Notes: generated from the letters alone by a model not told the origin. A stretch of DNA of 64,000 nucleotides from Abditibacterium sp. (GCA_965199495.1 CBDASK010000003.1:832001-896000); one strand, 5' to 3'; shown: positions 1 through 64,000, counted from the first letter of the stretch. Numbers and translations are program-made.

Positions 1-4
1 TCGG

Positions 5-150
5 TTGCATCCGTGCCAGCGAATGAATTCGCGGCTGGGAGGCTAAAGCCGGAAGTCCGCCTACGCGGACAAAATGCCATCGCGTCCCCGCAGGGGGACG
101 CCCGGCGGAACGCCTCCCAGCCGCGAATTCATTCGCTGGCACGGATGCAA
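5..150. repeat. REP/REPIN-like long inverted repeat (39-bp arms, two small inner hairpins)
   Basis: ttgcatccgtgccagcgaatgaattcgcggctgggaggc (5-43) is the reverse complement of 112-150. Confidence 0.85.
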
Positions 151-231
151 AAGGTCTAATAAACCGCTTGCTTCAACGCGTTGTGATTTGAATTTTGGCG
201 GGGCACAAGCCCCGCCGACGTTTGAAATTGC

Positions 232-1680
232 TTACAAACGCCGAGTTGGGCGCGGCGCTGAACGATAGGAATCATCGCGCGGCAGATTGACGACTTCCAA
301 TGTTTGCGCGGCGCGCGCGCGTTTGCGGCGCTGGCGCAAAGCGGCGCGACGGCGCGCGGCGATCAAAGCCAAAACGAAAAGCGTGCCCGCGCCCGCCAGC
401 AACAGCGTGCCGTAACGTTTAATCGGCGACCAAAAACTGACGCGTTGGCCAACGGCGGGGACGGTTTTCGCCAGCAGAGTTTCGGGCACCGCGCCCGCCG
501 CCACGAGCGGAAAGCGCGCGATGGGTTTGCCATCAGCCCAGAAAACCGCGTCGCCCACGCGCGCGCCTTTTTCGATGGGCGCTTTTAAATCGCGCAATTC
601 CAATTTTTCTTGGAGCGAAGCCGACTCTTGATCGCGGAGCGGCAAGCGCGCCTGACCGACGGTGACGGCTTCGAGCGGAAACGCGCCGCCCGCGATGTCG
701 CCCGTCCACATCTGCGCGCCATCCTTGCCGACTTGCTGCGGACGATATTTCGCGAACGCGCGTTTGAGCAAAACTTCGCCATCGTTGAACGAACTGCCCG
801 GCATTGACTTCATCGTGACCGCCAACAGGCGCCACGGTTTGCCCGTCGTCGGATCGGGCATCGTCGCCGTCGCCACCAGACAGTTGCCCGCCTGACGCGT
901 GTAGCCGGTTTTGAGGCCGTCGCATTTGTCCCAGCGCCACAATAGTTTGTTGCGATTGAGCATCAATCGCGTCGGCCCGATTTTCCAGTTGCCATTAATC
1001 GTCACCGTTTTTTCGTCGGCGATCTGGTTCAAAACCGGGACGTGCGTCACCGCCTGCGCGATGAGCGCCAGGTCGCGCGGCGTGGTGTAATGATTCGGGT
1101 CGTGCAGCCCGTGCGGATTGACGAAGTGCGTGTTTTTCAGGCCCAATTCTTTGGCGCGGGCGTTCATCAACGCCACGAATTTGGCCTGCGTGCCACTGAT
1201 CCCTTCGGCCATATCCACGCACGAATCGTTGGCCGAGTGCACCAGCGCGGCTTCGAGCAATTCTTTCAAGGTGTGATTTTCGCCCGCCAACAACCCGATG
1301 CCGCTCTCGCCCGTGGCTGCGGCGGCGGGCGAGGCGCGAAGTATCTGGTTCAAATCGCCCTTTTCGGTCGCGACCAAACACGTCATCAACTTGGTTGTCG
1401 AGGCCGGAAATAAGCGTTTGTCGGGATTGCGCGCGTCCAAAATGCGGCCCGAATCCAAATCCATCACCACGTAACCGACCGCCGTAATCGGCGCGGGCGT
1501 GGCGATGGGCACCGCACCGAGCGTCGCTAAGGGCGGCGCATTGAGAGGCGCACCGGGCAATGCAGCCACGGCGGGTTTACGTTGCGGCACAAAGTCGCGC
1601 GCAAAGGCGGCGGGCGCGACGCAAAACGACGATGAGAGCAATAAAACTGTGGCAAAAATGGGGACGGCGCGCGAAATCAT
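232..1680 (-). CDS. D-alanyl-D-alanine carboxypeptidase (peptidase S11, PBP5/DacF-like) with C-terminal TM anchor
   Basis: SxxK (ASTTK), SxN (SAN), KTG (LKTGYT), NPHGL motifs; signal peptide. Confidence 0.93.
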   Translation of the reverse strand: MISRAVPIFATVLLLSSSFCVAPAAFARDFVPQRKPAVAALPGAPLNAPPLATLGAVPIATPAPITAVGYVVMDLDSGRILDARNPDKRLFPASTTKLMTCLVATEKGDLNQILRASPAAAATGESGIGLLAGENHTLKELLEAALVHSANDSCVDMAEGISGTQAKFVALMNARAKELGLKNTHFVNPHGLHDPNHYTTPRDLALIAQAVTHVPVLNQIADEKTVTINGNWKIGPTRLMLNRNKLLWRWDKCDGLKTGYTRQAGNCLVATATMPDPTTGKPWRLLAVTMKSMPGSSFNDGEVLLKRAFAKYRPQQVGKDGAQMWTGDIAGGAFPLEAVTVGQARLPLRDQESASLQEKLELRDLKAPIEKGARVGDAVFWADGKPIARFPLVAAGAVPETLLAKTVPAVGQRVSFWSPIKRYGTLLLAGAGTLFVLALIAARRRAALRQRRKRARAAQTLEVVNLPRDDSYRSAPRPTRRL

Positions 1681-1770
1681 CTCTTTTAATTTTACGAAAA
1701 CGAAAGATGCACGGATTTGGCGCCACCTAAAGAAGCGGTGGATATTTTCCGAACTTCACAGGAAGTTCAC

Positions 1771-1799
1771 TTGACTTCCTCTTCGATTCTTATTATCAT
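1771..1799 (+). promoter_or_regulatory. sigma70-type promoter TTGACT-N17-TATCAT, probably leaderless transcript; palindrome GAACTTC-N4-GAAGTTC just upstream (1751-1768)
   Basis: Consensus-like boxes at 17-bp spacing; ATG 7 nt after the -10 box. Confidence 0.6.
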
Positions 1800-1806
1800 C
1801 TATTCA

Positions 1807-2367
1807 ATGAAAAAAGCGTTTATCCCTCTTCTTCTGGGCGCGTCGCTGTGGATTATTCCGGCGCGCGCCTATGAAGAAGCCGATTTAATCGCCCTCGCGC
1901 GCGCCAATGTCGAGGCGGCGGTGCAAAACAAAACGCCGCCCGCGACCAGCCACGGCGAGCGGGCGCGCCCGGTTTTCGTGACGATTGAGCGCGCGGGCCA
2001 AGTCATCGGTTGTCGCGGAACTCTGCAAGCGCGTTTTGGTTCGCTCGAAGCCGAAGTTGGCAACGCGGCCCGCAGCGCCGCGCGCACCGATCCGCGTTAT
2101 CGGCCACTTACGCCCGCCGATTTGAAAAATTATTTAGTGACGGTGACGGTTATCGAGAGCCAGACGCCGCTGGAAATTGCGGACATCAGTTCGCTGCAAC
2201 GGGACGAAGGTTTGGTGTTGCAAAGCGGCAATCGCGTCGGCGTGGTTTTGCCGTGGGAAGGCAACGATGCGCGCGTTCGCTTAGGTTGGACCTACAAAAA
2301 AGCGGGCGTCGCGCCCGGCGCGAGTTGCCGTTTATATCGGTTGCAGGCGGAGCGGTTTCGCGGTTAG
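1807..2367 (+). CDS. AMMECR1-domain protein with signal peptide
   Basis: VFVTIE..G..GCRGTL, A..DPRY.PL, EGLVL..G..GVVLP, KKAG motifs; N-terminal hydrophobic stretch ending ARA. Confidence 0.85.
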   Translation: MKKAFIPLLLGASLWIIPARAYEEADLIALARANVEAAVQNKTPPATSHGERARPVFVTIERAGQVIGCRGTLQARFGSLEAEVGNAARSAARTDPRYRPLTPADLKNYLVTVTVIESQTPLEIADISSLQRDEGLVLQSGNRVGVVLPWEGNDARVRLGWTYKKAGVAPGASCRLYRLQAERFRG

Positions 2368-2382
2368 TGATGGAGAGTTTCA

Positions 2383-2545
2383 ACCTTTCACACCCCCTCT
2401 GTCCTTCGGACATTTCCCCTCCGAAAGGGGGAGAGGCGCTAAAACCGTCCGTTACTCGCGAAATTTGCGGCAATGTCGAGGGGAGAAGCGCCTCTCCCCC
2501 TTTCGGAGGGGGAGATGTCCGAAGGACAGAGGGGGTGTGAAAGGT
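2383..2545. repeat. Long inverted repeat (~58-bp arms, CCCC..GGGGGAGA-type hairpin element)
   Basis: acctttcacaccccctctgtccttcggacat...gaggcgct mirrored by agcgcctc...atgtccgaaggacagagggggtgtgaaaggt. Confidence 0.85.
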
Positions 2546-2590
2546 GATGATCACTTGAAAACATAATTTCCTTAAAAAGAACAATTCCCC

Positions 2591-5500
2591 ATGAAAATCA
2601 CCTCAATACTCGCACTTTTACTTTGCTTTTGCGTCCCAACTTATGCGCAAACCAAAATCAAACAGCAACCGCCGACGGTCAACGTCGGCGTCGGGCGCGA
2701 TGTGGCGCCGGGACGCAAAATTCAACTCACGATCAACACGCGCAACCAGCCCAGCGTCAACGTTTCGGCGTGGCGCTTGAACGATTTCAAGTGGTTGCTC
2801 AATCGCGAGCGCAGTTCGCGCCCGCGTCCGCAAACAAGCGGCAGACCCGATTTGTTCTTCAAATCGAGCGTGGTTGCGCCCAATGAAAAGCCGAACAAAT
2901 ATCAAATTGACGTTTATCGTTCGCGCCAGATTAATTTGCCGTTGACGCGGCCCGGCGTTTATTTGGTCGAGGCCAGCGGCGGCGGCGCGTCCGATTGGGG
3001 CGTGGTCAACGTCACGAATTTGGCGGTTGTGGCCAAGCGTTCGCCGCATCATTTGCTGAGTTGGGTCACGGATTTTCACAGCGGCAAAGTTGTGACAAAT
3101 GCGCGCGTCGAATTGTGGAATCGCGATGGCAACGCAGTAAGCGGAGCGCGCAACCAAACCGGCGCCGACGGCGCGGCGCTGTTAAAAACTGGCGGCGGAA
3201 CCGATCAAGTTTTGGTCGTGACCAAGGGCGACGACGCGGCGGGCGTGACGGTTTCCAACGCCGAACCCGACGGAAAGTTAAAAACGCATTTTCAGACCGA
3301 CCGACCGATTTATCGGCCCGGCCAAACCGTGTTTTGGAAAGCCATTTTGCGCCGCACCCAATCGAACGGCTGGGCGCCCGTGGCTGGCGCCGAGTGCGCC
3401 GTGCAAGTGCGCGATTCCAAAGATGTCGTGCTGTTTCAGGAAACCGTAAAAACCGACGCGCGCAGCACGTTAAACAGTCAAATTTTGCTGCCGCAAGAGG
3501 GTTCGCTGGGCCAATATTCGATCACGATTACGCCGCCGGGTGAGGACGCGCAATACGGCAGTTTTACCGTCGCGGCCTATCGCAAGCCGGAATATCAAGT
3601 CCAAATCGAACCGCTCCAAAAGCGATATTTAGCGGGCGAAACCGTCAAATTTAAGCTGAGCGCGACCTACTTTTTCGGCGCGCCCGTGCCCAAAGCCACG
3701 GTGAAATATACCATTCGGCGCTCGCCGTTGCCGTTACAATGGAAAAGCGGCGACGACGATGACGTGGATTATTTTTACGGCGGCGACGGCAATCTTTACG
3801 ACAGCGATTCTTATAACCAAAACGATGCCGTCGCCGACGAATCGGCGGATTTGGACGACAAAGGCGAAGCGGTAATCAGCGTGCAATCGCCGCGCGATGC
3901 GCCCGACGCGACTTATACGATTTCGGCGACCATCACCGACGGTTCGCGGCGCCAAGTGGACGGAAGCGCCAACGCGCCGGTTTACAGCGCGGCCAAACGC
4001 GTTGCGGTCGCGGGCGAAGTTTCGTATGTGCCGGTCGGCTATTTGATGCCGCTGCAAATTCGCGTCGCCGATCTGGACGGCAAACCGACATCGGGCACGG
4101 TGAATTTGGAACTGCAACAACCGGTTTACAACGAAAAAGAAGGACGCTACCGTTACAAGAAAATCACCTCGACAACGGTGCAAGTGCCCGCGAGCGGCGT
4201 CGCCAAAGCGACATTGCCCGCGCAAAGCGAGGGAACGTTGCGGGTGCGCGCGACTTTAGCCGATGGCGGTGGGCGCACCGCGATTGCGATGTGGGATTTC
4301 TACGTTTCCGGCCCGATGAGTTCGTGGCAAAGCGAAGACAAATCACCGACTGTCACGGTCAAGCCGGATAAGCGCTCGTATAAGCCGGGCGAAACCATGA
4401 AAATTTTGGTTTCGACGAATGTCAAAGAACGTCCGATTTTGGCGACCATCGAAGGTTTGGACGTGTGGAATTATCGTGTGATCGGGGCGGGCAACGCGAG
4501 CTTTATCTGGAAAGTTCCGGCGCGCCTCGAACTTTCGCCCAATGCCTACGCCGCCGCCGCGCAGTGGACGCCAAACGGTTTAATCGGCGACAACAAAATT
4601 CTGCCGATTCCCGACCCGTCGCGCAAATTATTGGTCGAAATCAAAAGCGACAAAACGATTTACCGGCCCGGCGAAACCGCGCATTATACGCTCACGACGC
4701 GCGACGATGGTGGCAAACCGATTTCCGCCGAAGTCGCCGTGGCTGTGATTGATAGCGCCTTACTCAGCATTCGGCCCGACAACACGCCCGATTTATATGC
4801 GACGTTCTGGGCCAATCGCGAAAACTTCGTCGCGACTTCTTCGTCGGCGCCGACCGAAGTTTCGGGCGGCGCGTATCAGCGCGTCGGCAAAACCGCCAGC
4901 ATTCGCAGCGTTTTCAAAGACACAGCTTATTGGAACGCGCGCGTCGAAACCGATAAATCGGGCATGGCGAAATTTGATGTGCAAGTGCCCGGCAATCTGA
5001 CGACGTGGAAAGCTACGGCGCGCGCCATCACCGCCGATACGCGCGTCGGCATGGCGGAGTCTTCGATGATGGCGACGCGGCCCGTGACGATGCGTCTGGC
5101 GACACCGCGCCAATTAGTGCAGGGCGATGTCCTTGATTTAATCGCCAGCGTCAACAATCGCACCGACAAACCGCTCGATTTGGAAACCGCGCTGTCGGCG
5201 CAGGGATTATTGATTGAGGGCGCCAAAACCAAGACTTTGCCCGCGCCTGCTAAGGGCGAGGCGAAAACGACGTTTCCGATTCGCGCCAATTCTCTGCCCG
5301 AAAACGGCGAAGCGGTTTTGACCGGGCGCACCTTGGCTTCGAGCGCGACCAAAGAGAACGCCGAAGATTTGTCGGACGCCTTGGAAAGTCGAATTCCGGT
5401 TTTGCCCAACGGCATCGCACGGCGCATCGTGCAGGGCGGCGCGTTGGAAACCAAAATTGACGCAAAAATTCAATTGCCCGACGACCGCATCGAACCGGCG

Positions 5501-6886
5501 ACGACGGCGACTCTGACCATCGCGCGCGGATTTGGCGAAGTCGCGCAGGGTTTGGGCGCCGATATTTTGCGCGGCGACCGCGAATCGGCGCCCGACGCGG
5601 CGGCGCGTTTGGTGGCCGTGGCTCTGCTCAAGCCCGATGGTTGGAAACGCGAGGCGTTGGAAAATATCGCCATGTTGGCGCGCTATCAAACCGGTCAGGG
5701 CGGCTGGAATTGGTGGGAAGATCAGCGCCCCGATCCGCGCGTAACGGCGTTCGTTTTGTCGAGCTTAGACCGCGCGCAAGCGCTGGGCGTGACTGTGCCC
5801 GAAGCGCTCAAACAGCGCGGCATCGGCGGCGCGGTTCAGCTTTATAACAGCAACGGTTTGTGGGAAGAGCGCGCCCTGCTCGCCTCGGCGCTGGCGATTA
5901 ACGGCAACAACGACGGCGACCGTTTGGCCGAGGTGCAGCGCCGGGCCGAAGATTTATCGCCGTTCGCCCGATTGACTTTGGCCGAAGCGTTGATTTCGGT
6001 CAAACGCGAGGCGCAAGCGCGCGCGATATTGGACGACGTTTTAAAAGACGCCAACATCGGCACCAGCGTGGCTTCGATTCCCGTCGGCGCGCGCGATGGC
6101 TGGGAAAACGGCACATCGGACGCAACTGCCGCCGCGCTTTCGCTGTTGCTGCAACTCGACACCAATCGCGCGTTGCAAAGCAAGTTCGCGCGCTTTTTGT
6201 CTTATTCGGCGGATTATCAAAGCCGCGATAGCCAGACCAACCGTCTGCGCGCCTTGTGGAAATACGACCAAGCGCATCCCGGCGCGCGCGTGATCGGCGC
6301 GTTGACGGTGACGCTCAACGGACAAAACGTGAAAGTGCCCACCGAAGTGGATTACAAACCGCTCGAAATTCCGCTCCCGCGTTTGTGGAAAGATGGCGAC
6401 AACATTTTGCAAATCGAGCGCGACGGAACGGGCGAAGTGTTCTGGCAAGTCGAGGCGCGCGTATTTCAGCCAGCGAGCGTCGAAGTCGGCAAAAACGTGC
6501 GCGTTTTCCGGCGCTACGAAACGCAAAACGCGGCGTTGACGTGGCGCGAATTGGACGGCCCGGTGAAAGTCGGAAGCCCGGTGCGTTGCACCGTTGTCGT
6601 CTGGCCCGACGACCGCGCCGACGCTTTGAAAGTCGTCGAGCCGATTCCGGCGGGCTTTGAATACGTGGATTCCGACGGCGATTACGGGAAAAGCGGCGAC
6701 ACCGAAGTGCGCGATGGCGCCGTCGTGCATTACCTGCACGGCAACGGTTTGCCGGTGACGTTTCGCTATTATTTGCGAAGCGAAACCACGGGCCGCGTCA
6801 CGGCTTTGCCCGCGCTCGCCGAAGTCGTGCAACGGCCCGACGCGCGCGGCAATTCGGACGTGACGAAGTTTGTGGTGACGGAGTGA
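2591..6886 (+). CDS. Bacterial alpha-2-macroglobulin family protein (MG domains), no CxEQ thioester motif
   Basis: TDRPIYRPGQTV, YRKPEY, R..F.DTAYW, PGNLTTW, Q..GGWNWW motifs; signal peptide. Confidence 0.92.
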   Translation: MKITSILALLLCFCVPTYAQTKIKQQPPTVNVGVGRDVAPGRKIQLTINTRNQPSVNVSAWRLNDFKWLLNRERSSRPRPQTSGRPDLFFKSSVVAPNEKPNKYQIDVYRSRQINLPLTRPGVYLVEASGGGASDWGVVNVTNLAVVAKRSPHHLLSWVTDFHSGKVVTNARVELWNRDGNAVSGARNQTGADGAALLKTGGGTDQVLVVTKGDDAAGVTVSNAEPDGKLKTHFQTDRPIYRPGQTVFWKAILRRTQSNGWAPVAGAECAVQVRDSKDVVLFQETVKTDARSTLNSQILLPQEGSLGQYSITITPPGEDAQYGSFTVAAYRKPEYQVQIEPLQKRYLAGETVKFKLSATYFFGAPVPKATVKYTIRRSPLPLQWKSGDDDDVDYFYGGDGNLYDSDSYNQNDAVADESADLDDKGEAVISVQSPRDAPDATYTISATITDGSRRQVDGSANAPVYSAAKRVAVAGEVSYVPVGYLMPLQIRVADLDGKPTSGTVNLELQQPVYNEKEGRYRYKKITSTTVQVPASGVAKATLPAQSEGTLRVRATLADGGGRTAIAMWDFYVSGPMSSWQSEDKSPTVTVKPDKRSYKPGETMKILVSTNVKERPILATIEGLDVWNYRVIGAGNASFIWKVPARLELSPNAYAAAAQWTPNGLIGDNKILPIPDPSRKLLVEIKSDKTIYRPGETAHYTLTTRDDGGKPISAEVAVAVIDSALLSIRPDNTPDLYATFWANRENFVATSSSAPTEVSGGAYQRVGKTASIRSVFKDTAYWNARVETDKSGMAKFDVQVPGNLTTWKATARAITADTRVGMAESSMMATRPVTMRLATPRQLVQGDVLDLIASVNNRTDKPLDLETALSAQGLLIEGAKTKTLPAPAKGEAKTTFPIRANSLPENGEAVLTGRTLASSATKENAEDLSDALESRIPVLPNGIARRIVQGGALETKIDAKIQLPDDRIEPATTATLTIARGFGEVAQGLGADILRGDRESAPDAAARLVAVALLKPDGWKREALENIAMLARYQTGQGGWNWWEDQRPDPRVTAFVLSSLDRAQALGVTVPEALKQRGIGGAVQLYNSNGLWEERALLASALAINGNNDGDRLAEVQRRAEDLSPFARLTLAEALISVKREAQARAILDDVLKDANIGTSVASIPVGARDGWENGTSDATAAALSLLLQLDTNRALQSKFARFLSYSADYQSRDSQTNRLRALWKYDQAHPGARVIGALTVTLNGQNVKVPTEVDYKPLEIPLPRLWKDGDNILQIERDGTGEVFWQVEARVFQPASVEVGKNVRVFRRYETQNAALTWRELDGPVKVGSPVRCTVVVWPDDRADALKVVEPIPAGFEYVDSDGDYGKSGDTEVRDGAVVHYLHGNGLPVTFRYYLRSETTGRVTALPALAEVVQRPDARGNSDVTKFVVTE

Positions 6887-6904
6887 ATAGAAAATGAAAC
6901 AGAG

Positions 6905-7031
6905 TTTCAATTTCGCCAATGTAGTAGGGGCGGGGTTTCCCCGCCCAGACGGAGGTAACCATGAATAAGAAGAGGCTCCATCAGATTTCGGGCGGGGGAA
7001 CCCCGCCCCTACTACATTGGCGAAATTGAAA
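6905..7031. repeat. GTAG-type REP doublet (GTAGGGGCGGGG-n3-CCCCGCCC) with inverted outer flanks
   Basis: 42-bp arms, 1 mismatch, 43-bp loop. Confidence 0.85.
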
Positions 7032-7057
7032 TTGGGCTTCGATCCACTTCAACCAAT

Positions 7058-7930
7058 ATGAAACCCCAACTCACCATCGCCCTACTCTGCGCGCTCGCGA
7101 CGTGCAGCCACGCCGCGCCGCTCGTGGGCGAAAAGTTGCCTGTAATCGAACTCGCCAACGCGCGCGGGCAGACCAAAAGCGCGTGGCAAAGTGGGCGCGT
7201 CACCGTCGTTTCGTTCGTCGCGTTTTGGTGCGATACCTGGAAACCGCAATCGCAACGCCTCGACAGCGCGCGCGCCGAACTACGCGGTTTGCCGGTGGAT
7301 TGGACGTTTATTTCGGTGGATGGTCGTTGGAGCGGTTTGGCAAATCAGGGCACATGGAGCGACATCGCGCGCGGCGCATTGCTCGATAGCGGCAGCCGTT
7401 GGACGCACAAACTCGAAGTTTCGAGCGTGCCCTATACGCTGGTTGTGGATGGTAACGGCACGATTCGCTACTCGGCACAGGGCATCGCGCGCGGCGCGCA
7501 GTTGCGCCCAGCGATTGCGGCGGCTCTGTCTAATCAAGCGCCGCAAAACGGCGTTTTGCATCTGGCCTTCGACGATTTCCCTTCGCGCAATCCCAAAATG
7601 GACGACGAATTGTTGGACATTTTGCGCGCGCGCAAAATCAAAGTCAGCTTCTACGGCGACCCGGCGCGCTTGAAAATTTCGCCCGCGATCGTGGCGCGCG
7701 CGCGGCGCGAAGGCCACCAAATTCACGGCGTGTTTTCAAGCGCAAACAAAAGCGTAGTTGATCCGTTCGATTTCAAATCGCCCGGCGAAAACGAGATTTT
7801 GCGCCGCGCGTCGGGCGCCGTGGCTGCTAACAAGACACTACTATTGCGCGTCGGCGTGCGCCAGACGCTCAACGTTTTGCCGCGCTTGCTCGATTCGTTT
7901 CAGGCGCGCGGTTTGGATGTCGGCGCGTGA
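7058..7930 (+). CDS. Secreted TlpA/redoxin-like domain fused to a degenerate NodB-type polysaccharide deacetylase domain
   Basis: FVAFWCDTW, ISVD, VPYTLVVDGNG (thioredoxin fold); LAFDDFP..ELLDILR..KVSFY..REGHQI (NodB-like). Confidence 0.75.
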   Translation: MKPQLTIALLCALATCSHAAPLVGEKLPVIELANARGQTKSAWQSGRVTVVSFVAFWCDTWKPQSQRLDSARAELRGLPVDWTFISVDGRWSGLANQGTWSDIARGALLDSGSRWTHKLEVSSVPYTLVVDGNGTIRYSAQGIARGAQLRPAIAAALSNQAPQNGVLHLAFDDFPSRNPKMDDELLDILRARKIKVSFYGDPARLKISPAIVARARREGHQIHGVFSSANKSVVDPFDFKSPGENEILRRASGAVAANKTLLLRVGVRQTLNVLPRLLDSFQARGLDVGA

Positions 7931-7936
7931 AACGCG

Positions 7937-8022
7937 AAAAGGGGCGGGTGCTCTGCGCCCTCTTCCAAACTTTGGTTACTTAAAAACCGTTTGGAAAAGG
8001 GCGCAGAACACCCGCCCCTTTT
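7937..8022. repeat. Inverted repeat (34-bp arms, CGCCCTCTTCCAA family) between convergent genes
   Basis: Arms 7937-7970 / 7989-8022, 2 mismatches; core shared with 49023-49100. Confidence 0.8.
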
Positions 8023-8035
8023 ATCTGCAAACTTT

Positions 8036-8638
8036 TTAAAAATACCGTTCGCACATCCGGCGCGAGGCCAAATCCAAATGTTCGCAGTTGGGCACTTCGT
8101 AGCGGCGGCCTTCGGTATCGGTGATAAAGATGCGCGGATAACGCGCGTTTTGCACGTCCTCGTTGCCCGCGATGTGAAACACGATTTCGCGGCCCATCGT
8201 CAATTGGCCGGGCTGCGCTTCTTCCTTTTTGACGCCCGCTTTTTTCAGCAGACGCAATCCCAATGCGGGCTTGATGCCCATAGGAAGTTGCGGTTCGTCG
8301 TCGCCATTGTTTTCGACTTCGACGGCCCAACGAATCAAACCCGAAATAGGGTCGCGCTTGATGGACAAAACGCGCTCAATGATCGTCGCGCGATACATCT
8401 CGTAAAGCTCTTCGGCCAACAGTTGGCGCGAGTCCGGCTCCAAGTCATCCAAATGGCGAATAATGCCGATCTCTTTGCCGTCTTCGTCGCTCAAAACGAT
8501 GAACTCGTCGGGCGCCGAAAGCGGAATCGCGCGGCGCGGCGGCGCGATTTTCACGCACTGGCCGTCCATCTTCAAAATCAAAGCGCCATCGCGACACTTG
8601 ATCTTGATTTTGTTGGCGCACAGAAAATGTTTGTCCAT
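8036..8638 (-). CDS. DUF1854 domain protein
   Basis: RAIPLSAPDEFIVL.DEDGKEIG.I..LDDL, ITDTEG.RY....LD..SR; TAATG coupling to upstream ABC gene. Confidence 0.85.
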   Translation of the reverse strand: MDKHFLCANKIKIKCRDGALILKMDGQCVKIAPPRRAIPLSAPDEFIVLSDEDGKEIGIIRHLDDLEPDSRQLLAEELYEMYRATIIERVLSIKRDPISGLIRWAVEVENNGDDEPQLPMGIKPALGLRLLKKAGVKKEEAQPGQLTMGREIVFHIAGNEDVQNARYPRIFITDTEGRRYEVPNCEHLDLASRRMCERYF

Positions 8639-10383
8639 TAAATCATCACCGCCTCTTTGCCGAGTTGCGTTTGCATCTCGACCAATTTTTTATACAAACC
8701 ACCATCCACCTCGACCAATTCATCGTGCGTGCCTTCCTCGACGATTTGTCCGCCGTCCAAAACGATGAGTTTATCGGCGTTTTTTACCGTGGATAAACGG
8801 TGAGCAATCGCCACCGTCGTGCGGCCCTTCATCAAGTTTTCTAAGGCGTTTTGAATCAAAAATTCACTTTCGGTATCAACGGCTGAGGTCGCTTCATCCA
8901 AAATCAGGATGCGCGGGTTGTCCAAAATCGCGCGCGCAATCGCGATGCGCTGGCGCTGTCCGCCCGAAAGTTTGGTGCCGCGTTCGCCGACGTGCGTATC
9001 ATAGCCGTGCGTTAATTTCATGATGAACTCGTGCGCATTGGCGGCACGCGCGGCTTCCAAAACATCCTCAAAACTCGCATCGGGCCGACCGTAAGCGATG
9101 TTTTCGCGAATCGAACCGTGGAACAAATATGGGTCTTGCGGCACCATCGAAATATGGGCGCGCAAATCTTGCAGCGAAATATCGCGCACATCGGTGCCGT
9201 CCACTTTCAGCGCGCCTTCTTTCACATCGTAAAAACGCGAAATCAGTTGCACCATCGTGGATTTGCCACTGCCCGAAGGCCCGACTAAACCGATCATCTG
9301 GCCCGGCTCGATGGTCAAATTGATATTGGTCAACGCGCTCTCGCTCGAATCGTAGCCGAAACTGAGGTTTTCCATTTCGATGCGCCCTTCCATCTGCGGT
9401 AGCGCAACGGCATTGGGTTTCGACTCGATGTCGGCGTCGGTATCCATAATTTCATAAATCCGCTCGGCGCTGGTAGTTGTGTTGGCGAACAGGTTGAACG
9501 TGTTGGCCAAACTCTGAACCGGCGAGTAAAACAGGCCGACGTAACCCGAAAACATCACGAACTCGCCGGGCGTGAGGCGCCCGCGCAACACTTCGTTGCC
9601 GCCGACGAACCAAACGATGACCAGACCAATGCCAAAGGTCAGGTTGACCGACGGAATGAAGACCGCTTGCAGGTTTTGCGTCGAAAGCCCGGCGACTTGA
9701 AATTCACGGCTTTTGCTGCGAAATTTATCGGCCTCGTGTTCTTCCTGACCGAAAATTTGCACGACGCGAATGCCGCCGATGGTGTCGCTCAAAATCGAGT
9801 TCATGTCGGCCAAACGCTTGCGCATCGTTTTATAAGACGCGCGAATGCGCGTCTGAAAAACGCGTGTGCCGATGGCGAGTGGAATGGTGGGAATCAGCAC
9901 CATAAACGCCAGATACGCGTTGGTATGAAACAACAGCGCCGCGATAATCAAGATGCGTAGCGCGTTCAAAGTAAATTCGCGCACGCCTTCGACGATGAAT
10001 TGCTCGAACACAGCCACGTCGTTGGTGACGCGCGACATAATGGCGCCCGTGCGCTTGTTGCCGTAAAACGCCAGCGACAGTTTTTGCAGGTGATCGTAGA
10101 GGTTGGTGCGCACCTGATACAGCACGTTGTGCGCGACGATGCCGGTCTGCTTCATGCGCAGGTGGTGCGAAATCGTGCGCAAAATCAGCGCGGCGATGAG
10201 AGCATAGGCCAGCATATGCAGGAGCGGCCCGTCGCGCAGGGGCAACGCTCTGTCAATCAGCGGCTTGGTGAGGGCGGGCGGCACCATTTCCATCGCGGTC
10301 ATGACCACGCTCCATAACATGGCGGCGGTCATGATCTTCCAGTGCGGGCGGATTTCGTTTAAAAGTCGGGCGTAGGTATTCAA
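8638..10383 (-). CDS. ABC transporter, fused permease/ATP-binding (MsbA-like exporter)
   Basis: GPSGSGKST, LSGGQRQR, ILILDEATS; six N-terminal TM segments. Confidence 0.95.
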   Translation of the reverse strand: MNTYARLLNEIRPHWKIMTAAMLWSVVMTAMEMVPPALTKPLIDRALPLRDGPLLHMLAYALIAALILRTISHHLRMKQTGIVAHNVLYQVRTNLYDHLQKLSLAFYGNKRTGAIMSRVTNDVAVFEQFIVEGVREFTLNALRILIIAALLFHTNAYLAFMVLIPTIPLAIGTRVFQTRIRASYKTMRKRLADMNSILSDTIGGIRVVQIFGQEEHEADKFRSKSREFQVAGLSTQNLQAVFIPSVNLTFGIGLVIVWFVGGNEVLRGRLTPGEFVMFSGYVGLFYSPVQSLANTFNLFANTTTSAERIYEIMDTDADIESKPNAVALPQMEGRIEMENLSFGYDSSESALTNINLTIEPGQMIGLVGPSGSGKSTMVQLISRFYDVKEGALKVDGTDVRDISLQDLRAHISMVPQDPYLFHGSIRENIAYGRPDASFEDVLEAARAANAHEFIMKLTHGYDTHVGERGTKLSGGQRQRIAIARAILDNPRILILDEATSAVDTESEFLIQNALENLMKGRTTVAIAHRLSTVKNADKLIVLDGGQIVEEGTHDELVEVDGGLYKKLVEMQTQLGKEAVMI

Positions 10384-10653
10384 AAGTGGTCTCCTTTTCG
10401 GGGTTTATGACAAAAACGGGGCGCTTAAAAAAGCAAAACAAAAACCACCGCAAAGAACTTCGTCACGCCTTGCGTGCCCTGTGTTCTTCCGGTGGCTCCA
10501 ATTGCGCGTGGCGCGCCAGTTTTCAAGGTAAATCAATCATCAAAAAAAGCGGTTTTGTCCCCGCGTTCAATTATTTTTATACAGAACCGCAGCTTAACCC
10601 TTTCGCTCCCATTATATAGCTACTCATTGTTTATAGATGTATTTCTTACCAAA

Positions 10654-10690
10654 AAATAGGCTTTCGCAAAATAATTGCGAAAGCCTATTT
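10654..10690. terminator. Hairpin terminator downstream of the FKBP gene
   Basis: aaataggctttcgcaa...ttgcgaaagcctattt. Confidence 0.65.
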
Positions 10691-10708
10691 GGTAAACAGC
10701 GAAAACAG

Positions 10709-11266
10709 TTACGAAGTTTTGCCGTTGACCGACAGCAGTTCGACCTCGAAAATCAGCGTCGCGTTGGGCGGAATGGGGCCTTGACCACTCGCGCCATAAC
10801 CCATGCCGGGTGGAATGACGAGTTTGCGTTTGCCGCCGACTTTCATGCCGAGGATGCCTTTGTCCCAACCTTCGATGACTTTGCCCGCACCCAACTGAAA
10901 ATCAAACGGCGCGCGTCCATAAGATTGGTCGAAGACTTTACCGTTGGTAAGCGTGCCTTTGTAATTCATGCTCAATTGGTCGCCGGTGTTGGCGACGGGG
11001 CCGGTGCCGACGCGCTCGTCAATGACTTTGAGTTCGGTCACATCGGCGGCGGGATTGGTTTCGGTCGGAGCGGCACCCTCAGGGGCAGTGGCTGCATTGG
11101 TGGCAGGCGCGGCATTCGTGTCGGCGGGCTTGACGATGGCCGTGGGTTGCGGGTCTTCATCGTGATCTTCGTGGCCTTCGGCGGGTGGGTCTTGCATTTT
11201 GCTGTAAAGCAAAGCGCCCCCGATGCAGACCAAAAGGGCGACGGCGATAATTTTTGATTTATCCAT
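10709..11266 (-). CDS. FKBP-type peptidyl-prolyl cis-trans isomerase
   Basis: [47 protein letters not shown]. Confidence 0.97.
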
Positions 11267-11363
11267 GATGGTAATTTCTAAGTGTCCCTGAATTTGCAGA
11301 GAAGAGAAGTGTTGCGAATTTTACCGCAACGCGCCTCTCTTGCGCGAGTATAAAAAGCAAAAG

Positions 11364-11765
11364 ATGTCAACTTTTCCCCAAAAACCTGCGCGCCACTTAG
11401 TGTTGTGGGATGGCGATTGCGGATTTTGCCGCCGCAGCGTTGAATGGCTCGCCGCCCACGACAGACGCGGCGCGCTCGATTATCGGCCTTATCAAAGCGT
11501 TGATTTGGCGCCTTCGTTAAAAGAAGCGTGCAGTCAGGCGATGCACGTCATCAAAACCGATGGCGAAGTGATTCGCGGCGGGCGCGCCATGATGTTTTGC
11601 GGATTGTTCACGCCGTTTCGCGGCTGGGCGCGCATTGGCTTATGGCCGATATTTTTGCCATTCATCGAAATCGGTTACCAATTCGTCGCCAGCCATCGGG
11701 CGCTGATTTCCAAGTTTTTCTTCAAAACCGAACGCCCCGAACAATTCGATCGTGTCACCGAATAA
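11364..11765 (+). CDS. DCC1-like thiol-disulfide oxidoreductase (DUF393)
   Basis: LWDGDCGFC, Y..VA..R motifs. Confidence 0.9.
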   Translation: MSTFPQKPARHLVLWDGDCGFCRRSVEWLAAHDRRGALDYRPYQSVDLAPSLKEACSQAMHVIKTDGEVIRGGRAMMFCGLFTPFRGWARIGLWPIFLPFIEIGYQFVASHRALISKFFFKTERPEQFDRVTE

Positions 11766-12513
11766 TTTTACTGATATTGATCGCGGCGCCCCGCGCCATC
11801 GCCCCGCCGGGCCAATCGTGATGCGCCCGAACTGGCGCGAACTGTTGTTTTTGCACTGGCCATTCGAGCCGCACATCGTTCAAGATTTATTGCCCGCCGG
11901 TTTAGAAGTGGACACGTTTGAAAATCGCGCTTATGTCGGATTGGTGCCGTTTCGCATGGAGCAAGTGCGTCCGAACTGGGTGCCGAATCTGGGCCGTTTC
12001 GGCAGGTTTTACGATACGTTCGCCGAGTTAAATGTGCGCACTTATGTCGTGCGCGATGGCGTGCCGGGCGTGTGGTTTTTCTCGCTCGATGCCGCCAGCG
12101 CTCTGGCGACAATCGCGGCGCGCGCGTGGTTTCGGTTGCCCTACTTCAAAGCGCGTATGCGCAGCCACGTCGCCGATAATGGCACGATTTCGTATTGGAG
12201 CAAACGCTTGTGGCCCGCACCTTTGCCCGCGCTTTGCAGCGCCAAATATCGCCCACACGGCGAGATTTTTCACGCGCAAACCGGCACGCTCGAAGATTTC
12301 TTGGTCGAACGCTACGTCCTCTATTCGGCGCGCGGTGGCTGCTTGTATCGCGGGCGCGTGCATCACACGCCGTATCCGTTGCAAAACGCCGAACTATTGA
12401 ATTTACGCGAAAGTTGTTTCGCGGCGGCGGGTTTTGCACGGCCCGACGAAGCGCCGCACATTTTGTATTCGCCCGGCGTTGATGTTTCAGTTTGGCCGCA
12501 GGAGCGGGCGTAA
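11752..12513 (+). CDS. YqjF family protein (DUF2071)
   Basis: W..LLFLHW, ELNVRTYV, GVWFFSLDA, FLVERY. Confidence 0.92.
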   Translation: MSPNNFTDIDRGAPRHRPAGPIVMRPNWRELLFLHWPFEPHIVQDLLPAGLEVDTFENRAYVGLVPFRMEQVRPNWVPNLGRFGRFYDTFAELNVRTYVVRDGVPGVWFFSLDAASALATIAARAWFRLPYFKARMRSHVADNGTISYWSKRLWPAPLPALCSAKYRPHGEIFHAQTGTLEDFLVERYVLYSARGGCLYRGRVHHTPYPLQNAELLNLRESCFAAAGFARPDEAPHILYSPGVDVSVWPQERA

Positions 12514-12536
12514 AAATCTCGGCTTAAATTTGCTAT

Positions 12537-12645
12537 TTTCTTCCGTAGAGACGCCGATTTATCGCGTCTAAAATGTCAAATTTTCTCAACTGAATAGCAA
12601 TTCCCACATTTTAGACGCGATAAATCGGCGTCTCTACGGAAGAAA
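12537..12645. repeat. GTAG-type REP doublet (GTAGAGACG..GATTTATCGCGTCT family)
   Basis: Perfect 40-bp arms, 29-bp loop. Confidence 0.85.
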
Positions 12646-12800
12646 CCAATCAACCTTCCCACTTCCATCAAACCCAAACGCACTTATAGACAAAAAATGC
12701 GTGTCGCGTGCCTTGTTTCGCGCGTCAAACGAAGGTAAAGTTAAATCCCGACCGAAAAACTCGGATTAAGATTTGCCCGCTTCTTAATCAAAGGCTTTCC

Positions 12801-13109
12801 ATGATCAAGCGACTGTTTTTGCGCCGTCCTTTGCACGACGCGCACGCCGACCACAAAGCGCACTGCACTTCGCTGTGCTGCGCGCGGAGCGGCGCGTGCG
12901 TGAACATCACCGAAATTTGCGGTTGCGAAGAAGAAGCCGCCAAATTGCGCGATCTGGGCGTGCGAGAAGGCGCGCAGGTCACGGTTGTGCGCGCGGGCAA
13001 TCCGTTGTTGGTGCGCGTCGAAGGCGCGCGCTTTGGCATCGGCGAATTGGCTGCACAAAACGTGATGTGCGAAACCGTCGAAAAATCGCGCGGCGAGAAA
13101 TCCAAATGA
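12801..13109 (+). CDS. feoA: Ferrous iron transport protein A with His/Cys-rich N-terminus
   Basis: KLRDLGVREGAQVTVV..GNPLLVRV.GARFGIG. Confidence 0.85.
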   Translation: MIKRLFLRRPLHDAHADHKAHCTSLCCARSGACVNITEICGCEEEAAKLRDLGVREGAQVTVVRAGNPLLVRVEGARFGIGELAAQNVMCETVEKSRGEKSK

Positions 13110-13330
13110 CACTGGCAGATTTAAAGCCGGGCGAACGCGCCCGCGTCCTCGAAATCATCGGCGACGACGAAGCCGCCGACCGCTTGATGGAAATGGGTTT
13201 GGTCGAAGACACGACAATTCAAGTCATCAAATTCGCGCCTTTGGGAGACCCAATAGAAATCGCGGTGCGCGGTTATCATCTGACGTTGCGCAAGACCGAA
13301 GCGGCGAATGTTGGTGTCGAAAAACTCTGA
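13106..13330 (+). CDS. feoA: Ferrous iron transport protein A
   Basis: RLMEMGL, APLGDPIEI.VRGY.LTLRK.EA; ATGA overlap. Confidence 0.95.
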   Translation: MTLADLKPGERARVLEIIGDDEAADRLMEMGLVEDTTIQVIKFAPLGDPIEIAVRGYHLTLRKTEAANVGVEKL

Positions 13331-13362
13331 CAGTTGTCAGAGTTTTCGCTTTTTTAGTAGAA

Positions 13363-15504
13363 ATGCCCACCGAAGTCATCGCCCCGCCGAAACTGCGTCG
13401 CATCGCGCTCGCAGGTAATCCGAACGCGGGCAAAACCACGCTCTTTAATGCGCTGACCGGAATGCGCCAGAAAGTCGGCAATTATCCCGGCGTCACCGTC
13501 GAAAAGAAAGAGGGCCAAGCTCGTTTAATTGACGGCGCACAGGCCACGATTTTGGATTTGCCGGGCACTTACTCGCTGACGCCCAAATCGCCCGACGAGG
13601 AAGTCGCGCGCGACGTCTTGTTAGGTCTGCGCGCCGATACGCCCGCGCCCGACGCGGTTTTGATCGTGGTTGATGCGTCCAATTTGGAGCGTAATCTCTA
13701 TCTGGCAACGCAGATTCTCGAATTGGGTTTGCCTTCTGTCATCGCACTCAACATGGTGGATGTAGCCACGGCGGCGGGCAAGACCGTGGACGCCGGGCAA
13801 TTATCGCATGATTTGGGCTGCCCGGTCTTCCCGATTATCGCCGTCAAAGGCGAAGGTTTGGACGCGTTGCGCGCCGAACTCGCCGGAGATTTGCCGATTC
13901 CCCATCCGCCCGCGCTCGATTTGCCGCCCGCGCTCGAAAGCGCACGGACGCAATTGGCGCGCGCTATTGAAACCGATTCGGACAACGCCGACGATGCGAC
14001 CGTAACGAGCGGCCCACGCGGTATTGCGCTACGATTGTTGTGCGGTAACGCTTCCGCCGACACGGTTGCGCGCGTTTACGGCGAAAACGTCGGTCACGTT
14101 TTGGACGAAGTGCGCGCGCAAAATAAGGTGCGCCCGGCGCAGGAATCCGGCCCGCGCTACAAAATGCTGGGCGCCGTCGTCACCAACGCGCTCGAACTAT
14201 CGGGGCGCGAACTGTCGCAGGATTTCACCGACCGCGCCGACGCGATTTTGACGCACAAAGTCTGGGGCATCGTCGCGTTCGCGGCGATTGTTTTGTTGGT
14301 TTTTCAATCCATTTACAGCTTCGCCAACCTACCGATGGAATGGATCGAGGCGCTACAAACCGGTTCGCAAACGTTTTTGTCCACGCATTTGCCCGCCGGG
14401 CCGCTACGCGATTTGTTGGTTGATGGCGTCGTGGCTGGTGTCGGCGCGGTCATCGTGTTTTTGCCGCAAATTCTGATTCTGTTCTTCTTCATCGGCATTT
14501 TGGAAGATTCGGGTTACATGGCGCGCGCCGCGTTCATCATGGACAAAACGATGGGCCGCGTTGGGTTGCACGGGCGCTCGTTCATCCCGCTTTTGTCGAG
14601 TTTCGCGTGCGCGATCCCCGGCGTAATGGCGACGCGCACGATCTCCTCAAGGCGCGACCGCATGACGACGATTCTCATCGCGCCCTTAATGAGTTGCTCG
14701 GCGCGACTGCCGGTTTATACCTTAATGATCGGCGCGTTCATTCCCGAACGTTACTTGTTCGGATTTTTATCGCAACGCGCGGCTGTGATGTTTTCGATGT
14801 ATGTGTTGGGTGTCGTGGTAGCAATGGCGGCAGCTTATGTTTTCAAGAAAACGATTTTCAAAGGCCCACCGCCCGCGCTACTTTTGGAACTTCCACCCTA
14901 CAAAGTGCCCGCGCCGCGCAATGTTTTGGTCACGATGTGGGAGCGTGGCGCACAATTTTTGGTGCGCGCCGGAACCACGATTTTCGCGTTGTCGGTGATT
15001 TTGTGGTTCGCGCTCAATTATCCGAAGCCATCGCCAGCACAGTTAGCCGCGCAACCCGACGACAACGCGCGCGCGGCTTTAATCGCGCGCAATTCGGCGG
15101 CGGGCACGGTCGGACGTTTCATCGAACCGACGATTGCGCCGTTGGGCTACAATTGGAAAATCGGCGTCGGTTTGATCGGCGCGATGGCGGCGCGCGAAGT
15201 CTTCGTCTCAACGATGGGCACGGTTTACAGCACGGGCGCCGATACCGACGAGGAATCGAAGCCGCTCCGCCAAAAATTGGGCGAAGACAAATGGCCCGAC
15301 GGTCGCCCGGTCTGGACAACAGCCACGGCGATCTCGATCTTGGTTTATTTCGTCATCGCCATGCAATGCGTCTCGACATTAGCGGTCGTCAAACGCGAAA
15401 CTAACAGCTGGAAATGGCCGATTTTCATGCAGGTTTACATGACGGGATTGGCTTGGATTGCCGCGTTTATCGCGTTTCACGGCGCCAAAATGTTTGGACT
15501 TTAA
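13363..15504 (+). CDS. feoB: Ferrous iron transport protein B
   Basis: GNPNAGKT, NYPGVTVE, DLPGTYSL, LEDSGYMAR, CSARLP. Confidence 0.98.
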   Translation: MPTEVIAPPKLRRIALAGNPNAGKTTLFNALTGMRQKVGNYPGVTVEKKEGQARLIDGAQATILDLPGTYSLTPKSPDEEVARDVLLGLRADTPAPDAVLIVVDASNLERNLYLATQILELGLPSVIALNMVDVATAAGKTVDAGQLSHDLGCPVFPIIAVKGEGLDALRAELAGDLPIPHPPALDLPPALESARTQLARAIETDSDNADDATVTSGPRGIALRLLCGNASADTVARVYGENVGHVLDEVRAQNKVRPAQESGPRYKMLGAVVTNALELSGRELSQDFTDRADAILTHKVWGIVAFAAIVLLVFQSIYSFANLPMEWIEALQTGSQTFLSTHLPAGPLRDLLVDGVVAGVGAVIVFLPQILILFFFIGILEDSGYMARAAFIMDKTMGRVGLHGRSFIPLLSSFACAIPGVMATRTISSRRDRMTTILIAPLMSCSARLPVYTLMIGAFIPERYLFGFLSQRAAVMFSMYVLGVVVAMAAAYVFKKTIFKGPPPALLLELPPYKVPAPRNVLVTMWERGAQFLVRAGTTIFALSVILWFALNYPKPSPAQLAAQPDDNARAALIARNSAAGTVGRFIEPTIAPLGYNWKIGVGLIGAMAAREVFVSTMGTVYSTGADTDEESKPLRQKLGEDKWPDGRPVWTTATAISILVYFVIAMQCVSTLAVVKRETNSWKWPIFMQVYMTGLAWIAAFIAFHGAKMFGL

Positions 15505-15515
15505 GAAGAAATATC

Positions 15516-15701
15516 ATGCAAGACATCATCGTTTACATCATCGTGGCGGGCGCGGCGTTTTACGTCGGGCGCAGTTGGTATCTGTCGAGCAAAGAAGGTG
15601 GCGGCGGTTGCGGCGGTTGCAAAAGCAAAGGTTGCGCGACCAAACCGCAAGCCGAAAAGCCATTGGTTCAGATTGATTTGGGCGGCAGTTGGAAAGGTTA
15701 A
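15516..15701 (+). CDS. FeoB-associated Cys-rich membrane protein
   Basis: N-terminal TM then GCGGCKSKGC; directly after feoB. Confidence 0.85.
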   Translation: MQDIIVYIIVAGAAFYVGRSWYLSSKEGGGGCGGCKSKGCATKPQAEKPLVQIDLGGSWKG

Positions 15702-15710
15702 ATCCAGCGC

Positions 15711-16577
15711 ATGATTTCGGTTCTCATCGTCAACTGGAATACGCGCGATTTGTTGCGTGCCTGTCTCCATTCGCTCGATAAAATTACGCTCCAACACGAA
15801 ATTATCGTGGTAGATTGCGCCTCGTCCGACGAATCTGCCGTGATGGTCGCGCGCGAATTTCCCGACGTGCGTTTAGTCGCCAGCAACGAAAATTTGGGTT
15901 TCGCTGTGGGCAACAATCGCGCTTACGAAATCGCGCGCGGCGAATGGATTTGGTTGCTCAATCCCGACACCGAAATTTACGCGGACGCCGCCGAAATTTT
16001 AGTTGATTTTTTGCAAACTCGCCCGCAAGTCGGCGCCGTGGCTTCTGCTTTGGTGGACGCGCGCGATGGCCATATTCAGCGTTCGTGCCGCACTTTCCCG
16101 ACGCCCAGCGCGTTGTGGGCACAAGCAAGCGGTTTGGCAGCGCTGTTTCCGCGCTCCAAACGGTTCGGCTTTTACAAAATGGGGCATTGGAATTATCGCG
16201 ACGCGCGACGCGTCGAGCAGCCGATGGCGTCGAGTTTGATGTTGCGACGCACAGCCATTGAAAATATCGGCGAATTATTCGACGAACAATTCCCGATATT
16301 TTTCAACGATGTGGATTTGTGTTACCGCCTGAAACACGCGAATTGGCAGATTTGGTTTGAACCGCGTAGCCGCGTTGGGCATTGGGGCGGCGCTTCGACC
16401 AGCCAGTTAAAACCGGAAATGATCGCGCAATCGCACCAAAGTTTGCGCCGTTTTTACGCCAAGCATTACAGCAACCACGTCGCGGCACCGTTGTATTTCG
16501 CGACGATGGAAATGAGCGAATTGGCGGGATGGGCCAGAATTTTATCCACGAAAAGGCGCAAAAAAAGACAAAAATAG
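15711..16577 (+). CDS. Glycosyltransferase family 2
   Basis: ISVLIVNWN, NLGFA.GNN, LLNPD, FDE.F..F..DVDLC. Confidence 0.95.
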   Translation: MISVLIVNWNTRDLLRACLHSLDKITLQHEIIVVDCASSDESAVMVAREFPDVRLVASNENLGFAVGNNRAYEIARGEWIWLLNPDTEIYADAAEILVDFLQTRPQVGAVASALVDARDGHIQRSCRTFPTPSALWAQASGLAALFPRSKRFGFYKMGHWNYRDARRVEQPMASSLMLRRTAIENIGELFDEQFPIFFNDVDLCYRLKHANWQIWFEPRSRVGHWGGASTSQLKPEMIAQSHQSLRRFYAKHYSNHVAAPLYFATMEMSELAGWARILSTKRRKKRQK

Positions 16578-16653
16578 GGGAAGAAATCGCAGTGAGTTAA
16601 AGCGATTTCTTCCCCTATTTTTGTCTTTTTTTGCGCCTTTTCGTGGATAAAAT
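16539..16653. repeat. Long inverted repeat (52-bp arms, CCACGAAAAGGCGCAAAA type) overlapping the GT2 3' end
   Basis: Perfect arms 16539-16590 / 16602-16653. Confidence 0.85.
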
Positions 16654-16658
16654 AAGCT

Positions 16659-17576
16659 TTACTCGCGCTTCAGGGAAGTTGTTTCGACGCGTTCGTTGAT
16701 CCAGTTGCCTTCGACGCGCACGCGTTGGTTGACGCGAAAATCGTCCAGCTGTGTGCGCGGCGCGCGAATCGTGTAGGTGTAGCCGTTGCCAGCGCGCACG
16801 CGGGCTTCTTCGCGATTGAGGTCAATGCTGAGGATCGGTCCAGAGAAACTCACGTAACTGCCGCCATTGTTCTGGTTGTTATTGCCGTTGTAATCGTCGC
16901 CGACTTCAACGACGGAATTGGCGCGAATAATATTTCCATTCAATTCGCCGCGCGCTTCGACGCGGTCGCCTTCGCGAATCGAGTTGGGCAACGAATTGTC
17001 AGTGCGCACGCGGTAAATCGTGCCGTCATCGTCGTCGCGCACCTCGAAATCGGTGCGACTGGTGATGCGCGTGACACGCCCGGTCAACGTCACTTGCTGG
17101 CCCTGATAATTACTCGGCGGATTGTAATTACCGTTGCCGTTGTTATAATTGCCGTTACCGTTATTGTAACTGCCGTTATTATAATCGCCGTTGTTGTTAT
17201 CGCCGTAACCGTCGTCGTAGCGGTCGTTGGTAAAATCGCCGACGGTGACCAGACGCGCTTCAAACGTCGAGCCGCGCAAATCGCCGACGACGCGCACTTC
17301 GCTATTCTTTTGCAAGCCGAGCGGCACGCGCATATTGACGCGATAGGTGCGGCCATCTTTCGCGCGCAAATCGAACGAGTTGGCGTTAGAAACGCGGTCA
17401 ACGGTGCCGCGCAAAACGTCGCCACGCCGATTGCGGTCGTTGCTCCCGGAACGAATCGGCGGATTCGGATCGGGCGCGGCCATCGCAGGCGCCAGAATTC
17501 CGACGCTGAGCATCGCCGACAAACCAAGGGCAGAAATAGCGCGCGCCGGGCGCGCCAGAGTGGAATTTTTGAACAT
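16659..17576 (-). CDS. Secreted protein with three small beta-barrel (OB/DUF5666-like) repeats and N/G/Y-rich linkers
   Basis: Three repeats G.V..I.....F..R...G.TY.V....V.V.G; signal peptide. Confidence 0.7.
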   Translation of the reverse strand: MFKNSTLARPARAISALGLSAMLSVGILAPAMAAPDPNPPIRSGSNDRNRRGDVLRGTVDRVSNANSFDLRAKDGRTYRVNMRVPLGLQKNSEVRVVGDLRGSTFEARLVTVGDFTNDRYDDGYGDNNNGDYNNGSYNNGNGNYNNGNGNYNPPSNYQGQQVTLTGRVTRITSRTDFEVRDDDDGTIYRVRTDNSLPNSIREGDRVEARGELNGNIIRANSVVEVGDDYNGNNNQNNGGSYVSFSGPILSIDLNREEARVRAGNGYTYTIRAPRTQLDDFRVNQRVRVEGNWINERVETTSLKRE

Positions 17577-17649
17577 AATGGGGAAATCTCCAATGAAACT
17601 TTCAGATTGGGGAATCTGGCCGTTTCGACGGCAACAACGCGCCCAATGT

Positions 17650-18039
17650 TCAATCAGATTGCGTGAAGAAATCTGGCCTGTCGCCCTCGAACTTCTCGCC
17701 ATAAAACTGCGTGATGACCTGAATCGGCGCCATAATACGCGAATTAAATTCGTCCAATTCCTCGGCGGGCACCCACAACTCCTGATGCACGCGCCCGCCC
17801 ACAACTTGAACCGGATAGCGCGCGGCGAATTGGTCGTCAATCTCGAAGCGCAACACGAAACCGCAATAGCCCGAAACTGGATCGGCGACGTTCCATTGTT
17901 GTGCGATATGCGTCGCATATTCTGGGTTGAGAACCGGATAAAATATCGGTTGAATTGGCAAACGCAGCGGAAACGCGCGAAAGTTTAAGTCGGCGATAAG
18001 TCGAAGTTCGGCCAAGCCGACGGGACGATAAAGTTTCAT
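17650..18039 (-). CDS. Conserved hypothetical protein (often annotated ADP-ribosylation/crystallin J1-like)
   Basis: LYRPVG..EL, AFP.RLP.QPIFYPVLN..YA..IA..WN, HQELWVPAEEL.EFN. Confidence 0.8.
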   Translation of the reverse strand: MKLYRPVGLAELRLIADLNFRAFPLRLPIQPIFYPVLNPEYATHIAQQWNVADPVSGYCGFVLRFEIDDQFAARYPVQVVGGRVHQELWVPAEELDEFNSRIMAPIQVITQFYGEKFEGDRPDFFTQSD

Positions 18040-18269
18040 TTTTATTCGAGCGTGATTTTGCGACTAACGAGAACTAACTTTTCGCAGACAAGCTTTGGCG
18101 GATTCCATAGATTGGAGATTTACACTGTAAGGATCGAAGGGACTATTGTCTGCCACCAACTCTTCCCTTTTGCAACATGCTTTTAAGGCTGGATTGAGAT
18201 GTGCGACAAAATGGCGCGGTAGGGAATGTTCTGATAGACACTTACTGTTCCAGTGATCCCCAGACCCCT

Positions 18270-18641
18270 TTATTCTATCGGCGGAGGCGGACAAGAGCCT
18301 TGATACGGATACCCTTCGCAGTAAACAAACTTCCCTTCGCGATCAAACTGAATCATAAGAAGCGTTTCTGGTTTCGTCTGAACTCGAACAAATATCATGT
18401 CAGATTCTGAGCAATCTGCCTTTAAGCTGTTGCAGTAAAGCCAATATTCAACTCGCTGCTTCGTAGAGCCTTTAGGAACTTGCTGATAAAAGTATTTTTG
18501 CACTTCCTCCGTCTTTAAATTATTCAGACGAAATTGAGAGTAAAACCATTCAATGATAAATAAACCTGCAATAAGCGAAAACACGAATAGACATAACATT
18601 TTTCTCCGTCGATTAGAGAATATTAGAGTAATTATTTTCAT
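18270..18641 (-). CDS. Hypothetical single-TM protein in an AT-rich islet
   Basis: 123-aa ORF, N-terminal TM, composition differs from flanks. Confidence 0.55.
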   Translation of the reverse strand: MKIITLIFSNRRRKMLCLFVFSLIAGLFIIEWFYSQFRLNNLKTEEVQKYFYQQVPKGSTKQRVEYWLYCNSLKADCSESDMIFVRVQTKPETLLMIQFDREGKFVYCEGYPYQGSCPPPPIE

Positions 18642-18826
18642 GATTTTCTAAATATTACCTGCTTTGAACCTACACTCATTTATGAGTAATGTTAGATTCG
18701 ACCTTACTCTGTATTTGTGATCCGTTTTATATTTCATTCGTTTGTGACGCGACTGTCGAGCTTTGCACCACAACTCAATTCTGGATAGATAGTTTATCGT
18801 TTCAAAAGATTTGCTAACCTTTAAAG

Positions 18827-19369
18827 GTGCGCTATTTGTTGCCCGGTTTGTGGCACTTCGCGGCGGCGATGGCGTTTGCGGCCTCGTTCGGCGTTTTCCA
18901 AAAGCAGGACTTGACTTTCTGGTTGCAACAACCGGTTTTCACCATCGCTCTGATCGTTTGTTCATCGGCCTTTTTTTTCGTACCGGACAGATGGTCGAAA
19001 AAGGGTTTGCTCAAGTTTTTTCATTACCCGTTGCCCGATTGGGACGTATTGTTTTTGGGGCCAGCCTCGCATCGCAACTGGCTGACGCACTCGCCGTTTT
19101 TGGCGATTTTGTGTTTGGGCGCGCTGTGGAAATGGCCGCACAGCGCGAGTTTCCCTGGCGTCATGGCGGGCGCGATGGGCGTTTGTATTGGCGTGGGCAG
19201 CCATCTGTTTTGGGATTGCGTGGGCAGCAAGCAACACAAAATCATCGTGGTGCCGCATTGGATTCATCTGCGCGAAGTCGCCTCGCGATTGTATTTGCTC
19301 ATTGGCGCCTTCATTTGCCTCGCCGTGGCTGGTGCCATCGCTGCGGCGTTTTCGGTGAAACCGATTTGA
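18827..19369 (+). CDS. Membrane-bound metal-dependent hydrolase-like protein (YdjM-like motifs)
   Basis: LPDWD, HRNWLTHS, SHLFWD; several TM segments. Confidence 0.7.
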   Translation: MRYLLPGLWHFAAAMAFAASFGVFQKQDLTFWLQQPVFTIALIVCSSAFFFVPDRWSKKGLLKFFHYPLPDWDVLFLGPASHRNWLTHSPFLAILCLGALWKWPHSASFPGVMAGAMGVCIGVGSHLFWDCVGSKQHKIIVVPHWIHLREVASRLYLLIGAFICLAVAGAIAAAFSVKPI

Positions 19370-19372
19370 TTT

Positions 19373-19527
19373 TGAAGCCACAGAGTTCACAGAGGACGCA
19401 CCAAGGGCACAGAGAAGCGCGAGGAGAATAATTCGTGAAAGCAAAATTATAAATAGTTCTTCTCCTTTTTAACTTCTTCGCGCTTCTCTGTGCCCTTGGT
19501 GCGTCCTCTGTGAACTCTGTGGCTTCA
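19373..19527. repeat. MITE/REP-like inverted-repeat element (GCCACAGAGTTCACAGAG family), copy 1
   Basis: ~50-bp arms; arms and loop resemble 25524-25664. Confidence 0.85.
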
Positions 19528-19591
19528 GAAATTGCCTTAACACCCGCAAACGCGCTATAATTTCCGGGCACTCCCCCGTTTTTCTTTCCTC

Positions 19592-21613
19592 ATGAAAAGT
19601 CGTCCGCTTCAATACTTGGGACTGGCCTTGCTGCTTTTAGCGAGTCTGGTCGTCATCTTTTTCCCCATTGGCTCAGCGCCGCAATCGCAACCGTTTACGG
19701 TGTCGGTCGTGGCGCCCAAGCCGTTTAGCGAGCTGGCGCCCAAAGGCAAATCGCCCACCGATGCCGCCGATGCCGCGTTCGTTACGGCGTTCAAAAACTC
19801 GACTTTGCCCGGCGCTCTCACCGTCGGCACCGATCCAAAAACGGCCACAGTCGAAGCGCAGGCCACAACTCAGGCCGATGCGCGCGACAAAGCCGCGCGC
19901 ATCGTTTCGGCGCTCGACACGCAGTTCAAAGGCGTGCAACTGGCGCCGACGTTCTCGGTTGCCGATTTGCCCGCCAAACCGTTGGTTTCGCTCGGCAAAT
20001 ACGCGGTTTTCCCGTCGCGCGAGCGCAACGGTAGCGTCGAACCCGCCGTGAAACTCGGCCTCGATTTGCAGGGCGGCGTCAATCTCGTGTTGCAAGTCCG
20101 CCGCGCGATGTTTCCTTATACGATAACCAATGCGCCGACCGATCCCGCCGCGCGCGAGGAAATACTGAACCAAATCCGCGCCAAGTTAGCAGCCACGTCG
20201 GACGACTTGGGACTGCGCGGCGCCGATGTCGGGTTCAACAAAACAGCACCCGACCAAATCGAAGTGCGTTCGCAGGCCAAAGATAAAGACCAATTTAACG
20301 CGCAGGCCAAAGTTATTGGCGACGCGATGGCGAGCCTGAAAGGCGTGCAAATCGCGCCGACGCGGGCGCCGCAGTTTTATGTGCCCGACATTAAACCCGG
20401 CCAAACCGGCACCACCAACGCCGATTTACTGGCGACGACTGTGGAAATCATTCGTTCGCGCGTTGACAAATTGGGCGTTTCGGAACCTTTAATTCAATCG
20501 CAGCCGCCAGATCGCGTTTTGGTACAGTTGCCCGGCGTCAACGATCCGCAAAAAGCAGTCAATATCATCGGCCAGACGGCGCAGATGGAAATCCGTTTGT
20601 TGCCCCAGAACCTGCGCCCGATTGAAAATCCGAAAGACCCCAACAGCACTTTGTTCGCTGATGCGCAGGGCAATTTGGTGCCGACTGCCAAAGCGCGCGA
20701 CGAATCGGAATTGTTGGTTTCGGGCATTGACGTGAAGCCGACGACCGCCGCCGGTTTCGGTCAAAACGGCGAGCCTTTGGTCTCGTTCGAGTTGCAGGGC
20801 GAAGGCGCGCGCAAATTCGCGCAGGTCACGACCGAAGTCGCGGGCAAAAACCGTTTCATCCCGATTTTCCTGGACGATACCGCGATTTCGGCGCCCGTCG
20901 TGCAAAGCGCCATTACGGGCGGCAGCGGCCAAATTTCGGGCGGCTTCAAAACCATCGAAGAAGCGCAATCCTTGGCGGTTCTGCTCAATTCGGGCGCCCT
21001 GCCCGCGCCGATTGATGTCGTGGAAAACCGCACCGTTTCGGCGACATTGGGCCAGGATTCGCTCGTCAAATCGCTGCACGCGGGCGCCATCGGTTTGCTC
21101 GCCGTCGCGATTTTCATGGTCGTGTTTTATCGTCTGGCCGGAATGCTGGCGAACTGCGCGGTCATGGTTTATACCATTCTCAACCTCGTGGTTTTCATCT
21201 TGGTTGGCGGCACGTTGACCCTCCCCGGTATCGCCGGGTTTTTACTGGCGTTGGCGATGTCGCTCGATACCAACATTTTGATTTTTGAACGCTTGCGCGA
21301 AGAGATGGCGATTCAGCCGACGTTTGCGGCAGCGTTTCGCGCGGCTTTTGCGCGCGCTTGGACGGCGATTTTGGATTCGCACGTCACCACGCTGATTGCG
21401 GCGGTCGTCTTGTTTTACTTTGGCACCGGCCCGATCAAAGGCTTCGCTTTGACGCTGGGCATCGGCGTCATTTTGAGCCTGTTCTCGGCGATTTCGGTGA
21501 CGCGCCTGTTCATGTGGAGCGTCGCTAAATTCGGCGAAACTCACCCGAATATGTTCGCGGGCAAAATTCCCGAACGCGAGGCGGTTTTGATGGAGCGAGG
21601 CACAAAAGGCTAA
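19592..21613 (+). CDS. secD: Protein translocase subunit SecD
   Basis: LGLDLQGG, RVDKLGVSEP, LNSGALPAP, TLTLPGIAG, NILIFER. Confidence 0.97.
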   Translation: MKSRPLQYLGLALLLLASLVVIFFPIGSAPQSQPFTVSVVAPKPFSELAPKGKSPTDAADAAFVTAFKNSTLPGALTVGTDPKTATVEAQATTQADARDKAARIVSALDTQFKGVQLAPTFSVADLPAKPLVSLGKYAVFPSRERNGSVEPAVKLGLDLQGGVNLVLQVRRAMFPYTITNAPTDPAAREEILNQIRAKLAATSDDLGLRGADVGFNKTAPDQIEVRSQAKDKDQFNAQAKVIGDAMASLKGVQIAPTRAPQFYVPDIKPGQTGTTNADLLATTVEIIRSRVDKLGVSEPLIQSQPPDRVLVQLPGVNDPQKAVNIIGQTAQMEIRLLPQNLRPIENPKDPNSTLFADAQGNLVPTAKARDESELLVSGIDVKPTTAAGFGQNGEPLVSFELQGEGARKFAQVTTEVAGKNRFIPIFLDDTAISAPVVQSAITGGSGQISGGFKTIEEAQSLAVLLNSGALPAPIDVVENRTVSATLGQDSLVKSLHAGAIGLLAVAIFMVVFYRLAGMLANCAVMVYTILNLVVFILVGGTLTLPGIAGFLLALAMSLDTNILIFERLREEMAIQPTFAAAFRAAFARAWTAILDSHVTTLIAAVVLFYFGTGPIKGFALTLGIGVILSLFSAISVTRLFMWSVAKFGETHPNMFAGKIPEREAVLMERGTKG

Positions 21614-21664
21614 ACGACATTTGCAGGGGCGAACAGAATTTCGCTCTTGCAATGAAGGAATATT

Positions 21665-22705
21665 ATGGATTTTCGTGGAAAAAATATAGACCTCGTCGGC
21701 AAAATGTGGCTGTGGTTTGGCATTTCGATAGCGGTCATGTTGATTGGTCTCGTCGGCTGGCTTATCCCGCCGACGGGCCTCAACCTGGGCATTGATTTCA
21801 AGGGCGGCTCGCAATATACCTATCGCATTCCGGCCAATGTGCGCCCGCAGGCGGGTCAGGAAATCGGGCTTTTGCAAAAGGTCAATGGCAATTTGAACGG
21901 CGGCAAACTCTTGGGCACGCGCACGCAAATCGCGGGCGGCCAAGACCTCATCGTCAATACTTCGGCGGCCTCATCGTCGGAAGCCACAGCGCAACAGGGC
22001 ATCGTGGATAGCGCCGTCGCCAAAGCGTTTGGCGTGCCGCAAATCAAGCCCGAAAGCCAGCAACAGGTCGGCGCCGTCATCGGCGACGAACTGCGCGCTA
22101 ACGCCATCAAAGGCGTTTTGGTCGGCGTGATTCTCATCGCGTGCTGGATTTATATCCGCTACAACTTCGCGGGCGACGGCCTCCGCTACGCCGTGGCTGG
22201 TATCGTCGCCTTAGTTCACGACGTAATCGTGTTGCTTGGATTGTTCGCGCTCATCGGCAAAATTGATCCGCGCATCGAAGTGGACAGCGGCTTTATCGCG
22301 GCACTTTTGACGGTCGTCGGTTACTCGATTAACGATTCGGTGGTTATTTTCGACCGCGTGCGCGAGAACCTGCGCACACGGCGCAAAGAATCGTTCGAGA
22401 AAATCGTCAACGATTCGCTGCTGGAAACCATGAGCCGCTCGATTAACACTGGTTTGACGGTTTTAATTATGCTGTTCGCGCTGTTGATGTTGGGTGGCGA
22501 GAGCATTTACAGCTTTGTTTTGGCGATGTTGATTGGCATCGCTTCGGGTCTGTATTCCTCGATTTTCAACGCGTCTATGGTGATTGTGGCGTGGCATCGT
22601 TGGGACGAGAAAAAAGCGGAACAGGCGCGCGCCAATCGTTCCAATCGCCCGCAGGTCAAAGTGCGCGAAACCGGTCGCGGAACCGGCGTGACGCGCAGCA
22701 AATAA
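21665..22705 (+). CDS. secF: Protein translocase subunit SecF
   Basis: GIDFKGG, ALVHD, GYSINDSVVIFDRVREN. Confidence 0.97.
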   Translation: MDFRGKNIDLVGKMWLWFGISIAVMLIGLVGWLIPPTGLNLGIDFKGGSQYTYRIPANVRPQAGQEIGLLQKVNGNLNGGKLLGTRTQIAGGQDLIVNTSAASSSEATAQQGIVDSAVAKAFGVPQIKPESQQQVGAVIGDELRANAIKGVLVGVILIACWIYIRYNFAGDGLRYAVAGIVALVHDVIVLLGLFALIGKIDPRIEVDSGFIAALLTVVGYSINDSVVIFDRVRENLRTRRKESFEKIVNDSLLETMSRSINTGLTVLIMLFALLMLGGESIYSFVLAMLIGIASGLYSSIFNASMVIVAWHRWDEKKAEQARANRSNRPQVKVRETGRGTGVTRSK

Positions 22706-22750
22706 CGCGGTATAAATTGCATCTGCACGCGTTAAACTCTGACCATCCAA

Positions 22751-23347
22751 ATGTCGCAACTTCTTCCCTTTCTGCCGATTGTTTGCGCCGCGCTCATCGT
22801 GTGCGTTTTGGTTCAGTTCGCGCTGATTTCGAGCATCAACGCGCGTTTCGCACGGCAAACGAAAATGATGCGCCAGTTTTTCAGCGGGCCGCAGGGTGAA
22901 GATTTGGAAGCGTTGCTCGAACGCACCTTGACGCAATCGCAGTTGGCGATGGAAAATTCGGAGAAGGCTTTGGAGCGAGCCACACACGAAGTCGCGCGCA
23001 ATCAGGGCGGGATCCAAAAGTTCGCGTTGTTGCGCTACAACGCGTTTGAAGACGTGACCGGCGAGCAATCGTTTTCCATCGCTTTGCTCGACGGCAACAG
23101 CAATGGCACGGTGATTACCTCGATTCTGGGACGCCAGAACTCGCGCTGTTTCGGCAAATCCATCGTCAAAGGTCAACCGATGCAGCCGCTTTCGGACGAA
23201 GAACAACTCGTGTTTTTGCAGGCGTGCCAGTCGAACAACGATTTCAAAGTGGATGCCACCGAAATCGAGAGAAATCGCATGAACGGCAAAGAGAAAATCG
23301 AGCAGACCCATTTAAACAATGTCGCGTTGGAGGCCAGCCCCAATTGA
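22751..23347 (+). CDS. DUF4446 family protein
   Basis: [30 protein letters not shown]. Confidence 0.9.
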
Positions 23348-23778
23348 CGCTGAAATTTAAACGTTTACCCAACGGCGCCGATTTGGAATTGCCTCATTAT
23401 CAAACGGCGGGCAGCGCCGGAATGGACGTGCGCGCGGCGGCGGATTTGACGTTGGAAGTCGGTCAAACAAAGTTAGTGCCGACCGGTTTCGCGATGGAAA
23501 TCCCGCCTGGCACTGAAGTGCAATTGCGCCCGCGTTCAGGTCTGGCGCTCAAACATTCGCTGACGATGCTCAATTCGCCCGCGACCATTGACAGCGATTA
23601 TCGCGGCGAAGTCGGCGTGATTTTGACGAATTTAGGCCAGCAACCCTTCGAGATTAAACGCGGCGACCGCATCGCGCAAATGGTTGTAGCGCGCGTCGAA
23701 CACGCCGAAATTATCGAGGTTGACGAATTGGGCGATTCGGATCGTGGTGCGGGCGGATTCGGGCATACCGGCGTTTGA
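23344..23778 (+). CDS. dut: dUTP diphosphatase (TTG start overlapping upstream stop)
   Basis: [36 protein letters not shown]. Confidence 0.97.
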
Positions 23779-23813
23779 AAAATCGCGCGCAATCCGGTAA
23801 AATAGAATGGCGT

Positions 23814-23896
23814 GGAGAGATGGCAGAGTGGTCGATTGCGACGGTCTTGAAAACCGTTGAACGCAAGTTCCGAGGGTTCGAATCCCTCTCTCTCCT
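23814..23896 (+). tRNA. tRNA-Ser(TGA), CCA not encoded
   Basis: Acceptor GGAGAGA/TCTCTCC, anticodon arm acggt-ctTGAaa-accgt, variable arm gaac-gcaa-gttc, T-loop GGTTCGAATCC. Confidence 0.96.
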
Positions 23897-23907
23897 TTGA
23901 ATAAATC

Positions 23908-23944
23908 AAAACAGCCGCTTCCGATTTCGGAAGCGGCTGTTTTT
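23908..23944. terminator. Bidirectional intrinsic terminator
   Basis: aaaacagccgcttccg-attt-cggaagcggctgtttt between convergent genes. Confidence 0.85.
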
Positions 23945-23957
23945 GTTTTTCCAGAGC

Positions 23958-24473
23958 TTAATAACCTTCAACAGCGTTGCTATCGGCGGGCGCGGCGTTG
24001 GTCGCCGTGGCTGCATTGTCGGCGTTAGTCGAGTCGGGTGCAATCGGCTTGGCTTTGTTGGCGCTGCCCGAAGGCGCGGGCGGATTGATAATCGTGTTAT
24101 TGATTGTCGTTTTGCCTTTGTCCGAATTATCGGCGGGTGGGCTGGCGACGGGGGCGCGCGGCGCTGGATCGGTGTTGCGCATGGTCGTTTTTGTTTGCGT
24201 TGTCGTCGTGCTGACGGGCGGCGCCACGACGATGGTGTTGGGCGCGGGCACAGCCGTCGGCGCGACGATAATCGTCGTGTTGGATTCGGGCACCGGAGTA
24301 TTGGCGACAATCGTTTCTTTTTCGTGATTGATGATAACCGGACTGGTTTCGGGCGTGGCGGGGTGGCGCGTGGCGAAATAAGCCAGCGCGGCGCCGCCCA
24401 CGACGAGAAGCGCGATAAGGCCCATAATCAGGGCCGAGTTGCTCTGTTTGCGAGCTTGAGGATCGTATGCCAT
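23958..24473 (-). CDS. Hypothetical single-TM, Pro/Thr/Ala-rich protein
   Basis: TM helix then low-complexity tail; host-like codons. Confidence 0.7.
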   Translation of the reverse strand: MAYDPQARKQSNSALIMGLIALLVVGGAALAYFATRHPATPETSPVIINHEKETIVANTPVPESNTTIIVAPTAVPAPNTIVVAPPVSTTTTQTKTTMRNTDPAPRAPVASPPADNSDKGKTTINNTIINPPAPSGSANKAKPIAPDSTNADNAATATNAAPADSNAVEGY

Positions 24474-24632
24474 AGTTTTTTTCCTTGAAGGTGAGACCAC
24501 GCTAAATTGCGGTCTTCACAGCGCGCATGGGACGCAATGCCGATGGCGAGAGTTCAATTTTACCCAGTCAACCTCTCTTATGGCAACTTTGCCAATTGAC
24601 ACCGAAGCGTGAAAGTCCGCAAACTGGCGGCG

Positions 24633-25529
24633 ATGAAAGGAATTATTCTCGCCGGTGGTAGCGGCACGCGCCTCCACCCGCTCACGCTCGCCGTCTCCAA
24701 ACAATTATTACCAATATACGACAAGCCGATGATTTATTATCCGCTTTCCACGCTGATGTTGGCGGGCATCCGCGACATTTTGATTATCTCGACGCCGCAC
24801 GATTTGCCGCTTTTCGAGCATTTGCTGGGCGACGGCTCCAACTGGGGCATCAATTTGACCTATGCCGTGCAGCCATCGCCCGACGGTTTGGCGCAGGCGT
24901 TTGTTATCGGGCGCGAATTTCTCGACGGCGGCCCAGCCTGTCTGATTTTAGGCGACAACATTTTTTATGCCGATGGTTTAAGCGGAACACTGCAAAAATC
25001 CGCGCAAATTCAGAGCGGCGCACAGGTTTTCGGCTACTGGGTCGCCGACCCGGAGCGTTACGGCGTTATCGAATGGGAGTCGCAGCCCAAAGGTCTGGCG
25101 AGCAGCAGCCACGGCGGCGGCAAGGTGCTTTCGATTGAAGAAAAACCCGACCAGCCCAAATCGAATTACGCCGTCGTCGGTTTGTATTTCTACGATTCAC
25201 AAATCTCCGACATCGCGCAACAAGTCAAACCTTCCAAACGCGGCGAACTGGAAATTACCGAAGTCAACAATTTGTATCTAAAACAAGAGCAACTCCACGC
25301 CACACGCTTGGGACGCGGCGCGGCGTGGCTCGATACAGGCACGCATGAATCGCTGCTCGAAGCCTCGAATTTCATCGAAGTCATCGAAAAACGTCAGGGC
25401 TTGAAAATCGCCTGTTTGGAAGAAATCGCTTACCAGATGGATTGGATAGACGCCGAATCGGTTTTGCGTCAGGCCCGCGCGCTGGGCAAAACCGAATATG
25501 GGCGCTATCTGGAACGCTTGGTGAAATAA
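24633..25529 (+). CDS. rfbA: Glucose-1-phosphate thymidylyltransferase
   Basis: [15 protein letters not shown]...[30 protein letters not shown]. Confidence 0.98.
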
Positions 25530-25664
25530 GCCACAGAGTTCACAGAGGGACACAGAGAAGAGCGAAGAAAATTTTACGTAAAGGCAAAGCTATAAAAATA
25601 GTTCTTCACCGTTTTAATTTCTTCGCTCTTCTCTGTGTCCCTCTGTGAACTCTGTGGCTTATTT
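25524..25664. repeat. MITE/REP-like inverted-repeat element (GCCACAGAGTTCACAGAG family), copy 2
   Basis: Perfect 50-bp arms; includes the rfbA stop codon. Confidence 0.85.
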
Positions 25665-25667
25665 ATT

Positions 25668-28600
25668 TTATTTCCAATTTAAATTCGCGATTCGATAACT
25701 CGAATCCATGTCGTTGCCGTCGAAGCCGACCCAGCGATAAGCGTCGCCCTGCATCGCGCCCAGACGCAGCGTCTGAATTTTCCACGATTTTTCGCCGGGG
25801 AACTCTTTCGCCAACGCCGCGCCGATGTCGAAGCTGTAAGCGTTGCCCGCGTTTTTCATCGCGCCTAAAACGGGGGCCATCGGGTCGGGCTTTTGGCCGC
25901 CGTCAATTGTAATGGTGTGCCACTGATCGTCAATCATCGCGTAGAGATCAACTTTCACACCGGCGGGCACGGCGGCGTTCATCGAGAACTTGGTCTCCGG
26001 CGTGGCTGTTAGCGGCGCGCGGTTCAAATCTACGGCGAAGATGCCGCCCGCAACCGGATTAGTAATCGTCCATGCGTCTTTGTCGGGCGCGACAATCGCG
26101 GTTTTGATGTCGGTTTCGACAACCCCAACCGGCGCCAAACCGTCCGTTTTGGGCGCGCTGTCGGTGTCCACATAAGCCGCTTCCATCAGGCCGGATGGCA
26201 GGGCGCGCGTGCCCATTTTTTCGGCTTCGATTTTGGCGCGCGCGATCATCATCGTCGAATCGAGCGTCCAAAACGCGACGCGTCCGCCGTCTTTATACAA
26301 GGGCAGCGGATCGGGATCGAAATAATCGAGCAGCTTTTCGTCGTTGAACGAGAGCGAAACCAGAACGCCGTTTTTGCCGTTTTGCGTGGCGGCGCGGGCG
26401 CTGGCGCGGATGTAATACCACACGCGATGCCACGCCATATTGTGGTTGATCGTGTTTTTGAAAATGCCACCGCTGTCCGTTTTTTCCGCCACGACTTTGT
26501 TGCCGCGCAGAATTTTGGTCGCCGTATTGTTGTCGCCCGCCAGCACGAACGAATAGCCGCTCGCCGGGTTTTTGCCGTCGCCGCACAGCGAAATATTCAG
26601 GTCGCCCGGATGCGAGTAGCCCGGTTCTTTGGGCAAGTCCATTTGCGGGTGCGCATAAAATTCGGCGACGACATCGCCGCCATAAGTGCGCTTGCTCCAC
26701 AAAGTCGGATGGCGTCCCGCCCCGCCGAAGAACGACCAATCGCCATAGCAGGGCCAGCGCGAAAACACGTTCCAGCGACCCGACGGCGCGTAAAAATCAA
26801 CGGGCGCTTCGGTGAAGGTATAGTCGTCGCGGTTGGCCGTTGTCGCGAGCAGTTTTTCGGTGCGCACGCGCACGCCGCTCGAACGCACGCCCATTGATCT
26901 GCCCGTCGGCGGAGAGGGATCGAGATACGACAAAATCGGCGTTTCGCCCGCCAAAAGCATCAAGCCGTTGCCGGTCAATTGCAGATGCAGCGTGCCGCCT
27001 TCGGGCGTGTTAATATCGGGCAAATCGGCGTAAGGCATCGTCGCACTCGCCAGAGTTTTGCCGCCGCGAATCAAAGTCCACTCAATTTTTTTGGCCGCCT
27101 GATCGGAAGAGGCGCGCAGCAGATAACCCGAATCAAAATCGCCGCGTTTGGCGCGTAGCGCCGCCTCAAACTTGCTGGACGGCCAGCTCGCGCGCCACGG
27201 AAAATCGAGCGTGGTGTCGCCGAAAAATTCGCCGGTATTCCAAAACTCCAAGCCGCTCGCGCCCGGCGTCGGCGGCCACTGGCCGCTCGAACTCGCCCAA
27301 CCGACCATGTAGGCGTCGTCTTCCATTTTGGTGGCGACCGTGGGCGGTTCGGGCGGCGGCGGGAAATAAATCACCGCGTCCTTGAAAGCCGCCGACGTGG
27401 CTCCCGGCGCCAGCAGACCGAATCGTCCGTTGGTCAAATTAGGCGCGCTCGCCTGCGCGATGAGTTCATCGCCCGCCTTGACACGCAAAACGCCGTTGCG
27501 CGCGTCAATCTGGAAGCGCGCGTAACCATCTTTGTCGGTCTGCGCGGCCAAATCGGCGTCACCCTCGAACAGCGTTGTTTTTGCGCCATTCACCACGCGA
27601 ATAATGCGCGCTTTTTTATCCGGCGAAATTTGGAAGGCCGTATAATTCTTGGCATCGCGCACGCCGACCGCATAACCCAGCGTCGCGCCGGGTTTGATTT
27701 GCGCCGAAATGTGGGCGCGGTAACCGTCCCAGTTGCGCGCGCCCGTCACCAATAAGCCGTCGTTCTGACCAGCAGCCACGCCGCCCGCCAACTTCCAATC
27801 GCCGCTGGCTTTTTCCCACGCGCCGTTGTTGGAAAACGCGGTTCGCAGAAAATCGTAGGAGCGCACTTCGACATCGTCGAATTCGGCGGCGTCCATATTT
27901 TTGGCCCACAAACCGACGCCGCCCTGCCCCAACGCCTCGTTGTTGGCGCGCAAAACTGGCACGCCATCCACAATCGCCTCAATGTAACCGGGCGAAGTGC
28001 GAATCCCGATTTTATACCATTGTTTGGGCAAAAACGCGCCTTTGGCCTGCGCCAAAACCGTGACTTTACCATCGGCCACGCGCACCAGTTGGCGCGCGCC
28101 ATCGCCTTCTTCGCTGCTCCAGCGAAAGGCCAGATAATTTTTGGCGTCCTTGACATAAGCCGCCATGCCGATTTGCCCGGCGCCGCCCGGTCGCACGGCA
28201 ACGCGCGCATCGTAGGAATCCCAGAACCAGCGGCCCGTCGTCGCCAACGATTCGGCGTTTGGGCTGACGACTTGAAACGCGAACGGATTAGAACTCATGT
28301 CGGCGTTTTTGGTGGAAATATGCTCCGACGAAGTGGACAATTGCCACTTGCCCGTCGTTTTCCACAAATCGTCGCCCTCGCCGCCGATGCGAGTGAAGTC
28401 GTCGTCGAAGCGCACTACGTCCAAAGGTTGCACGCGCAGTTCTCCCCAATCGGCGGGCGCGGTGCCGATTTTCCCGGCGTCGAACGAGGCGTCGAACCCA
28501 CGGAGCGCGACGTTATCGTCCACCACCAATTGCATCAGCCACGGGCGCCGTTGCAGCACGATTTGGTTTTTGGCGTCCCACTTAATCGGCGCGCTATTGA

Positions 28601-28847
28601 TCGTTTTTTTTGCGCCGTCAACGGTGCGCGAAAACGTGGCGCCCGTGGGCGTTAAGTCGAGCGAGTAGAAATTTTTTGCGTCTTTGTAATCGAAAACCAA
28701 CGTTTGCGAAGCCACCGGGCGCGGCATATCCCACGAAACGTTGGTGGATGGTTCGGCGGCATCGTCGAGAAATTGGGGCGCGGCATGAACGTGAGGAGCG
28801 CAGAATGCGAGCGCGGACAGTGCAATGGCGAAGCGATATGGAAGCAT
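25668..28847 (-). CDS. Large secreted protein with tandem beta-sandwich (LamG/DUF1080-like) repeats
   Basis: Signal peptide; recurring YKDAKNFY / YVKDAKNY / VRDAKNY and G.VGLW...AEFDDVEV segments. Confidence 0.7.
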   Translation of the reverse strand: MLPYRFAIALSALAFCAPHVHAAPQFLDDAAEPSTNVSWDMPRPVASQTLVFDYKDAKNFYSLDLTPTGATFSRTVDGAKKTINSAPIKWDAKNQIVLQRRPWLMQLVVDDNVALRGFDASFDAGKIGTAPADWGELRVQPLDVVRFDDDFTRIGGEGDDLWKTTGKWQLSTSSEHISTKNADMSSNPFAFQVVSPNAESLATTGRWFWDSYDARVAVRPGGAGQIGMAAYVKDAKNYLAFRWSSEEGDGARQLVRVADGKVTVLAQAKGAFLPKQWYKIGIRTSPGYIEAIVDGVPVLRANNEALGQGGVGLWAKNMDAAEFDDVEVRSYDFLRTAFSNNGAWEKASGDWKLAGGVAAGQNDGLLVTGARNWDGYRAHISAQIKPGATLGYAVGVRDAKNYTAFQISPDKKARIIRVVNGAKTTLFEGDADLAAQTDKDGYARFQIDARNGVLRVKAGDELIAQASAPNLTNGRFGLLAPGATSAAFKDAVIYFPPPPEPPTVATKMEDDAYMVGWASSSGQWPPTPGASGLEFWNTGEFFGDTTLDFPWRASWPSSKFEAALRAKRGDFDSGYLLRASSDQAAKKIEWTLIRGGKTLASATMPYADLPDINTPEGGTLHLQLTGNGLMLLAGETPILSYLDPSPPTGRSMGVRSSGVRVRTEKLLATTANRDDYTFTEAPVDFYAPSGRWNVFSRWPCYGDWSFFGGAGRHPTLWSKRTYGGDVVAEFYAHPQMDLPKEPGYSHPGDLNISLCGDGKNPASGYSFVLAGDNNTATKILRGNKVVAEKTDSGGIFKNTINHNMAWHRVWYYIRASARAATQNGKNGVLVSLSFNDEKLLDYFDPDPLPLYKDGGRVAFWTLDSTMMIARAKIEAEKMGTRALPSGLMEAAYVDTDSAPKTDGLAPVGVVETDIKTAIVAPDKDAWTITNPVAGGIFAVDLNRAPLTATPETKFSMNAAVPAGVKVDLYAMIDDQWHTITIDGGQKPDPMAPVLGAMKNAGNAYSFDIGAALAKEFPGEKSWKIQTLRLGAMQGDAYRWVGFDGNDMDSSYRIANLNWK

Positions 28848-29100
28848 GAGAGGAGAAACGGCAAAGGGATTGGCCAAAATTTTGACCGGTAAAACAGCGT
28901 TAAGACAGGAATACTCAGACGTAGTTTCCCGCTCGAAGGCGCCGAAATTCTTTGAGTCGAGTGAGCAGGCGCAAAACTTTTCGCACTTGAATTGGTGCTT
29001 TTTTGCGCGAATTAGTGTAAAATTAATGGCAGTCCGCACCGCAGGGCCATAAACGCATCAAAGGATGAGATGGCATCGCGGTTTGCTTCACGAGGTTTTT

Positions 29101-30972
29101 ATGGCACTTTCCACCCCTCCCTCCAAGCACACGCAGCGCATGCTGCAACTGCTGGTCTCGAAGAACAAGATTTCCAAAGAGCAAGCCCTGCAAATTTGGA
29201 ACGATTCACAAGGCGACTCGGCACAGGCCGAACAGATCGCGGGCGAAATGAAAGTGCCCGAAGTGGATGTCGTTTCCGCCAAAGCCGAAGCGATGGGCGT
29301 TCCTTTCGTTGATCTGCATAAGACCAAACCTTCGGAAGAATCCAAAGATTTGGTGGATGCCGAAATGCAAGACCGCCTCAAAGCCGTCCCGCTTTATCAG
29401 GAAGGCGACACGTTAGTTGTGGCGATGGATGACCCCAAAAACTTCCACGCCATCGAAGATTTGCGTATTAAAACCGGACGCAAAATCCGCGGCGTTTTGG
29501 CGCCGCCTTCGCAGTTGCTGGCGTTTCGCAATGGCACCAACGGTTTCGCGGCCAAACCCGTTAACAACGACGGCGAAAAAGAAGCGCCCGAAGTCAATCT
29601 CGATGACAATGGCGATTGGGCTGGCAACGACGCGAGCATTGACGAAATGCTCGAAGGTTTGAAGCCCGTCCAAAAGATAGCCAACCTCGACGCAAAAAAT
29701 AGCAACAAAAATAAGCGCACGGCGGAAGATACCGACCGCGATGACAATGACGTCGCTGAACTCGATCCCAGTTCCATCGCGGGCGATAAAGAGGCGGGCG
29801 AAGAAGCGCCCATCATTCGCATCGTCAACACGATTTTGCTTTACGCCATTAAAGAAGGCGCTTCGGATATTCATATCGAGCCGCAATCCAAAGGCGTGCG
29901 CGTGCGCTACCGCATTGACGGCGTGTTGCACGAGCAGATGAAAATTCCGCAATACGTCTTGAACCCGCTCATTTCGCGCGTGAAAATCATGTCGGAGATG
30001 AACATCGCCGAACGCCGCATCCCGCAAGACGGTCGCATCAAAATCACCATGCAGGGGAAGGAATTCGACATGCGCGTCAACACCTGTCCGTCGGTCTTTG
30101 GCGAAAAGATCGTTATGCGTATTCTGGATAAATCTTCGGTTATGTTGGGTTTGGATAAAATCGGACTTTACGAAGATATGCAGGCGATGTTGCTCGATAT
30201 TGCCCTCCAACCCAACGGCATGCTGATTGTGTGCGGCCCGACCGGTTCGGGCAAAACCACGACGCTTTATTCGCTTTTGAACGTGGTTTCGACGATTGAG
30301 AAAAACGTCTCGACCGTCGAAGACCCGGTTGAGTATCAGTTGCCCGGCCTGACGCAGGTGCAGGTCAACCGCAAAGCCGGTTTGACATTCGCGACGGCAT
30401 TGCGCGCGTTCTTGCGCCAAGACCCCGACGTGATTATGGTTGGAGAAATCCGCGACCTTGAAACCGCCGAAATCGCGGTTCAGGCGTCGCTAACCGGTCA
30501 CCTTGTGTTATCTACGATTCACACTAACGATGCGCCTTCGAGCGCGACGCGTTTGGGCGACATGGGCGTCGAACCGTTCTTGATTTCGGCTTCGATGTCG
30601 GGCGCGTTGGCTCAACGATTGGCGCGACAGATTTGCAAAAGCTGCAAGGAAGAATATGAGCCACCGCGCGAGACTCTTTTGCGCTTTGGTTTCGACCCGC
30701 TCAAACATCCCGATCAGAAGTTCTACCGTGGGCGTGGCTGCGATGTCTGCAAGCAAACCGGCTACAAAGGCCGCACCGGCATTTACGAGTTGATGCAAAT
30801 CAATGAAGAGTTGCAGGAACTTATCGTGCGCCGCGCACCTGTGACTGAAGTTAAAGAAGCGGCACGCGCCAATGGCATGATGACGTTGCAGGAAGATGGC
30901 TTCCGCAAATGTAAAGATGGTCACACGACCGTGGAAGAAGTCATGCGCGTTGTGTTCACGGGCGGGCATTAA
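29101..30972 (+). CDS. pilB: Type IV pilus extension ATPase (PilB/GspE family)
   Basis: ASDIHIEP, RIPQDGR, GPTGSGKTTT, LRQDPDVIMVGEIRD, HTNDA, CxxC...CxxC. Confidence 0.96.
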   Translation: MALSTPPSKHTQRMLQLLVSKNKISKEQALQIWNDSQGDSAQAEQIAGEMKVPEVDVVSAKAEAMGVPFVDLHKTKPSEESKDLVDAEMQDRLKAVPLYQEGDTLVVAMDDPKNFHAIEDLRIKTGRKIRGVLAPPSQLLAFRNGTNGFAAKPVNNDGEKEAPEVNLDDNGDWAGNDASIDEMLEGLKPVQKIANLDAKNSNKNKRTAEDTDRDDNDVAELDPSSIAGDKEAGEEAPIIRIVNTILLYAIKEGASDIHIEPQSKGVRVRYRIDGVLHEQMKIPQYVLNPLISRVKIMSEMNIAERRIPQDGRIKITMQGKEFDMRVNTCPSVFGEKIVMRILDKSSVMLGLDKIGLYEDMQAMLLDIALQPNGMLIVCGPTGSGKTTTLYSLLNVVSTIEKNVSTVEDPVEYQLPGLTQVQVNRKAGLTFATALRAFLRQDPDVIMVGEIRDLETAEIAVQASLTGHLVLSTIHTNDAPSSATRLGDMGVEPFLISASMSGALAQRLARQICKSCKEEYEPPRETLLRFGFDPLKHPDQKFYRGRGCDVCKQTGYKGRTGIYELMQINEELQELIVRRAPVTEVKEAARANGMMTLQEDGFRKCKDGHTTVEEVMRVVFTGGH

Positions 30973-31058
30973 AGGCAAGGATAAAGGCTGAGTGTAAAGG
31001 ATAAAAATGGGGAGTAGAAATTTTTATCCTTCCATTCTTTTTAATTTAGAGGTGACGA

Positions 31059-31592
31059 ATGACCAGCAAAATTCTAAAAGCCCTGTCCTTGCGAATTGCC
31101 GATTCGGCGAGCATCGAACTGTTGTTAAACGACGGGGGCGGCGAAGAACGGCAGCCACCGCCGCGCAAATTTGTTGTTTCCGATGAGCGCCACCCGGCGC
31201 ATCATTCGCCTGAGCAGTCGCCCGCGCAAACGTTGGCGGTTTGGACGGGACAGGAACCGGGCGAACGCATCGCCAACACGATTCTGTTGTGCGCGATCCG
31301 GGATCGGGCGTGGCAAGTCACTCTCGAACCCGAAGCCGCCGGAGTTAAAGTGCGCTTTCAAATCGAGAGCGGCGTGCGCGAGCAAAAGTTGCCAGCCTTC
31401 GCCCTCGCGCCGATTGTTCGTCATTTTAAAGCTCTGACGAGCGCTCGACAAGCGCCGCCGGAAAACGAAAATTTCGAGTTGTCGGGCGCCGTCTATATCG
31501 CCGTTGACGAACAGTTTTACGAAGTCCAGTTTTCTCCCTTCGCCAACCAATGGGGCAAAGGCGTCGAAGTGCGGCTTTCGCCGCAAAAATAG
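31059..31592 (+). CDS. Stand-alone PilB/GspE N2-domain-like protein lacking the ATPase domain
   Basis: IANTILLCAIRDRAWQVTLEP...VKVRF aligns to PilB IVNTILLYAIKEGASDIHIEP...VRVRY. Confidence 0.7.
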   Translation: MTSKILKALSLRIADSASIELLLNDGGGEERQPPPRKFVVSDERHPAHHSPEQSPAQTLAVWTGQEPGERIANTILLCAIRDRAWQVTLEPEAAGVKVRFQIESGVREQKLPAFALAPIVRHFKALTSARQAPPENENFELSGAVYIAVDEQFYEVQFSPFANQWGKGVEVRLSPQK

Positions 31593-31762
31593 AGTTGAGG
31601 TTGCGTCAAGCAATTTTTGTCAATCGCTTCGGCTGGATGCGCGTCCTCCAATTGTCTTTTTAATTTTGGTATTTAATCAAGGGATACCGTTGTTCCGAGG
31701 CTCTAATCCGCCGCAAATCCACTATTTAACTCGCATTCGTGCGGTTTAAACATTTTCTTCTC

Positions 31763-33049
31763 ATGGCTCAAGCACCCACCCAAATTGGTCGTCCCCCCGC
31801 TGCTGGCGGCGCGACACCCGCGCGTCCTCTGGCTCCCAGCACGAATGGACTGCGTCCGCGTCCGCCGATGCAGCAAGAGATGCCCGGCAACTATCAAAAT
31901 GGCACCGAAGAACCCGTCGCCGCGCCCGTCGAACCGGTCGAACTTTATGAGTTGGATGAAGTTCACCTCGACGAACTTTTGCAGCACGTCATTGATTCCA
32001 AAGGTTCGGACTTGCATATCGCGGTTGGCAAGCCACCGTGTGTGCGCGTTCATGGCATCGTCGAAGAGATTTCGGCTTACGAAAAATTGCGCGCGCCCGT
32101 TTTGCAACGCATGGTCTACGATGTCTTGTCGGACGAGCAAATTCAGCGTTTTGAAAACGATTTGGAACTCGACTTCGCTTATACCACCGCCGATGGAGCC
32201 GCCCGTTTCCGCGTCAACATTTACAAGGACAAAGGTTATCTGGCGGCGGCGATGCGCATTATCCCGACCAAAATTCCCGATCCCGAAGATTTGAATTTGC
32301 CTGCGGTCATCATGGAATTGGCGAACCGCCCGCGCGGACTGTTCTTGGTGACGGGGCCAACCGGTTCGGGCAAATCCACGACGCTGGCGGCGGTTATTAA
32401 TCGTATCAACAAGACTCACAAAGGTCACATCATCACCATCGAAGACCCCATCGAGTTCATTCACCCGCATCACAAATGCGTGGTCAACCAACGCGAAGTG
32501 GGAACCGATACGCGCTCGTTTAAGAACGCGTTGCGCGCCGCGATGCGCGAAGACCCGGATGTCATTCTGGTCGGCGAAATGCGTGACAACGAAACGATTC
32601 ACCTGGCGATTACGGCGGCTGAAACCGGTCACCTTGTGTTGGGAACGCTGCACACCAACTCCGCCGCCGAATCGGTTGACCGCATGGTCGGCGTTTTTCC
32701 GGCGGAACAGCAGGAACAGGTTCGCACCCAGTTGTCGAACTCCTTGGTCGCCATCGTGACTCAGCAGTTGCTGCCCAAAGTCGGCGGTGGCCGCGTCGGC
32801 GCCATCGAAATCATGATCGCCAACTCGGCGATTCGCAACCTGATTCGCGAAGCCAAAGCGCACCAGATGGCCTCGATTATTCAGACGCAAAACGGCATCG
32901 GCATGCAGACGATGGATCAGGCGCTGCGCGATTTGGTACTCAATAACCAGATCAGCTACGAAGATGCGATGTCTCGCTCGCATAACGCCGCCGAATTGGA
33001 GAACATGATCAATGGCGGCATGAACAACGCCCATGCGCCCGCGCGTTAA
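31763..33049 (+). CDS. pilT: Type IV pilus retraction ATPase
   Basis: GPTGSGKSTT, REDPDVILVGEMRD, GTLHTNS, AIRNLIRE motif. Confidence 0.97.
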   Translation: MAQAPTQIGRPPAAGGATPARPLAPSTNGLRPRPPMQQEMPGNYQNGTEEPVAAPVEPVELYELDEVHLDELLQHVIDSKGSDLHIAVGKPPCVRVHGIVEEISAYEKLRAPVLQRMVYDVLSDEQIQRFENDLELDFAYTTADGAARFRVNIYKDKGYLAAAMRIIPTKIPDPEDLNLPAVIMELANRPRGLFLVTGPTGSGKSTTLAAVINRINKTHKGHIITIEDPIEFIHPHHKCVVNQREVGTDTRSFKNALRAAMREDPDVILVGEMRDNETIHLAITAAETGHLVLGTLHTNSAAESVDRMVGVFPAEQQEQVRTQLSNSLVAIVTQQLLPKVGGGRVGAIEIMIANSAIRNLIREAKAHQMASIIQTQNGIGMQTMDQALRDLVLNNQISYEDAMSRSHNAAELENMINGGMNNAHAPAR

Positions 33050-33055
33050 ACCGGC

Positions 33056-33095
33056 CACGCGGATGAAAAGCGATTTTTCGCTTTTCATCCGCGTG
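33056..33095. terminator. Strong hairpin after pilT (terminator or stabiliser)
   Basis: cacgcggatgaaaagcga/tcgcttttcatccgcgtg. Confidence 0.6.
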
Positions 33096-33205
33096 ACATC
33101 ATCGTTTATTTGTGAGATAATTTCACTCTGCGTTTGAGCGAACCAATAGGTTTGTTATACGTCTAAGGAACTGCGGCTTTCGCCGCACAAGGAGAAACTC
33201 AAGCC

Positions 33206-34423
33206 ATGCCGGTATTTGCTTACATTGCCAAAGACACTGGTGGAAAAATCCACCGTGGGCGCGTTGATGCCCCCAACGAGAAGATGCTGACCAAACGTCT
33301 TGCGGAACAGGGCTTTTTGGTGCAGACCGTCACCGCTGAGGGTCAGAAGAAGAAATTCAATCCGCTCAAGGCGATGCAAAAAGTCAAGCCGGTGCAGATT
33401 TCGATTTTCTGTCGCCAGTTCTCGACGATGATTAACGCGGGCGTTTCGCTGGTGCGTTGTTTATCCGTTTTGGAAAAGCAGTCCACCAACCCGAAGTTGA
33501 GGGAAATCATCCGCGACGTGCAAAACCGCGTCGAAGCGGGCGAAACCCTATCGCGGGCGATGGCGCATTATCCGGCGGTCTTTTCCAAGTTGACGCTCGG
33601 TTTGGTGCGCGCGGGCGAAGTCGGCGGTGTTTTGGACGAAACCCTCGAACGTTTGGCAGGGTTTATGGAAGCCGACATCCGTTTGCGCCAGAAGATTAAA
33701 GCGGCTTTGACTTATCCGGTTTTGGTGGCTGTCGTCGCGTTTTTGATCGTGACGTTTTTGGTGACCTTCATCGTGCCGAAGTTCATCGAAATCTTCAAAG
33801 ATTTCAAGGTTGAGATGCCCGCGATGACGCAGTTCCTCATCAACATCTCGAAATTTACGACCAGTCCCAACGGCATTTTCATTCTGGTTGGTGGCAGCGT
33901 CGGCTTTGTTATCGCGTTTAAGAAGTTCAAGAGTACCGTGTGGGGCAAGCGTATCTACGACAAATATAAGATGAAGTTGCCGGTATTTGGCAAGTTGTCG
34001 CACAATATCGCCGTCGAACGCTTCTGCCGCACCTTGTCCACGCTTTTGACGAGTGGCGTGCCGATTTTGCAGGCGATGGAAACCGTTTCGGGCGCCATTG
34101 ACAACGAGACCTTTACCGACGTTATCATGAACGCGCGCGCCCGTATTCGCGAGGGCGACCCGATTGGAGAGCCGTTGGAAAAATCCAATTTGTTCCCGCC
34201 GATGGTCGTGCAGATGATCGCGATTGGCGAAGAGACCGGTTCGCTCGACCAGATGTTGGGTAAAGTCGCTGACTTTTACGAAGTCGAAATCGAAACCCAA
34301 CTCGAACAGTTGGCGGCGGCCATCGAGCCTTTGATGATCGTTGGCTTGGGCTTGGTCGTGGGCTTTATCGTTATCGCGATGTTCATGCCGATGATCGCGA
34401 TTATGAGTAGCCTGTCGGAGTAA
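33206..34423 (+). CDS. pilC: Type IV pilus platform protein (PilC/GspF)
   Basis: FCRQFSTMINAGV, AGE.GG.L, ALTYP, IGEETG.LD.ML, IEP. Confidence 0.96.
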   Translation: MPVFAYIAKDTGGKIHRGRVDAPNEKMLTKRLAEQGFLVQTVTAEGQKKKFNPLKAMQKVKPVQISIFCRQFSTMINAGVSLVRCLSVLEKQSTNPKLREIIRDVQNRVEAGETLSRAMAHYPAVFSKLTLGLVRAGEVGGVLDETLERLAGFMEADIRLRQKIKAALTYPVLVAVVAFLIVTFLVTFIVPKFIEIFKDFKVEMPAMTQFLINISKFTTSPNGIFILVGGSVGFVIAFKKFKSTVWGKRIYDKYKMKLPVFGKLSHNIAVERFCRTLSTLLTSGVPILQAMETVSGAIDNETFTDVIMNARARIREGDPIGEPLEKSNLFPPMVVQMIAIGEETGSLDQMLGKVADFYEVEIETQLEQLAAAIEPLMIVGLGLVVGFIVIAMFMPMIAIMSSLSE

Positions 34424-34439
34424 GGGAATTGGATAGCAC

Positions 34440-34472
34440 AAAAGGGCAGGAGCTTCGAGCTTCTGCCCTTTT
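34440..34472 (+). terminator. Intrinsic terminator after pilC
   Basis: aaaagggcaggagc-ttcga-gcttctgcccttttc. Confidence 0.7.
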
Positions 34473-34517
34473 CTTTATCTGGCAAACCAAACATCTTTCA
34501 AACTCTAAATCCCATCA

Positions 34518-35519
34518 ATGATTTTTCTGCTTCTGTTTGTTTTGGGCACGCTCGTCGGATCGTTTCTCAACGTGTGCATCTGGCGGCTACCGCGCGGCGA
34601 AAGCGTGGTCGCACCGCCTTCGCACTGCCCGACTTGCAACACGCGATTGACTTTGCTCGATTTGTTTCCCCTCGTTTCGCAGCTTTATCTGCGCGGCAAA
34701 TGCCGCTACTGCGGCGCGAAATTTAGCTGGCGTTATGCGGGCATCGAGTTTACGACCGGAGTTTTATTCGCCCTCGTCGCGATTCAGGCGGGCAACGTGA
34801 GCGATTTCACTTTCTTCGCGTCGTGGACGGGCGATACCGTCCATTTGCTGCGCGATTTAATTTTCATGTCCACGCTTACCGTCGTGTTCTGGGTGGATTA
34901 CGATACGCGCTTGATCCAACTCGAATCGGTGTTGTTGATGGGATTGGCGGGATTGAGCTACGAAGGTTATCGCGCGTGGCAAAGCGCCGATGCGACGACG
35001 ATTTTAACGGACGGTAAAATCATTGCGAGTTTACTTCCCGCTCCGGTTCCCGAATCTATCTTGGCGGCGGTTGTGACGGCGGGCGGACTATGGTTGCTGC
35101 GCGAGGCGTTCACCCGATTGTATGGGCGCGAGGCGATGGGACTGGGCGACGTTTTGTTGGTGGCGGCGATTGCGCCTTATTTGGGTTGGAGCGCGCTGAT
35201 CGTCACGTTTTTGTTTTTGGCTTCGGTGCTGGGCGCGCTGATTGGAACGGCGTTTCAAATTCCGCGCGCGCTGCGGGCTTATCGTTGGGCCAAAAATCGG
35301 CAGAGGCGTTATGGCGGCGATGATTGGTCAAAACCGTTGCTACGCCGGTCGTTGCGGGCGGCGATGCCGTTTGGGCCGATGCTCGCCATTGGCGCCGTGG
35401 CTGCATTGCTGTTTGGGCCGCAAATTAATCAGGCTTACTGGAATTTGGTGATGCCAGAACCAGCCACGCCGCTCACGCTAATGAGCCACTGCCGCGAGTT
35501 GGTCGCGGGTTTGCTTTGA
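34518..35519 (+). CDS. pilD: Prepilin peptidase
   Basis: GSFLNVCIWRLP, SHCPTC, GKCRYC, AMGLGD, PFGP. Confidence 0.95.
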   Translation: MIFLLLFVLGTLVGSFLNVCIWRLPRGESVVAPPSHCPTCNTRLTLLDLFPLVSQLYLRGKCRYCGAKFSWRYAGIEFTTGVLFALVAIQAGNVSDFTFFASWTGDTVHLLRDLIFMSTLTVVFWVDYDTRLIQLESVLLMGLAGLSYEGYRAWQSADATTILTDGKIIASLLPAPVPESILAAVVTAGGLWLLREAFTRLYGREAMGLGDVLLVAAIAPYLGWSALIVTFLFLASVLGALIGTAFQIPRALRAYRWAKNRQRRYGGDDWSKPLLRRSLRAAMPFGPMLAIGAVAALLFGPQINQAYWNLVMPEPATPLTLMSHCRELVAGLL

Positions 35520-35670
35520 TAACTACACGATTTGCCGCGCCCGCACAGTTGAAGCGCAAAGGAAACGAGGTAAACTATGCGGCGTCTGTAATAAGTATTA
35601 CGCCACGAATGGTTCACGCTTGATTTGTGGCAAAAGTCGGTTATTCACTCAATTGAAACGGAGCTTGTCC

Positions 35671-36546
35671 ATGAAAAAAACTGCAACACCGCGCCACGGC
35701 GCCTTCACTCTGGTCGAGATGTTGGTCGTCATCGCCATTATCGGCATTTTGGCGGCGATTCTCTTCCCGGCTCTTTCGCGCGCGCAAGAGAGCGCTCGCC
35801 AGACCAACTGCGCCTCCAATCTCAACCAGATTTACACCGCAGTCAGCCTGTATAAACAAGACACGCGCCACTATCCCGATTCGCTGGTTGACCTGTTGCC
35901 CGAAGGCGTCAAAATTGACGACGGCACCGCGATTCCCCCCGCCGCACCCGTCGAAGTGGAGATTGTCAAAGGCACGGGATACCTCAAGGGTGGCCTCGAC
36001 TCCTTGCGTTGTCCAGACGATGATCTGGATGTCACGCATTCGTCCTATGGAGCTTTAACCAAGAAAGTTGACACACCGGATGCCACGAAATTGACGGCGA
36101 TGCCGGGACGCTACGTTTTCAACTATTATGGTTACCGAAAAGACGGATTCGCGTTAGCCGGGCCAACAGAAGTCGCCGCCGAAGCGGGCACACAGACCGG
36201 GACTCCCGCCAGTTACGCGCTTTTGGTTAATCCAACGCAACCCTATAATGCGGCGTATCCCTTGCAAAATCCGGTGAAATATTCGCTTTCCAATCGTTTC
36301 GCGCCGTCTTCAACGATCATCACGCACTGCGTTTATCATCGGCCCAGCACAGCCAACGATTTGAAGTTGTCAACCGATTTGTATCAGACACCCACGCCGA
36401 TTGCGGGCGATGGCACTGGCGCGCGCGACATCATTTTGCGCGCGGATGGAACCGTCAAAGCGACGGATGTTTCGGCTCCGTTGTGGAATGTGGGAGATAC
36501 AACTATCACCCCGAACAAGCTGCCGTTGTGGCAACTTCAACAATAG
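35671..36546 (+). CDS. Prepilin-type protein, DUF1559-like
   Basis: A|FTLVEMLVVIAIIGILAAILFP..RA.E.AR...C.SNL.QI; CPDD; DGTVK. Confidence 0.88.
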   Translation: MKKTATPRHGAFTLVEMLVVIAIIGILAAILFPALSRAQESARQTNCASNLNQIYTAVSLYKQDTRHYPDSLVDLLPEGVKIDDGTAIPPAAPVEVEIVKGTGYLKGGLDSLRCPDDDLDVTHSSYGALTKKVDTPDATKLTAMPGRYVFNYYGYRKDGFALAGPTEVAAEAGTQTGTPASYALLVNPTQPYNAAYPLQNPVKYSLSNRFAPSSTIITHCVYHRPSTANDLKLSTDLYQTPTPIAGDGTGARDIILRADGTVKATDVSAPLWNVGDTTITPNKLPLWQLQQ

Positions 36547-36591
36547 AGCCACCGCGTCTTCCAACCCTTTCATTTCCAACCTCCCACTCGC

Positions 36592-38448
36592 ATGAATTCA
36601 ATGCAATCCCGTTCTTCCCGTCAAGGCTTTAGCCTGATCGAAGTGGCCATCGCTATGGTGATTTTTCTCATCGGAGCGCTCGCCATTATCAAGATTTTTC
36701 CGGGCGCATTGAACGTCATCGGCAACAACGGCGATCAACAGATCGCCATGAACCTCAACCGCGATGTGGGAGCGCGGTTAAAAACCGATGGCTCTGTGCC
36801 TGACGCGACTTTTAATATCGCGGTTAACAACGACGGCACCTTGCACTGGACGACAGAGAATAACACAGACCACACGGCGGATTATACCGCTCCAGCAACT
36901 CCACCAACTCCAACCACTATCGGTAACGAAGGTGATATTCCGGCATCAGTTCTCGGAATTCCCCGCTTCAACTTTTCATTGCCGACAACCAACGATATTG
37001 AGACTCAATCCAGCAATTCCGCGCTTTCGCGTTTTCGCGGCATCCTTGGCGAAAAATCCAAAGTTTTCAAGATCGGCACTGACTCATACGCAGAAACAGA
37101 GTTTCCGATTTCCATTCAAGATGTCGGCGGAACTCCCACACCTCTGCCTCCGACGATTAGCCAAGAATATATCGTTCGTAACGCGCGCATAGACAAACAA
37201 GGCCGAGTGTCCTTCAAGGATGCGACAGCAGACATCGCGGGGCAGCAAGTTCGTCTGGATGATCCGGCGAATGCTCCCAGAGACGGTTTAAACGACAAGT
37301 CCATGCTTTATATTAGCTATCGCTACTTTGGCAATAGCGGCAAGATTTGGGGCGTGAGTGAGGAAGCCGTTCCAGTGGGAGCGATAACTTTGACGGATAC
37401 GGCAACAAACGTTTCTGTGAATCCGCCAACCACAACGCGCGGCGCCATCGTTGGTTACGATATAAACAGTCCAAATACGACGGGCACAGTAACGGAAGTT
37501 ATCAGTGTGCGCGTCAAAAGACTTGTTGGGCCGGGAGTATTTCCGGGCACTGATGACATATCAAGAGCCACCGCCGCGCGTTGCGGTTTGATTCTGTTGC
37601 CCTCGACTATCACTACGGATACCGTCTCCATTGACTACGCGGCGGATTGGTCGTGGCTGTTGCAGAGAGCCACGTTGTCACTCACGCCCGATGAGGCACG
37701 CCCAGTCATAACCGATTACTCTTATCGACAGCTCGCGCTCGGCGCGCCCTTTATTGAAGATCAAGTTCCTTACGGCGTTTATTCAATTTTGCAAGATCCA
37801 AACGATACGGCGAATCCGCTTTACGCATCGCAATTTGGAACAAGCAAAACCAATCCAGACCCGATGGCTAATAACAGCGGTTTGATGACTCCGATAGAAA
37901 GTGAACTGCGGTCGGGTAAGCTCACTTTCTCGGTGAAAAACCCACCTGTTCCTCCTATTGCGGACACGGAACCAAAAGCGCGCGTGGCTTATAAAACGCG
38001 CGATAGTTGGGCGCAACAACTCTCGGTGGCTGCTAATTCTTACAAGCCGTTTGTTGAAGCGACCACGACCTTCACCCCTGCTGAACCTTGGCGCGATTAT
38101 TATTTGGGCGACGACAATTACATCTACTTCTACGCGAGTGAAGCGGGCAAAACAGTGAATGTTTCTTATACATTAGCGACGCCAACGGGCGACAAACCCA
38201 TCGTGGAACGGCCATTTGTGATTGACCAGCAAATTATTGATACGCCCTCAGGCGTTTCCACCTCATTTACTGATTCAAAGAAAGTCTCACGCGCGCAGTT
38301 GACGAACTTTGCTGGTAGCTTTCTTACGACGGCTGAGTTGGTTTCGATTCAAGCCGTCCAAGGCAACAGCGTGACGATGCGCACGGCTTATATCAACGGC
38401 AATAAATATGCGCAGACTTTGCTGACCAGCAATCGAGGAACGAACTAA
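36592..38448 (+). CDS. Large PilV-like minor pilin
   Basis: G|FSLIEVAIAMVIF class III signal peptide. Confidence 0.8.
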   Translation: MNSMQSRSSRQGFSLIEVAIAMVIFLIGALAIIKIFPGALNVIGNNGDQQIAMNLNRDVGARLKTDGSVPDATFNIAVNNDGTLHWTTENNTDHTADYTAPATPPTPTTIGNEGDIPASVLGIPRFNFSLPTTNDIETQSSNSALSRFRGILGEKSKVFKIGTDSYAETEFPISIQDVGGTPTPLPPTISQEYIVRNARIDKQGRVSFKDATADIAGQQVRLDDPANAPRDGLNDKSMLYISYRYFGNSGKIWGVSEEAVPVGAITLTDTATNVSVNPPTTTRGAIVGYDINSPNTTGTVTEVISVRVKRLVGPGVFPGTDDISRATAARCGLILLPSTITTDTVSIDYAADWSWLLQRATLSLTPDEARPVITDYSYRQLALGAPFIEDQVPYGVYSILQDPNDTANPLYASQFGTSKTNPDPMANNSGLMTPIESELRSGKLTFSVKNPPVPPIADTEPKARVAYKTRDSWAQQLSVAANSYKPFVEATTTFTPAEPWRDYYLGDDNYIYFYASEAGKTVNVSYTLATPTGDKPIVERPFVIDQQIIDTPSGVSTSFTDSKKVSRAQLTNFAGSFLTTAELVSIQAVQGNSVTMRTAYINGNKYAQTLLTSNRGTN

Positions 38449-39398
38449 TGAACCACCACAATTCACGCGCTCGCAAGGGCGGCTTTACACTCATCGAAAT
38501 CATCGTGGTGCTCATTATCGTCACAATAATTTCTTCGATTATTTTTTCGGCGTTCAAATCTATTCGCGAAGGTAATAAAAAGACTTCGTGTCAGGGCAAT
38601 ATGGCGCAGATTTATCAGGCGCTCCGGCTTTACGGACAAGATTATAACGGCGAATTCCCTTCGTATAATCCGGTCAAACCCGATGGGACGGGAATGGTAG
38701 AAGACCGCGCGCCTGCGGGTTTAGGTTTGTGGGCGCTCTATGCGTATCCGGCCTCGAAGGAATTGGATTGCGATGGTCGCACAACGCAGTTGCCGACGAC
38801 GGAACCTGCAGCGGATAGCGTCAACAAAACGCCGCCATTAGCTTCTTATGTGCGGTCGCCCAAGATATTCCATTGTCCCTTCGATGATTACGATCATCCA
38901 GCCACGCCGAGCGCGGGCTGTAACATGGATGCCACGGCAAAGCTTAATTCGAGTCAGATGACGTTCACCGACAAAGCGAATTTGGTGCGTTTCAATCCGT
39001 ATTACAATTCCTATCAGACCGCCGATGACGTGCCGACAGGTGCAAGCGCGCTTGACAGAGCAACTTACTCGTCTTTCCGCACAGCGGATTCCAGTCGCCA
39101 GTTGGTCTATTACAAACAGCAAGTCACTCCGTCGGGTATTAATCCGCAACGGCGCACGCCCGACACCACAATTTTGTTCTGGTGCCGCTTTCATCGCAGA
39201 CTTGACACAACTGGCTCCACGAAGGATCCGAATAATCTTTCTAACTCCGACAACGTGTTGTTTATGGATGGCACGGTGCAATATCTGCCGACTCGGCAAG
39301 ACATCGGCACCAGCACTGGCGCCAACGCCTGTCAGGCATGGACGAGAGCGCCGCTTGAAACCGTGGGAAGCATTCCGAGTTGTCCCAATGGAAGCTAA
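38448..39398 (+). CDS. Prepilin-type protein, DUF1559/H-X9-DG-CTERM-like
   Basis: G|FTLIEIIVV, C..N..QIY.AL..Y, FHCP.D, NVLFMDGTV. Confidence 0.85.
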   Translation: MNHHNSRARKGGFTLIEIIVVLIIVTIISSIIFSAFKSIREGNKKTSCQGNMAQIYQALRLYGQDYNGEFPSYNPVKPDGTGMVEDRAPAGLGLWALYAYPASKELDCDGRTTQLPTTEPAADSVNKTPPLASYVRSPKIFHCPFDDYDHPATPSAGCNMDATAKLNSSQMTFTDKANLVRFNPYYNSYQTADDVPTGASALDRATYSSFRTADSSRQLVYYKQQVTPSGINPQRRTPDTTILFWCRFHRRLDTTGSTKDPNNLSNSDNVLFMDGTVQYLPTRQDIGTSTGANACQAWTRAPLETVGSIPSCPNGS

Positions 39399-39436
39399 TT
39401 CGACATCCGATATTTTATTTACGACCCCGCAACATC

Positions 39437-40591
39437 ATGACTAACCGCCACATTTCGCACCGACGTTCTCGTCAATCTCATCGCGCCTTTACGATCATTG
39501 AGATGATGGTCGCGCTCGGCATCTTGGCGATTTTGTTGGTCATCATCGTTTTGCCATTGCGCCTGGGTTTCGACTCGTTCAACGCGGGCAACGCGCGCTC
39601 GCTCACGCAAAGTTCGCTCGACTCAACGATGACGCAATTCGAGATGGATTTCCGCAACGCGGTTTACATCATCCCCAACGCGCCTGTGGCTGGTGTTACC
39701 AACAAAGAACCCTACACAACGGCGAACAATCCCAGTGGATTTCCCTATTATCTTTCGACCGATAACACGGACATCAAGGAACCCGGTAAGGGTGCGGCGG
39801 GTGTGCCCAACGGTATCGCGTGTTCGACCAGCTCTGAGCATTGGGCGAATACTTCGACGATTAGCATGATTCAAGTGCGTCGTGATGATAGTGGCAACGT
39901 GCTAACGCCGTTGGCGCCTTCGTATAATATCGTCACGTACTACGCGCGCCGCGCGCAGTTAGATAAGGACTACGATCCGATTGATAATCCGGTTGTGATG
40001 TATCGCGCCGAGTATCCGGCATTTGCCCCCAAGGGCACGGATCCCGATTCTCCACCCGCCCCTCTTTTCGTTCAATCCCCAACTGGAGCCTATAACGCGA
40101 AGGTTGATTTTAAACGTATTACCAGTGGGGACTCCGCTTGCACGACGGATGCGGCGTTGGTCAACCGTTCGGCGCTGTGGCTGAGCCATAATTATCTTGG
40201 CGAGGCCGATCTGTTGCCGCTCACTCGAATCGGAAAAGCGGGGACACCCGTCGAATTTACTCCGGCGACTGGCTACAGCCTCAAAGATTCAACCTATTCG
40301 CATACTCTGGCGATTCCACGCGGATTGGCGCTGGCTGTATCGAACGGCTTTCGTGCCGTGCCCAATTACGTGCCGGTGGCTCCAGAAACAAGGGACGCCA
40401 AAGCATCGTTGGTGCCCGACACGACATTTATCTGTGCCGACTCCAATGGCGATGGAAAAATTGATCGGATCACGATTTCGCTGGCGCTGGCTTCGTTTAG
40501 TGTGGGTGCGCAGGGCGAATTGAAAAATAATCAGCCCGTCGGCACCGTGCTACGAGCCACGCGCACAGTCAACTTGCCCAACATCCAGTAA
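39437..40591 (+). CDS. PilW-like minor pilin
   Basis: A|FTIIEMMVALGIL; DSNGDGKID loop near the C-terminus. Confidence 0.8.
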   Translation: MTNRHISHRRSRQSHRAFTIIEMMVALGILAILLVIIVLPLRLGFDSFNAGNARSLTQSSLDSTMTQFEMDFRNAVYIIPNAPVAGVTNKEPYTTANNPSGFPYYLSTDNTDIKEPGKGAAGVPNGIACSTSSEHWANTSTISMIQVRRDDSGNVLTPLAPSYNIVTYYARRAQLDKDYDPIDNPVVMYRAEYPAFAPKGTDPDSPPAPLFVQSPTGAYNAKVDFKRITSGDSACTTDAALVNRSALWLSHNYLGEADLLPLTRIGKAGTPVEFTPATGYSLKDSTYSHTLAIPRGLALAVSNGFRAVPNYVPVAPETRDAKASLVPDTTFICADSNGDGKIDRITISLALASFSVGAQGELKNNQPVGTVLRATRTVNLPNIQ

Positions 40592-40693
40592 TTTGCGCGT
40601 GATGCCAGCCAAAAGCATCTCGTTTTAGTGCGTTCTTCCCTTGCAGTGAGGAACAAACGTTCCATCTCCTCAAGTCTGAGGAGGATTTCCATC

Positions 40694-43600
40694 ATGAAAA
40701 GCCGTTTTCTTCTGCCCTCCAATTTGCCCGAAACTCATCACGCTCCAGATGCGCGACCCAAGGCTTCGCTTGCGCGGCGTTTTGAGTTGCGATACAACGT
40801 CTCGCCTCGTTTCGCGCGTCGCCGTCAACAGCGGCGCCAAGGTCAGGCGCTGTTGCTGGCGGTTTTGATCATGTTGCTCGCCGCTTTGCTGAGCGCGGGC
40901 TTTTTGGCGGTCGTGTCGGGCAACTTGAACCAGACGGCGCGCATCGCCGACAAAACCAAAGCCATCGAAGCCTCGCGCGCCGGAATTGTCTTCGCCAATG
41001 AGCAACTGTCGGGCAGCGCACAGGGCGATTTGTGGCGCCCGATTGATGTCAGCCCGGCGCCCAATACGACCGATGCGTCTTACGACTTTTATTACTCGCA
41101 ACTCGACAAAGCCCAGGGCTGGGCGGCCAAACGCCAGCCGCTACCGGGCGACGGCTTTCCCAACACCGATTACAATGTCCCGACTTATGGCGAAGCCGCA
41201 GCGATTTATCATTCGGACACTTACGCCAAGTTTCCCGCGCCCGACCAGCCCAGCAGTGACGCGCCCAAGTTTTTAGTGCGCGTGCAGGAAATCCCAATTT
41301 TACTGCCCAACGATCCCAACTACAACGCGGAAGAAGCCAAGCACGCGGGCGAACTAAAAATCACCTCCATCGGTTTGTCCGACGATGATCCAAACGTTTT
41401 TCATACTTCGATTGCCTATAAAAATGGACGACGCAAATCGCCGTGGGCCAGCGCACTGCGCTCGATTTCCAACTGGAATTTTGGAGCTAACAACACCGCT
41501 GTTGGTGTGCCTTACGCGACTGTTCTCGAACCTGTTACGGTCAATATGCCCACGAATAACGTGGCCGTTCAAGTCAATACTACAAATACCCCTTTGTTTT
41601 CAAAAGACGACTTGCCTACTAACGTTGTTCTCGTCAACAAGGCCGCCTCTCCTCCCACGGTGCGCGGCGCGGTTATCACCGACATCGGGCCGCCAGCGAC
41701 AACTCCGCCCACAGGTTCAACCGCAGCCACATTCAAATTCGCCCAATTGGACGCGCCAATTGACAAGAACGAAGTCGTCCAAAAAGCGGCGGCGATTGGC
41801 ACAGGCTTGAACATTGATTTGCTTAATACGGGAACGCCAACTGCTGTGGCAGCAAATTTTCCGAATTATGATCAACCCAATGGCATTTTGGCAAACGGTA
41901 GTCTGTGGTTGCAAAATCAGGTTCAACTCTCAAATTTGAGTAAATTTGGCACAAAGCTATTTGTTTCCGGTTCTCTGGCCATTGATGATAGCGCGTCTAC
42001 AGTCAACAAAGTTGTTTTGCCGGGTGGCGATGTAGGGACATCTCCAGGTGGCAATACGATCGTGCCATCGAATGTGAATTATCCCGGTAATAACATCGTG
42101 TTGACGGCGGCAGCGACCTCGGATGGCGTAAAAACGACCGACTTCGTCAACGATGGCTGGAACAAAATCGGCGCGCAAACTTTGGGATTGGATTATTCCA
42201 CCACGCGCGATGTCGAACCGTTTACTCCCGCCAAAATTGATAGCGCCACTAACTTGGAGCGTTATCGTTCGCTCACGCGCAACCCGTCCGATGGCGTTTA
42301 TATAGACAATCGCGATGATATTGAAAAAGTCAGCGACAACGCCTCAGCAATGCCGCCGACGTTCAAGGCGATGACCCAAGCGCAATTGGTTGAAATGTTG
42401 ACCTCGCCTCCACCAATTCCGCCAGCAACAGTGCCGACGGATTACACGCGCACGGGCACAGCCACGACGATGGCTGGAGCTTCATTGGAACAGCGCCATT
42501 TGCGCGGTTGGGTTGGCCCCGACGAATTCATGGCGCGCGGCGCCCTCGTCGAACTGATTCAGGCGCCGAACGCCAATCCCTACTTGCGCCTGACTTACGA
42601 TTCGCGCAGCGATGCGAGTTTTAATGGCTCCGATGCAACGAAGACTTTTCGTGACGCGAGCGGCAACCTTTTGCCCGGTGTCTACACGGAAAATCTGCCG
42701 TGGCCCAAAAACGGCATTCTCTTCGCCGAAGGCAATCTGCGTATTCGCGGGCAAGTCAACCTTTCTAATCTGACGATGGGCACAGACCCTAACGAGTTCC
42801 CTTCGCTAACTGTAGTTTCGCTGGGTAACATTTATATCGAAGGCCCGCTTTCAGTGGACAGAACCGATACGATGGGCAACGTTATTCCCGTGGCAAATCG
42901 CAAAAAGTTGATGTTACTGGCCAAAAAGAACGTCATCGTTAATCCCACGCGGGCCATTATGTCGCGTCTGGACACCCAGACCTTAACCAGCGGCACCGCG
43001 ACAGTCACGCCCGGAACGCTGCCAGCTCTCAATACGATCCAGATTCCCGTAAATAACGTTACCGGTTTTGAGCAAGGCGATTATATCGTCGCTGCGGGAA
43101 CTCCCAATCAAATCCGTGGCGTTGTGACAGCGGTTACCCCCATTACCAACAGCCCTGCGGGCACCATTGATGTGCAAACGCAGGATACAGGCGCAATTGG
43201 TGTGAACGCTCTGGTGCTTTCGCCGCTGGAAACCAGAGCGAGCGTTGGGACAGCTCCTAACTCCACGTTTTTCTCGCAAGTCACAGCGGTCAACGCGGTC
43301 AATCGCCGCATTCCTCTGGCTCCTGCGGCCTCCCCGAAATATCGCCTGGCGATGGATCACAGTGGCCAAAGGGTAACGGCTTTGCAAGTCAAAATAAAAG
43401 ATTTGCCATCGGACGCCGACACCTTCAATATTTTTCTTTCCAACAAGCGAAACCTGGATACCAACGGATTGTTTCAGGCGAATTTGGCAACCATAGATAC
43501 TGCAAACAAAAAGGTTCGCGTTGACTATGACGGGCCATCTCCTGCGGGCGTGGATGAATTTCCTCAAACGTACCCTACGACGCAGTCTGCAGCCGACGGC

Positions 43601-44728
43601 TTCAACATCGCAGCTTTGGAAGCGGAGATGAATGCGAAAACACATCCGGGAACGCCTCCGCCACCCAGTCCGCCGGGCTGGCAATACGATGTAACGCCAC
43701 CTTCAGCCACAAATGGAACTCTGCCGTTCTATTATTTGGCGGGTGTTGGTTTAAGTAACGCCTCCGGCGTGGCTTATACCAATACCAACGACTGGCGCAA
43801 GAAATTGACGACCACAGCGACATTTGATATTCCTCTGGCGAATTCCTTTGAGTTCGATCTCAATGGATTGGAACAAGGGCACTTTGGATTCAATCCCGAC
43901 TTCTTGGCCCCGACGGACTTACTCACGGTGGATGAATCCTTCTATCAGGCGGATACCGATGTCAGCAAAAATAGCACTTTGGATAGCCGCGCCTTGACAG
44001 GAACTTTGCCTCTGCAAAACGTCGTTTTGCGCCAGTCGCCGCAATTGTTTCTCAATACTCTGCCCGCTCCGCAACCGACTTTACCCGATGAACGGATGCG
44101 CGCGATGAAACTGGAAAACATAGATTTGACTGGGGCAACGCCGGTTATCCGGCCTTTTACAGATGCGATGAACATAGACGCGTTCGTCTACGCCCAAGAG
44201 GGCAGTTGGCTGGTTATCCCTGGAGACTACTTCCGCTCCACATCTCCGGTGCGCTCCGAAGTCGATGCCAGTGGAGCGGCCATTGGAACGTACATTGACT
44301 TCACACCTAACAATCAGCCCGATGCGGGCGAGTTCATTCTTGATACGAGTGTCACACCCAATGTCAAAGTTGCCGACCTCAATCGTAACGGTATCGTTGA
44401 TCCGGGCGAAAAAGAAGCGGCGCTTCGTTTCGTGAGATATAACGACTTTCAAATCCAATTCACCGGCGCCATCGTCGAAAATCAAACGCCGGTCGTCGCC
44501 GACATAAAATTGGCCAGCGCTCCACCAAATACGCCTCCTCTTGTGACAGGCGCCGTTCAAGATTGGATGGATAAGTGGGTGGCTTACGATAGCACTTCCG
44601 CCGGAACGGCTGCAGATCCCAAATGGAAATTTATCAATTACGTTTACGATCCGTCGATCGCCAACAATAGCCTTGGAGCAAATCAACTTCGGGTGCCCAT
44701 CACCGACGATTTGATTTACCAACAGTAG
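40694..44728 (+). CDS. Giant PilX-like minor pilin / putative tip adhesin, paralogue 1
   Basis: RRQG|QALLLAVLIMLL (no Glu5, PilX/GspK type), A..ASRAG..FA; RBS GAGGA. Confidence 0.8.
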   Translation: MKSRFLLPSNLPETHHAPDARPKASLARRFELRYNVSPRFARRRQQRRQGQALLLAVLIMLLAALLSAGFLAVVSGNLNQTARIADKTKAIEASRAGIVFANEQLSGSAQGDLWRPIDVSPAPNTTDASYDFYYSQLDKAQGWAAKRQPLPGDGFPNTDYNVPTYGEAAAIYHSDTYAKFPAPDQPSSDAPKFLVRVQEIPILLPNDPNYNAEEAKHAGELKITSIGLSDDDPNVFHTSIAYKNGRRKSPWASALRSISNWNFGANNTAVGVPYATVLEPVTVNMPTNNVAVQVNTTNTPLFSKDDLPTNVVLVNKAASPPTVRGAVITDIGPPATTPPTGSTAATFKFAQLDAPIDKNEVVQKAAAIGTGLNIDLLNTGTPTAVAANFPNYDQPNGILANGSLWLQNQVQLSNLSKFGTKLFVSGSLAIDDSASTVNKVVLPGGDVGTSPGGNTIVPSNVNYPGNNIVLTAAATSDGVKTTDFVNDGWNKIGAQTLGLDYSTTRDVEPFTPAKIDSATNLERYRSLTRNPSDGVYIDNRDDIEKVSDNASAMPPTFKAMTQAQLVEMLTSPPPIPPATVPTDYTRTGTATTMAGASLEQRHLRGWVGPDEFMARGALVELIQAPNANPYLRLTYDSRSDASFNGSDATKTFRDASGNLLPGVYTENLPWPKNGILFAEGNLRIRGQVNLSNLTMGTDPNEFPSLTVVSLGNIYIEGPLSVDRTDTMGNVIPVANRKKLMLLAKKNVIVNPTRAIMSRLDTQTLTSGTATVTPGTLPALNTIQIPVNNVTGFEQGDYIVAAGTPNQIRGVVTAVTPITNSPAGTIDVQTQDTGAIGVNALVLSPLETRASVGTAPNSTFFSQVTAVNAVNRRIPLAPAASPKYRLAMDHSGQRVTALQVKIKDLPSDADTFNIFLSNKRNLDTNGLFQANLATIDTANKKVRVDYDGPSPAGVDEFPQTYPTTQSAADGFNIAALEAEMNAKTHPGTPPPPSPPGWQYDVTPPSATNGTLPFYYLAGVGLSNASGVAYTNTNDWRKKLTTTATFDIPLANSFEFDLNGLEQGHFGFNPDFLAPTDLLTVDESFYQADTDVSKNSTLDSRALTGTLPLQNVVLRQSPQLFLNTLPAPQPTLPDERMRAMKLENIDLTGATPVIRPFTDAMNIDAFVYAQEGSWLVIPGDYFRSTSPVRSEVDASGAAIGTYIDFTPNNQPDAGEFILDTSVTPNVKVADLNRNGIVDPGEKEAALRFVRYNDFQIQFTGAIVENQTPVVADIKLASAPPNTPPLVTGAVQDWMDKWVAYDSTSAGTAADPKWKFINYVYDPSIANNSLGANQLRVPITDDLIYQQ

Positions 44729-44741
44729 ATTAATTCCACGC

Positions 44742-44774
44742 AAAAAAGACCGCAGCAGTGCTGCGGTCTTTTTT
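44742..44774. terminator. Intrinsic terminator closing the minor pilin operon
   Basis: aaaaaagaccgcagc-agt-gctgcggtctttttt. Confidence 0.88.
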
Positions 44775-44861
44775 GCATTCTGTATCTGAGCCATAATGCG
44801 TAAAACACTATAAATTTTTCCGTTGACACCTGAAAAATCCCGCGACCCGCCTATTGACAAC

Positions 44862-44890
44862 TTGCAAACAGCATTAAATATTCATAAAAT
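44862..44890 (+). promoter_or_regulatory. sigma70-type promoter TTGCAA-N17-TAAAAT for paralogue 2
   Basis: 17-bp spacing, AT-rich context, downstream of terminator. Confidence 0.55.
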
Positions 44891-44976
44891 TAAGCGCGCA
44901 AAAAGAAGGTACGTTGACCCACAATCTGGCGCTCTGAAGGAGCCAATAGTTCCCAGACGCGATAAGGATTTCACCC

Positions 44977-47900
44977 ATGAAAAGCCATATTCGTCCGAAC
45001 TCGCTCCGACTTGAAACCAACTATTCGCCTGTAATTCGTTCGGCCTATCCCGCCGTGGCTGTTAAATCGCGTCGCCAAGGTCAGGCGCTGTTGTTGGCGG
45101 TTCTGATCATGCTTTTGGCGGCGCTGTTGAGCGCGGGCTTTTTGGCGGTGGTGTCGGGCAACTTGAACCAGACGGCGCGCATCGCCGACAAAACCAAAGC
45201 CATCGAAGCCTCGCGCGCTGGGATTGTTTTCGCCAACGAGCAACTGTCGGGCAGCACGCAGGGCGATTTGTGGCGCCCGGTTGATGTCAGCCCCGCGCCG
45301 CCGCCGGGTGCGACGGGCTACGATTTTTATTACTCACAACTCGACAAAGCCCAGGGCTGGGCCAACCAATTGCCAGTCACAGCGCCCGGTTATCGCGATA
45401 CGGCCTTCGCCAAGTTTCCCGCGCCCGACCAGCCCAGCAGTGATGCGCCCAAGTTTTTAGTGCGCGTGCAGGAATTGACGACTGATCCGACGGCGCCCGA
45501 TTACGATGCCAATCACGCGGGCGAACTGAAAATCACTTCCATCGGTTTGTCCGACGATGATCCCAACGTTTTTCATACTTCAATTGCCTATAAAAATGGA
45601 CGACGCAAATCGCCGTGGGCCAGCGCACTGCGCTCGATTTCTAATTGGAAATTCGGCAACGACGCCAAAAATACCGGCGTGCCCTATGCGACCAAACCGC
45701 AACTTATAAGTGCGACGAGCTTTCCTGCGAATAACGTTGAGTTCGCTGTTGATGCCACCGACAAACCGTTGTTTTCGGATGACGATGTGCCATTCAACGT
45801 TGTTATCGTGAAAAAAGATGTGGCTCCCAGTGTGCGCGGCGCAGTCGTGACCAAAGTCAGCGCCGATGGAAAACAACTGACTTTTGCCCGACTCGAAACA
45901 ACAATTGGCGCGGACGAAACGATTGAAAAAGCGGCGGCGCTGGGCATCGGAGGCACAATTGATTTGCTCAACACCGGCACGCCGACGCCTTATGCGACCG
46001 ATCTGCCGCAACCCAACGGAATACTGGCCAATGGCAGTATTTGGTTGCAGGGGCAAATTCAACTCTCGAACCTGAGCAAAAACGGCACGAAACTGATGAC
46101 TTCGGGTTCGCTGGCGATTGATGCGACCGATACCGAAAAGAAGCCGGTGATGGAAAGTGGCGATGTCGGGCCGACAAATACGAACGATCCCACAAGCAAC
46201 AAAATCGTGGCTTCGAGCCAGACCAACTTTCCCGGCAATCTGGTTTTGACAAGCGCCGCCGCCTCGGACGGCGTAAAGCCGACCGATTTGATCAACGATG
46301 GCTGGGACAAAATTGACGCGCCAACGCTCGGTTTGGATTATTCGAGTGGGCGCGATGTGCAACCGTTTGCGCCAGTCAAACTCGATAGCCCGGAAAATTT
46401 AGGGCGTTATCGCGCCCTCGCGCGCAACTCGGCGGGCGGCGTTACCATTGATAATCGCGACGACATCGAGCGCGTCGGCACGAATCCGATGACGCAAAAG
46501 CAACTCGTCGAAATGTTGACTTCGCCCGCCACAGCAGCCACGCCGCCCGACACCGCGCGTTTGGGCGTGGCTGCTTTGCCAAGTGCGACGAACGTTTCGC
46601 TCGAACAGCGCCATTTGCGCGGTTGGGTCGGGACGGACGAGTTTTTGGCGCGCGGCGCTTTGGTTGAACTGATTCAGGCGACGGGCGATATTCCGCGATT
46701 GCGCGTCACGCTCGACGCGCGCAGCGACGCCAATCCCGACGGGCCAGACGCCAATAAAACGTTTCGCGGCGACAACGGCCAATTGCAAGCGGGCGTTTAC
46801 TCGCGCGTTTTCGAGTGGCCCAAAAGCGGGACTTTGCTGGCCGAAGGCAATCTGCGCATTCGCGGCAACGTCAATCTGTCGAATTTGCCGGCGGGCGCCA
46901 ACTCGGCGGATTTTCCCTCGCTGACGGTCGTTTCGATGAATAATATTTACATCGAAGGCGCGCTTTCCCTCGACAGCACAGACGCGGCGGGCAACCCAAT
47001 TCCCGTTTTGAATCGCAAAAAATTGATGTTATTGGCGCGCAAAAACGTCATCGTCAATCCGACGCGCGCCGTCATCGGGCGCACCGATGCGCAGACCATC
47101 GCGACTAACACGGCGGCGCTGACTTTTACCGGAACATCAACCGCCAAAACGCTGAGCGTCGCCAATAATTTGCTTTTCAACGCGGGCGATTACGTCACGA
47201 TTGGCATCGGCCAAAATAAAAGCGGGCGCGGTTTAATCACCGAAGTTGACCCCTTGAGCAACAATATCAAAATCAGTTCGCGGGACGTATTCACAGTTGC
47301 AGCCACGGCGCCGGGCGCGGTTTACAACGTGAGATCGTTGCTCGAAGCGCGCGCCTTCAATGCTCCGGCGAATCCCGCCGATAAAGTTTTCTTTTCCCTC
47401 GTGAAAGTTGAGAACGCGCCCGGTAGCGTCGAAAACGTGGTGAACCGACGCATTTTGGTGCCGTTCGCCGATAATACGACGCCAGCCTATAACAAAATCG
47501 TGCTCGATCATGTCGCTGATTTGAAGAAAAACGCGGGCGGTGAAGTCATCGGTTTGAACATCAAAGCGGAAGATTTCTCGGCAGCGTTTCCAAAGCCCGC
47601 CGATTTCACGGCGGTTTTGACCAACAAGCAATATCTGCTGGGCGCGACGCAAAATATAGATCCAAGTCGCGACGGCATCTCGTTGGCCAACAAGCTGTTG
47701 CGCACTTACAATAACTTCACGCCCAATAACACGAAAGTTCTGCCCGCCGCCCCGACTTCGGCGCTGACAATTCAGCAGTTACGCGCCGAAACCTCGATGG
47801 TCGCGCAGCAAAGCACAATGCCCGACAAAGGCTACAAATATACAGCCACGCCGGTTGATTTCCCCGAAGCGGGCGCCGATCCGACGAAAAGCCTCGACAA

Positions 47901-48963
47901 ATTACCCTACTACGCCTTGGCTGGCGTTGGAGTTCGCTACGAAACCGGCGAAACTTTCGTGGCCCCCAACACCTCGCCCGCTAACAACCGGCGCCAGGAT
48001 TTCAACACGGCGCAGGGCATCACTATTCCCATTGCGACTTCGATTGAGATTGATTTGAATGGCGCGAGTTCGTGGGCCATCCCCGATTCACAGTCGCTCA
48101 AGACGAACTATTTCGGCTTTAATCGCCTTCTGAGCGGCGCCGACGATGCGACGACGGTAGACCGCTCTTTTTATCAGCCCGCCGATTTAACAATCAGAAG
48201 CACGCTCGATGCGCGCGTGCTCGATTTCCTCGGTCATCCTCCGGTCAACGACATCAGCAGTTTCGTTTTGCAGCGCGCGGCGCCGACCAACGCGACGGCG
48301 GCGCCCGCGTTCGCCTTGTTACCGGATTATCGTTTGCGCGCGCTCAAGTGTGAATATACCAACCTCAACAGCAAGGCGATAAAACCTGTCGCCAACGCCC
48401 TCGAAATCAACGCGTTTGTCTATGCGCAAGAGGGCAGTTGGCTGGTCATTCCCGGCGATTATTTCCGTTCCAATCCCGCAGTGCGCGGCATCGGAGGCGC
48501 GGGTGGACTGACGGGCAGTTACATTGATTACAACGGCAACAAAGTGGCGGACGCCAACGAATTTATCTACGATGGCGTCGGTAGCGGATTGGGAAACCGG
48601 GTCGCCGATTTGAATCGCAACGGCATCGCGGACAAAGGCGAAAAAGAAGCCGCGCTCCGTTTCGTGCGCAGTAACATGGCGCCAATTCGGTTTTTGGGCG
48701 CCATCGTCGAAAACCAAACGGCTGTTGTCGCCGACGTGGCTGCTATTACCACTGGCAACGCGCCGATTGTCAAAGGCGCGGTGCAGGATTGGACGGACAA
48801 GTGGGCGACCTACGACGATAGCGCCGCCAGCAACGCGGATGTCGGCAAGCCTCAACTTTTTGGCTTCATCTCTTACGTTTACGATCCGTCGCTCGCCAAG
48901 GGAACTGCGGGCGCAAACCAATTGCGCGTGCCCATCACCGACGATTTGATTTATCAAGAATAG
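44977..48963 (+). CDS. Giant PilX-like minor pilin / putative tip adhesin, paralogue 2
   Basis: Colinear with 40694-44728 from RRQGQALLL to VPITDDLIYQ. Confidence 0.8.
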   Translation: MKSHIRPNSLRLETNYSPVIRSAYPAVAVKSRRQGQALLLAVLIMLLAALLSAGFLAVVSGNLNQTARIADKTKAIEASRAGIVFANEQLSGSTQGDLWRPVDVSPAPPPGATGYDFYYSQLDKAQGWANQLPVTAPGYRDTAFAKFPAPDQPSSDAPKFLVRVQELTTDPTAPDYDANHAGELKITSIGLSDDDPNVFHTSIAYKNGRRKSPWASALRSISNWKFGNDAKNTGVPYATKPQLISATSFPANNVEFAVDATDKPLFSDDDVPFNVVIVKKDVAPSVRGAVVTKVSADGKQLTFARLETTIGADETIEKAAALGIGGTIDLLNTGTPTPYATDLPQPNGILANGSIWLQGQIQLSNLSKNGTKLMTSGSLAIDATDTEKKPVMESGDVGPTNTNDPTSNKIVASSQTNFPGNLVLTSAAASDGVKPTDLINDGWDKIDAPTLGLDYSSGRDVQPFAPVKLDSPENLGRYRALARNSAGGVTIDNRDDIERVGTNPMTQKQLVEMLTSPATAATPPDTARLGVAALPSATNVSLEQRHLRGWVGTDEFLARGALVELIQATGDIPRLRVTLDARSDANPDGPDANKTFRGDNGQLQAGVYSRVFEWPKSGTLLAEGNLRIRGNVNLSNLPAGANSADFPSLTVVSMNNIYIEGALSLDSTDAAGNPIPVLNRKKLMLLARKNVIVNPTRAVIGRTDAQTIATNTAALTFTGTSTAKTLSVANNLLFNAGDYVTIGIGQNKSGRGLITEVDPLSNNIKISSRDVFTVAATAPGAVYNVRSLLEARAFNAPANPADKVFFSLVKVENAPGSVENVVNRRILVPFADNTTPAYNKIVLDHVADLKKNAGGEVIGLNIKAEDFSAAFPKPADFTAVLTNKQYLLGATQNIDPSRDGISLANKLLRTYNNFTPNNTKVLPAAPTSALTIQQLRAETSMVAQQSTMPDKGYKYTATPVDFPEAGADPTKSLDKLPYYALAGVGVRYETGETFVAPNTSPANNRRQDFNTAQGITIPIATSIEIDLNGASSWAIPDSQSLKTNYFGFNRLLSGADDATTVDRSFYQPADLTIRSTLDARVLDFLGHPPVNDISSFVLQRAAPTNATAAPAFALLPDYRLRALKCEYTNLNSKAIKPVANALEINAFVYAQEGSWLVIPGDYFRSNPAVRGIGGAGGLTGSYIDYNGNKVADANEFIYDGVGSGLGNRVADLNRNGIADKGEKEAALRFVRSNMAPIRFLGAIVENQTAVVADVAAITTGNAPIVKGAVQDWTDKWATYDDSAASNADVGKPQLFGFISYVYDPSLAKGTAGANQLRVPITDDLIYQE

Positions 48964-49022
48964 AATTTAAATCTTCGGACAAAATTAGGTTACGCCATTT
49001 CCGCGAAGGCTCATTGACGTTT

Positions 49023-49100
49023 TGCGGGGCTGACGCCCTCTTCCAATCTTGCGGTCTTTCGAGCAACTCATAGCGATTGGAAGAGGGCGTCAGCCCCGCA
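49023..49100. repeat. Inverted repeat (26-bp arms, CGCCCTCTTCCAA family)
   Basis: tgcggggctgacgccctcttccaatc / gattggaagagggcgtcagccccgca. Confidence 0.8.
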
Positions 49101-49200
49101 GGAGCTGTAGCGTAGCCTTCGCTTATGAAAATTTATCGCGCGTTTCCACAAGCCGAATTGGCCATGACAAGACTGTTGTGGCCAATTCGTTGTTTTAACC

Positions 49201-49395
49201 GAGATTATCGCAAATCCCTCGCATTCTCGCCATCGTTTTCGTCGTGGCGGGCAAGTTCTCTTCGTCTTCGTTGTGTTGATGATCGTGATTGCCGTATTGG
49301 GTTCGACTTTCGCCGCCCTGCTGGTTAGCGCGCAGATTAACCGGCCCGCGTGGGCGCCGGGGGAAATTCATCGAACAAACGCGTTGGCTGCTTGA
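49201..49395 (+). pseudogene. Start-less PilX-like N-terminal remnant
   Basis: Own translation: SHSRHRFRRGGQVLFVFVVLMIVIAVLGSTFAALLVSAQIN, resembling RRQGQALLLAVLIMLLAALLSAGFLAVVSGNLN. Confidence 0.6.
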
Positions 49396-50017
49396 GCGTG
49401 GCTTTTAGCATCGGCATCCACTCGTCGCGCCCAATTTCGCGCGCGCCCATTTGTTCAAAATGCGGTGTCATCACTTCGCAATCGAGCCAGCTCACTTCGC
49501 GCGCGCGCAGATATTCGACGAGCGCGATAACTGCCGCTTTGGAGGCGCCGTCGCGAATATGGAACATGGATTCGCCCGCGAAATAGCCGCCCCAACTGAC
49601 GCCGTATAAACCGCCGACCAATTCGCCGTTTTGCCACGCCTCGACGCTGTGCGCGTGGCCCTGTCGGTGCAGCGATTTGTAAGCGCGTTTTATCGCGTTA
49701 TTAATCCACGAACTGCGCTCCCAAACCCCTTCCGACCAGCGCGGTTGCGCGCACGCTTCGATGACATCATCGAACGCCGAATTGAAGCGAATTTCGTAAT
49801 TCGCGCGGCGCAAATAGCGACTCAAACGCTTGTTGACATAAAGTTCGTCGCACCATAACAGCGCGCGTTGGGGTGGCGCGAACCACAACGTCGGCATTCC
49901 GCGATGTGGCCACGGGAAGATGCCGCTGTGGTAAGCGGCGGTGAGGGTCGCGGGCGAAATTTCGCCGCCCCAGCAGACGACACCGAACTCGTCGGCACTT
50001 TCAACGGGCGGAAACAT
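49337..50017 (-). CDS. aat: Leucyl/phenylalanyl-tRNA--protein transferase
   Basis: AY.SGIFPW, AHSVEAW..ELVGGLYG, F.GESMF, ASK. Confidence 0.96.
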   Translation of the reverse strand: MFPPVESADEFGVVCWGGEISPATLTAAYHSGIFPWPHRGMPTLWFAPPQRALLWCDELYVNKRLSRYLRRANYEIRFNSAFDDVIEACAQPRWSEGVWERSSWINNAIKRAYKSLHRQGHAHSVEAWQNGELVGGLYGVSWGGYFAGESMFHIRDGASKAAVIALVEYLRAREVSWLDCEVMTPHFEQMGAREIGRDEWMPMLKATLKQPTRLFDEFPPAPTRAG

Positions 50018-51011
50018 GATCGGCGGAGTTGGTCTTAACCGCGATGGAATCCAATTCGCGCGGCATCTCATCCGCTTGACTCAAATTCTGATTTTGAGCG
50101 CGCTTTGATAATATGAAATAAGCAATTGCTAACACGATCCACGCTAAAACCGAGGCCAACTGCGCGCGCGTAATCCATTCCATGCCCGGCACCAAGGGCG
50201 CCGTGGCTCCACGCCGGAAGAACTCGACAAAGGCGCGCTCGAAGCCATAAAGTGCCAGCAAAACAATCGTCAGTTGGCCGGGAAACCGCGTCAACTTCGG
50301 CGATTTGCGCGCCCACATCATCACGCCAAACAACACCAAACTTAAAGCGGTCGAATACAATTGCGCTGGATGCGAGGGCACAGTAAAAGCGTTGGGATCG
50401 TTGCTGCCTTCGACGTGAAAACGCACCGCCCACGGCACGTTCGTCGGAAATCCGTAGCAGCAACCATTGAAGAAACAGCCGATGCGCCCGATGGCGTAGC
50501 CCGCGAAAATGCCGGGCGCGATGATGTCGCACAGCGTGCCATATTTCACGCCGCGCTTCCACGCGAAATAACCGATAGTGCCCAACGCGCCGACGATAGC
50601 GCCGTGAAATGATAAACCGCCATTCCAAATTTGTAAAAACTCGCCGAATCCGCGCCACTGCGACGGGTAAACCAGAAAATAAAGCACGCGACACAACACG
50701 ATCGAAACCAGCAACAGGGGCATGGACAAATCGAGAATGATGTTGGCATCGTAGCCACGGCGCCGCGCTTCGAGACAGGCCAGCCAAACCGACAGGAAAA
50801 ATCCGATGACGAGAAAGAAACCGTAAGAATGCAGCGTAATCGGCTGGCGACTCCACAGCCAGCAGATGAAAGCGATACCGCCCGCGAAGATGAGCGGCGC
50901 CGGATTTTTCAGGCGAGCCGAAATCACCAGTCCCAGCAAAACCGCGACGAGAATAGCGGGCAGCAAAAATTGTGCGGGGAAAGCGGGAATAACAGCGAGA
51001 ATAGGACGCAT
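50001..51011 (-). CDS. lgt: Prolipoprotein diacylglyceryl transferase (extra N-terminal TM pair)
   Basis: IWNGGLSFHG, GRIGCFFNGCCYG, HPAQLY, VEFFR. Confidence 0.95.
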   Translation of the reverse strand: MRPILAVIPAFPAQFLLPAILVAVLLGLVISARLKNPAPLIFAGGIAFICWLWSRQPITLHSYGFFLVIGFFLSVWLACLEARRRGYDANIILDLSMPLLLVSIVLCRVLYFLVYPSQWRGFGEFLQIWNGGLSFHGAIVGALGTIGYFAWKRGVKYGTLCDIIAPGIFAGYAIGRIGCFFNGCCYGFPTNVPWAVRFHVEGSNDPNAFTVPSHPAQLYSTALSLVLFGVMMWARKSPKLTRFPGQLTIVLLALYGFERAFVEFFRRGATAPLVPGMEWITRAQLASVLAWIVLAIAYFILSKRAQNQNLSQADEMPRELDSIAVKTNSADHVSAR

Positions 51012-51052
51012 TGAGGTGAACCTTAGTTTAGCGCGACGAAATTTCATTCGCC

Positions 51053-51149
51053 CGTAGAGACAGCGATTTACCGCGTCTAAAATGGGGATGAACCCATTGA
51101 CTTCGCGGCAATCTTAACTTTCAAGACGCAATAAATCGCTGTCTCTACG
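51053..51149. repeat. GTAG-type REP doublet (GTAGAGAC family); supplies the lspA TAG
   Basis: cgtagagacagcgatttaccgcgtct / agacgcaataaatcgctgtctctacg. Confidence 0.8.
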
Positions 51150-51669
51150 ATTTGCTTTTTTCGTCGCTAAAAAACAGCAGCGTGACTAACATCAGAATGA
51201 CGCCCGCCGTCAACGCCGAATCGGCGACGTTGAAAATCGGAAAAGTTTGTAGCCAACGAAGGGGCGTATCGAGATCGAAGAAGTCGGTCACATAGCCAAA
51301 CATCACGCGGTCAATCAGGTTCCCCAGCGCTCCGCCAAGAATCCACCCGAAACCAATCGCCGCCAGTTTTCCGCGCCGCGAAACTTCGCGCGCCGAACTC
51401 ACAACGAGCGCCGTGACTACGATGGTGAACAGAATCAGCAACCATTTTTGCCCGGCCAAAACGCCCCACGCCGCGCCGTGATTTTGGATATGTTCAAAGT
51501 GAATCCAACCGGGAATTAAAGGCCAGCGCGAGCCAACGCCCAATCCAGCGCGCACGATAATTTTGCTAATTTGATCCAATGCCAGAGCCAGAATCGCCGC
51601 ACTGACGAACCAACCCATGCGCGCCGGTGGCAATGTTTTTTCAACTTCAGTGACGGGAGACGGATTCAT
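51145..51669 (-). CDS. lspA: Signal peptidase II
   Basis: DQISK, N.GAAWG, GGALGNLIDR, VTDF, FNVADS. Confidence 0.96.
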   Translation of the reverse strand: MNPSPVTEVEKTLPPARMGWFVSAAILALALDQISKIIVRAGLGVGSRWPLIPGWIHFEHIQNHGAAWGVLAGQKWLLILFTIVVTALVVSSAREVSRRGKLAAIGFGWILGGALGNLIDRVMFGYVTDFFDLDTPLRWLQTFPIFNVADSALTAGVILMLVTLLFFSDEKSKS

Positions 51670-52052
51670 AGTTTCGATTCGTTCAGCAGACGCGCGGCGC
51701 GCGGCGAAAGCGCGACATTTTTGCGCGCTAAAAATTCTAAAGTTTGCATCAGCCAATTGCGCTGAATGATATTCGCGGTGAAAGTCCACGGCGTATCGTC
51801 CCAAGTTAGGATGAGATTATTGGTTTTAATTTTCCCGCAGTAAGCATCAGCCACGGCGACGTGGCTGTATGATTTGCGATGCGTTTTGATGACTTTCAAT
51901 TCGAGTTCGTCCTCGAACAAGCGGAGTTTCGGATTGGCGCTGTTGGTCGAAATCGCCCACCAGAACGGCATCCGCGCGTGACCGGTGAAAGTCGCGTAGA
52001 TTGGGACGGCGACGCCTTTGGTGGGGATTGGTGAGGTGAGATTGAATGGCAT
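51666..52052 (-). CDS. Hypothetical protein inserted between ileS and lspA
   Basis: 128-aa ORF with ATGA overlap to lspA. Confidence 0.7.
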   Translation of the reverse strand: MPFNLTSPIPTKGVAVPIYATFTGHARMPFWWAISTNSANPKLRLFEDELELKVIKTHRKSYSHVAVADAYCGKIKTNNLILTWDDTPWTFTANIIQRNWLMQTLEFLARKNVALSPRAARLLNESKL

Positions 52053-52060
52053 TTTGTGTT

Positions 52061-52226
52061 CCGTAGGTTATTGCGTTTTGATTTTCTAATGCGCAAATGT
52101 AGGGGCGGGGTCACCCCGCCCAAATGTTAGGCGTCTTCGTTGTTTGTTGTCGCCATTTCGTCTTGGGGCGGGGTGACCCCGCCCCTACATTTGCGCATTA
52201 GAAAATCAAAACGCAATAACCTACGG
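52061..52226. repeat. GTAG-type REP doublet with long inverted outer flanks; overlaps the ileS stop
   Basis: Perfect 61-bp arms, 44-bp loop. Confidence 0.88.
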
Positions 52227-55200
52227 CAGAGGGCGCTTCTCCACCCCAATCCGCAACACCTCGTCGCCAACTTTAACCTCGACCAATCCCGGATAATCCG
52301 CGTCAACCAACCTCAACTCGTCCGCCAACGTTTCGCGTTGCAAATAGTCGCCGAAATCCTCCAACACCGCCGCAAACCGCGATTCTTCGGGCGGCTCAAC
52401 AACTAAAATCGCGATCCGATCCGAAACTTCAAAGCCCGCGTCTTTGCGCGCTTGCTGCACGCCGCGCACCAAATCGCGCACCCAACCTTCGTCTTCCAAT
52501 TCGGGCGTCAAAGTCGTATCGAGGGCCACGCTCCAACCGTTTTCCGACGCGAACGAATAGCCCGATTGCTGCTGCGTTTCGACCAAAACTTCGTTCGCTT
52601 CCAGCGTCACCGTTTCGCCTTCCAACTCGATTTCGACGCTCTGCCCACTTTTCACCGCGTCGCCGATGCGCTTGGCCTCGGTCGCCGTGGCTCCTTCGAG
52701 CGCGCGGCGCAATGCGCCGACTTGTTTGCCGAATTTTTTGCCGACGACCGGCAAATTCGCTTTGAGCGAATACGAAACCAAATCGCCCGCGTCTTCGAGC
52801 AATTCGATCTCTTTCACGTTCAACTCGTCTAAAATCGTCTCACGCCACGCTTCGATACCGGCCCGACCAGCCACGTCCGGCGCCTGAATCATCGCTTTGG
52901 CGAGCGGCTGGCGCGCGCGAATCTTCGAGTCTTTGCGCGCCGATAATCCCAGCGAAACCGCTTGCAACACGCCCGCGACTTGCGCGACTAATTCGTCGTC
53001 GCGCAGATTTTCGTCAACGACCGGCCACGCGCACAGATGCACGCTTTCGGGCATATCCGAAAGTGGCGATGACAAATTGCGATAGATCGTTTCCGCCGTG
53101 AACGGGATAACCGGCGCGATCAACTTCGCCAGCGTCAAAAGCACATGATGCAGCGCGCGGTAAGCCTGCGCTTTGTCGGTGTCGCTGTCCGATTTCCAGA
53201 AGCGGCGGCGACTGCGGCGCACATACCAATTCGACAGATCATCTACGAACGACTCAATCGCCACGTTGATGCCCGACGGCGCCGTGTTCTCGATGGCCGA
53301 TGTCACGCCCACAACGCAGGTTTGCAGACGCGCCAGAATCCAGTTGTCGAGGATGTTTTCCGGCTTCAGTTCGCCCGTCAAATCGGGTTCGTCCAGATTG
53401 GCGTAAGTCACGAAGAACGAGTAAACGTTCCACAGAGTCAGCAACCGCTTCACGCTATCGCGGATCGGTTCGTAGCCGAAACGGATGTCGCGCGTGACCG
53501 TATTGGCCGCGAAAGTCCAACGCATCGGGTCGGCGCCGACGGTTTCGACGGCCTCATCATAAGGCACGCCGTTCTTCAACGTCTTGGAGATGCGCTCGCC
53601 GTTTTGGTCGAGCATCGTCTCGTAAACCATCGCTTTTTTATAAGGCGCGCGGTCTTCCAAAGCCACGCCCATCCACAGCATCGAGAAGAACCACAGCCGA
53701 ATCTGCTCGCGCATTTCGGTCACGAAATCCGCCGGTTGCCAGTCGCTTTTGTCGGCGATTTTCAGTTCCGGCATCCTTATATCGTCAGCGCCAAAATAGC
53801 CGACGGTGCTAAACGGCACGATGCCCGCGTCCAGCCACGCGTCGCCGACTTCGGGCACGCGCCGCAATTTCACCGTGCGGTCGTGATTCCAAATCTCGAT
53901 TTCGTCGATCCACGGGCGATGCAATTCGGGCAAAGCGTCCACGAGTTCCGGCTCGACGGCGCGCTCGCGCAGTTCGGCGCGGCTGCCGATGATTTCCCAG
54001 TTTTCGCCGTTTTCGTCCACATAAATTGGGAGCGGCAAACCCCAGAACCGTTTGCGCGAGATGTTCCAATCGCCCATGTTGAACAGCCAATTTTGCATCG
54101 CTTTACCGGCGTATTCGGGCACCCATTCGACCTTCGCCGCCGCCGCTTGCAGACGCGCGCGCGCCGGATTTGGCCCGGCGTCGGCGCGGATGAACCATTC
54201 TTTGGTCGCGTAAAAAATCAGCTCGTGCTTGCAGCGCCAGCAGTGCGGATACGAGTGCTTGTAACGCTGAATCCGATACAACCGCCCGCGCTTTTCGATG
54301 GCGTCGAAGATATGATCGATGTCGTTGCCGACGTTGCCCAGCGCGTCGTATTGCACCACGCCCGCCAGCCCCGCCAGTTCCGGCCCGCACTCCTCGCGGA
54401 AGTGCGCCGACGCCGTGACGGGCGCGATGAAACCCAAATTTTCGGCTTGCCCCAACTCGAAGTCGATGGCGCCACAACCCGGCGCGATATGAACGATGCC
54501 GGTGCCCTCTTCCTCGCTGACCCAATCGGCAGCCACGACGCGGCGTGGATGCGTCTGCTGGTTCTCGATTTGAAACGGAATATCGTCCATCGGCCCGCTA
54601 TAAGTCAGGCCGATTAGCTCGGCGCCGCTCAAAGTTCCGACGATTTCGTAGCCCGGTTTGAGCGCGGTTTTGGCCGTGCCTTCGCTCAAGATGTAGGTTT
54701 CGCCCTCCGACGTGGCTCGCACATAAGTCAAGGCGGGATTGACCGCCAGGGCGACGTTGGCGGTCAGCGTCCACGGCGTCGTCGTCCAGACCAGCAGCGA
54801 TTCATCGCGGTTGTCAATCGGCAATTGCACGTAAACGCTGCGATGGGTCACATCCTTATAAGCGTCGGCGCTTTCGTGCTGCGAGAGCGAAGTTTCGCAG
54901 CGCGGGCACCACGGCATCACGCGATAATCGGGCGCGAGCCAGCCTTGTTCGTGGCACTTGGCGAGGAAGCCCCAGATGCCTTCGATATTGGAATCGTCGT
55001 AGGTAAAATACGAGCGTTCCCAGTCCATCCACATCCCCAAACGGTTGGATTGGGCCGAGATGACGCGGGCGAACTCTTCGACGCGCGCGCGACAGGCGCG
55101 CGAAAAGTTGTCCATGCCGTAGTCGAGAATATCGGATTTGGTCTGAAATCCCAACTGTTTTTCGACTTCGACTTCGACCCACAACCCCTGACAATCGAAG

Positions 55201-55451
55201 CCGTTTTGCCAGCGCAAGCGGCGCCCGTTCATGGCGTGAAAGCGGTCGAAAATATCTTTATAAGTGCGGCCCCAGGCGTGATGCACGCCCATGCGATTGT
55301 TGGCCGTAATCGGCCCGTCCTGAAAGTTCCACGCGGGGCCGTGTTCGGTCTGCTCGCGTAGTTGGCGAAAAATCTCGCGCGTCTCCCAAAACTCTAAGAC
55401 CTGCTTTTCCAGGGTCGGATAATCGGGCACGCCGTCAAATGGTTCAAACAT
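52221..55451 (-). CDS. ileS: Isoleucine--tRNA ligase, type 2
   Basis: DGPITAN, GFDCQGL, WTTTPWT, GTGIVH, DWNISR.RFWG, LSNWYVRRSRRRFW; type-2 C-terminus without zinc finger. Confidence 0.97.
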   Translation of the reverse strand: MFEPFDGVPDYPTLEKQVLEFWETREIFRQLREQTEHGPAWNFQDGPITANNRMGVHHAWGRTYKDIFDRFHAMNGRRLRWQNGFDCQGLWVEVEVEKQLGFQTKSDILDYGMDNFSRACRARVEEFARVISAQSNRLGMWMDWERSYFTYDDSNIEGIWGFLAKCHEQGWLAPDYRVMPWCPRCETSLSQHESADAYKDVTHRSVYVQLPIDNRDESLLVWTTTPWTLTANVALAVNPALTYVRATSEGETYILSEGTAKTALKPGYEIVGTLSGAELIGLTYSGPMDDIPFQIENQQTHPRRVVAADWVSEEEGTGIVHIAPGCGAIDFELGQAENLGFIAPVTASAHFREECGPELAGLAGVVQYDALGNVGNDIDHIFDAIEKRGRLYRIQRYKHSYPHCWRCKHELIFYATKEWFIRADAGPNPARARLQAAAAKVEWVPEYAGKAMQNWLFNMGDWNISRKRFWGLPLPIYVDENGENWEIIGSRAELRERAVEPELVDALPELHRPWIDEIEIWNHDRTVKLRRVPEVGDAWLDAGIVPFSTVGYFGADDIRMPELKIADKSDWQPADFVTEMREQIRLWFFSMLWMGVALEDRAPYKKAMVYETMLDQNGERISKTLKNGVPYDEAVETVGADPMRWTFAANTVTRDIRFGYEPIRDSVKRLLTLWNVYSFFVTYANLDEPDLTGELKPENILDNWILARLQTCVVGVTSAIENTAPSGINVAIESFVDDLSNWYVRRSRRRFWKSDSDTDKAQAYRALHHVLLTLAKLIAPVIPFTAETIYRNLSSPLSDMPESVHLCAWPVVDENLRDDELVAQVAGVLQAVSLGLSARKDSKIRARQPLAKAMIQAPDVAGRAGIEAWRETILDELNVKEIELLEDAGDLVSYSLKANLPVVGKKFGKQVGALRRALEGATATEAKRIGDAVKSGQSVEIELEGETVTLEANEVLVETQQQSGYSFASENGWSVALDTTLTPELEDEGWVRDLVRGVQQARKDAGFEVSDRIAILVVEPPEESRFAAVLEDFGDYLQRETLADELRLVDADYPGLVEVKVGDEVLRIGVEKRPLP

Positions 55452-55630
55452 GATGTCGCAGTAGATTTTACGATATTAAGGCGGGAGCGTTCGATTCGGA
55501 CAGCGTGTAGCTGACTATTTTGGTGTTTACAAACCTCGCGTTTTGCCGTATTGAAAAGTTTGCGGTAAAATTATGGGCGTCCTGCGGCGTTGTTCCGCGA
55601 ACAAGATCAAAGTGTTGAGTTTCAATCGAA

Positions 55631-56029
55631 ATGACAAGAGAAAAACCACTCTCAAGCAAACAAGTATCTGAACTTGAAACCGCAAAACGCAGTAAATTTG
55701 TGGTGCAAACTCCGAGTAATGACAAGGTTTACGACGCATACTTCAACTGGTGTGAATCCGTAGATAGACCGTTCGTCAAAATCCGCAAGAGGGTAAAATA
55801 TGCTCGTATCCAAATAGATATGTTACCGACGCGCGTTAAATTGAACCAACTCGGTCAAGACCAAATAGAGGCGTTGTTTCGTGATTTTGAACCTCAAGGA
55901 GTCAAAGGAATTCAAGAAGGCGTCGGCAGTGAAATTTGCTTTATAGATGGGGTGCCGAGCAGCGAAGCAGAGGGAATTGCGGAGAACTTGTTATCTATAG
56001 CAATTAATCCAGCACACCTTGAGAACTGA
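55631..56029 (+). CDS. Hypothetical protein (lower GC)
   Basis: 132-aa ORF, atypical codon use. Confidence 0.65.
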   Translation: MTREKPLSSKQVSELETAKRSKFVVQTPSNDKVYDAYFNWCESVDRPFVKIRKRVKYARIQIDMLPTRVKLNQLGQDQIEALFRDFEPQGVKGIQEGVGSEICFIDGVPSSEAEGIAENLLSIAINPAHLEN

Positions 56030-56081
56030 CACAAGGCAGGAGATGCGACATAGAAGTTGATAATGGGGAAAATCCACTACC

Positions 56082-56690
56082 ATGAAAATTTTCAATCTCT
56101 TAAACTTGAGCAGTGCAATTTTTATTGTTCTGGTGTGTTCCGGTTGCGCTAATACAGACCAAGACAGCCAACTGGCCAACGTCGCGGTCGCGGCGAGGCC
56201 GACATCCAAGCCAACACCAACGCCAAAACCCGCGCCGACGCCAACGCCAACCCCCACTCCAACACGAGCGGAGCGACGCAGAGAGGCAAGGAAGCAAGCC
56301 AGTGCAGAAAGGCAAGTCAGAAGGGAAAAGGCAAGAGAAGAAGCGCGTGCCAGAGATAATATCGCTTTCGATGTTCCCGCGTTAATTGGAAAAACCATTG
56401 AACAAGTCCAGACCAATTTGGGGCCGGTCGAAGATAGTGGCCCCGGAGACGATGACGGCGAAATGTCATGGTCAAAGAGTAAGGGAGCGTTATTGGTTCA
56501 CTATGACACGTCCAGCCGACTAACGACCAGCTTCTTTGTCAACGACCAATATGGTCAGCCATTGACCGACAAAAACCAATTTCTTGCAATGGGCAACTTA
56601 CGAGAGAATGACCCGCGTTATACCCTTGAATTCGTTCCCCTTGCGGGTTCGATGACCGAGTGGATGGGCGTGAGAGTCATTCCTAATTGA
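56082..56690 (+). CDS. Putative lipoprotein with PT-repeat linker
   Basis: Lipobox-like CSGC after a hydrophobic stretch; PTPTP repeats. Confidence 0.7.
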   Translation: MKIFNLLNLSSAIFIVLVCSGCANTDQDSQLANVAVAARPTSKPTPTPKPAPTPTPTPTPTRAERRREARKQASAERQVRREKAREEARARDNIAFDVPALIGKTIEQVQTNLGPVEDSGPGDDDGEMSWSKSKGALLVHYDTSSRLTTSFFVNDQYGQPLTDKNQFLAMGNLRENDPRYTLEFVPLAGSMTEWMGVRVIPN

Positions 56691-56799
56691 GAGTGACGCA
56701 AAACTCCGCATCAAATCCCAAAAAGCAGTCCAAAGTCGTGTGATTGCGCGCAACTTGACCTGTGTTGCGTTTGTTGCATTCCTACTGAGAACATCAAAA

Positions 56800-57444
56800 A
56801 TGAACAAATTGATAAATATTGCTTTGATAGCATTCGCCTTCTTGGGGCTTATCACATCCGCGAAAGCAAACCCATCAGCACAAAGTTACATCGAGAAATT
56901 CACGACTCTTGATCGCAATCTTGCGCAAGCGTGGAAACCTTTATGGAATGACGTAACCTACGCATACAATCCTTACACTCCTCCAGAACGGGAAATCAAT
57001 CGCAAGATGAATTTAATGGAGATGGTTGGTGGCTTGGATTTCGAGACCAGTCAAGCGTGGTTCCGAGAGCGCGATCAAGCACGGCAGAAATTCTTAAATT
57101 CTCCCGCAGGGAAATCTTGGGTCAGCAAACGAGCAACAGCAAGAAAAGCCCTCAATAAAAATTTCCCGCAACGTGTTGCCGCACTACGGCGACTTAACCT
57201 TCGTCTCCGCAGCATTTCTCCAGTTCCTAATTCTTTGCGTGAAGCCGATCATTACGTCACGGAATACAGTCTGAATTTTGATGGTTTGATAAACCTCATG
57301 AAAAAGGCTGTTAGCACCAGTTCCACTGATGTTTACGGATTAGAGGAACAAGCGCAGGCAGCCAGTAGAAACTACAATGCAGCCGTAAATGAAATGGCGA
57401 GATATAAAGCTATCCCACGTAATAAAGTCTATATCGAAGGATAA
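56800..57444 (+). CDS. Hypothetical secreted protein
   Basis: Signal peptide ending AKA; lower GC. Confidence 0.7.
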   Translation: MNKLINIALIAFAFLGLITSAKANPSAQSYIEKFTTLDRNLAQAWKPLWNDVTYAYNPYTPPEREINRKMNLMEMVGGLDFETSQAWFRERDQARQKFLNSPAGKSWVSKRATARKALNKNFPQRVAALRRLNLRLRSISPVPNSLREADHYVTEYSLNFDGLINLMKKAVSTSSTDVYGLEEQAQAASRNYNAAVNEMARYKAIPRNKVYIEG

Positions 57445-57464
57445 ACCGCCAATATTCACGAACC

Positions 57465-57804
57465 AAAAAGCGCGCGTTGCCTTTCGGCAACGCGCGCTTT
57501 TGCTTGCGGGGCGCACACGCTCGCGCGCGGCGCTCGCGCCGACGCTTTCGCTTTACGCTTGCGTGGTGACGCTAAAGACGGGCGAAGTGTTGCCATACGC
57601 GTGGACGCCATCGGAGTAGCGGATGCGATATTTGCGGGCTTCGGGGCGACCCGGCACGAGGTTTTCGCGCGAGTCGGGGTTGTGGGCCGCCGACGACTTT
57701 GTCCAACATCGAGAAGTCGGTTTCGGCGCCGCGACGGCTTTCCACGATGACCTGTTTGGCGCCGTTCTGCGCGAAAAACAGCGTGATGACACCGCCGGGC
57801 GCGG
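57465..57804. repeat. Array repeat copy 1 (terminator hairpin + minus-strand pseudogene tail)
   Basis: Colinear with 58263-58650 and 59381-59787. Confidence 0.9.
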
Positions 57805-57824
57805 CCTCCGATTATACTTATCGA

Positions 57825-58010
57825 GTGAAAATCAAGGAAATAATCGAGGTCATTGAAGATGACGGTTGGCGGCAGGTTCGCATGAAAGGGAGCCATCGCC
57901 AGTTTCATCATCCGATCAAATCGGGCACCGTGACCGTGTCGGGAAAGATGAGCCTTGATATTCCACCAGGCACGCTTAACAGCATCTACAAACAGGCTGG
58001 ATTAAAATAG
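57825..58010 (+). CDS. hicA: HicA family toxin
   Basis: DGW..VR.KGSHRQF.HP...G.VTV......DIPPGTL.SI.KQAG. Confidence 0.93.
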   Translation: MKIKEIIEVIEDDGWRQVRMKGSHRQFHHPIKSGTVTVSGKMSLDIPPGTLNSIYKQAGLK

Positions 58011-58018
58011 GAAAAACC

Positions 58019-58231
58019 ATGCAATATACCGTCATTTACGAGAGAGGAGAAACCAGCATCGGCGCTTATGTGCCTGATTTGCCGGGTTGCATCGCAGTCG
58101 GCGAAACCAAGGCCGAGGTGCAACAACTCATTCGCGAAGCCATCGAGTTTCATCTGGAAGGCATGAGGGAAGAAGGCTTGACTATTCCAGAGCCAGCTTC
58201 CATCAGCGAATTAGTCGAAGTTGCCGCTTAG
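58019..58231 (+). CDS. hicB: HicB family antitoxin
   Basis: AYVPDLPGC...GET..E....IREAI..HLE. Confidence 0.93.
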   Translation: MQYTVIYERGETSIGAYVPDLPGCIAVGETKAEVQQLIREAIEFHLEGMREEGLTIPEPASISELVEVAA

Positions 58232-58262
58232 TGATCGGACGACGTTTTCACGTCAATTCAAC

Positions 58263-58650
58263 AAAAAAGCGCGCGTTGCCTTTGGGCAACGCGCGCTTTT
58301 GCTTGCGAAACGCACACGCTCGCGCGCGGCGCGCGCCCCGACGCTTTCGCTTCCCGCTTGCGTGGTGACGCTAAAGACGGGCGAAGTGTTGCCAACCGCA
58401 TCGGGCCATCGGAGTAGCGGATGCGAGTTTCGCGCAAACGGGGCGGCCCGGCACGAGGTTTTCGCGCGAGTCGGGGTTGCGGGCCGCCGATGGTGGAGCG
58501 AACATCGAGCATTCGGTTGCGGCGCCGCGATGGATTAGGGCGATGTTCTGTTGGGCGCCGTCAAGGGCGAAAACGGCGTGATGACACCGCCGGGCGCGGA
58601 CTCGAATCGGGTGATGAGCGCGCTGTCGTAGGACGTGGCTGCTGTGGGGA
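58263..58650. repeat. Array repeat copy 2
   Basis: Same hairpin and body as copies 1 and 3. Confidence 0.9.
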
Positions 58651-58741
58651 GCAAGTTGCTTCGGGGGCAATCCTCGTTAATCTCCGAACCCAGACTCTTC
58701 AGAGAAAAAAACTCTCAAAAGTGGTATAATTGAAGTCTATT

Positions 58742-59362
58742 ATGGCAATTTTAGAGTCTCCGGTGCGGCCTGCGCTTTCTCGCGTCGAGCCGATTTACGA
58801 TGCGATGCTTTTGCCCAATCGCGTCAAGTGGACGCGCGCAGAGTTCGCGCAGCTTGACGATAGAGGCGAGCGCTACGAATTAATTTATGGGGAGTTGGTA
58901 AAGAAAATGAGCATGAACGGGCCACACGCGGTTGTCGTTGACTTGCTGGGCGGCGCGCTCAAACAAGTTTTTATGGTCGGCTTTGCCGTGCGGATGCAAC
59001 TGCCGATGGCAGTCAGCGAAACCTCGCAACCCGAACCGGACGGCTTAGTTGTCGAGGGCAAATCGCGCGATTTTCTCGCGGATCATCCCGCCACAGCCGC
59101 GCTCGCTGTCGAGGTTTCCGATTCGACTTTAGCCACCGATTTAGGCGTCAAAGTCGCGCTCTACGCGCAAGCCAATGTCGCCGAATACTGGGTTATTGAT
59201 ATTAACGCGCGCACATTGCACGTCTATCGCACGCCAATTAGCTCGCCCGCCCTGCCCAACGGTTACGGCTACCAAAACATTTCACTGCTCAACGATACCG
59301 ACAGCGTGTCACCTCTTGCGGCGCCGCAAAGCTCGATTCTCATCGCCGATTTGCTGCCCTGA
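58742..59362 (+). CDS. Uma2 family endonuclease
   Basis: YELI.G, PEPD, LAVEVSDSTL..D...K..LYA...V.EYWVID; extended -10 TGGTATAAT upstream. Confidence 0.93.
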   Translation: MAILESPVRPALSRVEPIYDAMLLPNRVKWTRAEFAQLDDRGERYELIYGELVKKMSMNGPHAVVVDLLGGALKQVFMVGFAVRMQLPMAVSETSQPEPDGLVVEGKSRDFLADHPATAALAVEVSDSTLATDLGVKVALYAQANVAEYWVIDINARTLHVYRTPISSPALPNGYGYQNISLLNDTDSVSPLAAPQSSILIADLLP

Positions 59363-59380
59363 AAGATGCCCTGTTGCCAT

Positions 59381-59787
59381 AAAAAGCGCGCGTTGCCTTT
59401 CGGCAACGCGCGCTTTTGCTTTGCGAAACGCACGTGCTCGCGCGCGGCGCTCGCGCCGACGCCTTCGCTTCACGCTTTACGCTTTCCGCTTGCGTGGTGA
59501 CGCTAAAGACGGGCGAAGTGTTGCCAGATGCGTGGACGCCATCGGAAGTGCGGATGCGATATTCGCGCGCAAACGGGGCGGCCCAGCACGAGGTTTTCGC
59601 GCGAGTCGGGGTTGCGGGCCGCCGATGGTGGAGCGAACATCGAGAAGTCGGTTGCGGCGCAGCGACGGCTGGGGGCGATGTTCTGTTGGGCGCCGTCAAG
59701 GGCGAAAAACAGCGGAATGAGACTGTCAGGCGCGGACTCGAATCGCGTGATGAGCGCGCTGCCGCAGGACGTGGCTGCTCTTGGGAA
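59381..59787. repeat. Array repeat copy 3
   Basis: Same hairpin and body as copies 1 and 2. Confidence 0.9.
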
Positions 59788-59811
59788 CGAGTTTGCGTTA
59801 TGCTTTGACGC

Positions 59812-60369
59812 GTGCCAGATATTTATCTCATCGGCGGGCCAAACGGCGCTGGGAAAACCACGACGGCGTTGCGAATCTTTCCGGCGTTGGGTGTAACGCA
59901 TTTCATTAACGCCGATGCCATAGCTCAGGGAATTTCGCCGCTCGACGTTGCGGGTGCGGCGCGCGCAGCGGGACGATTGATGATCGAACAGATGGAAACG
60001 CGTTTAGGAAATGGTGATGATTTCGCGCTCGAATCCACTTTGGCCTCGCGTTCGCTGGCGCCTTTTATCAGGCGTTGCAAAGACGCGGGTTATAATTTCG
60101 TATTGTTCTACGTTTGGCTGCGCGACGCAGATTTGGCGGTGCAGCGCGTGGCGCAACGTGTGGAGAGTGGCGGGCATGATATTCCAGACGATGTGATTCG
60201 GCGACGCTACGAACGTGGACGACGCAACTTCTTCGAGTTGTATCAGCCTCTGGCAGACGAATGGTCGGTGTGGAATAATTCGGGCCAAGACTCCGTTGAA
60301 ATTGCGCGTGGCACGCTTGGAATGGAAGAAACTTTGCAACCTGATGTTTGGGCAAACATCTCAAATTAA
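59812..60369 (+). CDS. Zeta-toxin-like / AAA_33 P-loop kinase
   Basis: GGPNGAGKTT, FINADAIA, ESTL, RVA.RV..GGHDIP...I.RRY. Confidence 0.9.
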   Translation: MPDIYLIGGPNGAGKTTTALRIFPALGVTHFINADAIAQGISPLDVAGAARAAGRLMIEQMETRLGNGDDFALESTLASRSLAPFIRRCKDAGYNFVLFYVWLRDADLAVQRVAQRVESGGHDIPDDVIRRRYERGRRNFFELYQPLADEWSVWNNSGQDSVEIARGTLGMEETLQPDVWANISN

Positions 60370-60373
60370 ACCA

Positions 60374-60574
60374 ATGCAAATCGTAACACCAAACAACAAG
60401 TTGGACATCGCTGCCGTAGCTTTTAAAGAAGCCGTCGCCGATGCAATCGAAACGCACCGGCGCATGGGACGCTCGATTGTGGTTTCGCGCGATGGCGTCG
60501 TGACGCGCGTGCGGCCCAGCGAAATCACGCCGCGCGCTTTGCCTCACGACGAGCGTGAAGCGCAAATGAAATAA
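60374..60574 (+). CDS. Small hypothetical protein, probable partner/antitoxin of the zeta-like gene
   Basis: AV.DAIE.HRR.G.SIVV.RDG.V; tightly linked downstream. Confidence 0.7.
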   Translation: MQIVTPNNKLDIAAVAFKEAVADAIETHRRMGRSIVVSRDGVVTRVRPSEITPRALPHDEREAQMK

Positions 60575-60594
60575 TGGCGTTTCTTCTCGTTAAT

Positions 60595-60632
60595 AAAAAG
60601 CGCGCGTTGCCTTTCGGCGACGCGCGCTTTTT
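60595..60632. terminator. Fourth copy of the array hairpin (hairpin only)
   Basis: aaaaagcgcgcgttgcc-tttc-ggcgacgcgcgcttttt. Confidence 0.85.
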
Positions 60633-60677
60633 AATTGGGATTTGAGCAGCAAAAATCTTGATCTGCGGATCAAATAA

Positions 60678-60784
60678 GCGACGTTGGCCGTCAAAGTCCA
60701 CGGCGTCGTCGTCCAGACCAGCAGCGATTCATCGCTATTGTCAAGCGGCAATTGCACGTAAACGCTGCGATGGGTGACATCCTT
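60678..60784 (-). pseudogene. 107-bp duplicate of internal ileS (54751-54857)
   Basis: 7 mismatches in 107 bp; encodes [35 protein letters not shown]. Confidence 0.92.
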
Positions 60785-60874
60785 TGTGGAAACATTTCGG
60801 TCGTCAAAATCGAGCGCACCAGTGCATTGTAGTCGGCGTGGCTCTCCAGCAACACCGTTTTAAGCTGTTGACTG

Positions 60875-61270
60875 TTAGGCCCGCGCTTTGAGCGCCTTGT
60901 TCATTTCGTCGAAGCCACGCCGAGTGTCTGCATCCATACTGCGGGCGAAAAGGGGCACAAGAAGTCCGCTAAACTTCTCGCTTTGAGTGAAACGCACCCT
61001 GTTTTGATCCCCCGGCTCCAACGCAAAGCTGTGTTCGCCATCGAATATCTTCGGAAGCAACAAGCGGCCCAGCCACCGCATTTTCCGGTCGGCGCGGACT
61101 TTGAGCAACACCGGACGAAACGTTATCGCGCGTTTGCCGGACGCTCTCGCTGCTCCTGCGTGATTTTAGACTTCGGTAAACGCGCTAATACGCCGCACGC
61201 GATTATTGCTAATTTTGGTAAAATCGCGCATGGACTCAGACGACGTGGCTGCATCGCGGGAAGTCACGGC
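60875..61270 (-). pseudogene. Degraded SRPBCC (polyketide cyclase-like) gene
   Basis: C-terminal WLGRLLLP.IFDGEHSF.LEP...RFTQSEKFSGLLVP..GF.EMN.ALK.RA intact; 5' part disrupted. Confidence 0.7.
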
Positions 61271-61449
61271 GGAAACTCTCTCGTAAGGTTTCCACGCCAG
61301 TTCCCAAAGGGTTGCGCGGGTGAAATGGCTAAATCGAAGCGAATAACGTGCATCTTTGGGGAGGAAATCCCTTGAATTATTGAGAATCGCTGGGGTGGCA
61401 CTCGCTTTGATGAACGAGTGAGCGGCCAAAAAGCCAAAGGAAAAATAAC

Positions 61450-61926
61450 ATGAACGAACAAGCATTGAAGCAACTCATCGCGCAAGGTTTGGGCGCCCTC
61501 AAAGCGGGCGGAGAAATCGGCGCCAAAGCGGCGGACGACATCGAAAACGACGCCAAAGATTCGCAGCTCAAAGCCGCGCTTCAACAGGGCACGCAGACCG
61601 CGAAAACCTGGGCCACACGCATCGAGCGCGCGCTGCAAGAAGCGGGCGGCAGCGACGAAAACGACAACCCGATTTTGGAAGCGAATTACGAAGTCGCCAA
61701 TCGCATTCGCGCCAAAGCGCCCGACGACTTTTCGCGCGACTTGGGCATTATCGCCAGTTCGCAGTTGGCGCTGCATTATTGGGTCGCCTCGTTTGGCACC
61801 ATGCGCGCCTACGCCAAACGCGCGAATCTGAGCCAAACCGAGCAGGAAATGGCGCAGTGCCTTCAGGAAGCCGAGCAAGCCGACAAGAAGATGACCGACA
61901 TCGCCATCAGCATCATGGGCGGCTAA
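61450..61926 (+). CDS. Ferritin-like DUF892/YciF family protein
   Basis: RDLGIIA..Q..LHY..ASFGT..AYA, L.E....DKK.T.IA. Confidence 0.85.
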   Translation: MNEQALKQLIAQGLGALKAGGEIGAKAADDIENDAKDSQLKAALQQGTQTAKTWATRIERALQEAGGSDENDNPILEANYEVANRIRAKAPDDFSRDLGIIASSQLALHYWVASFGTMRAYAKRANLSQTEQEMAQCLQEAEQADKKMTDIAISIMGG

Positions 61927-61940
61927 ACCACTGCGATAAC

Positions 61941-61973
61941 AAAAACCCCGACGAAGCAATTCGCCGGGGTTTT
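61941..61973. terminator. Bidirectional terminator between convergent genes
   Basis: aaaaaccccgacgaa...ttcgccggggtttt. Confidence 0.7.
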
Positions 61974-62021
61974 CGTTTGTATTCTCCAACTTTAGTTAGC
62001 GGATGCTAACGTTGTTTTGAT

Positions 62022-62765
62022 CTACCACGGCAACGTTTCGCCCAGATGAGTGAAGGTGCCGTTTGGCCCGTCGTTGGGAATCGTGGCCATTTCAACGCTG
62101 CTTTTGGCGCCTTCTTCCACGCCAATTTCGCCACCGGGATTGAGTTCGGTTTTGACCTGGCCGGGATGAACCGCGTTGGCGCGGTGATTGGAATCTCGCC
62201 ACTGCCACGCATAATGAATCGTCATCATGTTGAGCGCGGCTTTGCTCGAATCGTAGGCGATGATCTTGAAATCCTTCATCGGCCCGTCGAAATCGGCGTG
62301 AATCGAAAGCGAACCCAGCACCGAAGACACATTGACCAAACGCGCCCCGTCGGACTTTTCCAAGAGCGGCCAAAACGCGTGCGTGACCTGATGAACTCCG
62401 AACACGCCGACTTCGTAGGTGTCGCGCAAAATCTGCGTCGGCACGCTCGCCGGAAGCGCGTAATCGGCCTCGCTGATAAAGCCCGCATTGTTGATCAAAA
62501 CATCCAGTCGCCCGAACTTCTCTTCGACTTGGGCGCGGGCGCGCTCGACAGTAGCCACGTCGGTCGGGTCGATCAGCAAGAACTGCACATCAAGTCCCTC
62601 ATTTTGCAGTTCGCTCGCGGCGTCCTGACCGCGTTTTTCGTCGCGCGCGCCCAGCAACACGGTGAAACCGTGATCGCGCGCTAACTGGCGCGCCGTTTCG
62701 AGTCCGATGCCTTTGTTAGCGCCGGTTACCAGCGCGATACGACTTTTATTTGTTGGTGTATTCAT
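62022..62765 (-). CDS. Short-chain dehydrogenase/reductase (carbonyl reductase-like)
   Basis: TGANKGIG, LINNAG, VNVSS, YDSSK. Confidence 0.96.
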   Translation of the reverse strand: MNTPTNKSRIALVTGANKGIGLETARQLARDHGFTVLLGARDEKRGQDAASELQNEGLDVQFLLIDPTDVATVERARAQVEEKFGRLDVLINNAGFISEADYALPASVPTQILRDTYEVGVFGVHQVTHAFWPLLEKSDGARLVNVSSVLGSLSIHADFDGPMKDFKIIAYDSSKAALNMMTIHYAWQWRDSNHRANAVHPGQVKTELNPGGEIGVEEGAKSSVEMATIPNDGPNGTFTHLGETLPW

Positions 62766-62768
62766 TTT

Positions 62769-62978
62769 TTATGCTTGCCACTCCTGTTGCGCGTAATTGA
62801 CTACCCGTTTTCCATCCAAACTTTTGTGTAGGTTGGCCGAAATAAAGCCTGGCTGGTGAGACATGAACTTGTCTGTGGCTTCGGTGAGAATGTCCACCAA
62901 ACGCTGCTGATTTTCCGGTTCAACGGTAAAAACGTTGATGAGCGTCACGCACTTGTGGTCTGTCGAGATGGTTGTCAT
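62769..62978 (-). pseudogene. Antibiotic biosynthesis monooxygenase (ABM) family, apparently C-terminally truncated
   Basis: TLINVFTV.PE.Q, QPGFISANLH.SLDG.RVVNYAQ, then ends after 5 residues. Confidence 0.7.
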
Positions 62979-63007
62979 GGTATTTTTCTTCGGTTGTTTT
63001 GTCGCCG

Positions 63008-63382
63008 TTACGAGTTGCCGATGCGCCCCAGATGAGTGTCCTGAAAGCTGGACGTAAGTTTAAGACCGTAATTTATCGACCGGTCGGCGCTGATGTGAGT
63101 CGCCCAGATCAGCGCGATGGCCACGAGCGTTTCATTTTTGGTGAAATATCCAAGCGCGCCCACGGCAATCGGCAGGGCGTAATTATGAGCGGTATTGTAA
63201 CTGACGGCACCCCAGCGCGGGCCGAGCAAGTAGCCCAGCATAGAAAGATCGGGCGCCAAGAAAAGCACAGCAAACAACAGCCAGCTAAAGCCGCTTTGGT
63301 AATAAGCAAAAACGCTAAGTAGAAGAAAAGCTATCGCTTCTATGCGTAATAATTTGATGATAGAAGTATTTATATTTCGCAT
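63008..63382 (-). CDS. DUF4260 family membrane protein
   Basis: LLRIE, LAPDLSMLGYL.G, YN..H, HI..DR..YGLK, THLG. Confidence 0.92.
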   Translation of the reverse strand: MRNINTSIIKLLRIEAIAFLLLSVFAYYQSGFSWLLFAVLFLAPDLSMLGYLLGPRWGAVSYNTAHNYALPIAVGALGYFTKNETLVAIALIWATHISADRSINYGLKLTSSFQDTHLGRIGNS

Positions 63383-63543
63383 TCTGACGAGTAATTTGGC
63401 TGGCACCAGATAAAGTAGCGCGAGTTCAACTGAAAATTCTTTGGCTCAGAGCGGCGAATGAGCCAACGGCACCGACCGCTACAACGTATTTTTTGGCGCG
63501 ATGCTCGCCTTCAAGTGAGCGAGTCATCGCTGCGCTGACGCCG

Positions 63544-64000
63544 TTAGCTTTCAACGGTGGTCTGGAGCAGTTCAGTGCGGTATTTGGGGGCGAGTTCTTT
63601 GGCTTTAGCCCCAAACGCGGCTTGTGCGGCGTCATCGAGTTTGGGCGCCGGAGTTGTGCGCGTGGGTAGAGCCACGCCGACTTGCTCGAAGAACTCTTCC
63701 TGACCCGACGGGCCGCAGATGCACAACAGGCGCATCGCTTTATCGGTTGTGTTGTGGAACTCGTGCGGTGCGTTGGCGGGGATGTGCAGGGTTTGTCCGG
63801 CTTTAACCGTTGACTTTTGGCCGCGAAACGTCGCTTCGACTTCTCCTTCGAGCACGATAAACGATTCCTCGAAATCGTGGCGATGCGGCGCCGGGCCGCC
63901 GCCGGGCGCAACGAGCATATCAATGAGACAGTAGCGCCCATCGGTATTTTCGCCGGACAACAAAACGGTATAAGTGTCGCCAACGACGCCGATGTGCGGC
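63544..64000 (-). CDS. Cupin domain protein (5' end outside the window)
   Basis: PGGGP.PHRH.FEE.F.VLEG, IPANAPHEF.N. Confidence 0.92.
   Translation of the reverse strand, partial: PHIGVVGDTYTVLLSGENTDGRYCLIDMLVAPGGGPAPHRHDFEESFIVLEGEVEATFRGQKSTVKAGQTLHIPANAPHEFHNTTDKAMRLLCICGPSGQEEFFEQVGVALPTRTTPAPKLDDAAQAAFGAKAKELAPKYRTELLQTTVES

What the first reader, a model, noticed from the sequence alone, without database searches (positions are those of the whole stretch)
1312..63676. Strand-symmetric, frame-independent over-represented motif CGTGGCT(GC): candidate DNA uptake sequence
Seen: by manual scan the 9-mer CGTGGCTGC/GCAGCCACG occurs at least 19 times (1312, 1562, 7104, 7819, 12161, 20189, 24006, 25105, 27772, 30733, 35396, 46534, 46566, 47299, 48735, 54529, 58634, 59770, 61244; 10 in one orientation, 9 in the other). 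The 7-mer core CGTGGCT/AGCCACG occurs about 60 times, roughly 1 per kb. A simple ~58% GC mononucleotide model predicts about 1 and about 12. The motif is read in different frames (VA, AAT, SH, RGC, WL), occurs in both orientations within one gene, forms an inverted pair at 51848-51867, and I did not see it in the AT-rich islets at 18060-18800 and 55630-57450. Known: Neisseria DUS and Pasteurellaceae USS have this density and symmetry, while Chi and KOPS sites are strand-biased. Inference: an undescribed uptake or self-recognition sequence (or nucleoid-protein site) in a lineage with a complete type IV pilus motor and unusual minor pilins.
Basis: partly seen in the sequence, partly recalled or inferred. 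Interest (0 to 1): 0.85.

Follow-up and report, generated by a model that had tools for sequence, protein, structure and literature searches.

The report
Uptake-sequence-like DNA word with dialects
This Abditibacteriaceae bacterium has written one short DNA word into its genes about 2,100 times, and relatives use other versions, in the pattern of the 'self' tags with which Neisseria and Haemophilus pick their own DNA for uptake; the function and the reading protein are untested.

Summary
Real and genome-wide. The word is longer than reported: CGVCGTGGCTG(CT), 2,113 copies (1,046/1,067 per strand), 36-fold over a synonymous-codon null, enriched in all six frames, not polarised, and depleted in the plasmid, phage and islands. 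It arose by point substitution, apparently at amino-acid cost, and is conserved at silent sites.

Copies on the same strand avoid each other within ~1 kb (21 of 145 expected), while opposite-strand copies do not (148 of 145). Haemophilus influenzae USS, run as a positive control, shows the same fingerprint more weakly (29/51 vs 55/51).

The host is in Abditibacteriaceae. Ten of 27 family genomes carry a hyper-abundant word: this word or a close dialect (3), RAGTACTY palindromes (6) and AGTACGGTCGA (1). Two of them form terminator-like inverted pairs.

Best reading (0.55): a DUS/USS-like self tag spread by uptake-biased transformation. No reader was found, and the competence genes tested occur equally in non-carriers. 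No carrier has AddAB, while all 10 non-carriers of the genus do, so a Chi-like role and a HIP1-like methylation role remain open. The scan noted similar words in other lineages, not in this one.

The parts
1312..63676 (.). 61 dispersed copies of the core CGTGGCT (19 extend to CGTGGCTGC, 26 to CGVCGTGGCTG); part of a genome-wide set of 4,533 7-mers on the chromosome and 2,113 11-mers in the genome
1563..1573 (-). 11-mer copy in the D-Ala-D-Ala carboxypeptidase gene
1947..1957 (-). 11-mer copy, coding
4735..4745 (+). 11-mer copy in the alpha-2-macroglobulin gene
7105..7115 (-). 11-mer copy, coding (same gene as 7816, opposite strand)
7816..7826 (+). 11-mer copy, coding
10011..10021 (-). 11-mer copy in the ABC transporter gene
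12162..12172 (-). 11-mer copy in the DUF2071 gene
15320..15330 (-). 11-mer copy in feoB
19321..19331 (+). 11-mer copy, coding
20190..20200 (-). 11-mer copy in secD
22189..22199 (+). 11-mer copy in secF
24003..24013 (+). 11-mer copy, coding
25106..25116 (-). 11-mer copy in rmlA
25998..26008 (+). 11-mer copy, coding
27773..27783 (-). 11-mer copy, coding
35393..35403 (+). 11-mer copy in pilD
35461..35471 (-). 11-mer copy in pilD, opposite strand, 68 bp away
38899..38909 (-). 11-mer copy in a minor pilin gene
45051..45061 (+). 11-mer copy in the second large PilX-like gene
46535..46545 (-). 11-mer copy; with the 9-mer at 46566 forms a close inverted pair inside a gene
47300..47310 (-). 11-mer copy, coding
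47843..47853 (-). 11-mer copy, coding
48732..48742 (+). 11-mer copy, coding
51848..51867 (.). two 11-mers on opposite strands overlapping by a shared CG (inverted pair)
61241..61251 (+). 11-mer copy outside my gene calls
29065..35519 (+). context, not shown to belong: type IV pilus motor pilB (29065-30972), pilT (about 31763-33049, AIRNLIRE), pilC (33206-34423), pilD (34518-35519)
   Evidence: the PilT signature is recalled
35620..48963 (+). context, candidate readers only: four prepilin-type genes and two paralogous ~1,300-aa PilX-like genes; the family-wide search with the first large gene hit non-carriers too

Best explanation
The word is a DNA-uptake-sequence-like 'self' tag of natural transformation, which arose independently of Neisseriaceae and Pasteurellaceae. 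SHOWN: (1) the word is favoured at DNA level, in any frame and on either strand, was built by point substitutions and is kept at silent sites; (2) mobile DNA lacks it; (3) relatives use dialects; (4) each strand is spaced separately at about one copy per 1-2 kb, as for H. influenzae USS; (5) pilus motor, secretins, ComEA, ComEC and DprA are encoded. INFERRED: (6) a surface or periplasmic competence protein, most likely a minor pilin, binds the word and favours uptake of DNA that carries it; (7) biased uptake plus recombination drives the word up until a nearby copy adds nothing; (8) only same-strand neighbours are redundant, so the read-out is directional: the word decides which strand, or which direction, enters or survives; (9) inverted pairs serve both strands at once and double as terminators.
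For: Enrichment: 1,915 coding 11-mers vs 52.6 (synonymous shuffle) and 146 (dicodon), in all 6 frames; 172 intergenic vs 1.3. Symmetry 1,046/1,067. Plasmid- and phage-like contigs hold 0 and 1 copies in 89 kb, and many of the 16 largest gaps lie in integrative, prophage or low-GC DNA. Orthologue alignments: sites are identical in carrier G011 in 74% of 76 (control 45%), but in six non-carriers in 0-7% (control 8-16%), with almost no indels. Amino-acid identity at motif codons is 0.52 vs 0.69 elsewhere. Silent divergence is 0.094 within 10 bp of a site vs about 0.25 further away. Dialects. G017 pairs: 152 of 160 lie outside homology-defined genes, 17 convergent vs 5 divergent (random 48:74), and 103 of 160 have a T4 tract. 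Spacing: G000 same strand 21/145 vs opposite 148/145 (p=5e-25); H. influenzae USS 29/51 vs 55/51 (p=0.003); G017 singles 5/21.6 vs 17/20.9 (p=0.007). Competence genes. Literature signatures: PMC3630211, PMC7811141, 10.1101/2025.10.24.684340.
Against: No uptake experiment and no reader identified. ComEC and secretins occur in 27 of 27 family genomes and PilX-like homologues in 25 of 27, including non-carriers. The G000 word is more degenerate than USS (single-mismatch variants up to 315 vs 2,112; USS up to 17 vs 275). Its copies are about half as dense outside genes as inside, and only 26 of 168 close pairs lie outside genes, unlike typical DUS. Same-strand avoidance is stronger and longer-ranged than in H. 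influenzae. Experiments there found no effect of USS orientation on uptake (PMC1939737), so step 8 has no known basis. Six relatives carry palindromes around AGTACT, a word strongly avoided in the other genomes, which looks more like HIP1 and methylation. Absence of AddAB in all carriers is not predicted by an uptake model.
Confidence: 0.55

Rival explanations
1. Chi analogue for an AddAB/RecBCD-independent break-repair route: an unidentified resection helicase-nuclease stops, or loads RecA, at the first correctly oriented copy. Two-ended breaks need copies on both strands, which gives unpolarised copies spaced evenly on each strand.
For: Same-strand avoidance that rises almost linearly to 1-1.5 kb, with indifference to the other strand, is what a directional enzyme predicts. 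AddA is found in all 10 non-carrier genomes of the genus and in 0 of the 10 carriers; G000 has no AddA/AddB by tblastn; RecC was not found in 5 of 5 carriers tested. Parallel: marine picocyanobacteria have recBCD (PMC5101192) and HIP1 is described as widespread outside them (PMC4390886).
Against: No cognate enzyme was found. The only large helicase-nuclease (Dna2-like, 1,421 aa) is non-syntenic, broken in G011, present in non-carrier G016 and found in only 4 of 10 carriers. Words of 11-18 bp, palindromes and terminator-like pairs are unlike known Chi sites (5-8 nt, recalled). USS shows the same spacing rule. Seven family genomes have neither AddA nor a detected word. The AddAB pattern may be a single event: the branching order in the genus is unresolved.
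Confidence: 0.17
2. HIP1-like: the word contains the target of a resident methyltransferase, and methylation-directed repair or methylation-dependent transformation creates and keeps copies. One-strand methylation of an asymmetric site would explain the per-strand spacing.
For: RAGTACTY palindromes at about 1 per kb in 6 of 27 family genomes, with AGTACT strongly avoided elsewhere. G000 has at least 17 methyltransferase-domain loci, many in word-rich resident DNA. MutL is present in 5 of 5 genomes. Model: PMC4390886; link of HIP1 to transformation: PMC13756078 (abstract).
Against: The G000, G004 and G017 words are non-palindromic and 11-18 bp, with graded flanks and no sharp 4-8 bp target. There is no halo of lower silent divergence or altered base composition around sites. 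No carrier-specific methyltransferase was evident in the five-genome lists, but orthology was not tested.
Confidence: 0.15
3. Intracellular chromosome-maintenance site (priming or restart site on either template strand, or nucleoid-protein site).
For: Per-strand spacing of 1-2 kb is Okazaki-fragment scale (recalled). G000 shows almost no replication-type GC skew (sd 0.036 per 20 kb against a sampling error of 0.023), whereas samples of non-carriers G002, G010 and G012 reach 0.2-0.4.
Against: There is no skew flip across oriented sites and no 10.5-bp phasing. Non-carrier G006 also has little skew. An essential replication signal would hardly be absent from 10 of 13 genomes of one genus or change dialect so freely.
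Confidence: 0.1
4. By-product: codon or peptide bias, remnants of REP/MITE elements, or avoidance of close direct repeats.
For: Two frames dominate. The G004 pairs have GTAG at their inner ends and a semi-conserved loop, as REP-like elements do, and G000 has separate GTAG-type REP families.
Against: 13- to 36-fold over codon-aware nulls in all frames; 92% of copies are coding, with almost no indels. Pairs with a different V base avoid each other as much as identical ones (0.21 vs 0.17), and other frequent 9-11-mers show an excess of direct pairs. Among 4,133 frequent words screened, only words of this motif fall below z = -3.
Confidence: 0.03

Closest known systems
Uptake signal sequence (USS) of Pasteurellaceae (AAGTGCGGT; receptor unknown, ComN/PpdA predicted, PMC12616744)
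   Same: Density (about 0.4-1 per kb), equal strand counts, mostly single coding copies, origin by point mutation, depletion in acquired DNA, and same-strand avoidance (measured here in 800 kb of H. influenzae).
   Different: Unrelated sequence; more degenerate core; no AT-rich flanking segments seen; stronger and longer-range spacing; few intergenic pairs in G000; function untested; hosts lack RecBCD/AddAB.
DNA uptake sequence (DUS) dialects of Neisseriaceae (read by ComP; PMC3630211, PMC3868556)
   Same: Lineage-specific dialects with a shared core (G000/G011 CGVCGTGGCTGCT vs G004 GGACGTGGCTGGTGT); inverted pairs outside genes with T tracts in G017 and G004.
   Different: The family's words fall into at least three groups with no demonstrated common core, one of them palindromic; no ComP-like reader identified; present in only 10 of 27 genomes although ComEC is universal.
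HIP1 and alternative highly iterated palindromes of cyanobacteria (PMC4390886, PMC5861425, PMC13756078)
   Same: The RAGTACTY words of six relatives are hyper-abundant palindromes with lineage-specific extensions; hosts lack RecBCD/AddAB.
   Different: The word of this genome is not palindromic, and no cognate methyltransferase is shown.
Chi sites (RecBCD/AddAB)
   Same: Asymmetric word whose spacing implies a directional reader.
   Different: No replichore polarity, longer word, and no RecBCD or AddAB in carriers.

Membership tests
DUS/USS uptake sequences | Hundreds to thousands of copies of a 9-12 bp word beyond codon-aware expectation | tested here: met
   2,113 copies; 36x and 13x over synonymous and dicodon nulls
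DUS/USS uptake sequences | No strand or replichore bias | tested here: met
   1,046/1,067; plus-minus difference under-dispersed at 5-50 kb. The genome shows no clear replichores, so leading and lagging strands could not be assigned.
DUS/USS uptake sequences | Arises by point substitution in core genes, not by insertion | tested here: met
DUS/USS uptake sequences | Depleted in recently acquired DNA | tested here: met
   plasmid- and phage-like contigs 1 copy in 89 kb; largest gaps mostly in islands and prophage
DUS/USS uptake sequences | Inverted pairs at transcription terminators | tested here: inconclusive
   Met for G017 (160 pairs) and suggestive for G004 (46-47 pairs); in G000 only 26 of 168 close pairs are outside genes
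DUS/USS uptake sequences | Dialects in related species | tested here: met
DUS/USS uptake sequences | Competence machinery encoded | tested here: met
   PilB/T/C/D, secretins, ComEA, ComEC, DprA; not specific to carriers
DUS/USS uptake sequences | The word increases DNA uptake or transformation | not testable with these tools
   needs a cultured carrier
DUS/USS uptake sequences | Sequence-specific receptor (ComP- or ComN-like minor pilin) | tested here: inconclusive
   Only the window's large PilX-like protein was modelled: pilin-like N-terminus (Z 6.1, rmsd 3.9, 102 aligned) and weak beta-barrel and CBM-like matches. The other pilins were not modelled.
Chi sites | Polarised with replication direction | tested here: not met
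Chi sites | Cognate RecBCD, AddAB or AdnAB in the genome | tested here: not met
   no AddA/AddB by tblastn; PF12705 gives only a 299-aa and a Dna2-like frame; no RecC; genome 95% complete
HIP1-type palindromes | Palindromic word | tested here: not met
   not met for this genome's word; met for the RAGTACTY words of six relatives
HIP1-type palindromes | Contains the target of a co-occurring methyltransferase | not testable with these tools
   needs a methylome; inventories only
REP/REPIN elements | Extragenic, inserted, self-complementary units | tested here: not met
   92% coding, almost no indels; the paired copies of G004 may be an exception

The most novel reading that the evidence does not exclude
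One reader system of Abditibacteriaceae has switched between HIP1-like palindromes and DUS-like asymmetric words and acts at a strand-specific step that uptake and break repair share, in lineages without AddAB/RecBCD. HIP1, DUS/USS and Chi would then be forms of one principle, 'one correctly oriented tag per strand per 1-2 kb', and the same-strand avoidance seen here in H. influenzae USS would reveal an unrecognised directional step in classic uptake.
Probability: 0.15. Interest if true: 0.88.

Novelty: new variant of a known kind. Interest (0 to 1): 0.7.

Why it matters
The papers I read describe sequence-specific DNA uptake for two host-associated families, Neisseriaceae and Pasteurellaceae, with cyanobacterial HIP1 as a debated third case. 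The same-strand versus opposite-strand spacing test is a cheap, general discriminator. It also gave a signal for H. influenzae USS, which suggests a directional step that uptake experiments did not show. In practice, adding the word may help to transform these bacteria.

Tried and rejected
1. Codon or peptide bias: rejected.
2. Replichore polarity: none.
3. Deletion hazard of close direct repeats as the cause of the spacing: rejected.
5. Competence genes as a marker of carriers: ComEC and secretins 27 of 27, ComEA and DprA 5 of 5 tested.
6. The large PilX-like protein as a ComZ-like receptor: no PDB sequence match better than E 0.14, no Foldseek hit at E<=0.001, only weak partial VIA matches. 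At 1,200 residues this is not a test of absence. Its orthologues are only 56-60% identical in G011, against about 90% for other genes, which fits a variable adhesin better than a conserved reader.
7. Repair or replication halo, skew flip, helical phasing: none.
8. GTCACGGT as a dialect of G041: seen in a 40-kb sample, but only 283 copies genome-wide; dropped.
9. Apparent words in G006 and in one G004 stretch were a CRISPR-like array and a 13-bp tandem repeat.
10. Phages with the G004 dialect: 25 viral contigs with one match each, none enriched.
11. H. influenzae Chi-like GNTGGTGG as a negative control: no same-strand avoidance, but too few copies to weigh.
12. Order of AddAB loss and word gain: unresolved.
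13. The pilin loci of sister genomes were not compared at DNA level.
Full report
1. OBSERVATION. The 19 CGTGGCTGC copies and 61 CGTGGCT copies are in the window as stated; dinucleotide shuffles give means of 0.79 and 8.5. The window is part of a 4.72-Mb chromosome with two small extra contigs. Genome-wide, GTGGCT is the most over-represented 6-mer under a maximal-order Markov model (z 76). The true word is longer: CGVCGTGGCTG, then C, T, G, T with falling weight. It occurs 2,113 times, 1,046 forward and 1,067 reverse; the reversed control word occurs 27 times.

2. NOT CODON BIAS, NOT POLARISED. In 3,605 of my gene calls (score >= 20) the 11-mer occurs 1,915 times. A within-gene synonymous shuffle gives 52.6 and a dicodon model 146, and all six frames are enriched. 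Intergenic DNA holds 172 copies against 1.3 expected. Strand counts are level in all 100- and 200-kb bins, and the plus-minus difference varies only half as much as chance at 5-50 kb. The chromosome has almost no replication-type skew, so replichores could not be assigned.

3. HISTORY. Orthologues were aligned codon-wise to samples of eight relatives (6-264 genes each). G000 7-mer sites are identical in carrier G011 in 74% of 76 sites (anagram controls 45%) and in G004, which has another dialect, in 20% of 289 (controls 34%). In six non-carriers they are identical in 0-7% (controls 8-16%). Gaps are rare. Amino-acid identity to non-carriers is 0.52 at motif codons and 0.69 elsewhere; this may mean changed residues or a preference for variable positions. 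Silent divergence to G011 is 0.094 within 10 bp of a site and about 0.25 beyond, with no wider halo. So the word was written by substitution and is held at DNA level. The plasmid-like and phage-like contigs carry 0 and 1 copies in 89 kb. Many of the 16 largest gaps lie in recombinase-bearing islands, a prophage and low-GC DNA, judged from reading the gene starts.

4. SPACING RULE. Copies on the same strand avoid each other; copies on opposite strands do not. For single 11-mers 60-400 bp apart: same strand 21 of 145 expected, opposite strand 148 of 145 (p = 5e-25). The deficit fades by 1.5 kb (close inverted pairs and tandem copies under 60 bp were set aside). Seventy control 7-mers give 1.23 +/- 0.09, minimum 0.99. 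Among 4,133 frequent 6- to 9-mers, only words of this motif fall below z = -3. It is not avoidance of direct repeats: pairs that differ at V are avoided as much (0.21) as identical pairs (0.17), and other frequent words show an excess of direct pairs. The rule recurs in G017 singles (5/21.6 vs 17/20.9, p = 0.007) and, for the 7-mer, in G004 (13/27 vs 28/27 at 60-600 bp, p = 0.014; not significant at 60-1,000 bp, and not evident for the 9-mer). As a positive control I measured USS in 800 kb of 2.1 Mb of an H. influenzae chromosome: 29/51 vs 55/51, p = 0.003, fading by 600 bp; 60 control words had a minimum of 0.82. In the first 400 kb the effect was borderline and weakened for shorter cores. 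A known uptake sequence thus shows the same fingerprint, more weakly.

5. LINEAGE AND DIALECTS. Homologue names place the family in Abditibacteriaceae; the genus name is not shown. Of 13 genomes of the genus, 3 carry the word: G000, G011 (1,776 11-mers) and G004. G004 uses a dialect, GGACGTGGCTGGTGT (ACGTGGCTG 2,717 times), with 46 divergent inverted pairs in 400 kb. Unbiased screens of 40- to 140-kb samples from 16 relatives found other words. G017 carries AGTACGGTCGA, as 160 overlapping inverted pairs and 141 singles in 440 kb. Palindromes around AGTACT (TCGAGTACTCGA, CGAGTACTCG, GCAAGTACTTGC) occur 2,695-4,371 times in 6 of 27 family genomes and 0-117 times in the other 21. In all, 10 of 27 genomes carry a hyper-abundant word. 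The G017 word was not searched family-wide, and seven non-carriers were not sampled without bias, so 10 is a lower bound. G017 pairs look like terminators: 152 of 160 lie outside homology-defined genes, 17 convergent vs 5 divergent (random 48:74), and 103 have a T4 tract. G004 pairs are less clear (5 vs 5) and have REP-like features. A common origin of the three word groups is not shown.

6. MACHINERY. G000 encodes pilB, pilT, pilC, pilD and minor pilins in the window, and secretins, ComEC, ComEA and DprA elsewhere. None marks carriers: ComEC and secretins are in 27 of 27 genomes, and homologues of the large PilX-like gene in 25 of 27. A model of 1,200 residues of that protein (pLDDT 78) gave a pilin-like N-terminus and only weak partial matches. 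One gene pair does split the genus. AddA is found in all 10 non-carriers and in none of the 3 carriers, nor in the 14 genomes of other genera; AddB-length PF12705 frames follow the same pattern; G000 has neither by tblastn; RecC was not found in 5 carriers tested. Against weight on this: seven genomes lack both AddA and a detected word, and one marker does not resolve the branching order, so it may be one event. G000 has at least 17 methyltransferase-domain loci and MutL; targets are unknown.

7. MECHANISM. Most likely (0.55) the word is an uptake tag: a competence protein binds it, DNA that carries it enters and recombines more often, and this drive fills the core genome until a neighbour on the same strand adds nothing. 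The genomic pattern is shown; binding, uptake bias and the directional step are inferred. Rivals: a Chi analogue of an AddAB-independent repair route (0.17), a HIP1-like methylation-linked word (0.15), a replication or nucleoid site (0.10), a by-product (0.03).

8. COMPARISON WITH PRINT. Works like DUS/USS; membership cannot be granted without an uptake assay. It fails the tests for Chi (polarity, enzyme) and for HIP1 (palindrome), though six relatives look HIP-like. What I saw of each paper: passages of PMC1939737 (no orientation effect on USS uptake; cites Karlin et al. for even spacing), PMC3630211 (dialects, inverted pairs), PMC7811141 (point-mutation origin, depletion in acquired DNA, drive), 10.1101/2025.10.24.684340 (the two families, terminators), PMC4390886 (HIP variants, repair model), PMC5861425 (HIP1 periodicity) and PMC5101192 (recBCD in marine picocyanobacteria); abstracts of PMC13756078 and PMC12616744; search listings only for PMC3868556 and PMC6561018. 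I read no supplements; genome-wide oligomer surveys in supplements or subscription journals could list these words. Seven full-text searches found no report of such words in Abditibacteriaceae or of orientation-specific spacing of uptake sequences. Earlier notes of this scan describe similar hyper-abundant words in other lineages (Betaproteobacteria, Phycisphaera, Kiritimatiellota, phages, giant viruses), none in this family; they are unchecked and not used as support.

9. VERDICT. A real, strongly favoured, clade-specific DNA word with dialects across a family and a clear per-strand spacing rule. New variant of a known kind; interest 0.7.

Noticed in passing
G000:C3 genome-wide; samples L040-L045 (G012), L090-L092 (G010), L109-L111 (G002): G000 has almost no replication-type GC skew at fourfold sites, whereas G012, G002 and G010 samples reach +/-0.2-0.4, and in G012 the sign flips over 20-40 kb of one chromosome, which suggests several origins or frequent inversions.
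   Followed up: partly
H. influenzae G043:C1:1-800000 (L301-L320, L326-L345): USS copies avoid same-strand but not opposite-strand neighbours at 60-400 bp (29/51 vs 55/51); not found in my paper searches.
   Followed up: partly
G000:C3, e.g. 83230, 743404, 2026014: At least three extragenic repeat families unrelated to the word, two of them GTAG-type REP-like hairpins (about 110-170 copies each). No RAYT transposase was looked for.
   Followed up: no
G000:C3:2765500-2776000: CRISPR-like array of about 131 repeats.
   Followed up: no
G000:C3:4111365-4115630 (L033): 1,421-aa N-terminal PD-(D/E)XK nuclease plus SF1B (Dna2/Upf1-like) helicase; in 5 of 27 family genomes, non-syntenic, broken beside methyltransferase genes in G011; candidate defence gene.
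   Followed up: partly
G000 genome-wide: Very strong avoidance of many 6-bp palindromes (TTCGAA, GCCGGC, CGGCCG, CTCGAG, CCGCGG, CGATCG, GACGTC, ATCGAT) and of RAGTACTY (5 sites), with at least 17 methyltransferase-domain loci.
   Followed up: no
G006:C24:116000-180000; G005:C98: 5 of the 6 RAGTACTY sites of G006 lie in one 63-kb stretch and 5 of the 9 of G005 on one contig: possibly DNA acquired from (or mis-binned with) an AGTACT-dialect relative.
   Followed up: no
G000 contigs C1 and C2; C3 about 4.22-4.29 Mb: C1 (24.7 kb) reads like a plasmid, C2 (64.6 kb) like a phage, and a prophage-like region lies at about 4.22-4.29 Mb; C1, C2 and several stretches of that region are poor in the word.
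   Followed up: partly
window 40628-48963: Two tandem ~1,300-aa PilX-like proteins without Pfam or clear PDB match; tandem in all three genus carriers and in G017, mostly one strong copy in genus non-carriers; fast-evolving.
   Followed up: partly
G012 (L016, L125); G006:C42: The ComEC and ComEA frames of G012 are short (558 and 62 aa), so competence may be decaying there; in G006 addA and addB lie about 25 kb apart.
   Followed up: no
L035:18730-19250 (G004): Perfect 13-bp tandem repeat of about 40 units.
   Followed up: no
G014 (L093-L095), G017: CGTGGCT is about twofold enriched in samples of these two carriers of other words (20/9 and 20/10), perhaps a weak older or second signal.
   Followed up: no
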